The notes under the pieces are model-generated. The model searched no databases and was not told the DNA's origin. It was given only the letters and a program-made list of their open reading frames with translations. Position numbers and translations under genes: made by a program. A DNA stretch of 64,000 nucleotides, taken from a virus. The stretch lies in IMG/VR virus record IMGVR_UViG_3300025674_000015; one strand, given 5' to 3'. This document shows positions 1 to 64,000 of the stretch, one piece after another (positions within the stretch are counted from its first letter, which is position 1; every line of letters begins with the position of its first letter).

Positions 1-2
1 AA

Positions 3-914
3 AACAACGATATAGAAAAGTTGTCAAATCAAAAAAAGAAAGGCGCTGGATATCCAAATCTAAATCAAGTTCCTTTCTCTGTTGGTGTCGGCCCTAGCAA
101 CCGATCTAGGGGAGTTCCTTATTTTTGCACACAAGGAAATCCAACTTCTTATTTTACAGAATCTAGACAAACCACAGCACCTACAAACCCAGTTGTTTAT
201 TACAACTTTGAAGGAAGTTTTGAAAATGCTGCTATCTCTAGAGGTTCTGCGACTGGATTGGCTGTCAATCAAGCTGCCTTATCTGAAGTAAAAAAAGTTC
301 GAGGAGCTTACTCACTCGTTCTTCCTGATGCTACCGATGATTATTTAAATTTGGAAAATGCCGTTAGTTCTGTTCAGAACTTGGAAAACGGCTCAATAAC
401 TTTTTGGGTTAACTTTATCTTCACCGGTCAAAGAATGTTTTTCCATGCTCAAGATCAAACTGATGGAGATGATTCTAGGTTAGAATTGTTTATTGATACA
501 AATTTAACGCCTGATACTTTGAATTATGTAGTATACGAAGGAGGAAGTGAAATCTTACAATTATCTGGAGAAATTGATCCAGCAATCTCTCAAAACACTT
601 GGTACCATGTCGCTGTTACCGCAGGTTCTGGTGGAACAAAAATTTATATTGATGGTGTGGAAATTGCTTCTTCTGAAGTTAGAGCTTTCTTTTTTGATGT
701 TAACGATGTTGATCTTATTAGGATCGGTGTTGATGGTGCTGGGAATGATGATTTTGCTGGATATTTCGACGAATTTGCTATCTGGGATGTTGAACTTAAT
801 GCTGAAATTGTAGCTTCTATTGCTTCTGCTGAACCTCCTGATCTTAACTTAGCTGCTGAATCTGTTGGTGCTGAATTTATAGACAGAAACGGACCTTACA
901 AAATATTTGATTAA
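3..914 (+). CDS. LamG/concanavalin A-like domain virion protein, 5'-truncated by the window edge
   Basis: Frame is open from position 3 (no stop before the TTG at 21). LamG-type motifs GSITFWV, WYHVAVT...KIYIDG, FAGYFDEFAIWD. Confidence 0.75.
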   Translation, partial: NNDIEKLSNQKKKGAGYPNLNQVPFSVGVGPSNRSRGVPYFCTQGNPTSYFTESRQTTAPTNPVVYYNFEGSFENAAISRGSATGLAVNQAALSEVKKVRGAYSLVLPDATDDYLNLENAVSSVQNLENGSITFWVNFIFTGQRMFFHAQDQTDGDDSRLELFIDTNLTPDTLNYVVYEGGSEILQLSGEIDPAISQNTWYHVAVTAGSGGTKIYIDGVEIASSEVRAFFFDVNDVDLIRIGVDGAGNDDFAGYFDEFAIWDVELNAEIVASIASAEPPDLNLAAESVGAEFIDRNGPYKIFD

Positions 915-939
915 AAAATTTAATAAATGAAGAAAAGTA

Positions 940-948
940 TGATATAAT
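940..948 (+). promoter_or_regulatory. Extended -10 sigma70-type promoter (TGaTATAAT)
   Basis: TG-n-TATAAT in the AT-rich intergenic gap, followed by an AGGAG RBS before the ATG at 976. Confidence 0.6.
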
Positions 949-975
949 ATTTAAAATACTTAAAAAGGAGTTAGA

Positions 976-1278
976 ATGAGTATTCAAGTAGAAGATGATT
1001 TTGATATTAAAAATGAAGACTTAAAGAAAGAAGTAGAAGTTAATAATCCTCTTAAAGAGTTTATTATTAATTATGTTGGAACTAAGTTAAGTCCTGAAGA
1101 TGAAATGGTTTCTTTGGAAATGGTAGTTCAAGTATTAGCTGATGAATTTCCAGAGTTTATGCTAGCTGTAGCTGAAGAAAACTGGATTAGAGGTTATTAT
1201 CAGGCTTTACACGATGTTGAACAAGGAGAAAAGATCTTAAAAGAAAATGAAGAAGTATCTAATGAAGAAAAAGAATAA
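976..1278 (+). CDS. Hypothetical phage protein (acidic, 100 aa)
   Basis: ORF with AGGAG RBS; no recognisable motif. Confidence 0.8.
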   Translation: MSIQVEDDFDIKNEDLKKEVEVNNPLKEFIINYVGTKLSPEDEMVSLEMVVQVLADEFPEFMLAVAEENWIRGYYQALHDVEQGEKILKENEEVSNEEKE

Positions 1279-1912
1279 GATAGAATATTATTTACATGAT
1301 AGTATTATTATATTTTTAAAAGATAATTTTAAGAATAATAATATTAATATTAATAATTTTATAGAACATATTGAAAATAAAATACCTAAGCATTTATTCA
1401 CAAATGTAGATTACATTTACATTGGTGAACATCCTGATTTCAACGAAAGAAAGATCAATGCTTTCTATAGAGACTCTGCTATTTACACCACCAATGATCA
1501 AGACAATTTAGATGATTTGACAGATGATATCGTTCATGAGCTGGCTCATTCTCTAGAAGAAGTTTATGGAAGACACATCTATGCAGATGGTGAAATAGAA
1601 AAAGAGTTTCTAAACAAAAGAGAAAAGCTTTACAAAAATGTAAAAGCTATTGATAAGTCTGCATCTATTAAATCTTTTTATCAAACTGAATACTCTTGGG
1701 AGTTTGATAAGTATTTGATGACAAAAATAGGGTATCAAAATCTATACAGATTGGCACATGACATTTTTGTTAACCCTTACGCAGCTACTTCTCTTAGAGA
1801 GTATTACGCAGTTGGATTTGAGACTTTTTATCTGGGCAATAAAAAGTACCTAAAACAAGTCAGCCCACGTCTTTATGAAAAAATATTTGAATTAAATGAA
1901 AAAAATATTTAA
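1247..1912 (+). CDS. Zincin-like metallopeptidase (HExxH)
   Basis: IVHELAHSL plus a downstream SLREYYAVGFE third-ligand motif. Confidence 0.65.
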   Translation: MKKYLMKKKNKIEYYLHDSIIIFLKDNFKNNNININNFIEHIENKIPKHLFTNVDYIYIGEHPDFNERKINAFYRDSAIYTTNDQDNLDDLTDDIVHELAHSLEEVYGRHIYADGEIEKEFLNKREKLYKNVKAIDKSASIKSFYQTEYSWEFDKYLMTKIGYQNLYRLAHDIFVNPYAATSLREYYAVGFETFYLGNKKYLKQVSPRLYEKIFELNEKNI

Positions 1913-1928
1913 TATTTTTTCAATCTTG

Positions 1929-1937
1929 TGTTATAAT
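1929..1937 (+). promoter_or_regulatory. Extended -10 sigma70-type promoter (TGtTATAAT) upstream of the glycosyltransferase cluster
   Basis: TG-n-TATAAT in the intergenic gap 1913-1954. Confidence 0.6.
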
Positions 1938-1954
1938 ATCTTTAAAAGTTTTTA

Positions 1955-3226
1955 ATGAGGTTCAAAGTGGAAGAGAAAATTAAAGTAATGGTCATTAGTG
2001 ATCATCCTTTATCTCCGTCTGGTGTCGGTATTCAAACAAAATACATGATTGAATCCATTCTAGCAACCGGTAAGTTTAAAGTTTTGTGCTTAGGAGGGGC
2101 AGTTAAGCATCAAAACTATGAGCCGATCTTGGTTGAAGGTTACGACGATGATTGGATGATTATTCCCGTTGATGGGTATGGAACCCAAGATATGGTTCGC
2201 TCAATGTTGGCAAATCATAAACCAGACATTCTTTGGTTTATGACAGATCCAAGGTTTTATGAGTGGCTTTGGGGTATGGAAAATGAAATTAGATCGAACG
2301 TTCCTATGGTTTATTATCACGTTTGGGATAACTATCCTTTACCTGATTTTAACAAAAAGTATTACGATTCAAACGATGTGATTGTTTCAATTTCAAAATT
2401 AACTGACGATGTGGTTCGAAAAGTTGCACCGGATGTTGATTGTAGATATTTGCCACATGCTGTTGATAACAAAGTATTTAAGCCTTTTTATAACCCTAAA
2501 GTAAGGGAGGTAAGAGAAAAATTAACAGATGGCAAAGAAAAGTTTGTTGTTTTTTGGAACAACAGAAATGCAAGAAGAAAACAATCCGGATCTTTGATCT
2601 TCTGGTTTAAAGATTTCTTGGATAAAGTTGGGAATGATAAAGCAACACTTGTTATGCATACAGATCCAAATGACCCAAACGGTCAAGATCTTCAAGCTAT
2701 TTTGGAAAAGTTGGGTCTTGTAAATGGTGAAGTTATTATTTCAGTCCAAAAAGTATCACCAGAAGATATGGCAATTCTTTATAACGCTTCTGATTGTGTA
2801 ATTAACATCTCAGATGCTGAAGGTTTCGGTCTTTCAACACTTGAAGCAATGAGTTGTGGCAAGCCTATTATTGTTAACAAAACTGGTGGATTATCTTCTC
2901 AGATGTCAGAAGAGTTTGAAGCAGGTTTCTTTATTGAGCCGGCCTCAAAAGCTGTCATTGGTTCGCAGAATGTCCCTTATATCTATGAAGATCGATTGGC
3001 TAGTGAAGATGTTGTTTCTGCTTTGGAGGACATGTTCACTCTTTGGACAAAAGACGAAGTTGCTTATAAAGAAATGTGTAGAGCGGCCCTTAAAAACGTT
3101 AAAAAGAACTTTAATTTTGACCATTTGAAGGAAAAATGGGCTGAAATTATGTTAGATGTTCATGAAAAGTACGGCTCTTGGGAAAACAGAAAAAACTATA
3201 AGCACTACAAACTGTATGAATTTTAA
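1955..3226 (+). CDS. Glycosyltransferase, GT-B fold (GT4-like)
   Basis: N-terminal SDHP...SG, RNARRK, EGFGLSTLEAMSCGKP (E-x7-E). The true start may be the GTG at 1967, after GAGG. Confidence 0.9.
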   Translation: MRFKVEEKIKVMVISDHPLSPSGVGIQTKYMIESILATGKFKVLCLGGAVKHQNYEPILVEGYDDDWMIIPVDGYGTQDMVRSMLANHKPDILWFMTDPRFYEWLWGMENEIRSNVPMVYYHVWDNYPLPDFNKKYYDSNDVIVSISKLTDDVVRKVAPDVDCRYLPHAVDNKVFKPFYNPKVREVREKLTDGKEKFVVFWNNRNARRKQSGSLIFWFKDFLDKVGNDKATLVMHTDPNDPNGQDLQAILEKLGLVNGEVIISVQKVSPEDMAILYNASDCVINISDAEGFGLSTLEAMSCGKPIIVNKTGGLSSQMSEEFEAGFFIEPASKAVIGSQNVPYIYEDRLASEDVVSALEDMFTLWTKDEVAYKEMCRAALKNVKKNFNFDHLKEKWAEIMLDVHEKYGSWENRKNYKHYKLYEF

Positions 3227-3236
3227 AGGTTGCTAA

Positions 3237-4508
3237 ATGAAAACTAGAATTTTATTAAGAGGTCCGGTTTTATCTTTTTCAGGGTATGGAGAACACGCTC
3301 GATTTATTCTTCGCGCCTTGCGCTCTCAAGAAGAAAAGTACGATATTCATGTTATTCCAACTGATTGGGGTAAAATGTCTTGGCTTCACAAATTTGACGA
3401 AGAAAGAGAATGGATTGATTATCTGATCAAAAAAACGATGGGTGCTATTGAAAGAAAAGAACAATTCGATCTTTCAATTCAAGTTGACGTCCCTTCTCTT
3501 TTCAAGCCAATGGCTCCTTTGAATATTGGAGTCACCGCCGGTACAGAAACTGATAAAGTTTCGCCGGAATGGATTGAAAAAGTAAACATGATGGACCAAA
3601 TCATCACAACCAGTCAGCACACTTCCGATGGTTTTCTAAAGTCGGTTTATCAAGCAATGAATCAAGCTACTGGACAAAAGATTGAAGACTTTAAATGTAA
3701 TACAAAAGTTGATCATGTTGGATATCCAGTTAAAAATATCGAAACTAAAGAAGTCGAACTAAATTTGAAAACAGACTTCAACTTTTTTGTTTGCGCCACA
3801 TGGTGTGCTAGAAAGAACATCGAAAACACTTTGAAGTGGTTTTTAGAAGAGTTTTATGACAATGAGGAAGTTGGGCTGGTTTTGAAGGTTATGTACCTTA
3901 ATGGCTCTAATTTGGACTTTGAAGTAACAAGACGAAAGATCAAAGACATTGTTTCGAAGTTTAAAGATAGGAAGTGTCACATTTATCTTCTCCATGGAGA
4001 TTTATCAGACGAGGAAATGCACTCTCTTTACAAGAGAAACGATATTAAATGCTTGATCAACTTGGCTCATGGAGAAGGTTTTGGCCTTCCAATCTTTGAA
4101 GCAGCATATTCAGGACTTCCAGTTATTGCCCCGAACTGGGGCGGCTTGAGAGACTTTATGAACATGCAAAACAAAAAGAACAAAGTTCGTCCTTATTTCA
4201 AAACAGTCGACTTTGATGTTGCAAAAATCCAACCTTATGCTGTTTGGAAAGATATCTTGATTAAAGATTCTAATTGGTGCTATCCAAAGCAAGGGTCTTA
4301 TAAAATGGCCTTAAGAGACATGTTTAAGAACTACAATATGCATCTTAATCGAGCGAGAGATTTGAGAGATCATATTTTAGAAGAGTTCAAAGAGGAAAAT
4401 CAATATTCCAAATTGAACAAAATTATTCAAGATGTTGTCGGTCCCGAAGTTTCATCAAATGATATTGATGATTATTTTAACAACTTAGTAGAGGAATTTG
4501 AAAAGTGA
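3237..4508 (+). CDS. Glycosyltransferase, GT-B fold (GT4-like)
   Basis: SGYG N-terminus, RKNI, GEGFGLPIFEAAYSGLPVIA. Confidence 0.9.
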   Translation: MKTRILLRGPVLSFSGYGEHARFILRALRSQEEKYDIHVIPTDWGKMSWLHKFDEEREWIDYLIKKTMGAIERKEQFDLSIQVDVPSLFKPMAPLNIGVTAGTETDKVSPEWIEKVNMMDQIITTSQHTSDGFLKSVYQAMNQATGQKIEDFKCNTKVDHVGYPVKNIETKEVELNLKTDFNFFVCATWCARKNIENTLKWFLEEFYDNEEVGLVLKVMYLNGSNLDFEVTRRKIKDIVSKFKDRKCHIYLLHGDLSDEEMHSLYKRNDIKCLINLAHGEGFGLPIFEAAYSGLPVIAPNWGGLRDFMNMQNKKNKVRPYFKTVDFDVAKIQPYAVWKDILIKDSNWCYPKQGSYKMALRDMFKNYNMHLNRARDLRDHILEEFKEENQYSKLNKIIQDVVGPEVSSNDIDDYFNNLVEEFEK

Positions 4509-6118
4509 TTGTTTTTTGCTCTGATCTTTTTGTGGAACATATTAATGGCGGAGCAGAACTAACTTCTGATGCAATCATCAAAAGCAGTAAGATTCCAATT
4601 GTCAGGCTTTCTACTTTAAATCTAACAATCAGAACAATTCAGCAATACAAGAATCACTTCTGGATTTTTGGAAACTACAAAGGCTTGAAAAAGAAGCTTC
4701 AGTTTCATATTGCTAAAACCGTTGATTATGCAGTTCTAGAGTATGATTATAAATATTGCAAATATCGCTCCCCCGAGTTTCATCAAGAGATTGAAAACAA
4801 AGAGTGCGATTGTGAAAAAACAGAAGATGGAAAAGTAGCTGCTATCTTTCTTCGAAAAGCTAGAGCAGCTTTTTGGATGTCAAAAGCTCAATTGGATTAT
4901 TGTGTTTCCAAGTTTCCTTTCTTGAAAGATGGCAATAATATTGTCTTGAACTCTGTTCTCTCGGAGGAAACTCTAGACAAAATTGAGGCCATGGACTGTG
5001 ACAATAAAAGCGAAACTTGGGGGATCATTGGTTCAACCTCTTGGATCAAGGGGGTGCAAGAAGCAATCGATTACGCAAAGAAAAAAGGCTTGAAATATAA
5101 AGTTCTCTCAGGGTTGACGCATGATAAATGTTTAGAAGCCATGTCAAAAATGAAAGGTCTTATTTTCAAACCTTTAGGAAAAGATACGTGCCCTAGGATT
5201 ACAATGGAAGCAAAGCTTTTGGGTTGTGACTTAGATCTTAATGAGAACGTACAACACAAAGGTGAAGAATGGTTTAAAACAAAAGAATCTTGTTTGGAGC
5301 ATTTAAGAAAAAGAACGGATGTTTTTTGGAGAGAAGTTGAAAAACATATGGATTTCTTAACTTCGTTTGAAACTAAGCAAAAAACACATTTTAAAATTAT
5401 TGTTCCTTTTTACAATGCTGGAAAATGGCTTAAAAAGTGTATTAAAACAATCAAAACTCAAAATTATTCAAATTTTGAGTGTTATTTGATTGATGATATG
5501 TCAGAAGATGAATCGGTTTCCAATCTTAAAAAAGAGATTGGAAACGACAAAAGGTTTACATTAGTACAAAATAAGACAAAAAAGTGGGCTTTGAATGGAA
5601 TTGCAGACGCGATAAAAATGTCAAAAGCAGCCAAAGAAGACGTTGTTATCTTGCTGGATGGAGACGATTGGTTTGCATCTGATTATGTCCTTTCTTATTT
5701 GGATTATATGTACGATGAAAAAGAGTATTGGACTACATATGGAAGTTATGTGATGCATCCTCACGGAATCCCCGGCCCAGAACCTTCAAAGTACCCTGAC
5801 AAGATTGTTGACAATAATGACTATAGAAAAGATGTTTGGAGAGCTTCACATCTTAGAACTTTCAAGAATCATCTATGGGAAAGAATCAAAGATGAAGATC
5901 TTCGGGATCAGGAAGGTGAATATTTTAAAATGGCATATGATCAGGCTGTGATGCTCCCGGTGTTGGAGATGGCTGGAAATAAAGCATTTTATTGTCCAAA
6001 GATCTTGCATGTTTACAATAGGCAAAACCCTTTGAACGTTGATAAGTTGAAAGCCATGGAGCAGAAAAGAACAGCAGATTTCATAAGAACAAAGGAAAAA
6101 TATGAACGTATTCTTTGA
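4505..6118 (+). CDS. Two-domain glycosyltransferase: GT-B-like N-terminus fused to a GT2 (GT-A) C-terminus
   Basis: N-half has GGAE and DTCPRITMEAK; C-half has IIVPFYNA, IDDMSED and LDGDDW. Confidence 0.85.
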   Translation: MIVFCSDLFVEHINGGAELTSDAIIKSSKIPIVRLSTLNLTIRTIQQYKNHFWIFGNYKGLKKKLQFHIAKTVDYAVLEYDYKYCKYRSPEFHQEIENKECDCEKTEDGKVAAIFLRKARAAFWMSKAQLDYCVSKFPFLKDGNNIVLNSVLSEETLDKIEAMDCDNKSETWGIIGSTSWIKGVQEAIDYAKKKGLKYKVLSGLTHDKCLEAMSKMKGLIFKPLGKDTCPRITMEAKLLGCDLDLNENVQHKGEEWFKTKESCLEHLRKRTDVFWREVEKHMDFLTSFETKQKTHFKIIVPFYNAGKWLKKCIKTIKTQNYSNFECYLIDDMSEDESVSNLKKEIGNDKRFTLVQNKTKKWALNGIADAIKMSKAAKEDVVILLDGDDWFASDYVLSYLDYMYDEKEYWTTYGSYVMHPHGIPGPEPSKYPDKIVDNNDYRKDVWRASHLRTFKNHLWERIKDEDLRDQEGEYFKMAYDQAVMLPVLEMAGNKAFYCPKILHVYNRQNPLNVDKLKAMEQKRTADFIRTKEKYERIL

Positions 6119-6998
6119 GAACGTTAATTTTAATAGCAATAGTGGCCCAAACTCTTTTGGAAGAAAACTAGCAAAGCAGTTTCAAAAAAATGGTCATAAT
6201 GTTTGTTCACATGACGAAGCTGATGTTGTTCTTTCTTTTATTCAATCTCATAGAAGACATCATAAGCCAAACATTCTCAGATTGGATGGAATATACTTCA
6301 ATCTAGCTCAGAATTGGGAAGCAATGAACAAAGAAATTCATGAGTCTTATAAGAGAGCAGATGGTATTATCATTCAGTCAGGCTTCAATAAAAAGTTAAT
6401 TGAAGCTTACTTTGGAGAACATCCAAACATTGAAGTTATCCACAACGGAGCAGAGCTAGAACTTATCAATTCTGTAAAGCCTCTGGATAATCGATTAGTC
6501 CAAAAATATGACAATATTTGGTCTTGCGCGGCAGCTTGGAGGCCGCATAAAAGACTAAATGAGAATGTTAAATATTTTCTTGAACACAGGGGGCAAAATG
6601 ATTGTTTGATTGTTGCAGGAAGCAACCATAATGTCAATATAAACCATCCAGACATATATTGCATAGGAAATGTTGATTATGAAACTTTATTGAGGATTTA
6701 TAAAACATCAAAATGTTTTTTACATTTGGCATGGTTAGACAATTGCCCAAATGTTGTTGTTGACGCAAAAGCTGCCGGCTGCAAAATTGTTTGTTCTTCG
6801 TCCGGAGGAACTCCAGAATTGGTTCGCAAAGGTGATATTATTATCCAAGAAGAAGAATGGGACTTTAAGCCTACTATGCTTTACGAGCCACCAGAGCTTG
6901 ACTTTTCTAGGAAAGTTATAAATGAAAACAACAAAGAACCCTATACAATGAAAGGTGTTTCAAAGGAATATGAATTTTTCTTATCAAAATTACTATGA
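6102..6998 (+). CDS. Glycosyltransferase, GT-B fold (GT4-like)
   Basis: SGP N-terminus, IHNG, WRPHKR, DNCPNVVVDAKAAG...GGTPE. Confidence 0.85.
   Translation: MNVFFENVNFNSNSGPNSFGRKLAKQFQKNGHNVCSHDEADVVLSFIQSHRRHHKPNILRLDGIYFNLAQNWEAMNKEIHESYKRADGIIIQSGFNKKLIEAYFGEHPNIEVIHNGAELELINSVKPLDNRLVQKYDNIWSCAAAWRPHKRLNENVKYFLEHRGQNDCLIVAGSNHNVNINHPDIYCIGNVDYETLLRIYKTSKCFLHLAWLDNCPNVVVDAKAAGCKIVCSSSGGTPELVRKGDIIIQEEEWDFKPTMLYEPPELDFSRKVINENNKEPYTMKGVSKEYEFFLSKLL
6908..6983 (+). repeat. Copy 1 of a 76-bp diverged direct repeat (3' end of GT gene 6102..6998)
   Basis: Aligns without gaps to 7667-7742 (offset 759); 59/76 identities by hand. Confidence 0.85.
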
Positions 6999-7680
6999 CC
7001 ATTGGGAATCTCAAAAGAAGCAGTCGATCTATTTAAATGAATTTGATATGTTTATCGGCAATCTAAAAGACGTAAAACCACCAGAAAAATATGTCGACAT
7101 TTGGACAGATATTAATTTACCAATACAGGAGTTAAAAGCCAATAACCATGGTATGTTAGGTAAAAGAAGGCAGAATTGCTTACAAACGCTGTCCAAGCGC
7201 GCTTATTACTTAACTAGAATGGCGGAGTTCATCGGCGCAAAAAACATAGTAGAGGTTGGCACCGCACAGGGTTGGCAATTTTATACTTTTGCTGAACACC
7301 TTAAGGGTACCGGTGGTCACGTTTGGAGTTGTGATATAAAAGACGTCAGGAATCAAAAATATATTAATAGGTATGATAATGCCACGTTTTGCTTAGGTGA
7401 TAGTTCAAAATTGAAGTTAGCATTAGGTGAGGAAAAAATTGATATGTTTTATATCGACGGCGCTCATGACAAAGGAAGTGTTTTGACAGATGTTTTGAAC
7501 CTTAGAGATAATCAATCTGAAGCCCCGATATGGGTTTTCGATGATTTTGATTTGAGATTTGGATGTTATCAAGACATTGCATATCTTTGTAGTAAAAATG
7601 CAAATCACAAAGTGTATGATATTGGGGAGGTTGCTAGCGGCAACCCATCACATCAAGTATTACTAGTAGGAAAATTATAA
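6970..7680 (+). CDS. Class I SAM-dependent methyltransferase (Methyltransf_24-like)
   Basis: IVEVGTAQG motif I, YIDGAH, VFDD. Start placed at ATG 6970 behind AAGGA (ORF track gives 6955). Confidence 0.85.
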   Translation: MNFSYQNYYDHWESQKKQSIYLNEFDMFIGNLKDVKPPEKYVDIWTDINLPIQELKANNHGMLGKRRQNCLQTLSKRAYYLTRMAEFIGAKNIVEVGTAQGWQFYTFAEHLKGTGGHVWSCDIKDVRNQKYINRYDNATFCLGDSSKLKLALGEEKIDMFYIDGAHDKGSVLTDVLNLRDNQSEAPIWVFDDFDLRFGCYQDIAYLCSKNANHKVYDIGEVASGNPSHQVLLVGKL

Positions 7681-7742
7681 ATGAAGATATCAAGGAATGC
7701 TATAGCATTCAAAATGTTGCAAATAAATATGAACTTTTCTTA
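7667..7742 (+). pseudogene. Orphan relic of a glycosyltransferase 3' end (copy 2 of the 76-bp repeat)
   Basis: Translates as RKIINEDIKECYSIQNVANKYELFL, versus RKVINENNKEPYTMKGVSKEYEFFL at the end of GT 6102..6998. Confidence 0.75.
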
Positions 7743-7755
7743 GAGGAGAACCTTA

Positions 7756-8355
7756 ATGTATGGAAGGCATGACAGCTACGAGGATTATATCAATCATCAA
7801 AAAGAAAAAACAACAGATCCAGTCAGAAGAAAGAAGTGGCTTGGTGAGGAGTGGGAACTTAAACTAAGTGGGTTCAAGCAGTTTTTCCATGGATATCTTG
7901 CTGATGATTGCTTGAATGTTGGAGCCAAAGCGCTTTGCATTGGAGCCAGAACTGGACAAGAAGTAAGGGCTTTGTTAGATATGGAGATCGAAGCAGTTGG
8001 TATCGATATTGTCCCATGTCCTCCTTTAGTGGTAGAAGGTGATATGCACAATTTGAACTTTGAAGATAATTCTTTTGACTTTGTATTTTCAAATGTTTAC
8101 GATCATTCTTTATATCCGGTCAAAAAATGTCAAGAAGTTATGAGAGTTTTGAAAAAGGGTGGGGTTGGAGTATTTCACCTACAAGTAAACGTAAATTCGG
8201 ATAAATACTCAGAAAACCACATTTATAATGTAAAATATGACGTTTTACCAAACTTGCAAAAAGCTCAAATTATTAGAGTTGAGAAGTTAAAGCCAAACTT
8301 TTCGGGCATGAATTACGAAGTGATATTTAAAAAAATAGGAGGTTTTAATGGCTAG
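7756..8355 (+). CDS. Class I SAM-dependent methyltransferase (Methyltransf_11-like)
   Basis: ALCIGARTG, GDMHNLNFEDNSFDFVF, RVLKKGG; GAGGAG RBS. Confidence 0.85.
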   Translation: MYGRHDSYEDYINHQKEKTTDPVRRKKWLGEEWELKLSGFKQFFHGYLADDCLNVGAKALCIGARTGQEVRALLDMEIEAVGIDIVPCPPLVVEGDMHNLNFEDNSFDFVFSNVYDHSLYPVKKCQEVMRVLKKGGVGVFHLQVNVNSDKYSENHIYNVKYDVLPNLQKAQIIRVEKLKPNFSGMNYEVIFKKIGGFNG

Positions 8356-9232
8356 ATGCTTAGTTACCGGTCATAAAGGTTACATTGGGAGTAAAGTTTA
8401 TAAAAAATTAGTAGAATTAGGACATGAAGTCATAGGGATTGATCTTAAAAACGGCTCAGATATTCTGAAAGATCTCAGAGAATATAGTGATAATAGTGGT
8501 AATTTTCATCCCCTTTACGCAAATTTTAAGCCGGAATATGTTTTCCATCTAGCAGCGATCCCAAGAGTGCCATACAGTGTTAAGTTTCCAGTTGAAGTAA
8601 TGGAAAACAATATCCTAACAACATCGATTGTCTTGAACTATGCTAGAAAGGTTGGCGCGAAAAGAGTCATTTATTCTAGCTCTTCTTCTGTTGTGGGAAA
8701 TGGAGAAGGCCCAGAAAGCCCTTACGCTCTTTCAAAGTTGGTGCCGGAAATGGAATGTAAAATGTATTCAAAACTTTATGGGTTGGATACGGTCTGTTTA
8801 AGGTATTTCAACGTATATTCCACAGATCAGCGCCCGGATGGAGCTTATGGCACAGCAGTTGCCTCTTTCATGTCTGCAATCGAAAAAGGACAAAGGCCGT
8901 ATATCACCGGAGACGGAGAACAAAGAAGAGATATGCTAAACGTTCATGACGCCGTTTCAGCTAATATCTTTTGTATGGAAAGAAAAGAAAACTTCAATGG
9001 ACAACATTTTGACGTTGGCACTGGGGAGAACATCTCACTTAACGAGATTAAAGAAATTGTCAAAGAGTACCATCCAAACGTGGAATTTGATTATGTCGAT
9101 CCTCGCGCTGGGGATGTTATGTACACAAAAGCAGATACTTCCGGCTTGAAAAAGCTAGGGTGGCAAGTAAAAGTCAATATTAAAGAAGGAATTAGAAAAT
9201 GCTTCAAAGGAGTCAAAAATGAAGATTTTTAA
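8348..9232 (+). CDS. NAD-dependent NDP-sugar epimerase/dehydratase (extended SDR)
   Basis: TGHKGYIG, HLAA, SSSS, YALSK (YxxxK), LRYFNVY, GDGEQRRD. Confidence 0.92.
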   Translation: MARCLVTGHKGYIGSKVYKKLVELGHEVIGIDLKNGSDILKDLREYSDNSGNFHPLYANFKPEYVFHLAAIPRVPYSVKFPVEVMENNILTTSIVLNYARKVGAKRVIYSSSSSVVGNGEGPESPYALSKLVPEMECKMYSKLYGLDTVCLRYFNVYSTDQRPDGAYGTAVASFMSAIEKGQRPYITGDGEQRRDMLNVHDAVSANIFCMERKENFNGQHFDVGTGENISLNEIKEIVKEYHPNVEFDYVDPRAGDVMYTKADTSGLKKLGWQVKVNIKEGIRKCFKGVKNEDF

Positions 9233-9425
9233 TGAAAAAGATTACTACACATTTTCCAATCAAGCAGTTGGAGCAGTCATGATGGCGCTTCAAAAGTCTT
9301 TGATGGAGCAATCAGACATTGTTCCAGTTTTGAAAGAATTTCAATTGATTTTCAACGAAGAAGGTGAGGTTATTGTCGATAATCCTCCCAACTTCAAACT
9401 TGAAGAGGGTGATGTGGATGCCTGA
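9219..9425 (+). CDS. Hypothetical protein (68 aa)
   Basis: AGGAG RBS; overlaps both neighbours. Confidence 0.75.
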   Translation: MKIFNEKDYYTFSNQAVGAVMMALQKSLMEQSDIVPVLKEFQLIFNEEGEVIVDNPPNFKLEEGDVDA

Positions 9426-9669
9426 GTACCTTTATCGTTGTCAAAAATGCAGCGAAGAGATCACAATCAGGCACTCTATTTCAGAAAAGCCCTTAAAGGC
9501 ACCAGATTGCGACAAAGATTGCAAATTGGATAAGATACCTGTATTATCCTTTAGAAAGCCAAAAACAGGCATTACAAAGGCTGGAGACCTAGTTAAAAAG
9601 CATATAGCAGAAACCCGCGAAGATATAGAGCAAGAAAGGCGGACAATGAAAAAGGAGTATGAGCCATGA
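9418..9669 (+). CDS. FmdB-like zinc-ribbon protein
   Basis: MPEYLYRCQKC...PDCDKDC matches the MP-x-Y-x-Y-x-CxxC start of this family. Start moved from 9364 to ATG 9418. Confidence 0.7.
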   Translation: MPEYLYRCQKCSEEITIRHSISEKPLKAPDCDKDCKLDKIPVLSFRKPKTGITKAGDLVKKHIAETREDIEQERRTMKKEYEP

Positions 9670-9965
9670 TTTGGGTGATTTTGTTTTTTGTTTCTTTTTC
9701 TTTTAATTTGTTCATGGGGTGGTATGTTAAGAATCTTTTGAAAGATTTAAGCTTTGTTTCTTCCAAAATGTCTGAATTTAAAGAAAATTTAAACATTTTT
9801 ATTGAAAATATTGAGAATTTTCTTTCAATCGAGATCTTTTCCGATGAACCAGCCGTGAGAGCTTTAAGAAACACAGCGTTTGACTTTAAAGAAGAAGTAA
9901 GTCAGTTTGATGAGATTATAGCTTTAACGGAGGAAGTAGAATATGGCGAGGAGACGCAAGGGTAG
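9666..9965 (+). CDS. Membrane-anchored coiled-coil hypothetical protein
   Basis: N-terminal hydrophobic segment IWVILFFVSFSFNLFMGW. Confidence 0.7.
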   Translation: MIWVILFFVSFSFNLFMGWYVKNLLKDLSFVSSKMSEFKENLNIFIENIENFLSIEIFSDEPAVRALRNTAFDFKEEVSQFDEIIALTEEVEYGEETQG

Positions 9966-10629
9966 CGGAAAGCATTATTTTACAAAAGAGCATGAAAATG
10001 CTATTATTGAATATTGTAAAACAGATAATATTAGAGAAAAGACAGACTTATATGTAAGATGGATTCAGCCGGCATTCAACGAAATGGTTGATAAGATTGT
10101 GTTCACCTTTAAGTTCACAACGCTTCCAAATATCGGAGAGCTTAAAGATGAATGCAAACTTTGGTTGGTTACAATCCTAGACAAATACGATCCAAACAAA
10201 GGATCAAAAGCTTTTTCTTATTTTTCAGTTATTACAAGAAACTGGTTTTTTCATAAAGTGAAAAAGCATAGAAAAAGGCTGAAAACAGAAACTGAATTTC
10301 AAGATTATCAAACTCTGGAAAACGACGAAGATCATGCTCTTTATAACCCTTATTATGATCTAAGGGAGAAACAAGAGTTCTTTGATAAATTGAAAGAAAA
10401 CATCAAGATTTGGAATGATGAATGCGAAAGAGAAAATGAAAAGAAAGTTCTAGACGCCGTCGAAATTATTTTTTCAAAAGCTGATGCCATTGAAATTTTT
10501 AATAAAAAAGCTATTTATCTGTATCTTAGAGAAATAACGGGTTTAAATACAAAACAGATAGTTACAAATTTAAATAAAGTAAGAAAAAAATACCGTGTAT
10601 TTAAAGAAGATTGGGATGACAATGGATGA
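9943..10629 (+). CDS. Phage sigma factor, T4 gp55-like (late transcription)
   Basis: KHYFT..HENAIIEY start and LDKYDPNKGSKAFSYFSVITRNWF resemble the region-2 signature of gp55-type sigma factors. Confidence 0.7.
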   Translation: MARRRKGSGKHYFTKEHENAIIEYCKTDNIREKTDLYVRWIQPAFNEMVDKIVFTFKFTTLPNIGELKDECKLWLVTILDKYDPNKGSKAFSYFSVITRNWFFHKVKKHRKRLKTETEFQDYQTLENDEDHALYNPYYDLREKQEFFDKLKENIKIWNDECERENEKKVLDAVEIIFSKADAIEIFNKKAIYLYLREITGLNTKQIVTNLNKVRKKYRVFKEDWDDNG

Positions 10630-10832
10630 GTCCGGGATTTGAAAAAGACTACTGTTGTAAAGTTTGTGGATTAGTTTTTTCCCATAAGTGTGGAGAAGAC
10701 CTAGAGAAGCATCCTTCATGTAGTCACCCGGATTGTGAAGTTGAAAGAGTTCCAAGTTATTACACTTATTTTCTTAGAAAACAAGAAAAACAAGATAAAA
10801 AGCCCGGAGTTATTGAAAAAGAGGAAGATTAA
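10626..10832 (+). CDS. Small Cys/His zinc-binding protein
   Basis: YCCKVC...HPSCSHPDC; translationally coupled to the sigma gene. Confidence 0.55.
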   Translation: MSPGFEKDYCCKVCGLVFSHKCGEDLEKHPSCSHPDCEVERVPSYYTYFLRKQEKQDKKPGVIEKEED

Positions 10833-10833
10833 A

Positions 10834-11127
10834 ATGGCAAAAGATTATATTGCAGAAGTTATCGACAATATCCGTTCAGATCGAGCAACAACAAAGTCTA
10901 TTTTAACTGATGCCATGATTTATCTTAAAAAGAACGAAGAAAACCACAGAACAGTCGGCCTGACTGTCGCAAAGTATCTAGAGACCCTCCAACGATCCAA
11001 CGAACAATTAGTTAAAATCGCTTCTTTAATGGAAAAAAGAGGAGAAGAGCATTACGAACTCTCTGACGATGACAGGGATGAGCTTTTTGATCTTATAAAG
11101 GAAGAAGAAAAAGATGGCGAAGCATAA
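10834..11127 (+). CDS. Helical/coiled-coil hypothetical protein (possible small terminase subunit)
   Basis: Start at ATG 10834 after GAGG. The TerS role is inferred only from size and helicity. Confidence 0.6.
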   Translation: MAKDYIAEVIDNIRSDRATTKSILTDAMIYLKKNEENHRTVGLTVAKYLETLQRSNEQLVKIASLMEKRGEEHYELSDDDRDELFDLIKEEEKDGEA

Positions 11128-12529
11128 CTCTATTTTCCATGTAACTCAGTTAGATGCTTATGTTGACAGGGGGTCTTTTTATTTTAACCCCGCTGCTGAT
11201 AACTTTGAAGGCGCATTAGAAACTCTTCTTGTTAAAGCTTTAGAACAGCAAGTCAATTTGGAAGGAAAAGTTGGCTTGGTTGTTAGAGTCGATCCTCCCG
11301 GAAGATGGAATCCAAACAATCCTTATTCTCGTGAGATGGGAATGGATTATGATTTAGCCAAAGACGGCCTAGGGACAGGTTTGGTTTATTTTCCCCTTTT
11401 GAATGCCGGCGATCCAATCCCTTCCAGAGTTGTGCAAGATCCAACAACAAAAGATTATTCAAATGTTGGTTGGTCTAGGTGTGGTTATGTTTTTGTAGCC
11501 ACTAGAGAAGAGTTAGATTCTCTGCAAGTTCCTCACTTATCTTTATTTTCAAACCCCTCTGATCGGCTTTACTTTGTTAAAAAGTTAAACAAACCAAGCC
11601 CTTCTTTGCATATTGCAGACGATCCTTGCAAGAAAACTCAAAAAGTCATAGAACACAGTCAAAGAAAGAAAACAGCAGCGTCAAAGGCAGACTGCCAATT
11701 GAATCCGGGCTTGGCTAACAAGATTGATCAATTTATTGATAGGTGGGCTGGGAAAAAATATAGAAATTTTAGCAGAGATCTATCAGAGCATAAGCAAAAG
11801 ATTAGAGACTCTTTTAACAAATATTTACCAAAATTTCCTAAAATGTGTGATCCTAAAGTTTTCTCATATTATATGGGGCAGTGTGCCGCAGAGTCTGGCT
11901 TTATAACACCATTCAAGCTCCAATACAAGGCCGCTAGAACTCAATTCGGATTGACCAATTCAAACAGATACACAGAAATAGGGCATATACACTTAGCAAC
12001 ACAGGCAAATCATAGATATTTTGAGGCTTTTTTGAAAAAGAATTACCCAGACATATACAGACAAGTTACGCCATGGTCTCAAAACACATGGAAGGGTAGG
12101 AATTACGATCAAGATGTTTGTTATGATTTGGCTGTTTTATCTTCTTTTTGGTATTTTCAAAATCACGCAGTTGTTGTGAGCGGGCCGAATGGAGTGAGGT
12201 TGAATGGTGGAAGTAAACTAACATGTGCCGCAGCGGTTGAGAAGTACCTAAAAGAGAATAAGGATTCTAAATTTATAGCGAATGTTTGTAGCACTATAGT
12301 CAATACTGGTGGAAGGTGGATAGAAAATTCAAAATTCACACCTAGAAATATAAAAAACAACACCCCCTTATTAAAGAGGTACCCTCAAAGAAGCGGAGAG
12401 GGGCAAGCAGGTTATTTAATAAGAGTTGCGAATCAATTGAATTCGAGATATGGAGACACAGCAATCAGTAGAAAAAGGTTAAGCTATAGCCTAGAATCTT
12501 TGAGAGCCATATCCGGGGCGAATGCATGA
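11114..12529 (+). CDS. Baseplate-associated lysin with a divergent GH19 (lysozyme/chitinase-fold) C-terminal domain
   Basis: YYMGQCAAESG, LAVLSSFWYF and STIVNTGG resemble GH19 AFLAQxxHESG, AxxSAxWFW and TxxINGG; lies upstream of the spike and gp25. Confidence 0.55.
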   Translation: MAKHNSIFHVTQLDAYVDRGSFYFNPAADNFEGALETLLVKALEQQVNLEGKVGLVVRVDPPGRWNPNNPYSREMGMDYDLAKDGLGTGLVYFPLLNAGDPIPSRVVQDPTTKDYSNVGWSRCGYVFVATREELDSLQVPHLSLFSNPSDRLYFVKKLNKPSPSLHIADDPCKKTQKVIEHSQRKKTAASKADCQLNPGLANKIDQFIDRWAGKKYRNFSRDLSEHKQKIRDSFNKYLPKFPKMCDPKVFSYYMGQCAAESGFITPFKLQYKAARTQFGLTNSNRYTEIGHIHLATQANHRYFEAFLKKNYPDIYRQVTPWSQNTWKGRNYDQDVCYDLAVLSSFWYFQNHAVVVSGPNGVRLNGGSKLTCAAAVEKYLKENKDSKFIANVCSTIVNTGGRWIENSKFTPRNIKNNTPLLKRYPQRSGEGQAGYLIRVANQLNSRYGDTAISRKRLSYSLESLRAISGANA

Positions 12530-13482
12530 AAAACAAATTAAATTTAAGAAAAACATTCAACGACATTACAGCAGATGCGACCTCTGCTCAAAAAAAAGAA
12601 TACAACAACCTAACTGAAGAGGGTAAAAACTTTTTCAATGGTGTCGGAGGAGGTCCAAACTTAGATCCAGATCCAGATCTCTATGTTCCAAAAGGAACTA
12701 TAACCGTTGGTAAGTATAAGTCAAGCTACATCACCATGGGTCAACAAAGAAATGGCCCTTCTCCGACAGATGAATTTGGAGGCCCAAACGCTCATGAGAT
12801 TAGATTAGTTTCAGGCGGAGGCGGATATGATGTAAAAGAGCAAGATTCAAAAACAAAAGAAAAAATAATGCTTGGGCCAAACCCATCTGTTGATGGCTCA
12901 ATGTTGGTTTTAATGTCAAAGACAGACCATAGGTTTTTGGAATACGGAGTCAAAACTTTCAAAGAACAAAGACTTCCAGAAGCTGCTGCAATTTTAAAAT
13001 CCAATAGCGTTGCGATTGTTGCTTCGACAGGTGATATGTATTTCACAACAGGCACAGAGCCTGTGGATTATTACAAAAGAAGAAATATTTCAAAAGGTAG
13101 GATCATCTTCAACCCGGGTAATTTAGATCAAAAAGAAGGCGAACCTTTGAACAGCTTAGTTTTAGGAAATAGGGTTGTGGAAGAGTTTCAACAATGCTAT
13201 GAAATTATTAATTTAACATTGGCACAAATTTCCGCCTTAACCATGAAAATAGCAAAAATGAACAAAGCTATTTCCAGTCATGTTCATTATGGATTTTCAG
13301 GAAAACCAACAATCCCTTCTATAGAGGTGATGACAGAGAGTGTAAATCAAGCAATCGAAGATGTAAAATTGGATAATTCGGTTAACACAATCAGAAAAAA
13401 AGTCAACAAAAGAATAACCGCTGTAGATAGAGGCGGAGAAAACGATCTTCAAAGTAAATATTTGAAAATTGTTGAATCTTAA
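12526..13482 (+). CDS. Baseplate central spike protein (gp5 C-terminal/gpV-like)
   Basis: Beta-rich middle, LVLGN, and an SHVH (HxH) metal-binding tip motif at ~13279-13287. Confidence 0.6.
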   Translation: MKNKLNLRKTFNDITADATSAQKKEYNNLTEEGKNFFNGVGGGPNLDPDPDLYVPKGTITVGKYKSSYITMGQQRNGPSPTDEFGGPNAHEIRLVSGGGGYDVKEQDSKTKEKIMLGPNPSVDGSMLVLMSKTDHRFLEYGVKTFKEQRLPEAAAILKSNSVAIVASTGDMYFTTGTEPVDYYKRRNISKGRIIFNPGNLDQKEGEPLNSLVLGNRVVEEFQQCYEIINLTLAQISALTMKIAKMNKAISSHVHYGFSGKPTIPSIEVMTESVNQAIEDVKLDNSVNTIRKKVNKRITAVDRGGENDLQSKYLKIVES

Positions 13483-13491
13483 GGAAACAAA

Positions 13492-16400
13492 ATGAGCTTA
13501 AAAGAACTTTTAAAACAAAGAAAAGATATTTTTCAAAAAAAGAAAAACATTTTAGAAGCTTTAGATGATTATTTCAAAGCTTTGTCGGCTGTTGATCTTG
13601 AGATTGAAGTTAACAAGCAAAAGAGAATTATCAAAAGAAAAGAGAAAAACAAGCTTTCTAGAGAACTTATTGAATCTTTTAAGTTATATTTAGAGGTTAT
13701 CAATCAAATAGAAAATGCTGTTCAAACCTTGACCATTTTCAATTTAACAAAAAATAATGCTAAAAATAAAAGCAAAGAATTTCAAGGGCTTTTGAGAAAA
13801 GAGAAGAAAGCTTTAAAAAGATTAGAAGATGCTTTTGGAAAGTTGCAAACTCTAGGCATGTCCTCGGGCGTTGCATCTTTTATAGATCTGGTCGAAAAAA
13901 CAGAGCAGCAATTCGAAGATTTTAAAAAAACTAGAGAAGAGTTGGTATCAAACCAGTCTAAAATATCAAAAGAGTTAGAAAAGGCATCTAAAAGAACAGT
14001 CGAACAATTTCAAAAAGAATTAGACAAGCTGAATAAAGAATACAGAGGTCTCAAGTTTTCTTTCTTGACAGCGGACAGAGTGCAAACTCTAAACTCAGAT
14101 TTAACAAAAGCAAGGAATCCCCTAGCAGAGGTTCGCAAAGAGCAAGAACAGAAAAACAAAAATAAAAATCCTAAAAAAGAAGATTTCAAGAAAAAACTAA
14201 AAGAGTTTGAAAAGTTATTAAAAAGTGGTGCAAAGTCAATTCAACAGCTTCGCTTCTTTTATGAGCAGATTTTAAACCTTGTTCCAATTAGAGTTTTGCT
14301 TGAGGAAGCAATAAGATGCATGCTTAAGAAGATAGGCTATGAGAAGTGGGTGCAGCAGCTTTGCAAAACAGTTTTAAATTCGCTAGCAAACGATTTTGTC
14401 TTAAATGCCTTGATCAAGTTATCATATCTTCAGTTTTCTTTATCAGGGGATTCCCTGAGAAAAGAAGCTATTCCAAAACTTAAAGACGGAAAGTTGAATG
14501 AAGATTATGTCAAGGCTTTGGAGAGCCGCGTTGCTTTAGATGAAAATGGGCTACAAGTCAAATATTCAAAACCAGAAGACGGCCCAGCCGTTGTATACGC
14601 GAATAGAAGATTCGTCAGCAATTTTCAAAAACCATTCAGCTTGGGAACGCCAGACAACCCAGTTGACAAATATATCAATCTTCTAAAGGGTACTTTAAAA
14701 ATAAAAAAAGTTTCTTTAGAAAAGATGATAGAAATTCAGAAAAAAGATGGCGCTTACACTGTAGCTGTGGCTGTTGCGAAAAGTAAGCTTGGAGAAGATC
14801 TGTCCGGCGAAGCGCCAAATAAAAACAATCTTTTGTTAAGAATTTCTGAAACTAGGCAAGAACTAGCAGACACTCTTTTTGAGCTTTACGATGCCCAAGA
14901 GCTTTGTGAATCTTTGTTTGACAATGTTTCACAATTTGCTGAAGCTGTTTTGCAATTCATCACGATGTTTTCTTGGGAAGAGTTATGGAAGTCGGCTCCG
15001 GCGATACCGGTTTTAAAACTGCCCGATTTCAATTTTGGAATTATCGATCCAAATGCTAAATGGGACAAAGTTCTTAAAGAAACTTTGATCAGGCTGGGTT
15101 TGGAGTTGGCTGGGCAATTAGCTGGAGTGTTGGCTCAACTTTTAAATCAAACATGTCAAGACGATTTGCCCGGAGAAGTGGATATTCGAACTTTGAATCC
15201 AATTCCATTGGGTGAACTATTCCCAGAATATGCCGACTGCGCTAGCAGCTTAGAGAAGATCTTAGATGAGCTTTCTTTGATTTTAACACCTAGTGAAATC
15301 TGTCTTCTTTTGGAAGGTGAAATATCCGCTGTTACATTCCCGGTTAATAAAGATGGCTTTATTTTAAACTTGCATGAATACAATGTGAAAGAGTTTGCAA
15401 GATTTGAAACAACAACTTTAACAGATTTGATTGAAAGATATGCAAAGCAAAGATATCCAAAGTGCAGCTACATCTTTGGAGATCCAGAGTCTATTTTAGA
15501 GTTCTTCAAGCAGTTCGCAGAAGAGGCCGTCGGCTGTCCATTTCCAGACAAGCCTAGGTTTTTCTGTGAGAACGACAACGAAGAAGAATTGAATAAATTA
15601 AGATTGCAAATCTTCTGTGACCGATATGATCAAGAGCAGTTAGATTGCTTAATTCAGAAGACACAAGAAATGAGGCAGAAACGCTTGGCTGAATTGATGA
15701 ATTCTATTTATGATGAGGACTTTTTTAATAAGTTTATTCCGGATGTCGAGGCTCAACTTCCGATTCCAACTTCTACATCTTTTCTGATCGATAATACTTT
15801 GGACACTATTTTTGAAGTTGTTAAGATGAACTATGATAGAGAAATAGACTCCTTTGTACCGGCCATGATCACATATGAAGCTAGTAAAGAAGATCCTCAA
15901 GGTGTTCCGCCAAAGCCAGAAGTGGCAAAAAGGTTAAAAAGCAGGTTGGAAGCTGATGCTAAAAGAAACACAACTAGTTTAAATTATAGCGATTCAAGTT
16001 CTCTGCTTGGGTTTGAAATTAACTCTTCTCGATTTCCTGAATATATACCGGGAGGTTATAAGTACGACTTTTCAACAAATTTAACTTATTTTGATTTCAC
16101 TGGGCCTGCTTTTAAGCAGAAAAAAGTTGATATTGTTCCAAAATTTGAGCAAAAAGTGTTCTTTACAGAGAAAGAAAATAAGTTTTTGAAACAAGATGAG
16201 GGCCGGCCATATCATCTAGATTTGAAAACTTCAATGGATTTTCAAAGAGATCTTTTTTTGAAAATTGCAATGGTTAATTTTCCCTTCCCCGACGATCAAG
16301 GGGCAGTCGATTGGTTTTTTTCTGAAGAGTCCGAAGCTATGTTTTATGAACTTAAGCGAAATTTTATAAAGCAAACTAAAGAGAGAGTTATGTACTCTCC

Positions 16401-18249
16401 GCTCTTTGATGTTAAAGAGGAAGGGCAAAAGGAATTTCAGGTTAAAAAGAAAGAAAAGAAGAAAAAGGAAGAGAAGAAGAAGTCAACAACTTATTTTGCC
16501 CCAATTCAAAAGATTGATTTAGATCCAATTCCAACACCTAGGCAAAAAGCTATAGAAGGCTGTGATGTTTCAATTTTAAATATTACGCAACTTAAACAAG
16601 ATCTTAAATTAAAATATCTTCGGTTTTCAAAAGACGGCGTGGGGATCGAGCAGCTTTTAGCAGAAAACATGCTTAGAGCAACCCTTAGAATTTATGTTAT
16701 TGATTTCTTGCTTAGAGGTATTTTTTCTACAACCTCCTTAAAAATTCAGGAGAATATCCTAGGAGATGATATTGTAGCGGAGCTATTGTATGGAATGTTT
16801 AAATATCAAATTAATTTAGATATTCTAGAGAATAGCCCGAAAGATAGATTGTTTGTGTTGCAATCTTTGCTAAGAAAAGCAAAGCAAACTTATGATAAAG
16901 AATTTAAAGGTACAAAGTTGTTTGGAGAAGAACTAGAAGAGCTTTCTGAAGAAGATAGTTTGAAGTTTCTATTGAGAAGGGAGGTAGCAGAAGTCGCCGA
17001 CAGAATACCTAGGGTGACCGGTGTCGGATTGTATTTGCTTGATTCAGAAGAATTTCCATATTCCAAAGGAGCAGACACTAAGATAATCGATTCAACAGAT
17101 TTTTATAAAGATAAAAAATCGTTCTATCCTAGGTTAGAATGGGTTCAAATATTTAAACAAGGTTCTTCGAAAGCGCCAAAAAAACCAACAATTGCAGGAC
17201 TACAGTTGAGAGCTATTCCATGGGCTAATTCTAACTTTATGTCTTTTCCTTTGATTGATGTGCGTGAGGAGATTGAGCATTCTAAGGCTTTAGACTGGTC
17301 AACCATGAGACCAAAGTTGTTTGAAAAGGCAAAGAAAGCACCAGAATACACACTTTTATCAAAAGCTTTTGGATTTGATCAGTTAAATGCTTATCTTTTA
17401 GCTTTAAATATCTTGGGAATAACAGTAGATTCTCAAATTGGTTCGGTATTTTCAGAGACTAGAAAGTCTATGATTAGAATCTTTAGAACTTCGGCTCTGG
17501 AAAACAAAGATTTTACATATCAAGATCCTTTAGTCAAGAACGGTGTCTCTGCAAACCTTAAAGGTGATATTGACATAGCGGCTCTTATCTTGCCGTTGAT
17601 CTTGAAAGCTCCATGGATAATTGTTAAAAACTTGGCTGAAGCAACTGATCCAAATACAATTGCGGCATCAAGCATTCTTAGGATAGCAATTGCAGCAGTC
17701 GAAGCAGGAATATCAGTGTCTGAATTTGCTTTTTCAACGATCGAAACAGCCGGCGTAGCAGCAGAGATTACAAAAGGGGTCTTTGAATCTCTAGGCACTT
17801 GGAATGAGCTTCCGGACCCTACAAAAATACCTATCAATCTTGCAATTAAAGCTATGGAGGATATTCCAAAATTTGAAGATCGAAAAGAAACATATGAGTT
17901 AATAAGATTGATTGTTAACTCTATTCCGGCTATTGTCCCCGGCGTACCGCTTTCTTTTGCTGGTCTTATACCAACCCCAATTACATTTGTCTATTGGGCC
18001 GGAGATCTAATTGAAAAAGTTCTTGGGTTAATTGAAGGGTTGGACGCGGAAAATATTCAAAAGGATGATAAATTAAAAGAAAAGGCAGAAAAAGCAAAAA
18101 AACTTTTTGTAGATAAAATGTCTAATTATGGGATCGATGTTGAAGCCTATGAGCGGCTTTGCCAGCCGGAAAGGGACTCTAAAAAAGACGACGACAAAGT
18201 CGATGAAGAACCAAAAGCGCCAAAACCAAACAAAAACCCATGTGATTAA
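13492..18249 (+). CDS. Large helical virion protein (1585 aa), function unknown
   Basis: N-terminal coiled coil, Cys-containing core, hydrophobic C-terminal helices; between spike and gp25. Confidence 0.7.
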   Translation: MSLKELLKQRKDIFQKKKNILEALDDYFKALSAVDLEIEVNKQKRIIKRKEKNKLSRELIESFKLYLEVINQIENAVQTLTIFNLTKNNAKNKSKEFQGLLRKEKKALKRLEDAFGKLQTLGMSSGVASFIDLVEKTEQQFEDFKKTREELVSNQSKISKELEKASKRTVEQFQKELDKLNKEYRGLKFSFLTADRVQTLNSDLTKARNPLAEVRKEQEQKNKNKNPKKEDFKKKLKEFEKLLKSGAKSIQQLRFFYEQILNLVPIRVLLEEAIRCMLKKIGYEKWVQQLCKTVLNSLANDFVLNALIKLSYLQFSLSGDSLRKEAIPKLKDGKLNEDYVKALESRVALDENGLQVKYSKPEDGPAVVYANRRFVSNFQKPFSLGTPDNPVDKYINLLKGTLKIKKVSLEKMIEIQKKDGAYTVAVAVAKSKLGEDLSGEAPNKNNLLLRISETRQELADTLFELYDAQELCESLFDNVSQFAEAVLQFITMFSWEELWKSAPAIPVLKLPDFNFGIIDPNAKWDKVLKETLIRLGLELAGQLAGVLAQLLNQTCQDDLPGEVDIRTLNPIPLGELFPEYADCASSLEKILDELSLILTPSEICLLLEGEISAVTFPVNKDGFILNLHEYNVKEFARFETTTLTDLIERYAKQRYPKCSYIFGDPESILEFFKQFAEEAVGCPFPDKPRFFCENDNEEELNKLRLQIFCDRYDQEQLDCLIQKTQEMRQKRLAELMNSIYDEDFFNKFIPDVEAQLPIPTSTSFLIDNTLDTIFEVVKMNYDREIDSFVPAMITYEASKEDPQGVPPKPEVAKRLKSRLEADAKRNTTSLNYSDSSSLLGFEINSSRFPEYIPGGYKYDFSTNLTYFDFTGPAFKQKKVDIVPKFEQKVFFTEKENKFLKQDEGRPYHLDLKTSMDFQRDLFLKIAMVNFPFPDDQGAVDWFFSEESEAMFYELKRNFIKQTKERVMYSPLFDVKEEGQKEFQVKKKEKKKKEEKKKSTTYFAPIQKIDLDPIPTPRQKAIEGCDVSILNITQLKQDLKLKYLRFSKDGVGIEQLLAENMLRATLRIYVIDFLLRGIFSTTSLKIQENILGDDIVAELLYGMFKYQINLDILENSPKDRLFVLQSLLRKAKQTYDKEFKGTKLFGEELEELSEEDSLKFLLRREVAEVADRIPRVTGVGLYLLDSEEFPYSKGADTKIIDSTDFYKDKKSFYPRLEWVQIFKQGSSKAPKKPTIAGLQLRAIPWANSNFMSFPLIDVREEIEHSKALDWSTMRPKLFEKAKKAPEYTLLSKAFGFDQLNAYLLALNILGITVDSQIGSVFSETRKSMIRIFRTSALENKDFTYQDPLVKNGVSANLKGDIDIAALILPLILKAPWIIVKNLAEATDPNTIAASSILRIAIAAVEAGISVSEFAFSTIETAGVAAEITKGVFESLGTWNELPDPTKIPINLAIKAMEDIPKFEDRKETYELIRLIVNSIPAIVPGVPLSFAGLIPTPITFVYWAGDLIEKVLGLIEGLDAENIQKDDKLKEKAEKAKKLFVDKMSNYGIDVEAYERLCQPERDSKKDDDKVDEEPKAPKPNKNPCD

Positions 18250-18260
18250 GGAGTGTAAAA

Positions 18261-18659
18261 ATGAGTGGAATATCTCCAAAATTTCCATTAACGTATTCAG
18301 GTGTAGATGGCTTTTACACTTTGAACAAAAGCTTTTCTGAAGCTATTCAGCAAAACTTGAAAAACTTGGTATTAACTTCTCCCGGTGAAAGAATCATGGA
18401 TATTCAGTTTGGAGTTGGTTTGTACAATTATCTTTTTGAGCTTGATGGCTTTGAAGTTCGTGAAGAACTAGCAGAAAGAATTAATGAGCAAGTAGCCAGA
18501 TATCTTCCTTATGTTCAGATTGACGGTTTAAGGTTTTATTCCGACGAAGAAGATAGTTATAATGAGATTCAATCAAACTTCCTAGGTTTAATTATAAACT
18601 ACAGCATTCCCTCTTTAGGAGTTTCAGAAGAATTGGAAATTTTGATATCTGATTTTTAA
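18261..18659 (+). CDS. gp25: Baseplate wedge subunit, T4 gp25-like
   Basis: QNLKNLVLTSPGERIMDIQFGVGLYNYLFE...YLPYV. Confidence 0.9.
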   Translation: MSGISPKFPLTYSGVDGFYTLNKSFSEAIQQNLKNLVLTSPGERIMDIQFGVGLYNYLFELDGFEVREELAERINEQVARYLPYVQIDGLRFYSDEEDSYNEIQSNFLGLIINYSIPSLGVSEELEILISDF

Positions 18660-18664
18660 TCAAA

Positions 18665-18673
18665 ACTATTTAT
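18665..18673 (+). promoter_or_regulatory. Candidate late promoter ACTATTTAT
   Basis: In the 33-bp intergenic gap before the gp6-like gene; the same motif occurs twice at 37925-37950. Confidence 0.5.
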
Positions 18674-18692
18674 TTCAAAAGGAAAATAAATA

Positions 18693-20492
18693 ATGCCAAA
18701 AATCAAGAACGTTCCCATAAATTATACCTCCAGAGAATTTAATACAATCAAACAAGATCTTGTTGATTATGCTAAAAGATATTATCCTGATACTTTTCAA
18801 GATTTTACAGATGCTAGCTTCGGCTCTATGATGCTTGACACTGTTGCTTATGTTGGAGATGTTCTATCTTTTTACGTTGATTATCAAGCAAATGAATCTT
18901 TTTTGGATACGGCTCTAGAGTATGATAATGTTATCAAGCATGGTAAGCAATTAGGTTACAAGTTCACGACAAACCCTTCGTCCTATGGTTTGGTTTCTTT
19001 GTTTGTGTTGGTTCCCGCTGCAATTGCCGGCGTCGGCCCTGACCGTGATTACATGCCGATCTTGAAAAGAGGTTCTACGTTCTCAACAGACGATGGAAAC
19101 ACCTTTACTTTAATTGAAGATGTTGATTTTGGAAGAGAATTAAATGACGTTGTTGTCGCAAATGTCGACGAAACAAACGGAAGCCCTTTAGATTATGCGG
19201 TCAAGGCTTTTGGCGTTGTTGCGTCCGGCGAATTGTTTGAACAACAAACAACGGTCGGCGCATATGAGAAGTTCCTCAGAATTGAAATGGAAGATGACAC
19301 CATTACAGATGTTATTTCAGTTTTTGACTCCGACGGTAATCAGTACTTTGAAGTTGATTATCTAACACAAAACACCGTATACAGAGATATTTCTAATACA
19401 GATTCCGGAACAGAAGGGAATCCTAGATCTATCTTGTCTCCAATTTCAGTTCCTAGAAGATTTGTTGTCGATAATGACTTGGATGGTGTTTTCTTGCAAT
19501 TTGGGCAAGGAAAAGAACAAAATGAACTTCAAGGAGTTTTAGATCCTTCGCAGTTAACCCTCCAGCTTAATGGTCGAAATTACATAACAGATAGTTCTTT
19601 TGATCCAAACAAATTAGGTTTTAGTGATAAATTGGGAATTGTTCCTTCAAATACAACGCTGACAATCACATATAGAAAGAACGTTAGCGATGATGTTAAC
19701 GCCGCTTCAAACTCTATTGTCAATCCTCAAGAGTTGGAGTTTACGTTCAGAAACGAAGAAAACTTGTCTGCCAATGAAATCCTAGCAGTACAGACTAGCT
19801 TGGAATGTACAAACGAAGAGCCGATTACTGGCGACATTTCTTTTCCAGACACAGAAGAAGTTAAAGCGAGAATCAAAGGAACGTTTGCTGCGCAGAATAG
19901 GGCAGTTACCATGGAAGATTATGTTTCTTTGATTTACCAAATGCCGGCAAAGTTTGGAGCAATCAAAAGAGCTTCAGTCATGAGAGACCCGGACTCTATC
20001 TATAGGAATATTAACGTCTATTTGATTTCAGAAGACCAAGATGGGCTTTTGACTTCTCCAAACTCTTTGATCAAAAGAAATGTCAAAACATGGCTTTCAA
20101 GCAAAAAGATGATTAGTGATACAATCGACCTATTAGATGCAAAAGTGGTCAATTTAGGGATTAATTTTTCCATATTGGCTCAAAAAGGTTTAAATAGGTT
20201 TGAAGTTTTAGATGCTGCTATCGAAGCTTTAAGAGGGAGATATAGTGATATTTATTTTGAAATTGGAGAGCCAATTTATATCACTGACATATATACAATA
20301 CTGAATGCTGTTCCCGGTGTAGTCGACACAATCGATGTTCAATTGGTTGAGAAAACCGGTGGAGTATACTCCGCAGCAACTTATGATTTTGATTCGAACA
20401 TGTCTGACGATGGAAGATATTTAAAAGTGCCAAAGAATGTTATTTTAGAGCTAAAATACCCAGATTTAGACATCAAGGGAGTTGTTAAATAA
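18693..20492 (+). CDS. gp6: Baseplate wedge subunit, T4 gp6/baseplate J-like
   Basis: INYTSREFNTIKQDL, QANESFLDTA, LQFGQG, AQNRAVTMEDY. Confidence 0.88.
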   Translation: MPKIKNVPINYTSREFNTIKQDLVDYAKRYYPDTFQDFTDASFGSMMLDTVAYVGDVLSFYVDYQANESFLDTALEYDNVIKHGKQLGYKFTTNPSSYGLVSLFVLVPAAIAGVGPDRDYMPILKRGSTFSTDDGNTFTLIEDVDFGRELNDVVVANVDETNGSPLDYAVKAFGVVASGELFEQQTTVGAYEKFLRIEMEDDTITDVISVFDSDGNQYFEVDYLTQNTVYRDISNTDSGTEGNPRSILSPISVPRRFVVDNDLDGVFLQFGQGKEQNELQGVLDPSQLTLQLNGRNYITDSSFDPNKLGFSDKLGIVPSNTTLTITYRKNVSDDVNAASNSIVNPQELEFTFRNEENLSANEILAVQTSLECTNEEPITGDISFPDTEEVKARIKGTFAAQNRAVTMEDYVSLIYQMPAKFGAIKRASVMRDPDSIYRNINVYLISEDQDGLLTSPNSLIKRNVKTWLSSKKMISDTIDLLDAKVVNLGINFSILAQKGLNRFEVLDAAIEALRGRYSDIYFEIGEPIYITDIYTILNAVPGVVDTIDVQLVEKTGGVYSAATYDFDSNMSDDGRYLKVPKNVILELKYPDLDIKGVVK

Positions 20493-22048
20493 TGGCTATA
20501 AAAAGATATTTGGCTTCGGCTGATGCGACAATCGTTAACGCATTTAAACAAGATTTATCCACTAGAGGAACGGGCTCTAATACCGGGTTATCTGACGTGT
20601 TGGAGATTTTTTCAATTTACGGCCAAGCTTCGGGAGCTAGTGGTTATAGCCAAGAATTGGCAAGATCCCTTTTGAAATTTCCTATGGCTACAATCGCAGC
20701 GGATCGAACCGCAGGAGTCATCCCAGCTTCTGGAAGTGTGTCTTTTTATTTGAAGCTTTTCAATACGGAGCACAACGAGACAATCCCTAGGAACTTTGCT
20801 CTTACTGCCGCTGCGGTTTCTGCTGACTGGGAAGAAGGCACAGGATTAGATCTTACGGAATATAGAGATGAGACATTTGATGGAGCCGGCGTAAACTGGG
20901 TTAACGCAAAGAGAGGAAGCCAGTGGACAACTCCGGGTGGAGATTATTTCACAGATTCCAAGTCTGTGTTTCATATTGATTTTGAATCGGGCATTGAAGA
21001 TATCGAAGTTGATATTACAACTTTAGCCGAACAATGGATTAACAGCCCGGGAAATGTCCTAGGTTCCAAAACTAACTACGGAATCGGTCTGAGGTTGACC
21101 GGTTCTCAAGAGGCATATGCCGCAAGCAGCATCGCAAACGCAGTTGTGCAAAACTTAACAGGCGCAACAGAATCTTATTATACTAAGAAGTTTTTTGCTA
21201 GAGGTAGTGAGTTTTTCTTTAAAAGGCCGGTTTTGGAAGCTAGATGGGATTCTTCTGTAAAAGACGACAGAGGAAATGCTTATTTTTCTGCTTCTTATGC
21301 ACCAGCCGCTGAAAACTTAAACACTCTTTATCTTTACAACTATGTTCGTGGAAGGTTGAGAAACATTCCTAGCATCAATACCGGTGAGATTTGGGTTAGT
21401 TTGTACTCCGGTTCTTCTGATGATACAGCGCCTTCTGGTTCGAAATTAGAGCTTCCAATTGGCGGTGGCGTTGCTGCTAATTTGGATACAAACATAATTG
21501 GGGGGTGGATTTCAACCGGTGTTTATACAGCTTCTTTTGCAGTTACGGGTTCACCATCTTCAATTTCTACGCTTTATGATGTGTGGCACTACAACAGTGT
21601 AGAGTATAAAACGGGCTCTTTTTCAATTCAAAGTTTCGATAACTATGAAATTGCCCCAACTGACAAATATGTCATGAACATTACAAACTTAAAGCAAGTT
21701 TACTCAAAAGATGAGACAGCAAGATTTAGATTGTTTGTCAGGAGAAAAGACTGGTGTCCAACAATTTATACTAAAGCTAGATTGAGTCCGCCGGTTCAAA
21801 TTGTTCCAAGCGCTTCTTACAAAATTTTAAGAGTGGTTGACAACTATGAAGTTGTTGCTTATGGGACTGGCTCTGATTTGCACACAAAACTTTCATATGA
21901 TTTATCTGGTAGTTATTTTGATTTTGATATGTCCATGTTGGAAAAAGACTTTTCATATGGCATAAAGTTTTCATTTTACAATGATTCTATTGGCTCTTGG
22001 GAAGAGCAACCTTTCATTTTTAAATTTAGAGTGGATGACGAAATATGA
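20492..22048 (+). CDS. Virion structural protein (baseplate/tail), rich in S/T-G/A-S
   Basis: Coupled to the gp6-like gene; beta-rich composition. Confidence 0.7.
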   Translation: MAIKRYLASADATIVNAFKQDLSTRGTGSNTGLSDVLEIFSIYGQASGASGYSQELARSLLKFPMATIAADRTAGVIPASGSVSFYLKLFNTEHNETIPRNFALTAAAVSADWEEGTGLDLTEYRDETFDGAGVNWVNAKRGSQWTTPGGDYFTDSKSVFHIDFESGIEDIEVDITTLAEQWINSPGNVLGSKTNYGIGLRLTGSQEAYAASSIANAVVQNLTGATESYYTKKFFARGSEFFFKRPVLEARWDSSVKDDRGNAYFSASYAPAAENLNTLYLYNYVRGRLRNIPSINTGEIWVSLYSGSSDDTAPSGSKLELPIGGGVAANLDTNIIGGWISTGVYTASFAVTGSPSSISTLYDVWHYNSVEYKTGSFSIQSFDNYEIAPTDKYVMNITNLKQVYSKDETARFRLFVRRKDWCPTIYTKARLSPPVQIVPSASYKILRVVDNYEVVAYGTGSDLHTKLSYDLSGSYFDFDMSMLEKDFSYGIKFSFYNDSIGSWEEQPFIFKFRVDDEI

Positions 22049-25000
22049 GCTTAAAAAAATACTTTGCCGAAGGTTATAGCAAGAACAGCTTGCCGAATAC
22101 CGGTGATCAAGTAAAGAGTGAAGTAGAATCTTTAAAGTACATAAAAGCAAGATCAGAAGAAAATAACAAGTTTATACCTCATGTTGATTTTAGTTCGGCA
22201 TCGAACTTTGCTAGGTACGGATCAGCAGAAAAGTATTATGAAGATGCCTTTACGCATATCTATCAAGAATATCCCTATGATGGCTCTCTCAAAGAAAAAA
22301 CAGAGTGGGACAACTCTCTTTTGTTTGTGGATCGGTATGTTTTTGACAATCTCTATCCTAGAACAACTGGCTATGTAAAGCTCGGTGAAGAATATGGAAC
22401 ACTAGAAGCTTCCGTATCAGATTATGGTGGCGTTCCAACTGCATCATATGAATACATTCGAATCAATGGTGGTCCTAATTTATATTTTGAACCGCCGGGA
22501 GAAAGAGACCTTCCTGCTTCAACTTATCTGAAATTGGATAATGCAAACCGATTTAAACTGGACGAAGGTAGATCTTCAAACTTAAACTTTGATCTTAGCA
22601 GCGCGAAAAGCGGCTCTACTGTTGAGTTTTGGATGCACAAACAAGCCATGGTATCCAACTCTACAACAAACAGAGAAGTTATTTTCGATCTGTGGAATGG
22701 TCATAATTCGCAATCTGCCGACTATGGCCGTTTGACAATTGAAATGCAAACAGTCGACACGACAAATCCACTTTTCAAAGTTACGGCGCAGTCCGGCTCT
22801 CCGGCCTCTGGATTCTTTAGCCAAGACATTGGAACATTAACCAGAAACGATGTTATTGAAACAACTGCACATTACGCTTTTGCTTTTAAGAACGAAGATT
22901 CAAGTATCAAAGTTAGCTTTTATCACAATGGAGAGCTTAACGAAGAGAAGCTCCTAGGAACGAGCATAAATGCCGTTACAGGAGCGATGAGAGCAAATAT
23001 CGGGTCACTGGTCCATTCTCCTTCCGGAACGGCATATATGCCCTCTGTAGTTGGTTCTGAGACTATGAATGGCTGGGGTAAGTTGTCGGCTTCTTTGGAT
23101 GAGTTTAGATACTGGAGATCTGAAAGAGACGCTAAAGAGATCAAAAGATATTATAGAACCCAAGTTGGCGGTGGAACAAACACAGATTTTGACAAACATG
23201 ACAAATTCAGCCCTGTGGAGTTGGGCGTTTACTTTAAATTTAATGAAGGAATTACGCAGACTTCAAGCGTTGATTCTGTTGTTTTGGATTATTCCGGTCG
23301 CGTTTCAAACGGAGTTTGGACAGGATATGCTCAATCTAGCCGAGACACCGGTTCTCTCATTGATAATGCTTCAATTAATGATGTTGCCGAGTTTAAAGAT
23401 CCAATCATTTATTCTTTTCATCCGACAGTTGTTTCAAAATTAGATGAATTGAAAACAGAAGGGCGAATGCATGATCAGCAAAATACAGCCCTTCTTTACA
23501 ATAATTTTCCAAGTTGGATGCTTCAGGAAGACAGTGAATCAACTTTGTATCGCTTGACGCAAATTATTGGTAGTTACTTTGACAATCTTCATTTACACGT
23601 CGAAGCACTTCCTAGGCTTAAAGATACAACTTATCCTTCTGCTAGTTTCAAGCCGAGACCCTACGGAGAAAAGCTATTAGATTCCGTTGGTTTAGATGCA
23701 CCGGAGCTTTTTATTGATACCAAATTGATAGAAATCTTTGAAGCTCGCGACGAAAAGGTAATTTACGAAAAAGATCTTTCTGAAGTAAAGAACTTGATCT
23801 ATCAAAATATCTACAACAACTTGGTCAACATTTATAAATCTAAAGGAACAGAAAACTCTTTTAGAAACTTGATTCGATGTTTTGGTGTTGATAGCGAGAT
23901 CTTAAACGTTAATATCTATTCTGATAACGATGTATATACTTTTGAAGAAAACTATAAACCAAACTCTGTAAGAAAAACTTATCTAGATTTTAATGGCGCT
24001 GGTACATTCGATTCTTACGCAGCGACCGTTTACCTTACCGCGTCCGCAACGGATGCCCTCGCCGGGCCGGGATACATCTCTGCATCAAATGATTATAGAA
24101 TGTATTACATTCCGTTCTCCATGGAATCGGATGTTATATTTCCTAGAAAAGTTTCGCAACTTGGAGAGTTGGGCTTTAGAAGCTCCACTTTTCTAAGTTC
24201 TTCTATTTTTGGTTTACACTTGGCAGATCCGGATACGCACGGAAGCGATACGACTTGGCCGTCATACGATCAAGATCTAAGAGTATATGCTGTCCGTTCC
24301 GGTGGCTCTTCTAGAAATGCTAAGTTTGTTTTGACCGGTAGTTTACAGTCCGGAGCTTCTTCTGTTTTAATCGAAACAGACACTTATTTAGATGTTTATG
24401 ACGAAGCTAAATGGAACTTTGCAGTCAGGTTAAAACATGAGGACTTTCCCTATACAAATGGAATTGATGGAACTGTAGATCCTAGCAAGAAGTATGTTCT
24501 TGAGTTTTACGGAGCAGCTTTTGAAGCAGGGTTTATTAGACAAAGCTTCCATAAGTCAGCTAGTATTGAACTGGGAACGCCAGTTCAAGACATTTTAAGA
24601 AAGCCGAAAAGACCTTATATCGGGGCTCACAGAACAAACTTCACTGGCTCAGTGCAAGAGTATTCTGATGCCAAGATTGGTTCCTTTAGATTCTGGCAAT
24701 CTTATCTAGATAATGAAGCTGTTCAGGCACATGCCAGAGATCCTAGGAATGTTGGAAGCCTGAACCCTTCCAAAAATGCTTTCTTTTTAGATGATTCCCT
24801 TACGGGTTCGAATATCCCACAGATTGAAACTTTGGTCATGAATTGGGAGTTTCAAAAAGAAAATAACCTGACCTCCTCTGCTGGAGGTGTTATAGAAGAC
24901 ATCTTAGATTGGTCTTCTGGCTCAACTGAGACAAAATACGATACTCAGCATAAGTTTTTAGGCGCTATCCTTAATAGGGCGCATACAGGGCGTGGTTTTG

Positions 25001-28000
25001 GTTTTTCTGGAAGCTCCGGACAAATGTTCAAAGACGAATATGTTTTTGTACATGAGCAGCAACCAATTGAAACGGTGAATTCAGATTCAACAGTTAATAT
25101 TTTGTCGGAAGATGATGAACTTTTTACAAGAGACTCTCGACCGGTAAAACACGTTGTTACCGTAGAAAAAAGTATGAACCGCGTTGTTTCAAATGAAATG
25201 CTCAAATACTTTGGAAGTATGAAGGATTTGAACAATATTGTTGGAGAACCCGTCAACCGATATAGAAAAGAATATAAAGCACTTTCGAAAATAAGGCATT
25301 TGTTCTACGAAAAAGTGCAAAACACACCCGATATTGACAAGTTTTTGGATTTTTACAAGTGGTTGGACTTTTCTGTCAACTACATGGTTTCCCAGTTAAG
25401 TCCGGCATCGGCTCAAGTTTCTGCTGAATTTGGAGATGTGATTGAGAGTCACATTCTGGAAAGAAACAAATATCATAACAAGTTTCCTTCTATGAAGGAC
25501 GCTTTGCCTAAAAAGCCTTTAAGTGCTGTTCCTAAGTTGTCTAGGCCGGGGAGGTCTTTTTTGACTTCTCCCATTGACCCGGGCAGCTTCCCTTCGCAAA
25601 TTAAAGACCTTCACTGGTGGAAATACAAAGCGAGAAAAGCAGACATTGGTAACTCATCCGGAGATGCTGTTGTCGACGCAGATCGACAAACCATCGGAGA
25701 TTCTATAACACAAACCATGGAAAGGCAAGACACTGCCTTACTTAAAAACTTTGAAGTCTCAGATCACTCTTCGCCTAGATATTCCATCCATGGTGGAATC
25801 AACTACCCGCTGGCTAAAAAGACGGATTATATCTTATCTGCGGTTAGGCCCCATGGTCCGGCAATTGATGTCTCCGGGATGCTACTTCCATTGAATGCTA
25901 TGACAATTGCATCTAGCAGTATTACAGCCAGTTTGAACAAGTTTAATGCCAATACTGACTTTGCTTTGGATTTTCCAAATGCAAAAAGAAGAATTCAATT
26001 CAAAGCAATTAACCAAAGAGAAGATGAAAATTCCACAGACAAGTCATATGCATCGGCTAAAGGAGATATTTTTGCACCATTTAGCCTTTTTAGTGGAACT
26101 GTAGAAACTGGATATAACAAAGAAGTTGTTGATGAATTCGCTTCAGGCGTTGTTTTGACAAACTTGCATTCTGACGATTACGGCTCGCATGGCGAAACGC
26201 CGGTTCAAGGGCCATTTACATTTGCACATGTTGGCGGTAGAAAGCACAGACATGTCCGTCCGAACCGTTCAAGCTCTTACGACAACTTTACAACCACAAA
26301 CGGCTTAGATGATGAAAGAACTAGGCCGGAAGCGTTCAAACTTCTTCTTGGCGCAGAGTCTTCAACAACCGGTGAAACCGGCTTGATCGGCTTAGTTGGG
26401 CCGGATTATCCCGCATTGGACGATACTTTGTATCCGGATGTCGATACAGCCTTTTCGACTTATTATCGAAATACATTGTCGAAAAGACCATTGAACATTA
26501 GAAATATTTCATATAATACTAGTTCGGCAATTTTAGGAAACTATCGTTCCAATCACGAAGTTGTGAACACAACTGGTAGAAAAGAAAATAACTTGTATTT
26601 CAGGCTGAATGGCGCATCAGCTAGCTATTCTCCTTCTGCTTATTTAACAGGTGTTGTTGATTTTGAACTACCTGATCGCTCTTCGAAGAAAACAAAATCT
26701 GTTTTTGTTAGTAGGTTCTCTGCTCCCGGCGGTCCGGAAGTGAATGCAAGAGGCTTCTTGGACTTGGAAGCTGAAGAGTATTCTGTATATAACGCACTTC
26801 CTTATAGAAACTTGACTGTTAGGCAACCTTTAAATCAACTTCTTTCTCAGCATGCTGGGCCTTTTGGCTTGAATTGGCTGAACGGCGTTGAGGGCGGTCA
26901 TTTCCCAGCTATTAACCAAGGTGGGAATATATATGCGCCATTCCCAAATCCCGCAGCAGAGTTTCTTTCAACTTCTAGTTTGGACGGGAGTCAAGTTGCT
27001 TCTTTCCACAAGGTTAATAGAAACCGAGGAAGAAAGCTTATTTTAAGCGGAACTGCCGGAACAACCGTAGTTTCAGCTAGCCAGTTTGATAACGCATTTA
27101 TTACTCATCCGATTCCAAGAAGCGATTTGCAATATTCTTGGATTACAGCTTCGGCAGAGTATTCTAGATATCTAGGACACGCCCCTGCTGATGGTTATTA
27201 TTTTATTACAACTGCTGGTGAGATTCCGGCTATTGAGTTTTTGACCGGAAGCGATAGAGAAGAGACACCAGATTTTGCCGGGATCAATAGATTTCTATAT
27301 GAAACAGTTGATACGGAAACCAACACGGTTGGTGAATTACCCTCTGAAAGCGATATAAACAAGCTTATTTTGCATCGCGGAGGCCCATATGGATATCCAA
27401 GCTGGAAACAAGTCCGGCAGGGCCAGCATGCTATCATTAGAGAGCAAAATAAAAAGAGCGTCTTTTCTTTAACGGACGATCCTGTAACTGTGTCGGGAGA
27501 TGGATATATCCTCAAACCGGCTAGGGAAACAATAACAAACTTCACAGAATCAGCAGTATCTTTTAATAATAGACCAATGCAAGTTGAGCTTAGGTTTAGA
27601 GATAGTGATTATAACTTTAAGTTTTCTTATGGAAACTTTAAAGAGTTGTTTAAGTCGGCAGAAGTTAACAAAAGACTCAAAAACTTTAATCCTAGTTTCA
27701 ATCTAGATCCGGAAGTTAAGCCGTATGAGACGATCAAAAAGCTTTCTCAAGATCCGGAAGTTGCGATTACAAAACTTGTATATTCAGAAGGTGTTTTCCC
27801 CAAAGAAGAAAACGCCGGCTTGAATAGAACTAGGGATAAAGAAGATTATGCCGAAATTGCCGGAACAGGCTCTAACGGATATGACAGGATTTCTCTGGAT
27901 AGAAGAAAGTTTTGGGGTGCAGACGATGATCGCTTAAGAACTAGCGAATCAACTGTAACCAGAAAGCCTCATACACATGCAGCATCCGGCTCGTACTTAA

Positions 28001-31000
28001 ACTCCTTGGGTTACAAATATGGCTCTAGCGTGTGGCCTTTGGAGCTTTCTGTTTATCCAACTGGAACTGTGTATGATGATTTTGTAGGTTTCTTGCCGGC
28101 CCCAGCGCCGGCTATACAAGAATATCACTCTTACGCTGCTGGGGCTGCATATGTAACAGGAAACCTAAAAACGGTAGCCGGCGGTGCTTTTGGAGAGTTG
28201 CATATCTCCTTGGGAGCAGGTGACCGATCTGGCGCACAGCTTACTCTCTCTCCTTTACCAGCTGTTACAGGAAACAATATTATACTAGATCCAAACCTGA
28301 AAGGTATGTTTGGAACAGTCAACTACCATGGTGGTGAGTCGCCGCTAGGTTCAGATGAAAGGCTTTTGCTAGCGTATAAATACCCAACAGCGTCTATTTT
28401 TTATTCTTATCTTCCGGAGTTAGGATTTTCGTCTTCTGCTGAGTTTGTATTCCCACACCGGGTTCACGAGCAAGCAGGGAGATATCCGTGGTATGATACA
28501 TATCAAGATTACGCAGACGAATTGAGAAGGTTAGGTAAAGGCTATTCTATTTTACCAGAATATAAAATGAGTGAAAACATTGACACTCTTCTAGATTCTG
28601 CCAATTTGTTTAAAAATAATAAAATGTTGACATTGGCAGGGGCAGGTGATGTTACATCTAGCGCACATGCTAGTGGTAGCACAGAATTGGAAAGATTTTT
28701 TAAAGAATATTCGCATTCTGACTTTTTATCAGAGTTTTCTGACGTAAAACAGGACTTTTCTAACTTTTCTTTAGAAAAACTAACCCTTAAGTGTAAAGGT
28801 GTAAAAAAGATTTTGCCTTATAACGGTTTTTATCCTGTTACTAGAACAACACAATTGGCTTCTTTGTTGTCTCAATCGGTAGCTCCATACCTTTCAGGTT
28901 CTTATTATGGTAGTGCTCATGCAGATCCAAATGCACAGTTTGCCTTTACAGAAAGGCCGTTAAGCGGTGCATTGGCTGTGCAGTCGTTGATGCAACCTTT
29001 CTTCGCACCGGGCATTATGTATAACACAATCAAATCCGGAATCGCTTGTGATTGGCCTTCATATACCGGTTCTTTGGATCTTTTAGATACGGAACAGATA
29101 CAAACGCCGGCATTGTTCGCGGTATCCTTCATAGCAACACAAGCACCAAACTATAGAATTCCATTTGAAATTATGACAGACTTGGAGTTTGAAAAGGCAT
29201 TACCAGAAGAAGAAGTTTATTTATTTGCACCAGACAAGGTTAATCCAAAAGATCCGACTGCTGCTGCAAATGATAATCCATTTTTAAGATATCCCTTCTT
29301 CAAGCTAACCAAAGAAAGGATTAGTAAAAGAAGGCCGAACTTTGAATTAGCTTCACAAAACTTTTTTGGAGAGGTGCCAAAGTTCTTTTTGGACGGTGGA
29401 AAATTAAACTATTTTAAATCAAAAAGAAACAAAGAGTTTAAACCTTTTGTTTCCGGAAACACATATTATATGGATGTAAAGCTGTATAAGACAGATAATT
29501 TTGACATGATCAGGAGTGCAGTTTCTGGAGTTGTTTATAACTCACTAGACGCTGTTAACCCAACAGATGGGAACATCAATGATCGGCCCCGTTCTTATCA
29601 TGGTAGGTATTTCGGCCCGCCAATGCAATATCACACAAACTCACTAGGAGTGATTGTCCATAGAGGTTTGGAGTATTCTGATCCTGCATATGCACCTTTT
29701 ACTCCTCCTTATTTCTATGGAGAATCAAAAGTTACAGTTGCATACACAGCAGATAAAGAAAACCCAACAGTGGAAGAGATTCTTTCAAAAGCAACTTATA
29801 CATATACAAACTCTGCTTTGAATGGGGATTACGCCGGTTCCGGCTCGGACGTTGGCATATTTAAAAGATTGCAGGCGACTGGCTCTTTTCACCCGCCGGT
29901 TGATTATGTTTCAGCGGCTCAAAAGGCTATGATGAATATTAGTTCATCTGTGAATCTTAGAGGGCGAAAGATAGAGTCAAAACAAGAGAGAGACACGTCC
30001 GGTGGCACAATCACGTTTAAAACCTTAGATGGAACTCCCGGAGAAGATGATGTTTGGGTTATCTCTCCAAAATTCGAGTGCCCAACCCTAAACTTCTCAG
30101 GTTCGCCAGAACAGCACCCGGCAGAATACAGCGGTGCAGTGGGGATGTGGTCTTCTTACGGAACAGAACCTTTGGCCGGCCAAGGAATCTTTTTGGAATT
30201 AGGAGACACTTACACTAAGGGTCTAGTAGCAGAGAATACAGGCTCTCTTATCGAACAGTGCGGCTTTGATTCTTCAAATGATAAATTTGGGAATGAAGGT
30301 TTTGACGCAACAACATTGAAAAGAAGAATAGGAAGGGTGGCAAAATCAAAGAAAATTTCAGAAGCAATTGTTGCAATTCCTTTCTTTGAAAAGGAAATCA
30401 AGCAAATTAGCTTGAATTTGGAACAAAAAAGTTCAACACCTTCATCTATGTTTTCGACTGTCACTAGAGATGAATACAATGGTCGTCACTTTGTTGGAAT
30501 CAACAAAGAAGTTTTTAACGTGCAAAGAAGAAACGTTTTGGACTTCAACTCCCCTGCTTTGAAAAAAGGATTTTCATTTAAAGGAGAGACTTTGGAACAA
30601 GATATCAAAAATACTTCGGTATCAAACATGATCAAGAAAATGAATAAGTTTGTTATTCCGCCACAGTTTGATTTCTTGAATTTTGATTCGATTGATCCAT
30701 TTGTAATGTATATCTTTGAATTTGAAGCAGAGCTTAACAAACAAGATCTTTCTGACATTTGGCAAGGAGTTATGCCGGCTCCAAGAAAGAACAATGGCTT
30801 TGCAGCAGAACTTCAAGAAGTTGAAATTAGCCATGGCTTCTCAAAGTTCGAATTTTATGAAGGAAATCAAAACTTCTTGTTCGGGCAAAAGGATAATAAA
30901 GTAAGGTGGCTGGTATTTAAAGTTAAACAGAGAGCAGAAAAGTTTTATGCAAACATAGCAGATCCTCAATATATTGATGGAGAGAAGAAGCTGGTTAAGA

Positions 31001-31302
31001 ACACTAGTGCGGATCACATTCATTATAACTGGCCTTATGACTTTTTCTCTTTGGTTGAAGTTGCAAAGATTGGCGTTGACATGGAAATGAATCCTAAAAA
31101 AGAAAAGCCCAAGTTCGAACAATTGGGAACTTTACAGGAGATTTCACCAATTAAACAACCAGAAGAGGATTTGATCAAACAACCACCGGCAGAAGTAGCT
31201 ACATTTGAGCCGGCAAATCAGATTCCAGTTGTTGCAGAGCCAACAATTCAAACAGCTTTGGTTTCTAGTCTTCCAAGCATAATTTTTGGAGAAGATGAAT
31301 AA
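22045..31302 (+). CDS. Giant (3085 aa) baseplate wedge/fibre-attachment protein with LamG domains (gp7-like)
   Basis: TVEFW...SLDEFRYW LamG-type motifs; IYKSKGTENSFRNLIRCFG resembles the gp7/gpI-type wedge motif. Confidence 0.7.
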   Translation: MSLKKYFAEGYSKNSLPNTGDQVKSEVESLKYIKARSEENNKFIPHVDFSSASNFARYGSAEKYYEDAFTHIYQEYPYDGSLKEKTEWDNSLLFVDRYVFDNLYPRTTGYVKLGEEYGTLEASVSDYGGVPTASYEYIRINGGPNLYFEPPGERDLPASTYLKLDNANRFKLDEGRSSNLNFDLSSAKSGSTVEFWMHKQAMVSNSTTNREVIFDLWNGHNSQSADYGRLTIEMQTVDTTNPLFKVTAQSGSPASGFFSQDIGTLTRNDVIETTAHYAFAFKNEDSSIKVSFYHNGELNEEKLLGTSINAVTGAMRANIGSLVHSPSGTAYMPSVVGSETMNGWGKLSASLDEFRYWRSERDAKEIKRYYRTQVGGGTNTDFDKHDKFSPVELGVYFKFNEGITQTSSVDSVVLDYSGRVSNGVWTGYAQSSRDTGSLIDNASINDVAEFKDPIIYSFHPTVVSKLDELKTEGRMHDQQNTALLYNNFPSWMLQEDSESTLYRLTQIIGSYFDNLHLHVEALPRLKDTTYPSASFKPRPYGEKLLDSVGLDAPELFIDTKLIEIFEARDEKVIYEKDLSEVKNLIYQNIYNNLVNIYKSKGTENSFRNLIRCFGVDSEILNVNIYSDNDVYTFEENYKPNSVRKTYLDFNGAGTFDSYAATVYLTASATDALAGPGYISASNDYRMYYIPFSMESDVIFPRKVSQLGELGFRSSTFLSSSIFGLHLADPDTHGSDTTWPSYDQDLRVYAVRSGGSSRNAKFVLTGSLQSGASSVLIETDTYLDVYDEAKWNFAVRLKHEDFPYTNGIDGTVDPSKKYVLEFYGAAFEAGFIRQSFHKSASIELGTPVQDILRKPKRPYIGAHRTNFTGSVQEYSDAKIGSFRFWQSYLDNEAVQAHARDPRNVGSLNPSKNAFFLDDSLTGSNIPQIETLVMNWEFQKENNLTSSAGGVIEDILDWSSGSTETKYDTQHKFLGAILNRAHTGRGFGFSGSSGQMFKDEYVFVHEQQPIETVNSDSTVNILSEDDELFTRDSRPVKHVVTVEKSMNRVVSNEMLKYFGSMKDLNNIVGEPVNRYRKEYKALSKIRHLFYEKVQNTPDIDKFLDFYKWLDFSVNYMVSQLSPASAQVSAEFGDVIESHILERNKYHNKFPSMKDALPKKPLSAVPKLSRPGRSFLTSPIDPGSFPSQIKDLHWWKYKARKADIGNSSGDAVVDADRQTIGDSITQTMERQDTALLKNFEVSDHSSPRYSIHGGINYPLAKKTDYILSAVRPHGPAIDVSGMLLPLNAMTIASSSITASLNKFNANTDFALDFPNAKRRIQFKAINQREDENSTDKSYASAKGDIFAPFSLFSGTVETGYNKEVVDEFASGVVLTNLHSDDYGSHGETPVQGPFTFAHVGGRKHRHVRPNRSSSYDNFTTTNGLDDERTRPEAFKLLLGAESSTTGETGLIGLVGPDYPALDDTLYPDVDTAFSTYYRNTLSKRPLNIRNISYNTSSAILGNYRSNHEVVNTTGRKENNLYFRLNGASASYSPSAYLTGVVDFELPDRSSKKTKSVFVSRFSAPGGPEVNARGFLDLEAEEYSVYNALPYRNLTVRQPLNQLLSQHAGPFGLNWLNGVEGGHFPAINQGGNIYAPFPNPAAEFLSTSSLDGSQVASFHKVNRNRGRKLILSGTAGTTVVSASQFDNAFITHPIPRSDLQYSWITASAEYSRYLGHAPADGYYFITTAGEIPAIEFLTGSDREETPDFAGINRFLYETVDTETNTVGELPSESDINKLILHRGGPYGYPSWKQVRQGQHAIIREQNKKSVFSLTDDPVTVSGDGYILKPARETITNFTESAVSFNNRPMQVELRFRDSDYNFKFSYGNFKELFKSAEVNKRLKNFNPSFNLDPEVKPYETIKKLSQDPEVAITKLVYSEGVFPKEENAGLNRTRDKEDYAEIAGTGSNGYDRISLDRRKFWGADDDRLRTSESTVTRKPHTHAASGSYLNSLGYKYGSSVWPLELSVYPTGTVYDDFVGFLPAPAPAIQEYHSYAAGAAYVTGNLKTVAGGAFGELHISLGAGDRSGAQLTLSPLPAVTGNNIILDPNLKGMFGTVNYHGGESPLGSDERLLLAYKYPTASIFYSYLPELGFSSSAEFVFPHRVHEQAGRYPWYDTYQDYADELRRLGKGYSILPEYKMSENIDTLLDSANLFKNNKMLTLAGAGDVTSSAHASGSTELERFFKEYSHSDFLSEFSDVKQDFSNFSLEKLTLKCKGVKKILPYNGFYPVTRTTQLASLLSQSVAPYLSGSYYGSAHADPNAQFAFTERPLSGALAVQSLMQPFFAPGIMYNTIKSGIACDWPSYTGSLDLLDTEQIQTPALFAVSFIATQAPNYRIPFEIMTDLEFEKALPEEEVYLFAPDKVNPKDPTAAANDNPFLRYPFFKLTKERISKRRPNFELASQNFFGEVPKFFLDGGKLNYFKSKRNKEFKPFVSGNTYYMDVKLYKTDNFDMIRSAVSGVVYNSLDAVNPTDGNINDRPRSYHGRYFGPPMQYHTNSLGVIVHRGLEYSDPAYAPFTPPYFYGESKVTVAYTADKENPTVEEILSKATYTYTNSALNGDYAGSGSDVGIFKRLQATGSFHPPVDYVSAAQKAMMNISSSVNLRGRKIESKQERDTSGGTITFKTLDGTPGEDDVWVISPKFECPTLNFSGSPEQHPAEYSGAVGMWSSYGTEPLAGQGIFLELGDTYTKGLVAENTGSLIEQCGFDSSNDKFGNEGFDATTLKRRIGRVAKSKKISEAIVAIPFFEKEIKQISLNLEQKSSTPSSMFSTVTRDEYNGRHFVGINKEVFNVQRRNVLDFNSPALKKGFSFKGETLEQDIKNTSVSNMIKKMNKFVIPPQFDFLNFDSIDPFVMYIFEFEAELNKQDLSDIWQGVMPAPRKNNGFAAELQEVEISHGFSKFEFYEGNQNFLFGQKDNKVRWLVFKVKQRAEKFYANIADPQYIDGEKKLVKNTSADHIHYNWPYDFFSLVEVAKIGVDMEMNPKKEKPKFEQLGTLQEISPIKQPEEDLIKQPPAEVATFEPANQIPVVAEPTIQTALVSSLPSIIFGEDE

Positions 31303-32357
31303 TGGCATTTTTTGATAAAAAAGAAGAAGTAATGAAAATGGAGCTAACTCCATATGGAAGATATCTTCTTTCTGTTGGCAAGCTAAGACCGCACTATTAT
31401 GCCTTCTTTGACGATGATATTGTTTATGACTCAAATTGGGCCGGCTTCTATGAGCCACAAAAAGATATACATGATAGAATTAAAGAGCAGGCCAGAAAAA
31501 AACCACAACCTTCAAACATGTCGGCGGAGGAAAGGGTTAGAAAGTCAAACAATGTTTCACGGTCGCGTGTTCAAGCAGATGTGGACAGAACAGAGCTAGC
31601 TAGGCAAGAATACTCTGAAAGAAATTATGTCTTACCTTTACCTATGGGCACATCCGATCAACTGTATGATTATGCTCCGGCTTGGTCTGTGAACATGCCT
31701 AATATTGGAATAAAAAGTAATACACAACAAATAACCGGTTCACATGCCTCTGTTCGAATCCCACAGGTTGAATTGGAAGATATCTTGGTGGTCGCAAAAG
31801 TGGAAGATGAAGGAAACCCAAATCTAGACTTTGATAAGTGTGAAGATCCTTTTGACGATATCCTAGGACTTCAACCGTTCAACGATGGATCATTCATTTC
31901 AGTCCAAGATGATTATATTTTAATTGACATTGAAGAATTAAATTCTGAGTTTAAAAATGAAAATATTGAAATTGAATTTTTTAAAAGCGCGACAAAGTTT
32001 CCCGGACTGGGGCAGACAACAAAGCAAGAAGTGTGGGAACAATTATATTTTAAAGAAAGAGAGTTAGAAATTGATGATCATGGATTACTAATCGATCAAG
32101 AAGATGAATCCGAAGAGTTAATCAACATGAGGCAACAACAGGCAATTGATAATACCTTTGCTGCACATTATTTCGAAATTTTGGTAGATAAGGAAATACC
32201 AGACAGTATTTTATGTTTGCCAAATGAACAGGGTCGTTTGAAAGTTTTCAATAAACAGGCCATCAATTGTGATGCGATTGAGGAAGATGAGTTGACAAAA
32301 GTTGAGAACTTATATAACAGCGATTTTGAAGACGGCACGGATATTTGCGAAGACTAA
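31302..32357 (+). CDS. Baseplate/tail-collar-like structural protein
   Basis: LTPYGRYLLS...YAFFDDDIVYD resembles the N-terminus of 37972..38919. Confidence 0.6.
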   Translation: MAFFDKKEEVMKMELTPYGRYLLSVGKLRPHYYAFFDDDIVYDSNWAGFYEPQKDIHDRIKEQARKKPQPSNMSAEERVRKSNNVSRSRVQADVDRTELARQEYSERNYVLPLPMGTSDQLYDYAPAWSVNMPNIGIKSNTQQITGSHASVRIPQVELEDILVVAKVEDEGNPNLDFDKCEDPFDDILGLQPFNDGSFISVQDDYILIDIEELNSEFKNENIEIEFFKSATKFPGLGQTTKQEVWEQLYFKERELEIDDHGLLIDQEDESEELINMRQQQAIDNTFAAHYFEILVDKEIPDSILCLPNEQGRLKVFNKQAINCDAIEEDELTKVENLYNSDFEDGTDICED

Positions 32358-32369
32358 AGGGAACAATAT

Positions 32370-35198
32370 ATGTCAATTACATCTAAATTTGCATTTAATA
32401 AAGTAAAATCTATGCCAATCGAATCGATGCTTCCGATTGTTTTTATCGATAGTGTTTCAATTGAAGAGGAGATTGTCAACGTTGGAGCGGCTATTTTAGA
32501 AAACGAAAAGGCTAGCTTCAAAGAGTTGCTGGAATCTTTTTCTAAAGATTATAACAAGGTTTTTTGCACATATATTGTTGCCTTTAAAGGAAACTATGAA
32601 GATTCTAATTTTAACGAAGAAGAGTTTAAAAAATCTGTCATAATGGGCAATTACAATCAACAGAGTGTGATGATTGCAAAATATTCTTTTGACGACTATT
32701 CTAAAACAAAGTCGATTGTAAAAGGCGAAGCCGGAGAGAAATACAAAATCAATTATTTATCTCATAATTTTTTCATGAAAGTAGAGAACGATTTAACTAT
32801 ATTTTCTTTTTCATATTTAAATTTAAACGAGATCTTAGCTAGCGGAGATATAACAGCACCTCCGGTTTTTGAAGCTTCCTCTGCTGGTCCAATTTCTACG
32901 TTGATCGCAGTTCGAAATGGAGAGACAGTCGCAGAAGAAGTTAAATATGTCGATGGTGAGGGTAATGATGTCCATGGTCAAACTAGTAATCATGATTTTT
33001 CAAAACTGACATATGAGCAAAAGAAAGATTTCATAGAGCAAGAGACTAGTAAGGAATTAAGCGATTCAACAAGAAGAGAAATAGAAAGTGCAATCCAATC
33101 TTACAATCAAAACTATTCCGGTGTTATTTCTGGATTAGAATATCCAGCAGGTTCTCCTGTCCCGCCACCCTCCGGCCTATTCTTAACAGAGGAAAGGCAG
33201 GAAGTTTTAAATGTATCTAATTTTAAAATTAAACAAGAAATAGAAAAATTTAAATTAGATTTCAATTTAATTGAGAAAATTCCATCTCCCGGAATTCAAA
33301 GATTAGGTTCGCAAGAACATGTTAAGACGACAATCAAGCCATCATATACAACTGAACTTTGGATGTCTAGAAACCCTGATAATTCATATGGAATTTCTTT
33401 TATTTTAGATTCTTATGAGGTTTTAGCGGAGAATAGTTTCTTTTCCGGTTTGATCAAGAAAATGGTCAAAAGTAGAAAAGCAGATGAATTATTTTTGAAC
33501 AGTAATGTATTAGATGTATTAGATATAAGCATTTACAGAAAAAAAGTTAAAAACGAAGTTGGAACTTCCTTTCCACTTTCTAATGACAACATTGAACAAG
33601 ATAGAGACGCCATTCCGGAACTAGTGTTGGATAAAGGTGTCAAGACAAAAGTCATGGTGGAGAAGGGAAGTAAGTATGGAATCCCAGACAACTTTTTAAT
33701 TATGAAGTTTAAAGATGAAGATATCAAACAAAAACAATCCGGATATTATCAATATTCTATGCGCGCCAGCTTGTCCGATCCTATTTTCAGATATATGTCC
33801 GGGATCTTGACGACATTAAAAAACAACTTAAGCAAGATTGAAAATTATTTGAATTTGTCTTCTATAGCTGGAGGTTTTAAAACAACCTACAATGGGCTGG
33901 ATTCGGATTCAAATCATGAAAACAGATATATACAGAAGCAGGATAGAGCCATGACACAAGCAGAATTGGAAGGACATTATGATCCAATTGCTGATAGGTT
34001 TACAGAGACATGGGCAGAAAACGGAATAGAATTATTTGAAAAAGACATTGAGCCGGCAATTAATTATTATACAAACGTGTCTTATCTTTTCACAAGTTTT
34101 ATTAAAAAAGAAATGGCAAATAAGGATTTGTTTATTTTAACTTCGCCAATTACAGGAACTCCTCGTGGTATCATGGTGTTGCAAGATCTTTATAAAAATT
34201 TGATTAGTATTTTGTCTTCTCTGTTTAAGACAAAGTCAAATAAAAACAAAGATCGCGCCGGCTCTGCCGATCCAAAAAAGGAAAAGTCAAAATCGAACGC
34301 GCCAACAAGAACTTTTAATATAGAAGTTAATTTTTCAAAAATACTAAACACACAAGACAAGAAACTGTATGGCTATGATTTTCTAGGTGTATCTGACTCT
34401 CAAAATGAATTTAATTTAAATAAGTTTCCAACAATCTCGGCTAGTGATTGGAAAAGGAGACTAGAGAAGGAAGAAGAAAAGTTTTCTTTTGATGAAGACA
34501 TTGCAACGCAGTTTGACCCGGAAATGTTGACACCATATGCTATGGTTAGCCCGGAGAACAAAATAGATTTTTTTAAAGAAAGTTCAAATAGTATAAAATA
34601 TTATGACACAGAGTTAAAAGTGGTCTATTCAAATAAAATTTCAGAAAAAGAAAACAATATTAATGTTTATAGTTCTATTTTGGATAAAAATTTGGTCAAT
34701 GCTGACGCAAGGCATATGGAATCTTTGTTTTCAAGCCTAACAGGGTTTTCCACAACTTTTGAAAATAAAAAACTAATTGATGATTTAACTAATGATTCTT
34801 ATATGGTGTCGGCAACGGATACACTAGCTGTTGATTCGATCACTTCATTTGATAAAGTAAAGAAAAGTTTTAAACAAGCTCCGCTTGGGTTAAATGAGTT
34901 GGAATTGTTGACAAAAGTTTTGGAATTAGAAATCGGTGATAAGATGGAAGAACAGTCGGAAAAGTCTTTACGCTCTTATCTTCGCCTGAATAAAGAAAAC
35001 ATGATAAAAGTTCAGTATCTTGCAGGATTTGAGAAAAGCAGGGAAAAAGATTTTGTAAAAAGACCAACTTGGCAAAATCTAACTTCAATCGATGACTTCA
35101 ATTCAGAATTTGTTATATGTAGGATCTCCAAAGTTAGTAAAAATAATAATTACGATTTACCTATTTATAATAAATATTTCATCATCATGGGGATTTAG
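32370..35198 (+). CDS. Hypothetical protein (942 aa), probably structural
   Basis: Long ORF inside the baseplate module; no recognised motif. Confidence 0.7.
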   Translation: MSITSKFAFNKVKSMPIESMLPIVFIDSVSIEEEIVNVGAAILENEKASFKELLESFSKDYNKVFCTYIVAFKGNYEDSNFNEEEFKKSVIMGNYNQQSVMIAKYSFDDYSKTKSIVKGEAGEKYKINYLSHNFFMKVENDLTIFSFSYLNLNEILASGDITAPPVFEASSAGPISTLIAVRNGETVAEEVKYVDGEGNDVHGQTSNHDFSKLTYEQKKDFIEQETSKELSDSTRREIESAIQSYNQNYSGVISGLEYPAGSPVPPPSGLFLTEERQEVLNVSNFKIKQEIEKFKLDFNLIEKIPSPGIQRLGSQEHVKTTIKPSYTTELWMSRNPDNSYGISFILDSYEVLAENSFFSGLIKKMVKSRKADELFLNSNVLDVLDISIYRKKVKNEVGTSFPLSNDNIEQDRDAIPELVLDKGVKTKVMVEKGSKYGIPDNFLIMKFKDEDIKQKQSGYYQYSMRASLSDPIFRYMSGILTTLKNNLSKIENYLNLSSIAGGFKTTYNGLDSDSNHENRYIQKQDRAMTQAELEGHYDPIADRFTETWAENGIELFEKDIEPAINYYTNVSYLFTSFIKKEMANKDLFILTSPITGTPRGIMVLQDLYKNLISILSSLFKTKSNKNKDRAGSADPKKEKSKSNAPTRTFNIEVNFSKILNTQDKKLYGYDFLGVSDSQNEFNLNKFPTISASDWKRRLEKEEEKFSFDEDIATQFDPEMLTPYAMVSPENKIDFFKESSNSIKYYDTELKVVYSNKISEKENNINVYSSILDKNLVNADARHMESLFSSLTGFSTTFENKKLIDDLTNDSYMVSATDTLAVDSITSFDKVKKSFKQAPLGLNELELLTKVLELEIGDKMEEQSEKSLRSYLRLNKENMIKVQYLAGFEKSREKDFVKRPTWQNLTSIDDFNSEFVICRISKVSKNNNYDLPIYNKYFIIMGI

Positions 35199-35203
35199 TT
35201 TAG

Positions 35204-37921
35204 ATGAAAAGTCCAAAAGGAAGAAAAGAAGGCTTTTATAACGCAGAGTATGTTGCAAAAATGGTGGATTCGGAACTGTTCCAGCCCTCCATAAAAAGGT
35301 TTGTGTCGACATATAATTTAGATGAAGCTGATGTAAAAGATAAATTTAGACTTCTTTTTGGAAGATTTTGGGTTGAATCTCCCGGAAAAGAGCGCACAAT
35401 TGTACATTTTGCGGATATAGCAAAGGGAAGCATGCCGCTTTCGTTTGATAGAATAGAATTCAAAGAGTTTAAAGCAGGGTCAGCCGACAAAAAATATCCA
35501 TATGGTGTGTACACACAGGAGATGGTTTATAAGCCTAGGTCAAATGACAAAGATAATGAAATTAAAACACTGGACGATGGTGTCAAATTAGGCGAGGCAA
35601 ACTCTTACTTTGATCATTATTTCAACTTTCCTAATCCCTTTGGAGCTTCTGGAGAATATCAAACTAGAAACCGGCCACAAAATCCATATTATTATGAATT
35701 AACATCAGATTATAACTATTTTGTTAGAAAGTATGAAAATGCCATAGAAGATCCCAAAGTTCCGGAAACAATCTTGCCGAAGGTTTATGCTGATCTTAAG
35801 CTGTCTATAGAACTTACCGACTTGTTGGCTGAAATATTTGGAAAGAATGCATCAGGTAAAATTAAAAGCAAAAGAGATTATGATTATTTTTCAAATTATG
35901 GCGTTGTCATTGAAAATTTGATTAACGTTCCAAAGTATCAAAAACTAAAAGACCGTATTATAACAAGAGAAGAGTCGAAGTCAATTGTCCCCGGATCACT
36001 GCCAAAAAAGGCTTCTGCTATTTATCCAATGTCTTCTGCTCTTAAGTGGAGAATGGATGGTAGTAAAGATATTACTAAAATATTGAAAGAGTCAAATATT
36101 TTATCTGATGTTTATAATGCCTTTGAAAATCGCGGGTTTCAAAGGCAAGAGGGAAAAACAAACTTCAAATATTCAGACGGTATAGAGGTAACAAACTATT
36201 CAACTTTTTTAAGATTTATACCACCACTTCAGCTTTCTGCTAATTCAGGGGTAGATCTTTTCAATAACAAAATAAAATCTTTATTGAAAACACACTTTCG
36301 TTCGTTCAAAGAGATAATGGAAGGAGTGCCGGCTTATTCTGAAATTATAGCTTATAAAGTTGAAAAATATGATGAAAAAAATAAATTGTTACAAACATTA
36401 TATGTACAAAACTTACCTGAAACTGATATTTTTGAATACATGGATGCTCAAGTTAAATATCAAAAACTTTATAAATATAAGGTTTCTGCTCTTTGTTTTG
36501 TGTTGGGGACAAAATATTGGTTTGAAGATGGTACTAGTAAAAAATTGCCCGTTGAAGGCCCCGTTGGACCAAGCGCAGAAGAAGTAATTAAATTAATCGA
36601 GAAAGACTTTAAGCAGTCCATCGAAACAAAAATAACCCCCAAAGAGACTATCAACGATCTATATAGACCTAGTATTGCTCCGGTGGTAAGAAGTGAAACC
36701 CAACCACCGGATGATGAATTTGAAGGGGTCGAAAGGGAGCCGAGGTCTTTTGAAGATCAGGAATCTACAGCAGATGCAGATCCATCGGCTTCACCCGGCC
36801 CGGATGATCCCATGGGTTTTGACACCAGAAAGCCTAGTGATAGGCATGACCAGTTAAAAAAAGATAAAAACCTACCATCTCCGAGTGATGTTTTGAATAA
36901 CATGGTTGTTCCATATGTTGTGAATTGTGCCCCATCTTTGCAGTTGATTGAAGTCCCTTATTTTGAGGATCAAACCTTTATCATTGGAAACCCTCCCATG
37001 CCACCGGATGTGGATGTTGTTCCATATGTTAACAAAGATGATAGAATGCTCTTCAATTTAAATGCTAGAATTGAAACCATGGAAATGATGCCAATATCAA
37101 TTTTACCTTCTGATGAAGCAGAGTTTGAAAAGTTTGATAAAAAAGTTAAAGATGGAAGGCTAATTTTTAAATCTGATTTTGGAGAGCCACTCAAGGCATT
37201 TCAAATATTTAGAACAGAAAAAAAACCAAAATCATATATGGATTTTTCAAATTCACTTTTAGCAACAATAGAGACAAATTGCATTGCAAACGCAGCTTCG
37301 TTTGTCGATAAAAAAATAAGATCGAATAGAAAATATTATTATACTTTTCGTTCGATAGACCGACATGGCCACATCTCAAACCCTAGTCCGGTTTATGAAG
37401 TTCAGTTAATCAACGATAGTGGATATGTTTATTCAATTGTTCGGAATGTAGAGTTGGATAATAAGATCAAAAAAGAGATTAGCCGCTCCGCAAAAAAATA
37501 TATTTATATTCGTCCGGATGACCAACATACCGTTGTTGATTCTAGACAGTTTGAAGATTCTGTTAATATAAAATCTTCTATAGAATTAGGAAAAAAAGTA
37601 GCCCGAGCACAAAGGGATAAAGAAACGGTCGAATCTAATATACCACTTCAGGAAGCATCTGCTCTCCTAGGAGAGTCTAATGCCCCAATAGTATCTGATC
37701 CATCATTTGACACCAGAGTGGAAGATCAGCTGGTGTCAGCCAAAGATTTAAAAAATGTTAGATTAGGCGAATACACATTAGATAACGAACAGCTTTGGAA
37801 TAGACGATTTAAATTACGAATCAAATCCAAAAAAACAGGAAGAATTATAGATTTTAATTTTAAATGCAAAAAGTCTTTTAAACCTTATGAGCCTGAAGAG
37901 CAAAAAAAGGATTTGTGCTGA
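35204..37921 (+). CDS. Hypothetical protein (905 aa), probably structural, with FN3/Ig-like segments
   Basis: YKYKV and YYYTFRSID...HISNPSPVY are FN3-like strands. Confidence 0.65.
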   Translation: MKSPKGRKEGFYNAEYVAKMVDSELFQPSIKRFVSTYNLDEADVKDKFRLLFGRFWVESPGKERTIVHFADIAKGSMPLSFDRIEFKEFKAGSADKKYPYGVYTQEMVYKPRSNDKDNEIKTLDDGVKLGEANSYFDHYFNFPNPFGASGEYQTRNRPQNPYYYELTSDYNYFVRKYENAIEDPKVPETILPKVYADLKLSIELTDLLAEIFGKNASGKIKSKRDYDYFSNYGVVIENLINVPKYQKLKDRIITREESKSIVPGSLPKKASAIYPMSSALKWRMDGSKDITKILKESNILSDVYNAFENRGFQRQEGKTNFKYSDGIEVTNYSTFLRFIPPLQLSANSGVDLFNNKIKSLLKTHFRSFKEIMEGVPAYSEIIAYKVEKYDEKNKLLQTLYVQNLPETDIFEYMDAQVKYQKLYKYKVSALCFVLGTKYWFEDGTSKKLPVEGPVGPSAEEVIKLIEKDFKQSIETKITPKETINDLYRPSIAPVVRSETQPPDDEFEGVEREPRSFEDQESTADADPSASPGPDDPMGFDTRKPSDRHDQLKKDKNLPSPSDVLNNMVVPYVVNCAPSLQLIEVPYFEDQTFIIGNPPMPPDVDVVPYVNKDDRMLFNLNARIETMEMMPISILPSDEAEFEKFDKKVKDGRLIFKSDFGEPLKAFQIFRTEKKPKSYMDFSNSLLATIETNCIANAASFVDKKIRSNRKYYYTFRSIDRHGHISNPSPVYEVQLINDSGYVYSIVRNVELDNKIKKEISRSAKKYIYIRPDDQHTVVDSRQFEDSVNIKSSIELGKKVARAQRDKETVESNIPLQEASALLGESNAPIVSDPSFDTRVEDQLVSAKDLKNVRLGEYTLDNEQLWNRRFKLRIKSKKTGRIIDFNFKCKKSFKPYEPEEQKKDLC

Positions 37922-37923
37922 AC

Positions 37924-37950
37924 AAGACTATTTAAGTAAAAGACTATTTA
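37924..37950 (+). promoter_or_regulatory. Tandem AAGACTATTTA (x2), candidate late promoter
   Basis: Exact 11-nt direct repeat at 37924-37934 and 37940-37950 in an intergenic gap. Confidence 0.55.
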
Positions 37951-37971
37951 TTTTAAAAAGAGGAAAAAAAT

Positions 37972-38919
37972 ATGGGCTTTTTAGACAATTCCGGAGACAT
38001 CATACTTGATGCGGTTCTTACCGACACAGGTAGAATGCGTTTAGCAAAGGGCGACGGCAGCTTTAAGATCGTAAAGTTCGCTCTTGGCGACGATGAAATC
38101 GACTATTCCACTTATAATGACGCTCATACATCAGGGTCAGCGTACTTTGATTTAGAGATTCTACAAACACCAGTTTTAGAAGCTTTTACAAACAATGCTT
38201 CTTCGATGAAACACAAGCTAGTTTCTTATTCTAGAAACGATCTTCTTTATCTTCCTACGATCCAGTGGTTTTCAAATGCGTCTAGCACCACTCCTCATGG
38301 TAACTTTTCAAATGAAGTTGCAAAAGTTCTTGTTGATTCTGCAACAGTCACAGGGTTGGCAGCGACTAACTCACAAGATCAATATATGAAATATGATGAA
38401 TCTGGTGAAGTTATCATTTTAGAGCAGGGTCTAGACACGACAGAGATTTCTTGGAGAGAGACTATTCAATCCGATCTTATTGAAACTCAATATATTGTTG
38501 AAATGGACGATCGATTAGGAAAGTTGTTTTCTGGAGATCGACTGAATGGAAATCGACAATCGGCAGTTCCTTCTTTTATTGATGACGATAATATTGCCAG
38601 TTATTATTTGAGTCTGGGTGTTAACGATTCTTTTGTTAAAGATAGCGAAACTTATAGTCCATGGGCTAGAAAGCTTAAAGAGACGGACACCACCGCCACA
38701 CCAGACGGGCCAATTAAAGGGCCTTTTGGAACTGCGTTGCTTTTGTTCGTCAAACCTAGCATCAACTTGCAAACCAGTAATTTCTACTTTACTAGGCTGG
38801 GTAGAGAAGCAGTCATCGACGCGGTTAATGTCTACATCTTAGACACAACTGTACGAATCACTGGCGCAACCACCGGTTATTCAATTGACATTCCTGTTAG
38901 ATATATTAAGAAAAGATAA
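37972..38919 (+). CDS. Tail-collar/baseplate structural protein (P2 gpH N-terminal-like start)
   Basis: AVLTDTGRMRLAKG...KFALGDD. Confidence 0.65.
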   Translation: MGFLDNSGDIILDAVLTDTGRMRLAKGDGSFKIVKFALGDDEIDYSTYNDAHTSGSAYFDLEILQTPVLEAFTNNASSMKHKLVSYSRNDLLYLPTIQWFSNASSTTPHGNFSNEVAKVLVDSATVTGLAATNSQDQYMKYDESGEVIILEQGLDTTEISWRETIQSDLIETQYIVEMDDRLGKLFSGDRLNGNRQSAVPSFIDDDNIASYYLSLGVNDSFVKDSETYSPWARKLKETDTTATPDGPIKGPFGTALLLFVKPSINLQTSNFYFTRLGREAVIDAVNVYILDTTVRITGATTGYSIDIPVRYIKKR

Positions 38920-38930
38920 GGAAAAATAAA

Positions 38931-40082
38931 ATGGCAACAACTTTTAAAACGTTCTTGAATAATGACAAGACAACCTCTAGAACTTTGCTTCATGAGTCGA
39001 TTCCAATTACAGGCTCTATTGTTTCTGGAACATATGACACTGCTGCCGGTGTCTCTAGAAACATTAAAGATTTCAGCCATGGCATGTTCCAGTCTGTTTA
39101 TGACTATCCTTATCTCAGTTCGTCTGCGAACCATATTTTTGATGTTACGGTTGGTTATGCTTCCACGTCTCACGCATCTGCTTCGACGAGTACACAAAAC
39201 TCCAAAAAGATCAATGTCTACAACTCCATGGCGCAGGTATTGGCTGGTAACGATGTTACCGGTTCAATTCTAGAGTTTGATGAAGACGGTGATTATGAAG
39301 CCGGCGGAAGCAAACTTAAGGAAGTTTTCATCCTGAACTTTGCTAGGCTTTTGTCAAAAGACGAAATTCAAAAAGGCTCCTTCCAGCTCCAGCTTGGACT
39401 TTCCGGAACACAAGGTGCAGATCGTTTTGGAACCGGTGGAAACTTTGCAAACGACTTTATCCTGAACATTACAGACGCTAGCGGCTCGAATCGGTACTAT
39501 ACCAACTCCCCCGCCGGCGAGTATGGAATTCTTTTTGCAACAGCTTCGGCCACTTCCGGTGATGGAAGTCAACTTCTGGCAAACTCTGGCTATAGACCTT
39601 GCGGTTTGTTGTATTATCAAGCCGGTATTGCAGTTCTTTCAGGTTCTGTGTTTACTAGCAATACAGACGGTGGTCTGCTCAATTCTTCTATTTACAACGT
39701 TAATGATCCCGCTGTTTCACCAACGAACGCCGGAACTGTAACGTTTGAACAAGCTTTGACTGGGAACAATATTCAAACTATTTCTGACTCTATTCGGAAC
39801 AGAATTTACAACGTTCAGTTCAACAACACAACTGAATTGAATTCGACAATTTACTTCTGCCGAGTAAATCATAATGAATTCAACTATAGTTCAAACCCAA
39901 CTTATGTCTCTGATAGTAAAATTAGAGTTAAAAGAGATGACACTGACACTCCCGTTTCTTACTTTACAACCGTTGGCCTTTACTCTGCTGACAATGAGCT
40001 TCTGGCGGTTGCAAAGCTGTCTGAGCCTATCAAGAAGACCCCTGAGAACGAAGTAACCCTAAGAGTGCGTTTGGATTACTAA
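38931..40082 (+). CDS. Tail-collar/baseplate structural protein
   Basis: C-terminal FNYSSNPTY...YFTTVGLYSADNELLAVAKLSEPIKK...VRLDY. Confidence 0.7.
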   Translation: MATTFKTFLNNDKTTSRTLLHESIPITGSIVSGTYDTAAGVSRNIKDFSHGMFQSVYDYPYLSSSANHIFDVTVGYASTSHASASTSTQNSKKINVYNSMAQVLAGNDVTGSILEFDEDGDYEAGGSKLKEVFILNFARLLSKDEIQKGSFQLQLGLSGTQGADRFGTGGNFANDFILNITDASGSNRYYTNSPAGEYGILFATASATSGDGSQLLANSGYRPCGLLYYQAGIAVLSGSVFTSNTDGGLLNSSIYNVNDPAVSPTNAGTVTFEQALTGNNIQTISDSIRNRIYNVQFNNTTELNSTIYFCRVNHNEFNYSSNPTYVSDSKIRVKRDDTDTPVSYFTTVGLYSADNELLAVAKLSEPIKKTPENEVTLRVRLDY

Positions 40083-40084
40083 AC

Positions 40085-41251
40085 ATGGCTTTTTACAAGT
40101 TCAATAAAGATGATATTTTGGTTAATACCATTAAATCATACCCTCAAGTTAATTTCTTCATAAACAACAAATATGTGTTCTATAATCAGCAAATTCCAGA
40201 GACAGGCTCTACGACCTCGACTCGTGGGGTTCCAAATGGACACATTAGTCTTCATGAGTTGAATGTTGATCGACCTTCTGGTCAATTGATCTCTCCTTTT
40301 GTGTACAAAACTTCTGATTTGAATGTTTTCAGATCGGTGACAGCAACCTCATTCAATCAAGGTCAGTACGGCGATAAGATTGATGGATATTACCCAATGT
40401 CCGCTTCGCTTTCAGTTGATAGGTTGGCAGGAACACATAAGAAGATCACAGCGCTTAAAAACACCATGAATTTCTATAGAAGATTTAGCCAGCATTATGA
40501 ATTTAATTCAGGGGCAGATCGTCTAGATAGGAACATAGCTAACTCAACTGTCAACTTGATCAGCATTCCTTCTATATTTTATGGCTCGCAAATCAAAAAA
40601 GGAACAGTTGATTTAAAGTTTCTAGTTTCTGGAACTTTGCTAGCACAACTTAAAGATGAAAAGCAAAACGGAGAACTAATTCAAACAGGCCCAGAAGGAA
40701 GTTTAGGCTCTGGATCGACACAAGGCATTGTTTTATACAATGAAGGTTTCCTTCTCCTGACCGGCTCAGATTCCTTGCATGGCTCGCATAGAGAGAATTA
40801 TCTAGGAACCGGACCAGAAGCTCCTGCATGGATTTACTTTGCAACAACAGGCTCTGCAACGGCTGGAACCGGAGTGCCTTCTTCTAGCTTCGATTTAGCC
40901 TTTAGCGGAACTTCCTATATTGAAAACATCACAATGTTCGCTCATGCGAAAAGAGGCGAGCTTAATCACTCAAACAACCCAACTTATATTTTGTCAGGCT
41001 CCGGCAACAATTATATGACAGTTACAACCGGCTCCGGAAATCAATACAAAGAATTGGACAACATTCAAATCAAAAATGTTGTTTCAGCTTCTTATCAAAA
41101 CGTCACAGGCTCTTTTGAGAAAACAACCTATATCTCAAAAATTGGAATTTATGATAAGGATAAGAACCTTATTGGAATCACCAGCATGGCCGTCCCAATT
41201 AAAAAAACAGCTAATAGAGGATTAACATTTAAGATCAAGTATGATATATGA
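40085..41251 (+). CDS. Tail-collar/baseplate structural protein, paralogue of 38931..40082
   Basis: LNHSNNPTY...YISKIGIYDKDKNLIG...PIKK...KIKYDI. Confidence 0.7.
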   Translation: MAFYKFNKDDILVNTIKSYPQVNFFINNKYVFYNQQIPETGSTTSTRGVPNGHISLHELNVDRPSGQLISPFVYKTSDLNVFRSVTATSFNQGQYGDKIDGYYPMSASLSVDRLAGTHKKITALKNTMNFYRRFSQHYEFNSGADRLDRNIANSTVNLISIPSIFYGSQIKKGTVDLKFLVSGTLLAQLKDEKQNGELIQTGPEGSLGSGSTQGIVLYNEGFLLLTGSDSLHGSHRENYLGTGPEAPAWIYFATTGSATAGTGVPSSSFDLAFSGTSYIENITMFAHAKRGELNHSNNPTYILSGSGNNYMTVTTGSGNQYKELDNIQIKNVVSASYQNVTGSFEKTTYISKIGIYDKDKNLIGITSMAVPIKKTANRGLTFKIKYDI

Positions 41252-41257
41252 TATAAT
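41249..41257 (+). promoter_or_regulatory. Extended -10 sigma70-type promoter (TGaTATAAT)
   Basis: At the switch from structural to replication genes; a GGAGG RBS follows. Confidence 0.6.
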
Positions 41258-41281
41258 ATTCTTTTATATTTGGAGGAATAA

Positions 41282-41809
41282 ATGATACTAGGTTTAGATG
41301 TTAGCACAAGCATAACTGGAATTTGTGTACTTGACAAAGAAGAGAATATAGTTTATAATTCTGCTGTAGATACTAGAAAATACAAAAATATGTACGAAAA
41401 AGCAGAAAAAGTAAAAGAAAAGCTTGAAGAATTAAAAAAAGAATATGATATTAATAGCATTTATATTGAAAAGTCTTTACAATCTTTTAGATCAGGCTTC
41501 TCCTCTGCGAAAGTTCTTTCAACATTATCTGCTTTCAATGGGATTGTATCTTGGTTCTGTTATGAGATCTATGGAATGCCCCCAGAGTATATTTCGGCTT
41601 CCTCCGCAAGAAAAGATTGCGGTATCAAAGTTCCAAAAGGTCAAAAGGCAAAGCCCTTTGTTTTAGGAGTCTTGGTGAAAGAAGGCTTAATCAGTCCAGA
41701 ATATACGAAGAAGGGCAATCCCAAGCCCATCTACTATGACATGTCTGACGCAATTGTCATTGCAAAATCAGGATTTAAGAAATCACTTGACAACACCCCT
41801 CATTCTTGA
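41282..41809 (+). CDS. RuvC-like Holliday junction resolvase
   Basis: ILGLDVSTSITG, IYIE and DMSDAIVIA acidic catalytic motifs. Confidence 0.85.
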   Translation: MILGLDVSTSITGICVLDKEENIVYNSAVDTRKYKNMYEKAEKVKEKLEELKKEYDINSIYIEKSLQSFRSGFSSAKVLSTLSAFNGIVSWFCYEIYGMPPEYISASSARKDCGIKVPKGQKAKPFVLGVLVKEGLISPEYTKKGNPKPIYYDMSDAIVIAKSGFKKSLDNTPHS

Positions 41810-41815
41810 TATAAT
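41787..41815 (+). promoter_or_regulatory. Consensus sigma70 promoter TTGACA-N17-TATAAT with extended -10 TG
   Basis: TTGACA 41787-41792, TG 41807-41808, TATAAT 41810-41815; upstream of the primase. Confidence 0.85.
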
Positions 41816-41844
41816 GTGTGTAACTTTTTCAAAGGAAACCACAC

Positions 41845-42768
41845 ATGAAAGAACTATCCATCCTTAAAAACACATTAGATCATGCCTACTCTAAAGGAAG
41901 TGAGCATCTTTTCTATTGTCCTTTCTGCAAACATCACAAGCCAAAAATGTCTGTGAACATCTCTAAAAACGTATTCAAATGCTGGGTTTGTGACACAAGC
42001 GGTAAAAACGTCTACTACCTTCTAAAAAGGTTTGGAACGTTTGACAATCAACAAGAGTGGCTTAAGATCACAAATCAGATCGATGTTCGCGACTTTGAAC
42101 TGATCATAACAGGATCAGCTTCCAACGAAAAGATCAAACAAAAGATCGATCTTCCAGAGGAATATAAACCACTGTTTACAGGCTCTATTGATCTTTATTC
42201 ACAAATACCATTGAACTATCTGACAAAAAGAGGCTTCAGCCATGACAAGATTTACAAATACAAGATAGGCTATTGCGCTTCCGGAGAATACAAAGGAAGA
42301 ATAATCATTCCTTCTTTTGATGAAGAAGGCGATGTAAGTTATTTTGTTTCTAGAACTTATACAAAACAAAAAAGAAAATACAAAAATCCAAGAGTTTCAA
42401 AAGATATCGTGTTCAACGATCTTTTGATTGATTGGCAAAAGCCAATTGTCTTGGTTGAAGGCGTTTTCGATTCTATTCATGAGGAAAACATGATTCCAAT
42501 CTTGGGTTCGACTTTATCAGAAAAAACAGAGCTTTTTCAAAAAATTGTTGAAAAAAGCCCCAAAACCTATATTGCATTAGATCCAGACGCTTACAAAAAA
42601 GAAATGAATATAGTATCAAATCTTATAAAGTATGGAGTAGGTGTATGGAAAATAGAAGTTCCGGAGGGCAAAGATTTGAATGATATATCAAAATATGAAT
42701 ATCAAAGATTGAAAATGACAGCAAAGCAAGTTAAATTTGACACTTTATTTGAAATGATCAACATATAG
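41845..42768 (+). CDS. DNA primase (zinc finger + TOPRIM)
   Basis: CPFC...CWVC, GRIIIP, KYKNP, VEGVFD, LDPD. Confidence 0.9.
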   Translation: MKELSILKNTLDHAYSKGSEHLFYCPFCKHHKPKMSVNISKNVFKCWVCDTSGKNVYYLLKRFGTFDNQQEWLKITNQIDVRDFELIITGSASNEKIKQKIDLPEEYKPLFTGSIDLYSQIPLNYLTKRGFSHDKIYKYKIGYCASGEYKGRIIIPSFDEEGDVSYFVSRTYTKQKRKYKNPRVSKDIVFNDLLIDWQKPIVLVEGVFDSIHEENMIPILGSTLSEKTELFQKIVEKSPKTYIALDPDAYKKEMNIVSNLIKYGVGVWKIEVPEGKDLNDISKYEYQRLKMTAKQVKFDTLFEMINI

Positions 42769-42777
42769 GAGGCAGAG

Positions 42778-43164
42778 ATGATTGAATTTTTGAAACAAGA
42801 AGGCGTTTATGAATTGGTTTGGTTCCTTTCGGGGGTTCTTTGTTACATGACATTGCAATTCATTGTTGGAGCGAGATCGGCTTATAAGCTTATTAAAGCA
42901 ACGATGTATGCATCACTGTCTTTGCTTTTGCGAGCTTACTCATACAGCATGGATGAAATAGAGCTTCAAAGAGAAGAGTTCAAAAAGAATAATCCAGACT
43001 ACACAGATTATGCCTTAGAAAAAGAATTCTCAGAAAGGGAAGAGCAGATTAACAAACGCCGCGACAAAGCATTTGCAGCCATGGCTGACGTTGCTCCCCC
43101 AATCTTTGAAGTTGTTAGAAAAGAAATAAATGATGCAGTCAATACAGGAGTGTTTGATGACTAA
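42778..43164 (+). CDS. Hypothetical membrane protein
   Basis: AGGAGG RBS; N-terminal hydrophobic helix. Confidence 0.7.
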   Translation: MIEFLKQEGVYELVWFLSGVLCYMTLQFIVGARSAYKLIKATMYASLSLLLRAYSYSMDEIELQREEFKKNNPDYTDYALEKEFSEREEQINKRRDKAFAAMADVAPPIFEVVRKEINDAVNTGVFDD

Positions 43165-46100
43165 ATTCGCCCACATCGCAGATACCCACATTAAAAACCT
43201 TAAATATCACTATGAATATGATCTAGTTTTCAAGCAACTTTACAAAGAATTGAAAAGAGAAAAGCCAGATTATATTATCCACTGTGGCGATATTGCTCAT
43301 ACCAAAACTCAAATCTCACCAGAATTTGTTGAAATCTGCTCTGATTTCTTTAAGAACTTGGCAGCAATTGCGCCAACTTACATTATCTTGGGGAACCACG
43401 ATGGAAACCTACGCAATAAAAGCCGTCAGGATGCCATTTCTCCCATTGTAGATGCCCTAGGTATAGCTAACCTCCATTTGATCAAGAACGCGGCTAAAAT
43501 AAGGCTTCCAGAGCCTTTTACGCTGAATGTATTGAGTATCTTTGACGAAGACAATTGGGATCTAACACAAGATCCAGATCGCATCAACATTGCTCTTTAC
43601 CATGGAGCAGTCAAAGGGTCAAAAACAGATGTTGGATATGTTATTGAACATGGCGATGTTGAGATCAAAGATCTTAAAAAGTTTGATTATGGTTTTTTGG
43701 GAGACATTCACAAGACAAATCAGAAGATCGATCGCAAAGGAAAGATCAGATATGCCGGATCGACGGTGCAACAGAACTTTGGTGAGACAGATGACAAGGG
43801 CTTTTTGATTTGGGAGATTGAAGATAAGGACAAGTTCTCTGTTCGGCATATTCTTTTGGAAAACCCAAAGCCTTTTGTTACAATTAAGCTAACAAAGAAA
43901 GGCAAAATTCCAAAATCAGCCAAGCCAAAGCCCGGATCTAGGATTAGACTAGTGTCTGAAAGTAATATTACACTTGACGTTCTTAAGAAAGCCATGGAAG
44001 ATGCAAAGATCAATTTCAAACCAGAATCGATTACACATCTTAACAAGGCCGATCTAATTGAGAAGAGCGTTACACTAGAGGATGATCAGGTAGAGAACCT
44101 TCGCGATGTTGAAGTCCAGAAAAAGCTTATGAAAGAATATCTGGAAGATTTTGAAGTTGAAGATGATGTTATGGAAAAGGTTATTGAGCTTAATGCAAAA
44201 TACAATTCCCTTGTTGATGCAAAAGAAGATCAGCTTCGAAATCTAAATTGGAAGATGAAGTCTATGGAATGGGAAAACCTTTTCAATTATGGGGGAGATA
44301 ACTCTTTGGACTTTAAAAAGTTAAAAGGTATTGTTGGAATCTTTGGAAAGAATTATTCCGGGAAGTCCAGCATTATTGATTCTTTTCTTCTTGGAGCTTT
44401 TAATACAACTTCAAAGCCGGCAAAAAAGAATATTTCTTTTGTTAACCAAAACAAAGAAGAAGCCAGTGTTGAGCTTAAGTTTGACATTGGGAAGGAAGAA
44501 TATACAATCTCTAGAAGTATCGAGAAATATGTTAAAAAGCTGAAAGGAAAAACAACAGACGAAGCCAGAGTAAACGTTGAGTTTTCTAGCTATGACAAAG
44601 TGGCGAAGAAGACGACAGAACTGAATGGAAACACAAGAGCAGAGACAGATAGAAACATTCGCAAATACATTGGTTCTATTGAAGACTTTTTGATTACATC
44701 GATGTCAGCACAGCATGGGGCGTTGCAATTTGTTAATGAAGGCTCGACAAAGCGAAAAGAGATTCTAGCAAAGTTTTTGGATTTGGTTTTCTTTGAAGAT
44801 AAGTTTAAAGCCGCAAAAGAAGACTCCAGAGATCTCAAGGCTTTGATCAAAAAAGAAGAAGAAAGAGACTTTAAAGATGAGATCTTTCAACAAGAAAGCG
44901 CTCTAATCTACAATCAGCTTGATCTAGACGAGAAGAAACAATGTTGCGATAGACTCAGTGATGAAAAGAAAGAAATGGAAAAAGAACTTTCTCTTTTGGG
45001 ATTTAAGATAAAGTCAGTCCCAGCGAAGATCATCGATGTTAAAAAGTGTAAGAAAGAATTGAAAAGATCTTTGGAAATACTGGAAACTTTGAAAGAGTCA
45101 CAGAAAGAAAAAGAATCCATCAAGAAAGAAAAAGAAGAGCATCTAGAAAAGATCAAGAACTTTCTTTCTGATTTCAACCCTGATGAGTATTATGAATCAT
45201 ACGAACTTGGAAAAGAAAAAGCAAAAGAAATCAAATTGATTTTGAATAAAATCCAACAAGAAGAGATCAAAAAGAAAATGGAAAAGAAAAAGATCTCTCT
45301 TTTGGATCAAGTTCCATGTGGAGATCAATTCAAAACTTGTAAATTTATCAAGGATGCTTTTAGGGCAAAGACAACAGTTTCTGAATTGGAACTTGCTCTC
45401 AAAGGTTTGGAAAAGAAAAAAGAAGAAGCAGAGGAGTACATATCCAGCGAAGAATATAAAAAAGCAGAGGAGTATGTTCAAAATTACGAAAAGCTGGTTC
45501 AGAAAAAGAATTCTGTTTCTTCCGATCTTTTGAAAATCAAAAACAAAGTTTTGGAAAATCAAACAAAGATAACTTCAACAGAATCGATCATCGAAGACTT
45601 GAAGGCAGATATCAAAGAATACGAAGAAAACAAAGAGGCAATTGAAAACTTGGAAGCTTTGATAAAACAAGAAAACAAAATGAAAAAAGACCTTAAACAA
45701 AAAGAAAATGAATACAATACATGCGAAGCAGAATACATTCACCTTCATACTGTCAAAGGTCAGATCGAACAAAGATTGGATTCTGTTAAGAAAGAATCAG
45801 AAGAGTATGAAGAAAACAAAAAGAAGTTTGCAGCATATCATCTTTTCATGACTTGCTATCATACTTCCGGAATCTCATATGAAATTATCAAAAAGAGACT
45901 TCCAAAGATCAACGAAGAGATCCAAAAGATTCTAACAGGAATTGTTGACTTTGATGTTTTCTTTGAAACAGAGGAAAAAAAGCTGAACATCTACATTCAA
46001 CATTTGGGTTATGATGCAAGACCTTTGGAGTTGGGCTCCGGAGCAGAAAAGTCTATAGCAGCCATGGCGATAAGGCTAGCTCTTTTGAATATATCATCTT

Positions 46101-46306
46101 TGCCAAAAAGCGATATTTTTATTCTAGATGAGCCGGGAACAGCTTTGGATGAAAGCAATTTGGAAGGATTTACAAGAATCCTTCAGATGATCAAAAACTA
46201 TTTCAAAACTGTTTTGCTTATAAGTCATATGGACTCTCTTAAGGACGTTGTTGATTTAACAATTGACATCGACAAAGTTGATGGATATGCAAAGGTAAAT
46301 CAATGA
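43157..46306 (+). CDS. Fused SbcD/Mre11 nuclease - SbcC/Rad50 ATPase (T4 gp47-gp46-like recombination nuclease)
   Basis: ADTH, CGD and GNHD phosphoesterase motifs; Walker A GKNYSGKS; long coiled coil; GSGAE signature; ILDEPGTALD; ISH. Start at ATG 43157 after AGGAG. Confidence 0.92.
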   Translation: MTKFAHIADTHIKNLKYHYEYDLVFKQLYKELKREKPDYIIHCGDIAHTKTQISPEFVEICSDFFKNLAAIAPTYIILGNHDGNLRNKSRQDAISPIVDALGIANLHLIKNAAKIRLPEPFTLNVLSIFDEDNWDLTQDPDRINIALYHGAVKGSKTDVGYVIEHGDVEIKDLKKFDYGFLGDIHKTNQKIDRKGKIRYAGSTVQQNFGETDDKGFLIWEIEDKDKFSVRHILLENPKPFVTIKLTKKGKIPKSAKPKPGSRIRLVSESNITLDVLKKAMEDAKINFKPESITHLNKADLIEKSVTLEDDQVENLRDVEVQKKLMKEYLEDFEVEDDVMEKVIELNAKYNSLVDAKEDQLRNLNWKMKSMEWENLFNYGGDNSLDFKKLKGIVGIFGKNYSGKSSIIDSFLLGAFNTTSKPAKKNISFVNQNKEEASVELKFDIGKEEYTISRSIEKYVKKLKGKTTDEARVNVEFSSYDKVAKKTTELNGNTRAETDRNIRKYIGSIEDFLITSMSAQHGALQFVNEGSTKRKEILAKFLDLVFFEDKFKAAKEDSRDLKALIKKEEERDFKDEIFQQESALIYNQLDLDEKKQCCDRLSDEKKEMEKELSLLGFKIKSVPAKIIDVKKCKKELKRSLEILETLKESQKEKESIKKEKEEHLEKIKNFLSDFNPDEYYESYELGKEKAKEIKLILNKIQQEEIKKKMEKKKISLLDQVPCGDQFKTCKFIKDAFRAKTTVSELELALKGLEKKKEEAEEYISSEEYKKAEEYVQNYEKLVQKKNSVSSDLLKIKNKVLENQTKITSTESIIEDLKADIKEYEENKEAIENLEALIKQENKMKKDLKQKENEYNTCEAEYIHLHTVKGQIEQRLDSVKKESEEYEENKKKFAAYHLFMTCYHTSGISYEIIKKRLPKINEEIQKILTGIVDFDVFFETEEKKLNIYIQHLGYDARPLELGSGAEKSIAAMAIRLALLNISSLPKSDIFILDEPGTALDESNLEGFTRILQMIKNYFKTVLLISHMDSLKDVVDLTIDIDKVDGYAKVNQ

Positions 46307-46313
46307 AAGACAC

Positions 46314-46330
46314 CTAATTATATATAAATT
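46314..46330 (+). promoter_or_regulatory. Candidate late promoter (CTAATTATA / TATAAAT) at the start of the cargo island
   Basis: Intergenic; variant of the CTAWTTA motif. Confidence 0.4.
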
Positions 46331-46347
46331 ATAAAAGGTGTCCATTC

Positions 46348-46773
46348 ATGATAAAAGTCAAATTCCGCAGAAAACTTACCATTTTAGAAGACAAGAAGGC
46401 TTGTCCCCCTGCCACACAAGATTTAAAACTCAACACTAAAAATAGAAACTCTGCAATCAAAGCAGAACACATTCAGTACGGCCCTTTGAACCTTTCTGAT
46501 GAGGAATACTGGGAAAGAGCCGCAGAACATTGGAAAACAACACCAGAGGTTGCTAAGAAGTCTAAATGCGGCAATTGTGTTGCTTTTGATATTTCTCCAA
46601 GAATGGATGAGTGTATGCCGGGACCAGTTTCTGACGAAGACGGTCGTTTAGGTTATTGCTGGATGCATCACTTTAAATGTCATAGCGCCAGAACATGCTT
46701 TACTTGGGCCGCTGGTGGGCCGATCAAAGAAGATAGAGTGTCTATGGAGTGGCAGAAAAAGGGCGAAAAATAA
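46348..46773 (+). CDS. HiPIP-like Cys-rich (putative Fe-S) protein
   Basis: KCGNCVAF...GYCWMHHFKCHSARTCFTW resembles the HiPIP CxxC...C...CxxW spacing. Confidence 0.5.
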   Translation: MIKVKFRRKLTILEDKKACPPATQDLKLNTKNRNSAIKAEHIQYGPLNLSDEEYWERAAEHWKTTPEVAKKSKCGNCVAFDISPRMDECMPGPVSDEDGRLGYCWMHHFKCHSARTCFTWAAGGPIKEDRVSMEWQKKGEK

Positions 46774-48242
46774 TGCCTTATAAGATAAGAAAGATAAAGT
46801 GCAAAAAAGCAGATGGCTCTTCTGGAACTCATGTTGCTTATAAGAAGAGCGGCAAGCGTGTCGGTTGCACAGACGATCCGGAAGACTACAAAAAAGCCTT
46901 GTATGCTGCCGAACTAAACGAGCAAGAAGAGAACGAAGAAGCCATCATAAAAGATGTAGAAGATGAAGTCTTCTTACATTTTACAACGCGAGAAAGAGCC
47001 GAGAAGATAAAAGACATGAAAATGCTTTTAAAGTCTCCGCAAGATGTTCAAAAGTTTGGAACGGATACCATTGATGCAGTTTCTTTGATATGGGGAGAGT
47101 TTGTCCCAACAGTTCAAGTTAACCACATACTTGGTGAGGATATTGTAGCAGTCAAGTTCAGAACGCATCATCCACCTAAGTATGGTTTTGTCGAAGAAGT
47201 TAAATGGGATCAAGAAGAACTTCCAATATATGATATTGATATCATATCTTTTGAAGAGGCTGAAAGAGCATTGAAAAACACATCAGAAAAATATGATGAT
47301 ATGCAACAAATATTGTACAAGGAATCCAACATGAGAAAGCTTAAATTAAAAGATCCTTTGCCAAACTCTAAATACCAAAAAAAGGTTCGCAAAGGCCACA
47401 AAAAGAAAAAGAAAGAACTGATCGGATCAGGTGATGGCCCTGAGTCTTCTCCTTTCACTCAAGATCCTCCCTTTGAAAGATCAAAGTCTGCCCCTCCTTT
47501 AGGTGAAGGTAAAAAGAAAAAGAAGAAAAAAAGAAAAGTTAAAGTTAAAAAGAAATCAAAAGGTAAAGACGATCGTTGCACTCGTATTGCAAAAAGAAAA
47601 TATGATGTGTGGCCCTCTGCCTACGCTAGCGGCGCTGTTGTTAAATGTCGCCAAGGAAAGATTTGGAAAGGTATCACAGAAGAGCTTGATAAAAAAGAAA
47701 AAAGCGAAATTAAAAAGATTCAAAAAGAACTTGGGAATGCATCAGAGTCCCACAAAAAACTAGCGGATATCATGTCAGAATTGGAAGATGAGCTTGATGC
47801 ATTGGAAGATAAGTTTGAAGTTGAATTGGAAAAAGCCGCAGAAAAAATGAAAGCCGGCTCTAAAGCTCATGCAGACCAAGTTAAAAGATTGGACAAAATC
47901 ATTCAAGAAGAGGTTGAAGCCTTTTTGATGATGGAAAAGAAAAAAAAGAAAAAGAAAGCTAAAAAAAAAGTAAAAACTGACTTTTCCAAAGAAAAAGATA
48001 AAGGTCTCCATGGTTGGTTTGAAAGGCAAGGCGGCAAAGGAAAAAGCAAAGGTTGGGTTGATTGCAACACATGTCGGAAAGATAAAAAGACCGGAAAGAA
48101 AACTTGCAAAACTTGTGGAAGGCAAGAGGGTGAAAAAAGAGCAAAATATCCATCTTGTCGTCCAACACCGGCTGCTTGTGGAAGCAAGGGTAAAGGAAAG
48201 TCTTGGGGTAAGAAATCTGCTAAAAAGGGAAAGAAAAAATGA
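46773..48242 (+). CDS. Multi-module basic protein (putative polyprotein/internal head protein)
   Basis: Several small Cys- and Lys-rich modules separated by (I/L)-x-E sites. Start at ATG 46773 overlaps the upstream TAA. Confidence 0.7.
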   Translation: MPYKIRKIKCKKADGSSGTHVAYKKSGKRVGCTDDPEDYKKALYAAELNEQEENEEAIIKDVEDEVFLHFTTRERAEKIKDMKMLLKSPQDVQKFGTDTIDAVSLIWGEFVPTVQVNHILGEDIVAVKFRTHHPPKYGFVEEVKWDQEELPIYDIDIISFEEAERALKNTSEKYDDMQQILYKESNMRKLKLKDPLPNSKYQKKVRKGHKKKKKELIGSGDGPESSPFTQDPPFERSKSAPPLGEGKKKKKKKRKVKVKKKSKGKDDRCTRIAKRKYDVWPSAYASGAVVKCRQGKIWKGITEELDKKEKSEIKKIQKELGNASESHKKLADIMSELEDELDALEDKFEVELEKAAEKMKAGSKAHADQVKRLDKIIQEEVEAFLMMEKKKKKKKAKKKVKTDFSKEKDKGLHGWFERQGGKGKSKGWVDCNTCRKDKKTGKKTCKTCGRQEGEKRAKYPSCRPTPAACGSKGKGKSWGKKSAKKGKKK

Positions 48243-48934
48243 ATATTTCTAAAAAAAGAATCAAACAAATTATCAAAGAAGAATTAGAAGTTGTTTTGAG
48301 CGATCAAGAGGTTAAAGAGTTTTTTGGAGTAGATCCAAGTAATTTGAAAAAATCCTTGAACTCTGAAGTAGACAAAAGAATTGATATGCTAGAAGGTCAA
48401 TTGTCTGAAGGCATGAGATATCATATCAAAAACAACATTCCAGTTGATAAGAATATTTATCGCTTGAATTCTAAAAACTTCTTTTCTCTTTTTCGAGAAG
48501 CTAGAAGCTTGTACAAAAAAGATTTGGTGGTCTTATCAGAAAGTGAAAAGTATTATATCTCTGAAACTGACATTGGAGAGTTTGGAAGATATGGAAATAC
48601 AATGGTTCCTTTGGACTTCCCCATGGTTGAGGGCGAATCGATTTTGGAAGCAAAATACAAAGGAAAGAAAGTAACTTTAAACAGACCGCAAAGAGGCGGT
48701 TCTAAAAAGTTTTATGTTTATGTTAGAGATCCAAAGTCTGGAAACATTCGTAAAGTTTCGTTTGGCTCCAAAGGAATGTCTGTCAAGGTCGCTAGCCCGG
48801 AAAGAAGAAAGTCTTTCGCAGCACGACACAAATGCAAGGAAAAGAAAGACAAAACAAAAGCAGGATACTGGGCATGTCGCGTAGGGCGCTATCCACACTT
48901 GACCGGCTCTAAGTCTAGATTTACTTGGTGGTAG
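48239..48934 (+). CDS. Leader-bearing protein with a basic C-terminal module (DUF6321-like, RRKSFAARHKC)
   Basis: MNISKKRIKQIIKEELE leader; KVSFG...RRKSFAARHKC...AGYWAC. Confidence 0.7.
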   Translation: MNISKKRIKQIIKEELEVVLSDQEVKEFFGVDPSNLKKSLNSEVDKRIDMLEGQLSEGMRYHIKNNIPVDKNIYRLNSKNFFSLFREARSLYKKDLVVLSESEKYYISETDIGEFGRYGNTMVPLDFPMVEGESILEAKYKGKKVTLNRPQRGGSKKFYVYVRDPKSGNIRKVSFGSKGMSVKVASPERRKSFAARHKCKEKKDKTKAGYWACRVGRYPHLTGSKSRFTWW

Positions 48935-48935
48935 T

Positions 48936-49214
48936 ATGGAATTTCCTTTCAAAGAAAAGAAACTAGAAGATAATATTGTGATCAGAGAGTTTAAAGAGGA
49001 TGTTGACTCTGAAGAACTTGTTTGGCATAGAGATAGAGAAAATAGAGAAGTTACAATTTTGCAATCTTCTGGTTGGCAACTTCAAATGGATAATGAAGTA
49101 CCAAAAGATTTACAAGAAGGAAAGACATATTATATTCCAGCCTTTGTTTACCACAGGGTGATTAAGGGTAGTGGCGATCTTATTGTTAAAATAAAAAAGG
49201 AGCTAATAAAATGA
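48936..49214 (+). CDS. Small cupin-fold protein
   Basis: WHRDRE...YYIPAFVYHRV matches cupin motif 1/2 spacing. Confidence 0.65.
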   Translation: MEFPFKEKKLEDNIVIREFKEDVDSEELVWHRDRENREVTILQSSGWQLQMDNEVPKDLQEGKTYYIPAFVYHRVIKGSGDLIVKIKKELIK

Positions 49215-50236
49215 AATTAATAATGGAAAATTGGAGAAAGTTTGTTTTAAAAGAAAACGCCGGAGATTGGTATGACTCTGAGGATAACGATTATCCAGCA
49301 GCAAGTCCACCTGAGTATGCATCAGGTCTTCAAAGTAAAGAAGTTATTTCTTTGAAGAAGGGTGATGTATATAAAAAGGAAGGCAACACGCATGGCTTGA
49401 CTAGTCATAATATTAAACATTTAATGGAAATAAACCAAGATGTTGTGTATACACATATCAATGCAGCGATTGAGCATATTAAAGACGAAGGTATGCCAGT
49501 TTATAAGTCAGAGGCTAATGGTGCCAGCACTACTAAAGAAATCAATCCGGACCAAATCACAAGGGGTCAAGTGTTAAACATGTTTGATTTGATCAACGAT
49601 AAGATGTTTCAGGGTCCTAACTTGAGCCCAGAAGAGGAAACTATTTTTAAAAACTTTATCGAACCAATGAATAAGGTCTACCATAATCAAATACTTTTTA
49701 CAATTGTACGCAAAGCCCAAGACATTTCTGACAAAAAAGTCGACTCTTACGATGATTTGAAAAAGATTCTAGAAGAAAGGCCAACTGTAAAAGTAAAGGG
49801 GACTTATTCAGGGAGAGATAACACTTATTATGTAAATACACAGAATTCAGTGGTGGTGTCACAATTGCAAAGCGGCAAATATGCAACACTCTTCAAGTCA
49901 GTTAAAAGAAAAGATGACAAAATCTCTTTACAACAAGCGATTAAACAGTTTGGAACTAATAAAGGTAGTCAAGCAACTGACGAATATAGTCTTTTTAGGC
50001 AATATGTTGATCAATTGAATGCTGCTGTACAGCCACAACCGAAAAAGAAAAAGAAACAACAAAACAATCAAGGCAAGCTCAGTGTAATGGACTTTGCTAT
50101 GGAAAAGCTTAAAATAGGTCTGCCGGAAGAAAAAGTAGTCGAAATCATAATGAAAGCGCATAACAAGCCAGAACACGCCGCGAAAGGGATCGTTGCTGGC
50201 GCTAAAAAAAGAATGAAAACTCAAGAAGGACAATAA
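49211..50236 (+). CDS. Leader-bearing hypothetical protein
   Basis: MKLIMENWRKFVLKE leader; HGLTSHNIKH His cluster. Confidence 0.75.
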   Translation: MKLIMENWRKFVLKENAGDWYDSEDNDYPAASPPEYASGLQSKEVISLKKGDVYKKEGNTHGLTSHNIKHLMEINQDVVYTHINAAIEHIKDEGMPVYKSEANGASTTKEINPDQITRGQVLNMFDLINDKMFQGPNLSPEEETIFKNFIEPMNKVYHNQILFTIVRKAQDISDKKVDSYDDLKKILEERPTVKVKGTYSGRDNTYYVNTQNSVVVSQLQSGKYATLFKSVKRKDDKISLQQAIKQFGTNKGSQATDEYSLFRQYVDQLNAAVQPQPKKKKKQQNNQGKLSVMDFAMEKLKIGLPEEKVVEIIMKAHNKPEHAAKGIVAGAKKRMKTQEGQ

Positions 50237-50238
50237 TT

Positions 50239-52071
50239 ATGAAATTAATCATGGAAAACTTTCGTAAAGCAATGAAAGAATTCAAAGAAAGAGAAGCCGG
50301 CGTTATGTCGTATGATTCTTCTTTGGGCGGTTTTCGAGCTTCAGCAGAAGACATCTCAAAAATTAACGCTGCAATTGAAAAGATTTATACTGCTTTTGCA
50401 AAACTTACCGGCGGAGATATTGTTGACATTCCAACGTTGAATCCCGAAGCTTTATCTTCGGGTCAAGAAACTTTATCAGAAAATGTCGAGCTAGATCAAA
50501 AGTGGTCTGAATTGGAAGGGAAATTCTCTGAAGAACAGAAGAGAAACCTTTTCCTTCGATTTAAAGTCAATTCATGGGAAGAGCTGTCTGATGCGCAAAA
50601 AGAATTGGTGTTGGATCGATACAAATACTTTACTCCGGATAATCAACTTAAGCAGAAAATCGGAGCAGTCAGAGGCGTAGAAAAAGGTCTGGGAGGTATG
50701 ACTCCGGAAGATTTTGAAAAAGGGGAGTATGTTATTCCGGTTTCTAAAGAAGTTCTAGATGATTTTCAAACCATGGTTAATGAACTGAAAGAAGGCGGTG
50801 AAGTCGATAGCCTCTTTGAAAAGGCTAGAGATTGGTATCATAAAATTAGAGATCTCCTCGATGAAGAGACTGGAAACGATCAAGACGCTACTTTGCTTGG
50901 TCTTCTTATTGCGACATATAGCCCCAGAGCAAAATTTGCCTTGAACTTAGCTGAAGCTGCTTTTATGTTTAAAGCAGTTGAAATGGACGCAAAAGACAAC
51001 AAAGAACTTTTGAGAGAATATATTAACATCTTTCCGGGCGGTAAAAAGAAAGAACAGGGAGAGTTTCGAGGGTTTACGAACGCACACAAAGTTCCAAACT
51101 TTACTCTAAACCTGATCGCTCCAGATTTGGCCGGAGGCCGTGATGAGCAAGGAAGAATCAACTACAAAGAGCTTTACATGTGGAACTCTACAATCGACAC
51201 TTGGATGATTGATGCTTTTTATCCAAATGTCAAAGGTGTCACAACAGCAAAAGAATGGGAAACAATCAAAGGCAAGATGATGGGCAATGTTGTTAATTAT
51301 CGATACATGGCCGGACTAGTCGCACAGGAAGCGAAAAAGCTGGGTCTCTTACCTCACGAACTTCAAGCTATTGTATGGGTTGCTTCTCAAATCAGAAAGA
51401 CTGGAGAGAAAGGCCTTGGTGTTACTACTGAATTTGCAATCAACCAAATTAAACAATCCATTGTCAACCTAGAGAAGATTAAACAACAATTCAATGAAGA
51501 GGAAAGGATTAACAAGAAATTGGTCGGCCCTTATCTTGAAGAGTTGGATATGGACAAAGAATATACAGAACAGTTTGGAGATCAAAGCTGGCTTAAAGTT
51601 ATTTTGGATAAAATTGAATCAGATGGTTTTGATGTTGCTGCTGATTATATCTTGGGAATTAAAAAGGAAAAGAGTACTGTTGTTCCCGGTGTGCGCTCTA
51701 TCACAGCCTCCGGCCCGAAAGGGGAAGTTGATGCCGGCTTTCCCAATCCACCTCCCAAACCAAAAGCAGAAAAGGGAGCAAAAAAGAAAGATAAAAAAGA
51801 GAAAGTGGAGAAGCCACTTGAAGAATATCAAAATGCAGATAAATACGGAGAACTTAAAACATTTGAAGTCATGAATAATGTTATTCAAATGCCGACCGGA
51901 AAGTTCAACAACCTTCACGACTCAATTCTTATGTACTTGAGCGATGACTTCTCTAAAGAAAAGGCTGTTGATTATATTCTGGGCAGGTTCGACCCTCAAG
52001 CAACATCTTCCAAAGATTATTTCATCAAAGAAAGCAAAAGAAGATTTGTTGTAAGGATTTTGAGATCATGA
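50239..52071 (+). CDS. Leader-bearing protein with a putative DNA-glycosylase-fold domain (DUF7178-like)
   Basis: Ordered motifs WY, YSP, N, KVPNFTLNL, TIDTWM, Y, LQAIVWV. Confidence 0.55.
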   Translation: MKLIMENFRKAMKEFKEREAGVMSYDSSLGGFRASAEDISKINAAIEKIYTAFAKLTGGDIVDIPTLNPEALSSGQETLSENVELDQKWSELEGKFSEEQKRNLFLRFKVNSWEELSDAQKELVLDRYKYFTPDNQLKQKIGAVRGVEKGLGGMTPEDFEKGEYVIPVSKEVLDDFQTMVNELKEGGEVDSLFEKARDWYHKIRDLLDEETGNDQDATLLGLLIATYSPRAKFALNLAEAAFMFKAVEMDAKDNKELLREYINIFPGGKKKEQGEFRGFTNAHKVPNFTLNLIAPDLAGGRDEQGRINYKELYMWNSTIDTWMIDAFYPNVKGVTTAKEWETIKGKMMGNVVNYRYMAGLVAQEAKKLGLLPHELQAIVWVASQIRKTGEKGLGVTTEFAINQIKQSIVNLEKIKQQFNEEERINKKLVGPYLEELDMDKEYTEQFGDQSWLKVILDKIESDGFDVAADYILGIKKEKSTVVPGVRSITASGPKGEVDAGFPNPPPKPKAEKGAKKKDKKEKVEKPLEEYQNADKYGELKTFEVMNNVIQMPTGKFNNLHDSILMYLSDDFSKEKAVDYILGRFDPQATSSKDYFIKESKRRFVVRILRS

Positions 52072-52784
52072 AGATGGACGAAAAATATCCTCTTCTACCA
52101 CACGACGAAGAGATTTCAGATTGGCAATGGTGCATTAAAAAAGCAATCATTGATATTCACGCCAAAGCAATGCCTTATAAAAGAGGCACTTGGGGTGGCT
52201 CAACCGAAGATATCTATTACGATAAAAGAAGAATCTTGAGAAAAGGTGAAGGAACCTACTGCGTTGGATGCACTTCTGAAATCTTTTTCCGTGCTTGGAA
52301 GGAATTCACAGGAGATTATCTTGAAACACCAGAAGGCAACTTCACAGGTAAAGAAGCTTGGGAAGTTGCAAGAGCCTTTTTCTTTGCTTATAAAGACGAA
52401 GAGATCGACGGAATGCGAACAGACGAATTTGGAGCAATGGGTTGGTTTAAATGGTTGGCAAATAGGCCAGAACGCTTTGATTGGATTGAAACCTTCACAA
52501 CACATGATCCTTATGAGATCAAATTCGGAGATTGGGTTTCAATGCAGTTTGCAGAAGATTATTCATCCGGTCACGCCACAGTTGGATTGGGATTGGACAA
52601 GTACAAAGGCAATGATGTTGTTAACGTTTATTCTTCAACTACTTATTATGACAAAACTTGGATGAAAGAAAAAGGCGTTGAAAATCCTTATCCAACAGGG
52701 AACGGCTTTGATTATTACCGTTTAAACGTAACAAAGAATGGATTTAAAAGAAAGTTCTTTGTTTCAAGATTAGTTCAAAAATAG
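52068..52784 (+). CDS. Papain-like (NlpC/P60-type) Cys-His hydrolase, candidate endolysin
   Basis: GTYCVGCTSE and SGHATVGLG catalytic-type motifs; upstream of a holin-like gene. Confidence 0.5.
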   Translation: MKMDEKYPLLPHDEEISDWQWCIKKAIIDIHAKAMPYKRGTWGGSTEDIYYDKRRILRKGEGTYCVGCTSEIFFRAWKEFTGDYLETPEGNFTGKEAWEVARAFFFAYKDEEIDGMRTDEFGAMGWFKWLANRPERFDWIETFTTHDPYEIKFGDWVSMQFAEDYSSGHATVGLGLDKYKGNDVVNVYSSTTYYDKTWMKEKGVENPYPTGNGFDYYRLNVTKNGFKRKFFVSRLVQK

Positions 52785-52793
52785 GAGTTTAAC

Positions 52794-53225
52794 ATGCCTT
52801 ACCCTAAAGAAGTCGGCCTTTGGAGTGTCGGAAGCTATCAAGTTGCTGGAAAACCTTTTTTAACATCTTCAACTGCTCCGGCATCTGGTTCCGCAGTAAC
52901 ACCCTTGAAGATTACTTTTCCCTTTGTCACGAAAAAGCTCGTATTGACAAACAATGAACAAACAGCAAACGAAGATATGCGCCTTGCAATGTCTGCTAGA
53001 GGTGTTCGCGATGAAGTTGGAAATTACTTTGTGGTCCACGCAGAGAAAGATGGGAACGGCTATTTGGAGCTTGACATTAAATGCACAGAAGTCCATTTTA
53101 TGTCAGACGGCTCACATACTGCTGACTTCTCTCTTTATGCCGCTTTAACTGCAATTCCCGTTGAAAGAATTACAAATATTAGCCCAGATGGCACAAACTG
53201 GTCTGGCTCTGCGGGAATTGGATAA
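52794..53225 (+). CDS. Small beta-rich virion/decoration-like protein
   Basis: GLWSVGSYQVAGKPF start, two SGS motifs; AGGAG RBS. Confidence 0.55.
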   Translation: MPYPKEVGLWSVGSYQVAGKPFLTSSTAPASGSAVTPLKITFPFVTKKLVLTNNEQTANEDMRLAMSARGVRDEVGNYFVVHAEKDGNGYLELDIKCTEVHFMSDGSHTADFSLYAALTAIPVERITNISPDGTNWSGSAGIG

Positions 53226-53244
53226 ATTAAAATAGGAGTTTAAA

Positions 53245-53556
53245 ATGGCTAGAAAAACAGCTTTTGTTGATAAATATTTATCATCGTTTATTTCAAAAAA
53301 ATTGTTGGTTTGGATTGTCGCAACGGTCGTGTTCTTGACAACTGGTAATCTTAAATCAGGAGATTGGCTTGTAATCTCTGCTATTTACATTGGTGGGCAA
53401 TCTGTTATTGATGCGGTGAAAGCAATGAAAGGTTCGACTAACGTTACAACGAAAGTTGAAACAGCAGTGAAAACAATCTTATCCGACAAAGACAAGAAAG
53501 ATGAGAAAGGAAAAGTTCCCCTTTCTGATACAACAGGCGATACGGTGACAAAATGA
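53245..53556 (+). CDS. Holin-like membrane protein (2 TM segments)
   Basis: SKKLLVWIVATVVFL and WLVISAIYIGG hydrophobic helices; charged C-terminal tail. Confidence 0.6.
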   Translation: MARKTAFVDKYLSSFISKKLLVWIVATVVFLTTGNLKSGDWLVISAIYIGGQSVIDAVKAMKGSTNVTTKVETAVKTILSDKDKKDEKGKVPLSDTTGDTVTK

Positions 53557-53957
53557 GTGAGATTTGGGCAGAGGTTAAAAGAAAGTGGACAGAGTCCAAA
53601 TACTTTATAGCAATTGTTTTTGTTTTCTTGACAGTTGCTATTTTTCTTTTAACCACCAGCGATGGTCAAAAAAGATTAAGACAAATCATAAGGTCTTTGC
53701 AGAAAAGAAGAGAAGATGAATTGTATGAGATCCAAGAAAAGCAAAATCAAAAAGAAAAAGAAAAGAAAGATTTAAAAAAGAAACATGAGAAGATTTTGGA
53801 AGAGATTGGAAAAGAATACAAGATTGGAAAAGAAAACGCCAAGAAAGAATACGACAAGAAAGTTAAAAAGATCTTGAAACAAACAAAGAAAGATCCTTCC
53901 CAATTGTCCAAAAGATTGGCAGACGAATTTGGTCTTGATTACAAGGAGGGGGAATGA
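53553..53957 (+). CDS. i-spanin-like protein (N-terminal TM + coiled coil)
   Basis: YFIAIVFVFLTVAIFLL followed by a K/E coiled coil. Confidence 0.5.
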   Translation: MSEIWAEVKRKWTESKYFIAIVFVFLTVAIFLLTTSDGQKRLRQIIRSLQKRREDELYEIQEKQNQKEKEKKDLKKKHEKILEEIGKEYKIGKENAKKEYDKKVKKILKQTKKDPSQLSKRLADEFGLDYKEGE

Positions 53958-54394
53958 TTACCTTTAAACGCGTTTTAAGCACCATTCTAGCCACTTTCAT
54001 CACAATTTCGCCCTGCTATGCCAATAAGTCCACAAGACTCCAAAAAGGGGCAAAAGCGCCCTTCTCTGGAACGCTCTTGGATGATGAAGCAGTGGCAAAG
54101 ATTTTGGCAAAACAAGATTACTTGAAAAAAAGCTTGAAGCTGGATTGTTCTTATCAAAAACAAAAAGAAAAAGCAAAGCTTCAGTTGAAGATTGATCAAT
54201 GCAAAGTAGATTTCAAAATTGAAAAAGAATTGAGAAAAAACTTAAGAAAGATTGATCAAGAAGAGATCACAAGATTAAGAAAGATTGCAAAGCCGCAAAA
54301 CAATTGGACACCACTTTGGATCACAATTGGCTTTGTCGCAGGAGCAGGTACAACAATTTTAATTCTCTATGGAATACAAGGAATTCAAAAGTGA
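53954..54394 (+). CDS. Signal peptide + coiled coil + C-terminal TM protein (spanin-like partner)
   Basis: N-terminal signal-like RVLSTILATFITISPCYA; C-terminal LWITIGFVAGAGTTILILYG. Confidence 0.5.
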   Translation: MITFKRVLSTILATFITISPCYANKSTRLQKGAKAPFSGTLLDDEAVAKILAKQDYLKKSLKLDCSYQKQKEKAKLQLKIDQCKVDFKIEKELRKNLRKIDQEEITRLRKIAKPQNNWTPLWITIGFVAGAGTTILILYGIQGIQK

Positions 54395-54846
54395 AGATCA
54401 GAAAAGAAACCATTTTCAAGATCATCAAAGAAGAGATCGAAAGAGAGCTTTCAAAAGAAGAAAAGCACAAGATTGTTTCTTTTGATTTTGATGATACTTT
54501 AACCTTTGCTCCGTTTGATCCAGAAGAAGAAGATTTTGTTTACAAAGGGCCTCACAAAGAAATGCTGAATAAGATTAGAGGCTATATTGAAGATCCAGAA
54601 GTTGTCGTTTATATTGTAACAAGCAGAAAGCAAGGTGGCATGGGAGAAGTTAAAGAGTTTGTAGAAAAATATAAATTAAAAGTTGACGGCATTTATTACA
54701 CAGACGGAGATTGGAAAGCCCCAACTTTGAAAGATTTGGGTGTGACTTTGCATCATGACGACGATAGTGAAGAGAATAAAAGAGCAGAAGCAGTAGGAAT
54801 CCAAACAGTTCCAAGTAATCCATATGGTGATTACGGCACATTTTAA
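54391..54846 (+). CDS. HAD-superfamily phosphatase with leader
   Basis: FDFDDTL, VTSR, K and HHDD motifs. Start at GTG 54391 overlaps the upstream TGA. Confidence 0.8.
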   Translation: MKIRKETIFKIIKEEIERELSKEEKHKIVSFDFDDTLTFAPFDPEEEDFVYKGPHKEMLNKIRGYIEDPEVVVYIVTSRKQGGMGEVKEFVEKYKLKVDGIYYTDGDWKAPTLKDLGVTLHHDDDSEENKRAEAVGIQTVPSNPYGDYGTF

Positions 54847-54873
54847 AGCAACAGGCCAATGGAGAAGTTATAG

Positions 54874-55668
54874 ATGAAAAGTCATAATAGCAATATAAAA
54901 ATTAAAAAGAATCTTCTCTTCAAAATTTTGAAAGAAGAAATCAAAAAAGAACTTTTGAAAGAAGGTGTTTTAAGGATTCAAGATTATATTTCAAATGAAA
55001 ATTTGAAATTGATTGAAGATACGTTTCGCAACCTTTTAAATACATATTTAACTTCCGATAGAGAAGAAAGCCTTTATTGGAATGTTGAGAAATTTGAATT
55101 TATAAATGTTGCCGGAGAGGAGGAGGTTGTTGACTTGATGCTTTCCGTTGGTCGGCCACCAAGAGGAATGGAAGGGGCTGTTGCATATCTAGATGCTAGG
55201 CCCAGTATTGGCTATTACCACTTAGCAATGTGTGTGTTAAACAAGGAAGATTATGATATAGAGGACGGTATTGATACCATGATTAATCATGAATTAATTC
55301 ACTTGATAGATTCAAAATATTTTAAACGAAAAGACAGGAAAAAAGCTTACTTAGCTAGGCGAGAAGAAATTTTAGCTTTTTCTAGTCAGATATATAAACA
55401 GGTTGTTGACTTTTTAAATTCGGAAGATGAGCAGGACAAAGATTATTTGAATATTTTGCTTAATCTTTATAAAGATGGTGCGATAAAACAATTACAATTA
55501 TTTAAAGCTATATTAAAGACTAGTCAACAGCTTGGAGCGATAGGCAAAGATCCCAGATTTATAAAATCTATAATGCATCAACACACAATGAAAGATAAGC
55601 AACCTTATTTAAAACATCTTTACAAAAAATTGTGGCCATTGATTCAAAAGAAACTTAAGGAGGTTTAA
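54874..55668 (+). CDS. Zincin-like metallopeptidase with leader
   Basis: INHELIHLID...REEILAF; leader KILKEEIKKELLKE. Confidence 0.65.
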   Translation: MKSHNSNIKIKKNLLFKILKEEIKKELLKEGVLRIQDYISNENLKLIEDTFRNLLNTYLTSDREESLYWNVEKFEFINVAGEEEVVDLMLSVGRPPRGMEGAVAYLDARPSIGYYHLAMCVLNKEDYDIEDGIDTMINHELIHLIDSKYFKRKDRKKAYLARREEILAFSSQIYKQVVDFLNSEDEQDKDYLNILLNLYKDGAIKQLQLFKAILKTSQQLGAIGKDPRFIKSIMHQHTMKDKQPYLKHLYKKLWPLIQKKLKEV

Positions 55669-56039
55669 TGAAAGATCAAAATTATGTTGTAAAAGTAGAA
55701 AAAGCTATTTCAGAAAAATGGGGCTCAGAAGCTATTCAAAACCCAAAAGCAAATTGGGACAAAGAAAAAGAAAAAGAATATCTAGAAGAGTTGAAAAGAC
55801 TTGAAGAAAAGAAGAACTTTGATAACGAGCATGAAATAGAAAAGAACGGGTTTTTAATTAAATCAAATCTAATTAATAAAAAGAAAGACAAAAGAGAATG
55901 TGAAGCATGTGGAATATTTTCTTTTGATAACAAAGATAACCTTTACCTTTCAAAGTTTGGAACTTGTTGGAAATGTTGGATTCAATGGGTTGAAGGAAGA
56001 GAAGAAAGGTGGAAAAAAGGATGGAGACCAAACAAATGA
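55668..56039 (+). CDS. Hypothetical protein with CxxC...CxxC
   Basis: CEAC...CWKC; AGGAGG RBS. Confidence 0.75.
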   Translation: MKDQNYVVKVEKAISEKWGSEAIQNPKANWDKEKEKEYLEELKRLEEKKNFDNEHEIEKNGFLIKSNLINKKKDKRECEACGIFSFDNKDNLYLSKFGTCWKCWIQWVEGREERWKKGWRPNK

Positions 56040-57226
56040 AATTGACAAGAAAAATCTTGAAAGAGATGATTGAAGAAGTGATCAAGGAAGCAGCGCCAAA
56101 CAAAACAGCTAGGAGGAAAGATCCAGCGCAGATGAAGAGGGAAAAGGACTACGCCGCCGCGGTCGCGTCGAAGAACCCTGAGACCTGGGCCAAATCAGAC
56201 CGCCTTGTCGGTGATCTGGCCGTGAAGAATATCCGTGGAATTTCTTTTATCGGCAACCTTATGACCGTCCCAAAGGGCTCCACCGGAATACCGGAAGATT
56301 TAAAAACAAAAATGCTTAATGATTTAAGCGGCTCGAAGATTTTAGAGGCCATGGCGGGGTATAAATTGGTCTACGGAGAGCCGACGGATGAAGTTGAACT
56401 AATTTTTGTTGCTTTATTCCATCTTAACCGCGCTATCAAACAAAGTAAAGGAACAGATATTATATATGGCTTTAACCTTCTGAATTATGGGGGAAATTAT
56501 TTCACAGATGTTTTTAATAAGATTTCAAAAAGAGGTAGAGTGATTCTTTTTGATATTTTAAGAAAAGCCGGGCTTCCTTTGTCTAAAATTGTAAAAGATC
56601 CAAATGTGGCTAAACATCTTTCCCATACTTCACGCAGGAAAACTAGTATTCCACGCAAGAGAGTCAGGAAATCTGCAAGCAGGTACAGAAATAGAGCCTA
56701 CGTCGGAGCAGTTCAAAAAATTGTTAATTTGTTTGTTAAGGCTGGACAAATTGATACTCCACTCTTAACAGTTGACCGGTCTTATGGCCCCAAAACTAGG
56801 ACAGGTGTTAAAGCACTTCAGAGGAAATTGGGAGTTAAGCCCGATCGGTACTTCGGACCGAAAACTGCATGCGCTTTAAGTTCTCTTCTGCAAAGAGAAT
56901 ATACACATGACTCTGAATATCAGACGAAAGATAAGAAATGGCGGTCAGAAAATTGCAAGAGTCCCAGATGGGTTATAACATTAGCCTTTGACACCGCGCT
57001 GGAGGACATGTTGAAACGCAGCAAACAAAAAAAGAAAGCCGGCCCGCCCCCGTTCAACAAGGAAGATGGCAAGGCAAGACAACTTGGTGATCTTTTCGGC
57101 TTCCATGCCGCGCATGGCGTGGATGCGGCAGGACGACCACTTCCCCCGCCACCTCCCAAGGAGAAAGATGCCAAGCGAGCTGATGATCTTCTCGCCCGTC
57201 AACGCGCACAGAAGCAGCGGCGCTGA
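56036..57226 (+). CDS. Leader-bearing protein with a peptidoglycan-binding (PG_binding_1-like) domain
   Basis: VDRSYGPKTRTGVKALQRKLGVKPDRYFGPKT; start at ATG 56036. Confidence 0.7.
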   Translation: MKLTRKILKEMIEEVIKEAAPNKTARRKDPAQMKREKDYAAAVASKNPETWAKSDRLVGDLAVKNIRGISFIGNLMTVPKGSTGIPEDLKTKMLNDLSGSKILEAMAGYKLVYGEPTDEVELIFVALFHLNRAIKQSKGTDIIYGFNLLNYGGNYFTDVFNKISKRGRVILFDILRKAGLPLSKIVKDPNVAKHLSHTSRRKTSIPRKRVRKSASRYRNRAYVGAVQKIVNLFVKAGQIDTPLLTVDRSYGPKTRTGVKALQRKLGVKPDRYFGPKTACALSSLLQREYTHDSEYQTKDKKWRSENCKSPRWVITLAFDTALEDMLKRSKQKKKAGPPPFNKEDGKARQLGDLFGFHAAHGVDAAGRPLPPPPPKEKDAKRADDLLARQRAQKQRR

Positions 57227-57296
57227 TCTCCACGCAGACGGAGAAGGTCTCCACGAATCTGGGTATGGACTTATAACTAAAGGAAATAAAAAAAAC

Positions 57297-57815
57297 ATGC
57301 AAGCAAAAGAACTAGAAATCATCAGAGGAATCGCCCAAGCAGCTTCCATGGGTTACGATGGAGCTTTGGACGATGAAGGAAAGCCAATCAAAATTGGCTT
57401 GAAAAGAGACGAAGGAAATCCCATTGTTGACAGCCGACACATGGATGGCTTCAAAATTTCCTTCAAAGGTCCGGTCCTTTGTTTGAAATATCAAACAGAA
57501 GTAAAACTAAAAGACGTTCATCAAAAAGGATTTGAAAACGAAATCAGATCCACAATGAATTCAATTGCTTCTTTCCTTAAAAAAGAATACAAAAAAGTAA
57601 CAAAGAAAAACCTTAATTTAACTTCAATGGGCGAACCAAAGATTGACATTCAAAGAATTTCAAGTGTTCGTTCTGATCTTCATGCTTTCCAAGAGTTCAA
57701 AATTGGTGGCTTGACAAACACTTTGAAATATGGGCATTTAGAGTCCAAAGAAGAAAACGAAAGAAAGATTGAAGATTCAATCCGCAAATTTCTTGAATTA
57801 GGGAGAAAGAAATGA
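57297..57815 (+). CDS. Hypothetical phage protein (172 aa)
   Basis: ATG 57297 follows AAGGA. The ORF-track extension from 57066 overlaps the previous gene. Confidence 0.75.
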   Translation: MQAKELEIIRGIAQAASMGYDGALDDEGKPIKIGLKRDEGNPIVDSRHMDGFKISFKGPVLCLKYQTEVKLKDVHQKGFENEIRSTMNSIASFLKKEYKKVTKKNLNLTSMGEPKIDIQRISSVRSDLHAFQEFKIGGLTNTLKYGHLESKEENERKIEDSIRKFLELGRKK

Positions 57816-58837
57816 AAAAGAACATTTTAGAAGAAGCCTTGAGAAAGCAAATTAGAGAGATCCTTAGTGAAGAAGTGATGTTGGAGCAGCCATTTCCCGG
57901 GCTGGCCCGACCCCCGCGCAAGGGCGAACGAAACATACCCGCCAAGGCAGCACCGGCCAAGGCAGCGCCCGCAAAAGCAGCGCCCGCAAAAGCAGCGCCG
58001 GCCAAGGCAGCGCCCGCAAAAGCAGCGCCGGCCAAGAAAGCACCGAAGAAAGCACGGAAGAAAAAGTCTAGATATCGAGACATAGATTATGTCCAAGCGG
58101 TTAGTGACATTGCAAACAAATATGGCGAAGGAATAAGTATCTTCGAAGATCCTTCTCAAGGTCTATATCGCGACTTAGAACGTGAGACTTATGATAAAAA
58201 ACTCAAAAAAAGCGTAATAAAATTACAAAAAAAATTGGGTCTTAGAGGTCGTGAAGTAGATGGTTGGTTCGGGCCTAAAACGGCTTGTGTGCTTAAGATG
58301 AGCTCATTCGTCAAGAGGTTTAAATACAAGATTAATGTAGGCTGTTTTAAAAAAGAATGGGTCATGAAATTAGCCGATTATCTTCGCGAAGAAGAGCAGG
58401 CAAATGCCAGAAAAGGTGCAAGTAAATCAAAGCCTAAAAAAGCTAAAGCCTCTTTTAATGCATATTATAATCAATTTATGCGTTGGAAAAAAAGAATTTC
58501 TAGAATTCAAATTCTAGCAATGAATGGGATTCACAAGGTCACCGACTTTGGCGTCCGGTCAGAATTGAGCGAAATACGAGCTAGCCTCGAAAGATTAAAG
58601 AGGAAAGCGGTAGCAGATAACAAATTAGAAAATCGAGAATCGTTAATACAACAGATTTCAGACGAAATCATCGTAGTTGATGATATGCTAAAAGATCCCT
58701 CTAATTATGATTCTAGTATCAAACCGAGAGGTTACAAAACTGCTAAAAAATCTAAAATAAAAGAATCCAAATTCTCCAATGACAAAGAACTTCAAAATCT
58801 AATGGAATCGTTCAAAAAATTTACAAGGAATGACTAA
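57812..58837 (+). CDS. Leader-bearing protein with AKAAP repeats and a PG-binding-like domain
   Basis: SVIKLQKKLGL...VDGWFGPKTAC; domain paralogous to that in 56036..57226. Confidence 0.7.
   Translation: MKKNILEEALRKQIREILSEEVMLEQPFPGLARPPRKGERNIPAKAAPAKAAPAKAAPAKAAPAKAAPAKAAPAKKAPKKARKKKSRYRDIDYVQAVSDIANKYGEGISIFEDPSQGLYRDLERETYDKKLKKSVIKLQKKLGLRGREVDGWFGPKTACVLKMSSFVKRFKYKINVGCFKKEWVMKLADYLREEEQANARKGASKSKPKKAKASFNAYYNQFMRWKKRISRIQILAMNGIHKVTDFGVRSELSEIRASLERLKRKAVADNKLENRESLIQQISDEIIVVDDMLKDPSNYDSSIKPRGYKTAKKSKIKESKFSNDKELQNLMESFKKFTRND
57941..58045 (+). repeat. Tandem 15-bp repeat x7 (6x AKAAP + AKKAP)
   Basis: GC(C/A)AA(G/A)GCAGC(G/A)CC(C/G) units read directly. Confidence 0.95.
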
Positions 58838-58843
58838 ACTTGA

Positions 58844-60436
58844 ATGGGAAAATACAAACTAACCAAAAAACAAGTCAAACAAGAGATATTGAAATGCGGA
58901 AAAGATCCAGATTACTTTATCAAAAACTACGCTAGAATATCTCACCCCCTCAAGGGATTGATCCCTTTCCACACCTTTCCTTTCCAAGCACAGCTTTTAA
59001 AAGACTTTAACAGATACAGATTTAATATTATCCTAAAAGCTAGGCAGTTGGGTATTTCAACAATCTCTGCTGCTTATGTTTCTTGGTTAATGTTGTTTCA
59101 CAAAGAAAAGAACGTTTTGGTTATTGCAACGCAGTTCAAAACAGCAAAGAACTTGGTTCGCAAAGTAAAGCAAATAATGAAAAACGTTCCGGACTGGTTA
59201 AGGATCGCAACAATCAAGATCGACAACCAAGCTTCGTTTGAGCTTTCGAATGGTTCGCAGATCAAAGCAACATCGACTAGTTCGGATGCTGGGCGTTCTG
59301 AAGCGCTTTCTCTTTTGGTTGTTGACGAAGCTGCACACATTGAAAACATGGATGAGCTTTGGGCTGGTCTTTATCCTACAATCTCAACTGGTGGTCGCGT
59401 TATCGCTCTTTCAACTCCAAAAGGTGTTGGAAACTGGTTTCACAAAACTTGCTCAGAATCAATGCAAGAAAAAAACGACTTTTATTTAACAACTCTTCCA
59501 TGGGATGTTCACCCTGAAAGAGACCAAAAGTGGTTTGAAAAAGAAACCAGAAACATGACAAAAAGAGAGATCGCACAGGAATTGCTTTGCAACTTCAATG
59601 CTTCTGGTGAAACAGTGATTCATTCAGATGACCTAGAATTAATTGAACAAAAGATATGCGCTCCAAAATACAAAACCGGCTTTGATCGGAATTATTGGAT
59701 CTGGGAAGAATACAAATCAGGAAACACTTATCTTCTTTCTGCTGACGTTTCTAGAGGCGATGGAAAAGACTTTTCTGTTTTTCACATTATAAAATTAGAC
59801 ACAATGGAGATTGTGGCAGAATATCAAGGAAAAATGCAACCAGATCAATACGCTCCCTTTTTAGCTTCTGCCGGGAGAGAATATGGGAATTGCATGTTGG
59901 TTGTTGAGAACAACAACATTGGATATGGTGTTTTGGAAAAGCTTATGGATTTAGATTATCCAAACCTTTATTACTCTATCAAATCAACTCACGAATATAT
60001 CGATGCTGTTAGTGCAATTGGCAACTCAAATTCAGTTCCGGGCTTTACTACCAGTATGAAAACAAGACCATTAATTATTGCGAAGCTGGAAGAATTCGTT
60101 AGAAACAAACTAATTAATCTTAAGTCTATGCGCCTTTTGCAAGAGTTGAGAACGTTTGTTTGGAACAACGGAAGGCCGGAAGCAATGCGAGGATATAACG
60201 ATGATTTGGTTATGTCTTTGGCAATTGCTTGTTGGATTAGGGACACTGCCCTAGTTAAAAGCAAAAAAGATAGAGATTACAACAAAGCAATGTTAGATGC
60301 TTTGTTTGTTTCAAACACAAAATTAAACACTCAAATTAAAGGCATGGATGGATACAATAAAAAAGAAGATTTTATCTCAACTATGATTGAAGAAAAGAAA
60401 AATCAAAAAGAATTCTTTTGGATCTACAAAGGCTAA
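58844..60436 (+). CDS. terL: Terminase large subunit (T4 gp17-like)
   Basis: KARQLGIS Walker A, LLVVDEAAH Walker B, STPKG coupling motif, ADVSRGDGKDFS and NDDLVMS nuclease motifs. Confidence 0.95.
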   Translation: MGKYKLTKKQVKQEILKCGKDPDYFIKNYARISHPLKGLIPFHTFPFQAQLLKDFNRYRFNIILKARQLGISTISAAYVSWLMLFHKEKNVLVIATQFKTAKNLVRKVKQIMKNVPDWLRIATIKIDNQASFELSNGSQIKATSTSSDAGRSEALSLLVVDEAAHIENMDELWAGLYPTISTGGRVIALSTPKGVGNWFHKTCSESMQEKNDFYLTTLPWDVHPERDQKWFEKETRNMTKREIAQELLCNFNASGETVIHSDDLELIEQKICAPKYKTGFDRNYWIWEEYKSGNTYLLSADVSRGDGKDFSVFHIIKLDTMEIVAEYQGKMQPDQYAPFLASAGREYGNCMLVVENNNIGYGVLEKLMDLDYPNLYYSIKSTHEYIDAVSAIGNSNSVPGFTTSMKTRPLIIAKLEEFVRNKLINLKSMRLLQELRTFVWNNGRPEAMRGYNDDLVMSLAIACWIRDTALVKSKKDRDYNKAMLDALFVSNTKLNTQIKGMDGYNKKEDFISTMIEEKKNQKEFFWIYKG

Positions 60437-60439
60437 TAA

Positions 60440-62512
60440 ATGAGTAATCAAAACAAAAAACAAAACAAACAAGAAAACAACCCTAGAAATGCTAGTTCTG
60501 TTCTCTATAAAAGGCTCACGCGCCTTTTGTCTGGCCCTCTGAATATATACAGAGCGCAAGATTATAGAAAACAAAAGCCTCATCAAATGGATAAGTACGG
60601 CTCCCTGTTCAAATCAGCGAGCGGTCAAGCGTTCAAGAAATCTTCATACGATCCCTTTAGCAATGTAAAGATCAATTACATCTCAAACCAAAACCGTTCT
60701 GAAAGATATGCAGATTTTGATCAAATGGAATACACTCCGGAGATCGCTTCGGCAATGGACATTTATGCAGATGAAATGACAACGCACACACTCACTGGAA
60801 AAATGCTGAAGATTGAAAGTAGAAATGAAGAAATCAGAACAATCTTGAATAACCTTTATGATAATGTTTTGAATGTTGAGTTTAACCTTTTTGGGTGGTG
60901 TCGCTCCATGTGTAAGTATGGAGATTTCTTTCTTTATTTGGATATTGATGATGCCTTGGGCGTTACAAATGTTATTGGTCTTCCTTCCATGGAAGTTGAA
61001 AGATTGGAAGGCGAAGATGAAACAAACCCAAATTATATTCAGTTTCAGTGGAACCAAGGTGGAATGACTTTTGAAAATTGGCAGGTTGCTCATTTTCGAA
61101 TCTTAGGAAACGACAAGTACGCTCCTTATGGCACCTCTATCTTGGAGCCAGCAAGAAGAATCTGGAGACAACTAACTCTTTTAGAAGATGCAATGATGGC
61201 ATATAGGATTGTTAGATCTCCAGAAAGAAGATTGTTCAAGATTGAGGTTGGTGGCATTGCACCAGAAGATGTTCCGCAATACATGGAAAGAGTTCAAACT
61301 CAATTAAAAAGAAATTCAATTATTGATTCTTCTACCGGTCGAGTTGATCTTCGTTATAACCCTCTCTCTGTTGAAGAAGATTACTTTCTTCCTATGAGAA
61401 ATGGAGTTGGCTCTGATATTGGTACATTGGCCGGCGGAACTTACACTGGCGATATTGATGATGTAAAATATCTTAGAGATAAGCTTTTCTCTGCCTTGAA
61501 GGTTCCGCAGTCTTATCTTTCTAGAGGTGAAGGTTCTGAAGAAGACAAAACAACATTGGCTCAAAAAGATGTTCGATTTGCAAGAACGATTCAACGACTT
61601 CAAAGATCTGTGATTTCAGAATTAGAAAAGGTTGGAGTTGTTCATCTTTATACTTTGGGCTATCGCGGAGATGATCTGATCAATTTTAAAATTGCCCTGA
61701 ACAACCCTTCGAAGATTTCTGAACTTCAAGAACTGGAACATTGGAGAACCAAATTTGATGTTGCTGCCGCTGCAACCGAAGGTTTCTTTTCAAAAAGATG
61801 GGTTGCAACAAATATGTTTGGCATGAGTGAGGGTGAATACCTTCGAAACATTCGCGAAATGTTCTATGACCGTCAAGTATCTGCTCAATTGGAACTTGAA
61901 ACACAAGCTGCTTCAGCTATTGGCGGAGGGGGCTTTGGAGGCGATATGGGAGGCGATCTCGGCGGAGGTGACCTAGGAGGTGACATGGGTGGAGATCTTG
62001 GCGCAGAAGGCCCCGGAGAAGGCTTGGGAGGCGAACCCGGAGGTGATCTAGGAGGAGATCTTGGTGGAGAAGCTCCAACACCCGAGCCCGGAGGCGGTGA
62101 AGCTGCCGGAGGGGGTGAAGCTGGTGGAGAAACTGATCTTCTCGCAGCGCCACCAGCAAAAAGGGATATTCCACCACCAGTCTATGACCATTCAATCTCT
62201 GGCTTGTCAAAGAAAAGAAGAATGCTGGATGAAGACGACGAAGATTATGATCGCTCAAAAGGTAAAAAGTATACTCCAGTTCGTCATGATAAAAGAACAT
62301 CTTCTGCGCCTAGGAAGAAAAGCTTTGATAAGCTTTACAACAAATCGGCAACAAAATCAACTAGACGAAATCTTTATCCCGGACTTTCTGGCTTAACTCA
62401 GCAAAGTTTGGGCATTTTTGAAAATGCCATGGCTTCCGAAGAAGAGAAGATCTTATCTACAAGCAAGGAACTAGTTAAACTCACTGAACAATTGGAGAAA
62501 ACTAAAAAATGA
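60440..62512 (+). CDS. gp20: Portal protein (T4 gp20-like) with a Gly-rich C-terminal extension
   Basis: PEIASAMDIYADE, LLEDAMMAYRIVRSPERRLFKI, EDYFLP, DIDDVKY...ALKVP; adjacent to terL. Confidence 0.95.
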   Translation: MSNQNKKQNKQENNPRNASSVLYKRLTRLLSGPLNIYRAQDYRKQKPHQMDKYGSLFKSASGQAFKKSSYDPFSNVKINYISNQNRSERYADFDQMEYTPEIASAMDIYADEMTTHTLTGKMLKIESRNEEIRTILNNLYDNVLNVEFNLFGWCRSMCKYGDFFLYLDIDDALGVTNVIGLPSMEVERLEGEDETNPNYIQFQWNQGGMTFENWQVAHFRILGNDKYAPYGTSILEPARRIWRQLTLLEDAMMAYRIVRSPERRLFKIEVGGIAPEDVPQYMERVQTQLKRNSIIDSSTGRVDLRYNPLSVEEDYFLPMRNGVGSDIGTLAGGTYTGDIDDVKYLRDKLFSALKVPQSYLSRGEGSEEDKTTLAQKDVRFARTIQRLQRSVISELEKVGVVHLYTLGYRGDDLINFKIALNNPSKISELQELEHWRTKFDVAAAATEGFFSKRWVATNMFGMSEGEYLRNIREMFYDRQVSAQLELETQAASAIGGGGFGGDMGGDLGGGDLGGDMGGDLGAEGPGEGLGGEPGGDLGGDLGGEAPTPEPGGGEAAGGGEAGGETDLLAAPPAKRDIPPPVYDHSISGLSKKRRMLDEDDEDYDRSKGKKYTPVRHDKRTSSAPRKKSFDKLYNKSATKSTRRNLYPGLSGLTQQSLGIFENAMASEEEKILSTSKELVKLTEQLEKTKK
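61922..62130 (+). repeat. Gly-rich GGD(L/M)G / GGE repeats in the portal C-terminus
   Basis: GGDMGGDLGGGDLGGDMGGDLG...GGEPGGDLGGDLGGE. Confidence 0.85.
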
Positions 62513-63345
62513 AAAAAGTTCGTCATAAACATAATAAGAAAAGAAATACCGCTTTTCTTTATGAGGCTTTGGTTCGTGAATTAACAGAGTCGGTTATAAA
62601 GAAAGATTTTGAAAGCAAAAAGAAAATTCTTTCTATTTTGAAAGAGTTTTTTAAAAAAGGCACCATGCTTAAAAAAGAGCTTGACATTTACAAAGCTCTT
62701 TATGAAACAAAAGAAGTTGATATTGCCAGTGCAGAAAAGATTTTGACTGAGGCGAAAAAGCAGCATAAGGTTGAAATTGACAAAACTCAACTTTTCAATG
62801 AACAAACAAGATTGATCAAAATGATCGCTTCAAGTTTGTCTAATAAGGTATTCAACAACTTTATTCCAAATTATCGTTCAATTGCAACAGTTTCGCAAAT
62901 GTTTGGAGATCTTCCGATCACTGATCGTGTTCTTTTAGAGCAAACAACGGTACGAAGAATGTCAACGATCTCTCTGATCAAAGAAGAGAAAGAAATCAAA
63001 CCAGTAACTCAATTAGCCTTTAAAACTTTCCTTAAGAAGTTTAATGAGTCTTACGGAGAGGAATTGGACGATTCTCAGAAAAAGCTTTTAGAGCAGTATG
63101 TTCTTTCTTACAGCGAAGATAATCCTGAATTTAAAATTCACATGAACGGCGTTATTTCAACTATCAAAGAAGAGATTGGCTTTATTTTGGAAAATGTAGA
63201 TTTAACTTTGGTAACAAAAGAAAGAATCAAAAAAGTGTACACAGTTGTTGAAGGTTTGGCAACAAAGCCAATCAACAAAGAAACAATCTCAAAGGTTTTG
63301 AAGGTTCAGAATCTGATCAAAGAGGTTAAGCAAAATGTCAATTAA
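62509..63345 (+). CDS. Head-region helical protein (possible prohead core/scaffold)
   Basis: KHNKKRNTAFLYEALVRE start; directly after the portal. Confidence 0.65.
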   Translation: MKKVRHKHNKKRNTAFLYEALVRELTESVIKKDFESKKKILSILKEFFKKGTMLKKELDIYKALYETKEVDIASAEKILTEAKKQHKVEIDKTQLFNEQTRLIKMIASSLSNKVFNNFIPNYRSIATVSQMFGDLPITDRVLLEQTTVRRMSTISLIKEEKEIKPVTQLAFKTFLKKFNESYGEELDDSQKKLLEQYVLSYSEDNPEFKIHMNGVISTIKEEIGFILENVDLTLVTKERIKKVYTVVEGLATKPINKETISKVLKVQNLIKEVKQNVN

Positions 63346-63928
63346 AGTTAAAGTTGTAAAAGGCGATGGACCTATCGATGTTACTATCTATAAAAAGTCT
63401 GCCCCTTCTATCACAGTTAAGATTCCATTTGAGATTGACATTGCTAGGACAATCGATGGGCAGATCCTAGTGAAAGATCATCCAGAAATCGATATTGTTA
63501 TCGATCCTCTTAAGAATAAGATCATGACTATGAACAAAGAAGGTTTTGATTATGAATCTTATGGTCATTCTGATGAATTTTTCAATGCAATGCACAAAGC
63601 AAAAATTATTGAACCTGATTCTATCAAGGCTTCTAATGTCTTCGGTTCTTTTGAGGCTCTAATCAGAAAACCTATTTTGGATTCAGAAGATTCTCTTCAG
63701 CAAACTCTCTTAACTGTTGCTAGATTTATTGTTAAAGAAAGAGACTTCTTCAATTATACTTCCGATATTAAGAAAGAAATGGAAAAAAGATTGTTCGCAC
63801 CAGAAGACCACGAAACAACAGAGCTTGGAGAAATTCCACATGAAGAAGCAAAAGGCTCTATCGTTCCCGGCTTGGTGCGAAGATTTGGACAAGGTTACTA
63901 CTACATCTATGAAGGAAAACAAAAGTGA
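63335..63928 (+). CDS. Hypothetical head-region protein
   Basis: Coupled ORF; no recognised motif. Confidence 0.7.
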   Translation: MSIKVKVVKGDGPIDVTIYKKSAPSITVKIPFEIDIARTIDGQILVKDHPEIDIVIDPLKNKIMTMNKEGFDYESYGHSDEFFNAMHKAKIIEPDSIKASNVFGSFEALIRKPILDSEDSLQQTLLTVARFIVKERDFFNYTSDIKKEMEKRLFAPEDHETTELGEIPHEEAKGSIVPGLVRRFGQGYYYIYEGKQK

Positions 63929-64000
63929 AAGATATTCTTCTTTTTGTTTTGATTTCTTATGGAATGACACAGATTTTGGTCTATGGAAAGATTTTTGACA
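63925..64000 (+). CDS. Membrane protein, 3'-truncated (not in the ORF track)
   Basis: GTG 63925 overlapping the TGA gives MKDILLFVLISYGMTQILVYGKIFD, open to the window end. Confidence 0.6.
   Translation, partial: MKDILLFVLISYGMTQILVYGKIFD

What the first reader, a model, noticed from the sequence alone, without database searches (positions are those of the whole stretch)
1955..41251. Candidate virion glycosylation system: GT cluster plus an [ST]-[GA]-S motif enriched in baseplate/tail proteins
Seen: TGS/SGS/TAS/SAS occur about 30 times in the 3085-aa protein, 12 in the 518-aa (20492), 9 in the 388-aa (40085), 6 in the 383-aa (38931) and 2 in the 143-aa (52794) protein (hand counts). I saw none in the gp6-like, 1585-aa, SbcCD or terminase proteins; the primase has 3. 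The same window encodes four glycosyltransferase genes (five GT domains), two methyltransferases and an NDP-sugar epimerase. Known: some mycobacteriophages glycosylate their virions with phage-encoded GTs. Inference: [ST]-[GA]-S is an O-glycosylation sequon for a phage-built, possibly methylated glycan coat on the adsorption apparatus.
Basis: partly seen in the sequence, partly recalled or inferred. Interest (0 to 1): 0.82.

Follow-up and report, generated by a model that had tools for sequence, protein, structure and literature searches.

The report
Ser/Thr-Gly/Ala-Ser tag on phage virion proteins
The outward-facing particle proteins of this abundant uncultured marine T4-related phage carry the ordered tripeptide Ser/Thr-Gly/Ala-Ser four to eight times more often than chance; the excess mostly travels with a conserved pair of phage sugar-transferase genes, so it may be where a phage-made sugar coat attaches, but no chemistry shows this.

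Summary
Observation confirmed. The hand counts are exact: 30, 12, 9, 6 and 2 motifs, against 6.4, 1.7, 1.1, 1.5 and 0.4 expected. TGS, SGS and SAS are the three most over-represented of all tripeptides in these proteins, while same-composition permutations are not enriched. The sites are conserved in 80 relatives. Four GT genes, two methyltransferases and an epimerase are real; a fifth GT domain was not found.

The excess is a trait of a deep clade: this marine lineage, Flavobacterium phage immuto, Microcystis phage Mel-JY01 and Rhodothermus phage RM378. It is absent from T4, HTVC008M, S-H9-2, XG4 and LR756511. It also reaches beyond the baseplate, to sheath insertion domains, a capsid insertion and fibre-like proteins.

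LR756508 nests inside the clade. It kept GT-A, lost the adjacent GT-B, and shows no excess. Published LC-MS of immuto DNA reports no glycosylated base. Against a strict link, one 92%-complete relative has a motif-rich sheath but no detectable GT-A or GT-B.

An O-glycosylation sequon is the best reading (about 0.45). A clade-specific structural motif remains a serious rival. No glycan has been measured. The scan has already noted this motif on other windows, mostly related phages.

The parts
1955..3226 (+). GT-A: soluble GT4 (GT-B fold) glycosyltransferase, 423 aa, EX7E motif present
   Evidence: Pfam Glycos_transf_1 8e-16. Homologues occur in only 13 of 50,697 phage records. Orthologues are present in immuto, Mel-JY01, RM378 and LR756508. 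EX7E is seen in the alignment.
3237..4508 (+). GT-B: second soluble GT4, 423 aa, adjacent paralogue of GT-A, EX7E retained. It is the only enzyme whose distribution follows the motif.
   Evidence: Pfam 2e-8. AF2 model pLDDT 90.4. The best PDB neighbour is chlorovirus NY-2A B736L, E 4e-15. It is absent from LR756508. Phyletic profile. Fused to GT2 in some relatives.
4505..6118 (+). 537-aa protein: unassigned N-terminal 292 aa plus a C-terminal GT2 (GT-A fold) domain
   Evidence: Pfam Glycos_transf_2 2e-19 at residues 298-421. The N-terminal half has no Pfam or PDB match.
6102..6998 (+). Short GT4-like glycosyltransferase, 298 aa
   Evidence: Pfam Glycos_transf_1 1e-7 and Glyco_transf_4 5e-5.
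6955..7680 (+). SAM methyltransferase (Methyltransf_24), flanked by a 76-nt direct repeat at 6908-6983 and 7667-7742
   Evidence: Pfam 7e-12. Repeat copies are 78% identical, 759 nt apart.
7756..8355 (+). SAM methyltransferase (Methyltransf_11)
   Evidence: Pfam 1.7e-11.
8348..9232 (+). NAD-dependent NDP-sugar epimerase/dehydratase
   Evidence: Pfam Epimerase 1.4e-45. An orthologue is present in immuto.
18693..20492 (+). gp6-like baseplate wedge protein, 599 aa, 0 motifs. It anchors the baseplate module and serves as an internal non-target control.
   Evidence: PHROG baseplate wedge families. 0 motifs against 0.7 expected.
20492..22048 (+). 518-aa virion protein made of tandem FN3/Ig-like beta-sandwiches, 12 motifs
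   Evidence: z 8.0. 80 homologues average 11.3 motifs against 2.0 expected, and positions are conserved. Motif residues are more conserved than other S/T/G/A. AF2 model and Foldseek matches.
22045..31302 (+). 3085-aa giant baseplate/tail protein, 30 motifs
   Evidence: z 9.8. The G001 homologue (4098 aa) has 34 motifs against 10 expected.
38931..40082 (+). 383-aa virion protein, 6 motifs, distant paralogue of the next gene
   Evidence: z 3.9. Homologues in G001 (7 motifs), immuto, Mel-JY01 and RM378.
40085..41251 (+). 388-aa virion protein, 9 motifs
   Evidence: z 7.7. The G001 homologue has 10 motifs.
52794..53225 (+). 143-aa protein, 2 motifs. Its G001 homologue (4 motifs) lies beside a 913-aa protein with 26 motifs.

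Best explanation
The tripeptide, in fuller form hydrophobic-[Ser/Thr]-[Gly/Ala, sometimes Ser]-Ser-hydrophobic, is a selected, clade-specific feature of the exposed parts of virion proteins. Those parts are baseplate and tail proteins, sheath insertion domains, a capsid insertion and fibre-like proteins. The most likely role is an acceptor site for O-glycosylation in the cytoplasm, before or during assembly.

Inferred steps: the conserved soluble GT4 pair (GT-A at 1955-3226 and GT-B at 3237-4508, both with an intact EX7E motif) starts the glycan on the position-3 Ser, with [ST]-[GA] as the recognition context. The lineage-variable GT2 and GT4 enzymes extend it. The two methyltransferases cap sugars. 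The epimerase supplies the NDP-sugar. The result would be a glycan coat on the outside of the particle.

Shown: the motif statistics, their conservation, their location, the enzyme families and their phyletic distribution. Inferred: that the GTs act on these proteins, which residue is modified, and the order of enzymes.
For: (1) The enrichment is large, order-specific and Ser-specific at position 3. TGS, SGS and SAS are the top three of all tripeptides.
(2) At least five protein families with no BLAST similarity to one another carry it. All other G001 proteins stand at 0.85x expectation.
(3) In the 518-aa family, sites are conserved and substitutions stay within the motif class. Motif S/T residues are more conserved than other S/T (0.79 vs 0.44 and 0.91 vs 0.57; p 0.002 and 0.0001). 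Gly/Ala at position 2 is only weakly more conserved (0.80 vs 0.60, p 0.04). Lineage-specific sites also come and go, with 43 columns used in all.
(4) Location: all 24 sheath motifs of G001, immuto and Mel-JY01 lie in the N-terminal/insertion part (24 observed, 6.4 expected), with 0 in the conserved core. Capsid-protein motifs lie in a clade-specific insertion.
(5) Whole-proteome rank of TGS / SGS is 4/2, 4/1, 11/6 and 24/6 in the four genomes with GT-A plus GT-B. In T4, HTVC008M, S-H9-2, XG4 and LR756511 the ranks are 615-7737 for TGS and 27-4561 for SGS.
(6) LR756508 nests inside the carriers (TerL 98/97, MCP 98/95). It keeps GT-A, lacks GT-B, and has no excess: 1 sheath motif against 7-9, and 1 capsid motif against 3-4. 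The trees therefore force at least 2 changes.
(7) In a BLAST phyletic profile, GT-B is the only enzyme with a strong match (E 5e-60) that follows the motif's distribution. The only other hits are a motif-rich virion protein and a weak PolA fragment (E 5e-6).
(8) The hosts span Bacteroidota, Cyanobacteria and Rhodothermota, which argues for a phage-intrinsic acceptor rather than a host glycan.
(9) Immuto DNA contains dA, dC, dT and fdPreQ1 only (PMC10516641). The marine relatives have no TS-type hydroxymethylase and no C5-methylase. The TET/JBP search also found nothing, but it had no positive control.
(10) GT4 enzymes that glycosylate Ser in short repeats are among the structural neighbours (GtfA, SdgB). 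Distant GT4 homologues sit beside capsid genes, with a GT2 and a methyltransferase, in small siphoviruses.
Against: No glycan has been detected on any of these proteins. The carriers form one side of a single split against T4-type phages, so most of the co-occurrence is shared ancestry; LR756508 adds only one further event. G026 (176 kb, estimated 92% complete) has a motif-rich sheath (8 motifs against 1.2 expected) but no detectable GT-A, GT-B or GT2, only a weak GT4-like ORF 2 kb from the contig end. Other relatives carry different GT4 proteins (G027). RM378 has only a very divergent GT-B (HMM 1.8e-8), and its own sheath and capsid protein are not enriched. In fibre-like proteins the motif recurs every 4-7 residues followed by an aromatic residue, which looks like a structural repeat. 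The Ser-rich 942-aa and 905-aa proteins are not enriched. GT fold and family do not reveal the acceptor. Four small phages with distant GT4 homologues show no such excess.
Confidence: 0.45

Rival explanations
1. The tripeptide is a structural or assembly element. It could be a beta-strand segment with two outward hydroxyls at positions i and i+2, a small inward residue between them and hydrophobic flanks, or a turn or repeat unit of fibrous beta-structure. It could also be a recognition element for a clade-specific assembly chaperone. On this reading the clade inherited it, and the GT cluster does something else, for example remodelling host surface glycans or glycosylating a small molecule.
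For: Hydrophobic residues are enriched at -1 (55% against 31% background) and +1 (46%). In the AF2 model most sites sit at strand ends or inside strands. Fibre-like proteins show dense arrays of [ST][GA]S[FYL]xx units beside a GDGSxLTGI motif. The carriers form one clade. G026 has the motif without detectable GT-A or GT-B.
Against: Beta-sandwich-rich and fibre-rich virion proteins of T4, S-H9-2, HTVC008M, XG4, LR756511 and LR756508 show no such excess. The motif spread across families that are unrelated by BLAST, including late insertions in the sheath and capsid protein. Thr, a better beta-former, is excluded at position 3. No conserved sequence extends beyond +/-1, as a shared domain would require. 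The excess disappeared from the nested LR756508 together with GT-B.
Confidence: 0.3
2. The tripeptide is a sequon for a different modification of Ser or Thr, such as phosphorylation, acylation or phosphoglycerol, made by another phage enzyme or a conserved host enzyme. Its association with the GT4 pair would then be coincidental.
For: The same statistics and conservation as for the glycosylation reading apply. Nothing identifies the chemistry.
Against: The phyletic profile found no other enzyme that follows the motif. The hosts belong to three phyla, so a host enzyme is unlikely.
Confidence: 0.1
3. The GT cluster glycosylates phage DNA, as T-even phages do, and the tripeptide is unrelated to it.
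For: Phage GTs are classically DNA-modifying. A PD-(D/E)XK nuclease gene lies next to GT-A in G001 and immuto, and close to it in Mel-JY01 and LR756508.
Against: LC-UV-MS/MS of immuto DNA shows canonical dA, dC and dT with fdPreQ1 replacing dG, and reports no glycosylated nucleoside (PMC10516641). Near-complete marine relatives have no thymidylate-synthase-type hydroxymethylase and no C5-methylase; a TET/JBP search was also empty but lacked a positive control. A pathway of four GTs, two methyltransferases and an epimerase exceeds known DNA glucosylation systems.
Confidence: 0.04

Closest known systems
Mycobacteriophage virion O-glycosylation by phage-encoded glycosyltransferases (Freeman et al. 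2023, Cell Host Microbe; known here only through its citation in PMC12619734)
   Same: Phage-encoded soluble GTs are thought to act in the cytoplasm on structural proteins and give a glycan shield. Small phages with distant homologues of GT-A have the same layout, with GT genes beside the capsid gene.
   Different: There the glycans sit on the C-termini of the capsid and tail-tube subunits of actinobacterial siphoviruses. Here a dispersed internal tripeptide marks many proteins of T4-related myoviruses, and no glycan has been measured.
Cytoplasmic Ser O-glycosylation of bacterial adhesins by GT4 enzymes: GtfA/GtfB on serine-rich-repeat proteins and SdgA/SdgB on Ser-Asp repeats (PDB 5e9t, 4pqg, 7vfl)
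   Same: GT4 fold. Two adjacent GT-B paralogues. Ser acceptors in short motifs with a small neighbouring residue. Further GT-A and GT-B enzymes extend the glycan. Both systems work in the cytoplasm.
   Different: GtfB is non-catalytic, whereas GT-B here keeps EX7E. No DUF1975 was found. GtfA and SdgB are only rank 47-49 structural neighbours. Those substrates are long disordered repeats; here the sites are mostly isolated in folded beta-sandwich domains.
Chlorovirus capsid glycosylation by virus-encoded cytoplasmic GTs, and the chlorovirus NY-2A GT B736L (PDB 3oy2). The mechanism is stated from general knowledge.
   Same: The machinery is virus-encoded and independent of the host, uses a non-canonical sequon and produces methylated sugars. 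B736L is the best structural neighbour of GT-B (E 4e-15) and a sequence hit of GT-A.
   Different: The chlorovirus glycans are N-linked and the virus infects a eukaryotic alga. B736L itself has no assigned function.
General O-glycosylation of Bacteroidota, with the three-residue sequon D-[ST]-[AILVMT] (general knowledge)
   Same: A three-residue O-glycosylation sequon written into many unrelated proteins. One host of the clade is a Flavobacterium.
   Different: That system is periplasmic, lipid-linked and host-encoded, and uses a different motif. Phage proteins assemble in the cytoplasm.

Membership tests
GT4 retaining glycosyltransferases (Pfam Glycos_transf_1, GT-B fold) | C-terminal Glycos_transf_1 domain with the EX7E motif | tested here: met
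   GT-A and GT-B both score above the Pfam cut-off. EX7E is conserved in the window, G001, immuto and Mel-JY01 orthologues.
GT4 retaining glycosyltransferases (Pfam Glycos_transf_1, GT-B fold) | Two-Rossmann-domain GT-B fold | tested here: met
   The GT-B AF2 model has pLDDT 90.4. The top 40 PDB neighbours are almost all GT4-type GT-B enzymes.
Phage virion glycosylation system (mycobacteriophage type) | Phage-encoded soluble glycosyltransferases with no flippase, polymerase or other membrane component | tested here: inconclusive
   Four GT genes, two methyltransferases and an epimerase are confirmed, and none matched a membrane-protein family. Transmembrane segments were not predicted.
Phage virion glycosylation system (mycobacteriophage type) | Glycan covalently attached to virion proteins (glycostain or mass spectrometry) | not testable with these tools
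   No proteomic or glycan data for any member were found in the library.
Phage virion glycosylation system (mycobacteriophage type) | Acceptor sites on C-terminal extensions of the capsid and tail-tube subunits | tested here: not met
   Motifs are dispersed inside many proteins. The capsid sites lie in an internal insertion.
GtfA/GtfB-type O-GlcNAc transferase pair | Second subunit is a non-catalytic GT-B paralogue | tested here: not met
   GT-B retains the EX7E residues in all four aligned orthologues.
GtfA/GtfB-type O-GlcNAc transferase pair | Substrate is a long disordered Ser-rich repeat region | tested here: not met
   Most sites are isolated within predicted beta-sandwich domains. Only the fibre-like proteins show dense arrays.
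T-even-type DNA glycosylation | A pathway to a hydroxymethylated base (TS-type hydroxymethylase, or TET/JBP with a C5-methylase) | tested here: not met
   PF00303 and PF00145 were absent from 4-5 large relatives while the positive controls matched. PF12851 was also absent, but that search had no positive control.
T-even-type DNA glycosylation | Glycosylated nucleosides in virion DNA | tested here: not met
   Published LC-UV-MS/MS of immuto DNA, a phage that carries the orthologous GT pair, shows dA, dC, dT and fdPreQ1 only (PMC10516641). DNA of the marine lineage itself has not been tested.

The most novel reading that the evidence does not exclude
A deep and globally abundant clade of T4-related phages writes a three-residue O-glycosylation sequon, hydrophobic-[ST]-[GA]-S-hydrophobic, into the exposed domains of its capsid, sheath, baseplate and fibre proteins. 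The clade includes this marine lineage and the cultured phages immuto, Mel-JY01 and RM378. A dedicated cytoplasmic GT4 pair would read the sequon, so the whole particle would wear a phage-made, lineage-variable, partly methylated glycan coat. This would be the first defined sequon for virion glycosylation in phages.
Probability: 0.4. Interest if true: 0.85.

Novelty: new variant of a known kind. Interest (0 to 1): 0.7.

Why it matters
Virion glycosylation by phage enzymes has been shown only for some mycobacteriophages, and I found no phage sequon described in the library I searched. If the tripeptide is a sequon, glycosylation sites could be read directly from sequence in a lineage with thousands of metagenomic relatives: more than 7,600 GT-A homologues, more than 400 relatives of the 518-aa protein and more than 600 sheath relatives. 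That would bear on adsorption, particle stability, stickiness to marine polymers and evasion of host or grazer recognition. Three cultured members, plus a natural GT-B-less relative, make the idea testable with ordinary virion mass spectrometry.

Tried and rejected
- Composition artefact: rejected by per-protein shuffles and by same-composition permutations.
- DNA-level motif: rejected because codons vary.
- Shared hidden domain: BLAST finds no similarity among the enriched families except the 383-aa/388-aa pair, and no conserved context extends beyond +/-1.
- Family assignment of the motif-rich proteins: Pfam and PHROGs give nothing, and tblastn of the 518-aa protein against 50,697 phage records finds no match.
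- Primase motifs: not conserved in orthologues, so noise.
- GtfA/GtfB analogy with an inactive partner: not supported, because GT-B keeps EX7E.
- Fifth GT domain: not found.
- DNA glycosylation: disfavoured.
- Depletion of the motif in non-virion proteins as a sign of sequon avoidance: not convincing, because T4 also stands at 0.78x.
- Motif in small siphoviruses with distant GT4 homologues beside the capsid gene: none found.
- More LR756508-like genomes: only one short near-identical contig and one 64-kb contig turned up.
- Solvent accessibility: could not be computed, because model coordinates are not returned.
- Freeman et al. 2023 is not held in the library.


Full report
**What the window is.** All genes lie on the + strand of a phage with about 37% GC. 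It carries a gp6-like baseplate wedge, SbcC, primase, terminase and portal genes. No whole genome is held. The 518-aa protein has no match among 50,697 deposited phage records but at least 413 relatives in IMG/VR, on contigs of up to 171 kb. The closest cultured relatives by terminase are Microcystis phage Mel-JY01 and Flavobacterium phage immuto, at 44-45% identity.

| Protein | Observed | Expected | z |
|---|---|---|---|
| 3085 aa | 30 | 6.4 | 9.8 |
| 518 aa | 12 | 1.7 | 8.0 |
| 388 aa | 9 | 1.1 | 7.7 |
| 383 aa | 6 | 1.5 | 3.9 |

- Local composition does not explain it. [ST][GA]S is 5.3x expectation, while the four same-composition permutations are 1.0-1.4x.
- Position 3 must be Ser. T[GA]T is 0.7x.
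- Position 1 takes Ser or Thr, but not Ala, Gly, Asn or Asp.
- Gly is preferred over Ala in the middle, and Ser is weakly tolerated there.
- An unbiased scan of all tripeptides puts TGS, SGS and SAS first to third, both here and in a 171-kb relative, G001.
- Flanking residues are hydrophobic: 55% at -1 and 46% at +1, against a 31% background.
- Codons at the sites are diverse.
- The three motifs in the primase are not conserved in its orthologues.
- Pfam confirms four GT genes, two methyltransferases and an epimerase. The fifth GT domain is not supported.

**Conservation.** In 80 homologues of the 518-aa protein (52-71% identity) the mean count is 11.3 against 2.0 expected. Most of the window's sites are conserved, and substitutions stay within TGS/SGS/TAS/SAS/SSS. 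Motif Ser and Thr residues are significantly more conserved than other Ser and Thr in the same protein. Across the family 43 different columns hold a motif, so sites are also gained and lost.

In G001 the enriched set includes the orthologues of the window's proteins. It also includes a 913-aa protein (26 motifs), 443-aa, 208-aa and 133-aa proteins near the portal and capsid genes, the tail sheath (9 motifs) and, weakly, the gp23-like capsid protein (4 motifs).

- All other G001 proteins together stand at 0.85x expectation.
- The enriched families are not similar by BLAST, except the 383-aa/388-aa pair.
- In the sheaths of G001, immuto and Mel-JY01, all 24 motifs lie in the N-terminal/insertion part (6.4 expected), with none in the conserved C-terminal core.
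- The capsid-protein sites lie in an insertion that T4-type capsid proteins lack.
- The 518-aa protein models as tandem FN3/Ig-like sandwiches, and its motifs sit mostly at strand ends.
- In fibre-like proteins the motif forms dense arrays of [ST][GA]S followed by an aromatic or aliphatic residue. Immuto's 1053-aa protein has 53 motifs.

**Distribution across phages.** GT-A has homologues in only 13 of 50,697 phage records.

| Group | Genomes | Proteome rank of TGS / SGS |
|---|---|---|
| GT-A plus adjacent GT-B | G001, immuto, RM378, Mel-JY01 | 4/2, 4/1, 11/6, 24/6 |
| Neither GT | T4, HTVC008M, S-H9-2, XG4, LR756511 | TGS 615-7737, SGS 27-4561; no protein is strongly enriched |

- RM378's GT-B is very divergent.
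- Four small siphoviruses have distant GT4 homologues (about 25% identity). In three of them the gene sits next to the capsid or portal gene. In phiPsal1 and S-CBS4 it also has a GT2 and a methyltransferase beside it, and TJE1 has a methyltransferase and an epimerase. None of the four shows the excess.
- TerL, capsid and sheath trees put all carriers on one side of a single, fully supported split. Most of the co-occurrence is therefore shared ancestry.

**A natural test.** LR756508 is an uncultured 484-kb phage that belongs to the clade.

- Identity to G001: TerL 41%, capsid protein 52%. It also has the gp6-like protein, the sheath and several clade-specific genes.
- It nests among the carriers, with support 98/97 in the TerL tree and 98/95 in the capsid tree.
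- It keeps GT-A, now beside a cytidylyltransferase and a GT29-like gene, but has no GT-B.
- It has no excess: TGS rank 560, no enriched protein, 1 sheath motif against 7-9 in carriers, and 1 capsid motif against 3-4.
- The starred branches force at least two changes of the trait.
- In a BLAST phyletic profile, only three G001 proteins are present in immuto and Mel-JY01 yet absent from LR756508 and all non-carriers. These are GT-B (E 5e-60), the motif-rich 388-aa homologue, and a weak polymerase fragment.

**A caveat from a wider sample.** Eighty more diverse sheath genes of the clade mostly carry 4-18 motifs in the N-terminal part, against 1.2-4.7 expected. Only the LR756508-like one has none. 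In this set the C-terminal core sometimes holds 1-4 motifs.

- Among the larger contigs, G028 and G030 have the GT-A/GT-B pair.
- G027 has other GT4 fusion proteins related to GT-B right beside its sheath gene.
- G026 (176 kb, estimated 92% complete) has 8 sheath motifs but no detectable GT-A, GT-B or GT2. It has only a weak GT4-like ORF 2 kb from the contig start.
- Whether the GT pair lies in G026's missing 8% could not be settled, because no region fetches were left.

**What the GTs act on.**

- DNA is unlikely. Published LC-UV-MS/MS of immuto DNA shows canonical dA, dC and dT, with fdPreQ1 replacing dG (PMC10516641). Large marine relatives lack a TS-type hydroxymethylase and a C5-methylase. 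A TET/JBP search was also empty, but it had no positive control.
- A host glycan acceptor is hard to reconcile with conservation of the pair across phages of Bacteroidota, Cyanobacteria and Rhodothermota.
- Both GT-A and GT-B keep EX7E.
- The GT-B model (pLDDT 90) is closest to the chlorovirus NY-2A GT B736L, then to generic GT4 enzymes. The protein Ser-O-glycosyltransferases GtfA and SdgB appear only at ranks 47-49. Fold therefore allows a protein acceptor but does not indicate one.
- GT-B is fused to a GT2 domain in some relatives, consistent with a multi-step pathway.

**Verdict.** The motif is real, selected, clade-specific and concentrated in exposed parts of virion proteins. A GT4-read O-glycosylation sequon is the single best explanation, at about 0.45. 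A clade-specific structural or assembly motif is a serious rival, at about 0.3. Another modification is possible, at about 0.1.

Nothing here measures a sugar. The library searches found no description of such a sequon in phages. The scan itself has noted the same tripeptide on other windows, mostly related phages. LR756508 did not appear in the earlier notes I searched.

Noticed in passing
window 6908-6983 and 7667-7742: A 76-nt direct repeat (78% identical, 759 nt apart) brackets the Methyltransf_24 gene. This methyltransferase therefore looks like an inserted cassette that duplicated the 3' end of the upstream GT gene.
   Followed up: partly
L106, L107, L108, L105 (Mae-JY09, phiPsal1, S-CBS4, TJE1): In phiPsal1 and S-CBS4, a distant GT4 homologue of GT-A lies beside the major capsid or portal gene together with a GT2 and a SAM methyltransferase. 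This is a compact cassette placed as in glycosylated mycobacteriophages. Mae-JY09 has only the GT4 next to its capsid gene. TJE1 has the GT4 with a methyltransferase and an NDP-sugar epimerase upstream of the terminase. None of the four shows [ST][GA]S enrichment, so if they glycosylate virions they use another acceptor.
   Followed up: partly
L222:5432-9877 (LR756508 305.4-309.9 kb): In the 484-kb relative, GT-A is followed not by GT-B but by a cytidylyltransferase and a GT29 sialyltransferase-like gene. This suggests a nonulosonic-acid-type pathway has replaced part of the cluster.
   Followed up: partly
immuto 97658-100819 and 135075-136196; G001 82296-85037: The fibre-like, motif-dense proteins repeatedly contain F-x-G-D-G-S-x-L-T-G-I just after runs of [ST][GA]S[FY] units. 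The role of this second motif is unknown.
   Followed up: no
window 20492-41251 (motif sites): Gly at motif position 2 is encoded mostly by GGC or GGT (34 of 38), although GGA is the commonest Gly codon elsewhere in the same genes.
   Followed up: no
P0130, P0150, P0155, P0168 and others: In some marine relatives GT-B is fused to a C-terminal GT2 domain, giving proteins of 650-700 aa.
   Followed up: no
G027 70.4-72.8 kb (L313, L317); Mel-JY01 4747-8430: Large GT4-containing proteins of 671-1227 aa, related to GT-B, lie directly beside the sheath gene (G027) or beside motif-dense proteins (Mel-JY01).
   Followed up: partly
window 13492-18249; G001 128595-136175: The giant protein upstream of the baseplate wedge has no motif at all: 0 against 1.0 expected in the window's 1585-aa protein, and 0 against 3.1 in G001's 2526-aa protein. 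It evolves fast (22% identity over only 171 residues), so it may be an internal, non-exposed component.
   Followed up: no

What the first reader, a model, noticed from the sequence alone, without database searches (positions are those of the whole stretch)
46348..58837. Island of unrelated proteins sharing a capsid-targeting-like leader: a candidate injected payload system
Seen: genes with unrelated bodies begin with similar basic amphipathic leaders. These are MNISKKRIKQIIKEELE (48239), MKIRKETIFKIIKEEIERE (54391), IKIKKNLLFKILKEEIKKELLKE (54874), MKLTRKILKEMIEEVIKE (56036) and MKKNILEEALRKQIREILSEE (57812), plus a second type MKLIMENWRKFVLKE / MKLIMENFRKAMKE (49211, 50239; nearly identical 5' DNA). 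The motifs also occur internally (KRLDKIIQEEVE in 46773) and C-terminally (LQNLMESFKKF in 57812). Known: T4 internal proteins and Alt are encapsidated and then processed by the gp21 prohead protease after (I/L)-x-E; the internal proteins use a short N-terminal capsid-targeting sequence. Inference: a modular address tag loads a HAD phosphatase, a zincin protease, a glycosylase-fold protein, PG-binding proteins and Cys-rich modules into the head for ejection into the host (takeover or anti-defence).
Basis: partly seen in the sequence, partly recalled or inferred. Interest (0 to 1): 0.88.

Follow-up and report, generated by a model that had tools for sequence, protein, structure and literature searches.

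The report
Shared address tags on phage proteins
An abundant group of uncultured marine T4-like phages puts one of a few interchangeable short N-terminal tags, each ending in the cutting motif of the phage's own head protease, on hundreds of unrelated proteins, most likely to load them into the capsid as T4 does with its three internal proteins; neither packaging nor cutting has been shown.

Summary
Seven genes between the SbcCD-like gene and the terminase start with one of two leaders: type A (MKITKxQLKxIIKEE-like, about 22 aa) or type B (MKLIMENWRKF-like, about 14 aa).

- **Position:** in 80 related contigs, 87 of 90 profile hits are N-terminal. Reversed and shuffled controls give none.
- **Spread:** a profile search of 1.84 billion proteins finds 5,573 clusters. 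An unbiased DNA-pattern sample of IMG/VR gives 237 tagged body families in 120 loci.
- **Selection:** synonymous codons vary, so selection acts on the peptide.
- **Shared ending:** types A and B, and a third tag (C) found in relatives, are unrelated in sequence. All end in hydrophobic-x-Glu, the T4 gp21 cleavage motif.
- **Protease:** every adequately sampled carrier is compatible with encoding a Peptidase_S77 prohead protease.
- **Modularity:** one HAD phosphatase body occurs with tag A, tag B, another N-terminus or none. A crossover inside leader DNA deleted a cargo gene in a relative.

Best reading (0.55): capsid-targeting propeptides of T4 CTS type, on a far larger scale. Packaging, cleavage and ejection are untested. 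The internal motif in gene 46773 is not significant.

This scan has already noted the same leader on other DNA (e1-5958573, e1-5725956). I found no publication describing it.

The parts
46348..46773 (+). First gene of the island, 141 aa, Cys-rich, no type A or B leader. Its N-terminus (MIKVKFRRKL) resembles the alternative N-terminus seen on some HAD homologues.
   Evidence: no family; P0165/P0166 N-termini; orthologue in L038 is preceded by a CTATTTA motif
46773..48242 (+). 489-aa Lys-rich modular protein. Its N-terminal Cys module (MPYK..C..GC) recurs on other bodies in relatives. The 'internal leader' is not significant.
   Evidence: (phrog_727, unknown function)
48239..48934 (+). Type-A leader plus basic body (C-terminal part matches phrog_7595 / weak DUF5754)
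   Evidence: 39.8 bits
48936..49214 (+). 92-aa gene without a leader
49211..50236 (+). Type-B leader plus 326-aa ORFan body; absent from the close relative L038
   Evidence: (45.3 bits)
50239..52071 (+). Type-B leader plus 596-aa body with a short DUF7178 / phrog_3842 match
   Evidence: (50.5 bits)
52068..52784 (+). 238-aa gene without a leader, function unknown
52794..53225 (+). 143-aa gene, 92% DNA-identical to a gene that lies inside the head module (after family 0) in L038
53245..54394 (+). Conserved backbone: two small membrane proteins and a lipoprotein-like protein with a C-terminal TM segment (lysis-cassette-like). Among the commonest neighbours of tagged genes.
54391..54846 (+). Type-A leader (helix, residues 5-22) directly ahead of a capless HAD phosphatase core (DxDxT at residues 32-36)
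54874..55668 (+). Type-A leader (from residue 8) plus a body with an HExxH motif; the zincin-like fold is only a lead
55668..56039 (+). Conserved 123-aa Cys-rich (Zn-ribbon-like) backbone gene, no leader
56036..57226 (+). Type-A leader plus basic 378-aa body with a PG_binding_1-like segment; absent from L038
57297..57815 (+). Conserved gene directly upstream of TerL in relatives (small-terminase position), no leader
57812..58837 (+). Divergent type-A leader plus an Ala/Pro/Lys repeat and a PG-binding-like segment paralogous to 56036; weak type-B-like C-terminus
58844..60436 (+). Large terminase (context)
60440..62512 (+). T4-type portal (context)
   Evidence: PF07230, 1e-74
62509..63345 (+). 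278-aa post-portal protein, twofold enriched in [LI]-x-E: candidate prohead core protein

Best explanation
The leaders are capsid-targeting propeptides. Each is a short N-terminal helix or peptide: type A about 22 aa, type B about 14 aa, type C about 18 aa. The tag docks the attached protein onto the scaffolding core while the prohead assembles. The phage's T4 gp21-type (Peptidase_S77) prohead protease then cuts after the terminal hydrophobic-x-Glu and frees the cargo inside the head. From there it can leave with the DNA at the next infection. Because the tag is portable, any gene that acquires it becomes cargo, and the shared leader DNA also serves as a recombination joint for gaining and losing cassettes. 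Shown here: the tag's reality, position, peptide-level selection, interchangeability, conserved terminal motif, co-occurrence with the protease, and recombination within the leader. Inferred: docking, cleavage, packaging and ejection.
For: (1) The tags are position-specific and exceed all controls. In an unbiased IMG/VR sample, 297 of 317 type-A copies are N-terminal, and 237 body families carry a tag. Globally there are 5,573 clusters. (2) Selection is on the peptide: synonymous codons vary close to genome-wide usage, and the motif survives in a high-GC protein. (3) Conservation stops at position 22-23. Three unrelated tags share only their ending. Type A has [LIMV]-x-E ending at position 14 in 99% of copies and at position 22 in 45%, with E22 in 56% against a 10% background. 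Type B has it at position 14 in 82% and at position 6 in 100%. Type C has it in 33 of 33. The background is 2.3% per position. T4 gp21 cuts after L/I-X-E, and the T4 CTS ends I-A-E (PMC9026906). (4) Relatives encode Peptidase_S77 (6e-26). Of 18 independently sampled carrier records of at least 70 kb, 11 have it, against 10.7 expected from CheckV completeness if all do. (5) Composition-corrected [LI]-x-E is enriched 2-3 fold in the counterparts of T4's gp21 substrates: MCP 2.3, scaffold-position protein 2.0, protease 2.6, family 0 3.1, post-portal protein 2.0. It is about 1.2 in TerL, portal and other genes, and 0.95 in cargo bodies. (6) Family 0, encoded directly after the protease, starts with a related helix. 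Tagged genes also sit inside the head module. (7) One HAD body occurs with tag A, tag B, another N-terminus or none, and leaderless homologues begin a few residues after the L-x-E. Two more families show A/B swaps. (8) No other conserved enzyme partner is present. The recurrent neighbours are packaging, head and lysis-like genes.
Against: There is no direct evidence of packaging, cleavage or ejection. h-x-E is a three-residue motif that Glu/Leu/Ile-rich helices produce easily, and at position 22 of type A it is present in fewer than half of the copies. The enrichment z-scores come from homologous, non-independent sequences. Tagged genes near TerL rarely have their own late-promoter-like motif (1 of 44), so late expression is not established there. 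Tagged islands also occur far from the head genes. About a fifth of ORFs in these regions are tagged, some up to 600-700 aa, which is a lot of cargo. Two tagged proteins carry PG-binding-like segments next to lysis-like genes and could act outside the virion. The leaders have no detectable sequence homology to the T4 CTS. Similar 'capsid tag' readings elsewhere in this scan received low odds on later checks.
Confidence: 0.55

Rival explanations
1. The tags dock the proteins to some other shared partner or structure, such as the tail lumen or baseplate, a membrane-bound assembly site, a chaperone or a host hub. The terminal h-x-E would then be incidental.
For: Tagged islands exist far from the head genes. 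C-terminal and internal copies exist. A comparable shared tag elsewhere in this scan turned out to track a different partner (e1-127136).
Against: No alternative conserved partner gene accompanies the tags. Three unrelated tags converge on the protease motif. A related helix heads the gene next to the protease. Cargo bodies are relatively poor in the motif, while head-core proteins are rich in it.
Confidence: 0.2
2. The leader is a generic N-terminal helix for oligomerisation, solubility or efficient translation start. It persists mainly because its DNA acts as a recombination joint that spreads gene cassettes.
For: A crossover inside leader DNA deleted the HAD body in L030/L031. Island segments are 96% identical between phages whose TerL is only 72% identical. 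5' codons are A-rich. Type A has a heptad-like pattern.
Against: Synonymous sites vary freely, so the DNA itself is not conserved. Types B and C are too short for a coiled coil yet replace type A on homologous bodies. N-terminal position and a fixed terminal Glu are not needed for recombination.
Confidence: 0.15
3. The leader is a recognition sequence for a modifying enzyme (RiPP-like: one maturase, many precursors).
For: A conserved leader with hypervariable bodies is the RiPP pattern, and many cargo proteins are small (50-130 aa).
Against: No maturase-type gene recurs next to tagged genes. Bodies include folded enzymes and repeat proteins: HAD, AAA_33 and pentapeptide repeats.
Confidence: 0.05
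4. Chance or compositional resemblance in a Lys/Glu/Ile-rich proteome.
For: The genome is AT-rich (about 36% GC), and the leaders are rich in K, E and I.
Against: There are no hits in reversed or shuffled controls. The motif is kept in high-GC proteins. 5,573 clusters reach E<=1e-3 in a library of 1.84 billion proteins. The N-terminal bias is extreme.
Confidence: 0.01

Closest known systems
T4 capsid targeting sequence (CTS) and internal proteins IPI-III and Alt (PMC9026906, PMC3012670, PMC5694885)
   Same: A short (10-20 aa) N-terminal peptide is shared by otherwise unrelated proteins. It ends in the L/I-x-E site of the S77 prohead protease. Adjacent genes can share identical leader DNA (T4; here). 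Cargo genes are hypervariable between relatives. The phage has T4-type portal, protease, MCP delta-domain and scaffold.
   Different: There is no sequence homology to MKTYQEFIAE. At least three tag types are used side by side and swapped on the same body. There are 5 to 13 or more tagged genes per genome and hundreds to thousands of body families, against a handful in T-even phages. Internal and C-terminal copies and multi-copy chains occur. Packaging and cleavage are not demonstrated.
P1 Dar antirestriction proteins and the N-terminal packaging signal of DarB (PMC9024508)
   Same: An N-terminal segment (30 residues in DarB) is sufficient to load a protein into the head. The cargo is injected and counters host restriction.
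   Different: In P1 the signal is not a shared consensus on many unrelated proteins, loading is stepwise through DarA/Hdf, and P1 has a different protease and no common motif.
Propeptides of inner-body and ejection proteins of phiKZ, 201phi2-1 and SPN3US (PMC5694885, PMC9026906)
   Same: Many head proteins are processed by a gp21-related protease after Glu, and the propeptides are thought to target the prohead.
   Different: Those propeptides are mostly longer than 100 residues and are not one portable consensus tag. Here the tags are 14-23 residues and stereotyped.
Polyvalent proteins of phages and conjugative elements (PMC5512222)
   Same: Both are multi-module 'beads on a string' conflict proteins proposed to travel with the DNA. 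Multi-leader chains occur here, and one cargo gives an LPD23/zincin-like lead (below the reliable score).
   Different: Most tagged proteins here are single small bodies, and the unifying feature is the leader, not the domain repertoire. Membership was not established.
Encapsulin cargo-loading peptides (from my own knowledge, not checked here)
   Same: A short terminal peptide directs unrelated cargo into an HK97-fold shell.
   Different: Encapsulin peptides are usually C-terminal and are not cleaved, and the shell is not a virus.

Membership tests
T4-type CTS / internal-protein system | Short conserved N-terminal peptide on otherwise unrelated proteins | tested here: met
T4-type CTS / internal-protein system | Peptide ends in the prohead-protease site (L/I-x-E) | tested here: met
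   Statistical only: type A 99% at position 14 and 45% at position 22; type B 82% at position 14; type C 33 of 33; background 2.3% per position
T4-type CTS / internal-protein system | Genome encodes a Peptidase_S77 (gp21-type) prohead protease | tested here: met
   Met in relatives and in 11 of 18 fragmentary carrier records, against 10.7 expected. The window ends before the gene; an unchecked note places it just beyond the window end.
T4-type CTS / internal-protein system | Sequence homology of the leader to the T4 CTS | tested here: not met
   Leader profiles give no hit in T4. The T4 CTS was verified in the T4 record.
T4-type CTS / internal-protein system | Tagged proteins are present in virions with the tag removed, and the tag suffices to load a foreign protein | not testable with these tools
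   No cultured carrier with virion proteomics. Only Flavobacterium phage immuto has one short variant.
Giant-phage (phiKZ-like) ejection-protein propeptides | Long propeptides (mostly over 100 aa) specific to each protein | tested here: not met
   Conservation ends at residue 14-23
RiPP-like leader plus maturase | A conserved modifying enzyme encoded beside the tagged genes | tested here: not met
Polyvalent proteins | 2-15 conflict domains in one polypeptide, with signature LPD or peptidase domains | tested here: inconclusive
   Multi-leader chains. The LPD23 lead scores only 0.85. No Pfam hits.
HAD phosphatase superfamily (gene 54391) | DxDxT nucleophile motif and Rossmann-like HAD fold | tested here: met
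   Invariant FDFDDTL and HHDDD. Model pLDDT 83. Foldseek hits to MDP-1, AphA, HisB-N and T4 Pnkp phosphatase, E about 2e-4.

The most novel reading that the evidence does not exclude
An abundant clade of marine T4-like phages (genomes from about 150 to 290 kb) uses a small code of interchangeable, protease-removable address tags (A, B, C and perhaps more) to load a hypervariable library of hundreds to thousands of protein families into the head for delivery with the DNA. The same tags punctuate multi-cargo chains and act as recombination joints. If so, the injected effector repertoire of uncultured phages could be read directly from sequence.
Probability: 0.45. Interest if true: 0.82.

Novelty: new variant of a known kind. 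Interest (0 to 1): 0.7.

Why it matters
T4's capsid-targeting sequence is a textbook case, but it is known for only a handful of proteins in T-even phages. Here the same logic appears on a different scale in a widespread, uncultured marine lineage. There are several unrelated tags, dozens of tagged genes per genome pair, and thousands of protein clusters in metagenomes. If the tags do load the head, they give a sequence-only way to list the proteins that phages inject alongside their DNA. Candidates include DNA-mimic-like pentapeptide-repeat proteins, phosphatases, kinase-like proteins and metallopeptidase-like proteins, most of them ORFans. That would open a large pool of candidate anti-defence and takeover factors, and would offer natural packaging tags for marine phage engineering. 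The result also annotates an N-terminal module that Pfam and NCBIfam do not cover.

Tried and rejected
The genomic context of the global hits therefore had to come from IMG/VR scans.
- tblastn of a two-leader protein and of a 32-aa leader against 50,697 cultured phage records gave nothing credible. This is probably due to the short query and low-complexity masking.
- Leader profiles gave no hit in T4, Syn9 or HTVC008M, and one weak hit each in Mel-JY01 and immuto. No proteomics-backed carrier was found.
- The T4 late promoter TATAAATA is not enriched. Sigma-70-like promoters and terminators do not exceed chance in the island.
- PDB sequence searches for four cargo bodies gave nothing. Pfam and NCBIfam do not cover the leader. 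Only phrog_7338, of unknown function, matches it.
- A literal search for the motif in papers found only unrelated matches.
- The likeness of T4 gp67 ('LIKEE...FLIEGEE') to type A is only qualitative, since the profile does not reach it. I do not use it as evidence.
- The h-x-E-(G/N)-x-K stretch before internal copies may simply be an in-frame Shine-Dalgarno sequence. I do not count it as a second cleavage site.
- Compositional artefact, RNA/DNA-level conservation and a RiPP-like system were considered and rejected.

Full report
**Setting.** The window is part of an uncultured marine myovirus distantly related to T4.
- It has a T4-type portal (PF07230, 1e-74) and a large terminase.
- The nearest cultured relatives by portal are Microcystis phage Mel-JY01 and the Flavobacterium 'immuto' phages, at 42% identity.
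- All genes run on the + strand. From 46348 to beyond the portal they are packed with overlaps of 1-4 nt or gaps below 30 nt, apart from one 70-nt gap before the gene in the small-terminase position.
- No whole genome is held for the window.

**Observation.**
- A six-frame scan of the window finds strong matches only at these N-termini, all inside 48.2-57.8 kb.
- The internal motif claimed in gene 46773 is not significant, and the C-terminal one in 57812 is weak.
- The two type-B genes share about 22 bases of near-identical coding DNA, and nothing more.

**More than chance.** I fetched 80 related IMG/VR contigs around TerL, at 61-78% identity.
- A profile made only from the five window leaders hit 61 proteins there, 56 within the first 30 residues, and none in reversed sequences.
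- After one iteration there were 90 hits, 87 of them N-terminal, with none in reversed or shuffled controls. The first 30 residues hold only 12% of all residues.
- The tagged proteins fall into 31 unrelated body families, 23 with type A and 8 with type B.
- A 24-leader profile run against 1.84 billion representative proteins found 5,573 clusters at E<=1e-3. All those examined are marine metagenome sequences.
- In those 120 loci, 306 of 1,583 ORFs carry type A, and 297 of 317 copies are N-terminal. A further 36 ORFs carry type B, although the loci were chosen by type A alone. Together they form 237 tagged body families.

**Anatomy of the tags.**
- Type A is conserved for 22-23 residues (M-K-I-T-K-s-Q-L-K-Q-I-I-K-E-E-L-x-x-v-L-x-E) and then falls to background. 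Position 22 is Glu in 56% of copies (background 10%), and position 20 is hydrophobic in 64% (background 23%). I-K-E ends at position 14 in 99%.
- Type B (44 unique leaders) has [LIMV]-x-E ending at position 14 in 82% and at position 6 in all.
- A third tag, type C (R-K-N-x-K-R-I-D-P-R-Y-F-L/M-x-E), heads 28 different N-terminal variants in 26 loci. It is always N-terminal and always ends in F-(L/M)-x-E.
- The per-position background for the motif is 2.3%.
- So three tags with no similarity to each other share only their position and their ending. That ending is the L/I-X-E site of T4 gp21 (PMC9026906), as in the T4 CTS, which I verified in the T4 genome on two adjacent genes with identical 30-nt DNA.
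- Synonymous codons at conserved residues vary close to genome-wide usage: six Leu codons and four Thr codons are used. The motif also persists in a high-GC protein. Selection is therefore on the peptide.

**Link to the head.**
- Relatives encode a Peptidase_S77 prohead protease (6e-26; phrog_207, 1e-53) and a gp23-type MCP (1e-73) downstream of the portal.
- The MCP N-terminus is homologous to the T4 gp23 delta-domain.
- Of 18 pattern-sampled carrier records of at least 70 kb, 11 have S77. The sum of their CheckV completeness predicts 10.7 if every carrier has one copy.
- Of the same 18 records, 13 have a TerL 48-66% identical to the window's, including genomes of 273 and 288 kb. The tags are thus a trait of one far-T4 clade. 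T4, Syn9 and HTVC008M lack them.
- The gene directly after the protease (family 0, 131-144 aa) begins with a related amphipathic helix ending I-F-E-E-G. Its positional counterparts in Mel-JY01 and immuto begin with type-A-like and type-B-like sequences.
- Tagged variable genes also sit 5-7 kb downstream of TerL, beside the protease.
- Composition-corrected [LI]-x-E counts are 2-3 fold enriched in the counterparts of T4's gp21 substrates: MCP 2.3, scaffold-position protein 2.0, protease 2.6, family 0 3.1 and the post-portal 270-aa protein 2.0. They are about 1.2 in TerL, portal and other genes, and 0.95 in cargo bodies. The members of each family are homologous, so these z-scores overstate independence.

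**Modularity.**
- Homologues of the HAD-like cargo (invariant FDFDDTL and HHDDD) occur with type A, with type B, with a different long N-terminus, or with none. The leaderless forms start a few residues after the point where the tags end.
- The AlphaFold model (pLDDT 83) shows the leader as a single, less confident helix (residues 5-22) ahead of the first strand. The body matches capless HAD phosphatases.
- Two further families carry type A in one phage and type B in another.
- In L030/L031 a crossover inside the leader-coding DNA joined the HAD gene's leader to the next gene's body and deleted the HAD body.
- Island segments are 88-96% identical between the window and L038, while TerL and portal are only 72-73% identical. 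Several tagged genes (49211, 56036, 57812) are present in one phage and absent from the other.

**Where the tagged genes lie.**
- In five near-complete relatives, most type-A hits are within 10 kb of TerL. G003, however, has a second island of at least seven consecutive tagged genes, and G001 has a smaller one.
- In the unbiased loci the commonest untagged neighbours are the gene in the small-terminase position, a Zn-ribbon-like gene, three small membrane or lipoprotein genes, and TerL (each in 50-58 of 120 loci). Portal, the post-portal genes, SbcCD and the protease follow. No modifying enzyme recurs.
- A strand-biased motif, CTATTTA(A/T), precedes scaffold-position, small-terminase-position and tail genes, and 5 of 7 tagged genes in G003's second island. 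It precedes only 1 of 44 tagged genes near TerL, which sit inside operons. Expression timing is therefore unresolved.

**Cargo.**
- Identified bodies include two pentapeptide-repeat proteins (8e-56 and 8e-28) and an AAA_33 kinase-like protein (1.5e-12), and the HAD phosphatase.
- One body has an HExxH motif with weak M78/M48/LPD23-like leads. Its structural alignments start after the leader.
- Two basic proteins carry PG-binding-like segments.
- Most bodies match nothing.
- Among the highest-scoring global hits, many proteins contain 2-4 leader copies, some without an internal Met. In the unbiased sample only 6% of copies are internal or C-terminal.

**Reading.** The best-supported mechanism is T4-like. 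The tag docks the protein to the prohead core, and the S77 protease removes it at the terminal Glu. The cargo stays in the head and can leave with the DNA. I put this at 0.55. Everything after 'the tag exists and ends in the protease motif' is inference. The rivals are docking to another partner (0.2), a generic helix spread by recombination (0.15), a RiPP-like recognition sequence (0.05) and chance (0.01).

**Novelty.** I found no paper describing these tags, and no Pfam or NCBIfam model covers them. Notes from this scan report the same type-A leader in other genomes (e1-5958573, e1-5725956, e1-5368238) and a tagged array elsewhere in this genome (e1-5660338). Those notes are unchecked AI readings, and I used them only as leads. 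The system is a new variant of a known kind. It has the T4 CTS logic, but with unrelated and multiple tags, and it is vastly expanded.

Noticed in passing
L064:15404-15952 and 25 other loci (e.g. L101:1115-1489, L076:15256-15945): A third N-terminal tag (type C: R-K-N-x-K-R-I-D-P-R-Y-F-L/M-x-E) sits on about 28 different bodies and always ends in F-(L/M)-x-E. One copy lies directly before the prohead protease gene. It is not present in the window.
   Followed up: partly
window 46773-46920; L112:1856-2464, L125:6556-6726, L148:2904-3098: The N-terminal Cys module of gene 46773 (MPYK..C..GC..KK.LY) recurs as a shared start on bodies of 56-211 aa in relatives. It may be a fourth portable module.
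   Followed up: partly
window 52794-53225 vs L038:16573-16980: This 143-aa gene is 92% DNA-identical to a gene that lies inside the head module (after family 0) in L038. In the window it sits in the island, so it has been either relocated or duplicated.
   Followed up: no
window 50650-55796 vs L038/L041: Mosaicism: island segments are 88-96% identical in DNA to L038, while TerL and portal are only 72-73% identical. This implies recent exchange of island cassettes between diverged phages.
   Followed up: partly
window 53245-54394: Three conserved small genes, two with one TM segment each and one with a lipoprotein-like N-terminus plus a C-terminal TM, look like a holin/spanin-type lysis cassette sitting upstream of the terminase.
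   Followed up: no
window 18666, 35161, 37928, 37944; L038:702, 9422, 19396; L081 upstream of 5295, 7291, 8762, 9593, 10840: CTATTTA(A/T) is strand-biased (15 on + against 1 on -). It lies 27-45 nt before tail, scaffold-position and small-terminase-position genes, so it is a candidate late promoter of this clade. T4's TATAAATA is not enriched.
   Followed up: partly
codon 14 of type-A leaders (e.g. window 48278-48280): Glu14 is GAA in 29 of 29 leaders (genome-wide 63%), while the next Glu uses both codons. This may reflect avoidance of an AAGGAG-like internal Shine-Dalgarno sequence.
   Followed up: no
L023:16430-16663: A ribosomal protein S21-like gene follows family 0 in the head module, with the same synteny as the annotated RpsU gene of Mel-JY01.
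   Followed up: no
L081:1-5000 (G003 40-45 kb): The first 5 kb of this stretch is GC-rich with overlapping ORFs on both strands and repeated short peptide motifs, unlike the rest of the phage. It may be a foreign insert or an assembly chimera.
   Followed up: no
window 22045-31302: A 3,085-aa ORF lies in the tail/baseplate region. It was not examined.
   Followed up: no
L081:13692-14717 and L082:10696-11697: A nucleotidyltransferase-like family carries a type-B-like motif at the N-terminus in one phage and at the C-terminus in another.
   Followed up: no
window 46312-46347: An inverted repeat (ACACCT...AGGTGT) encloses an AT-rich loop directly before the first gene of the island.
   Followed up: no
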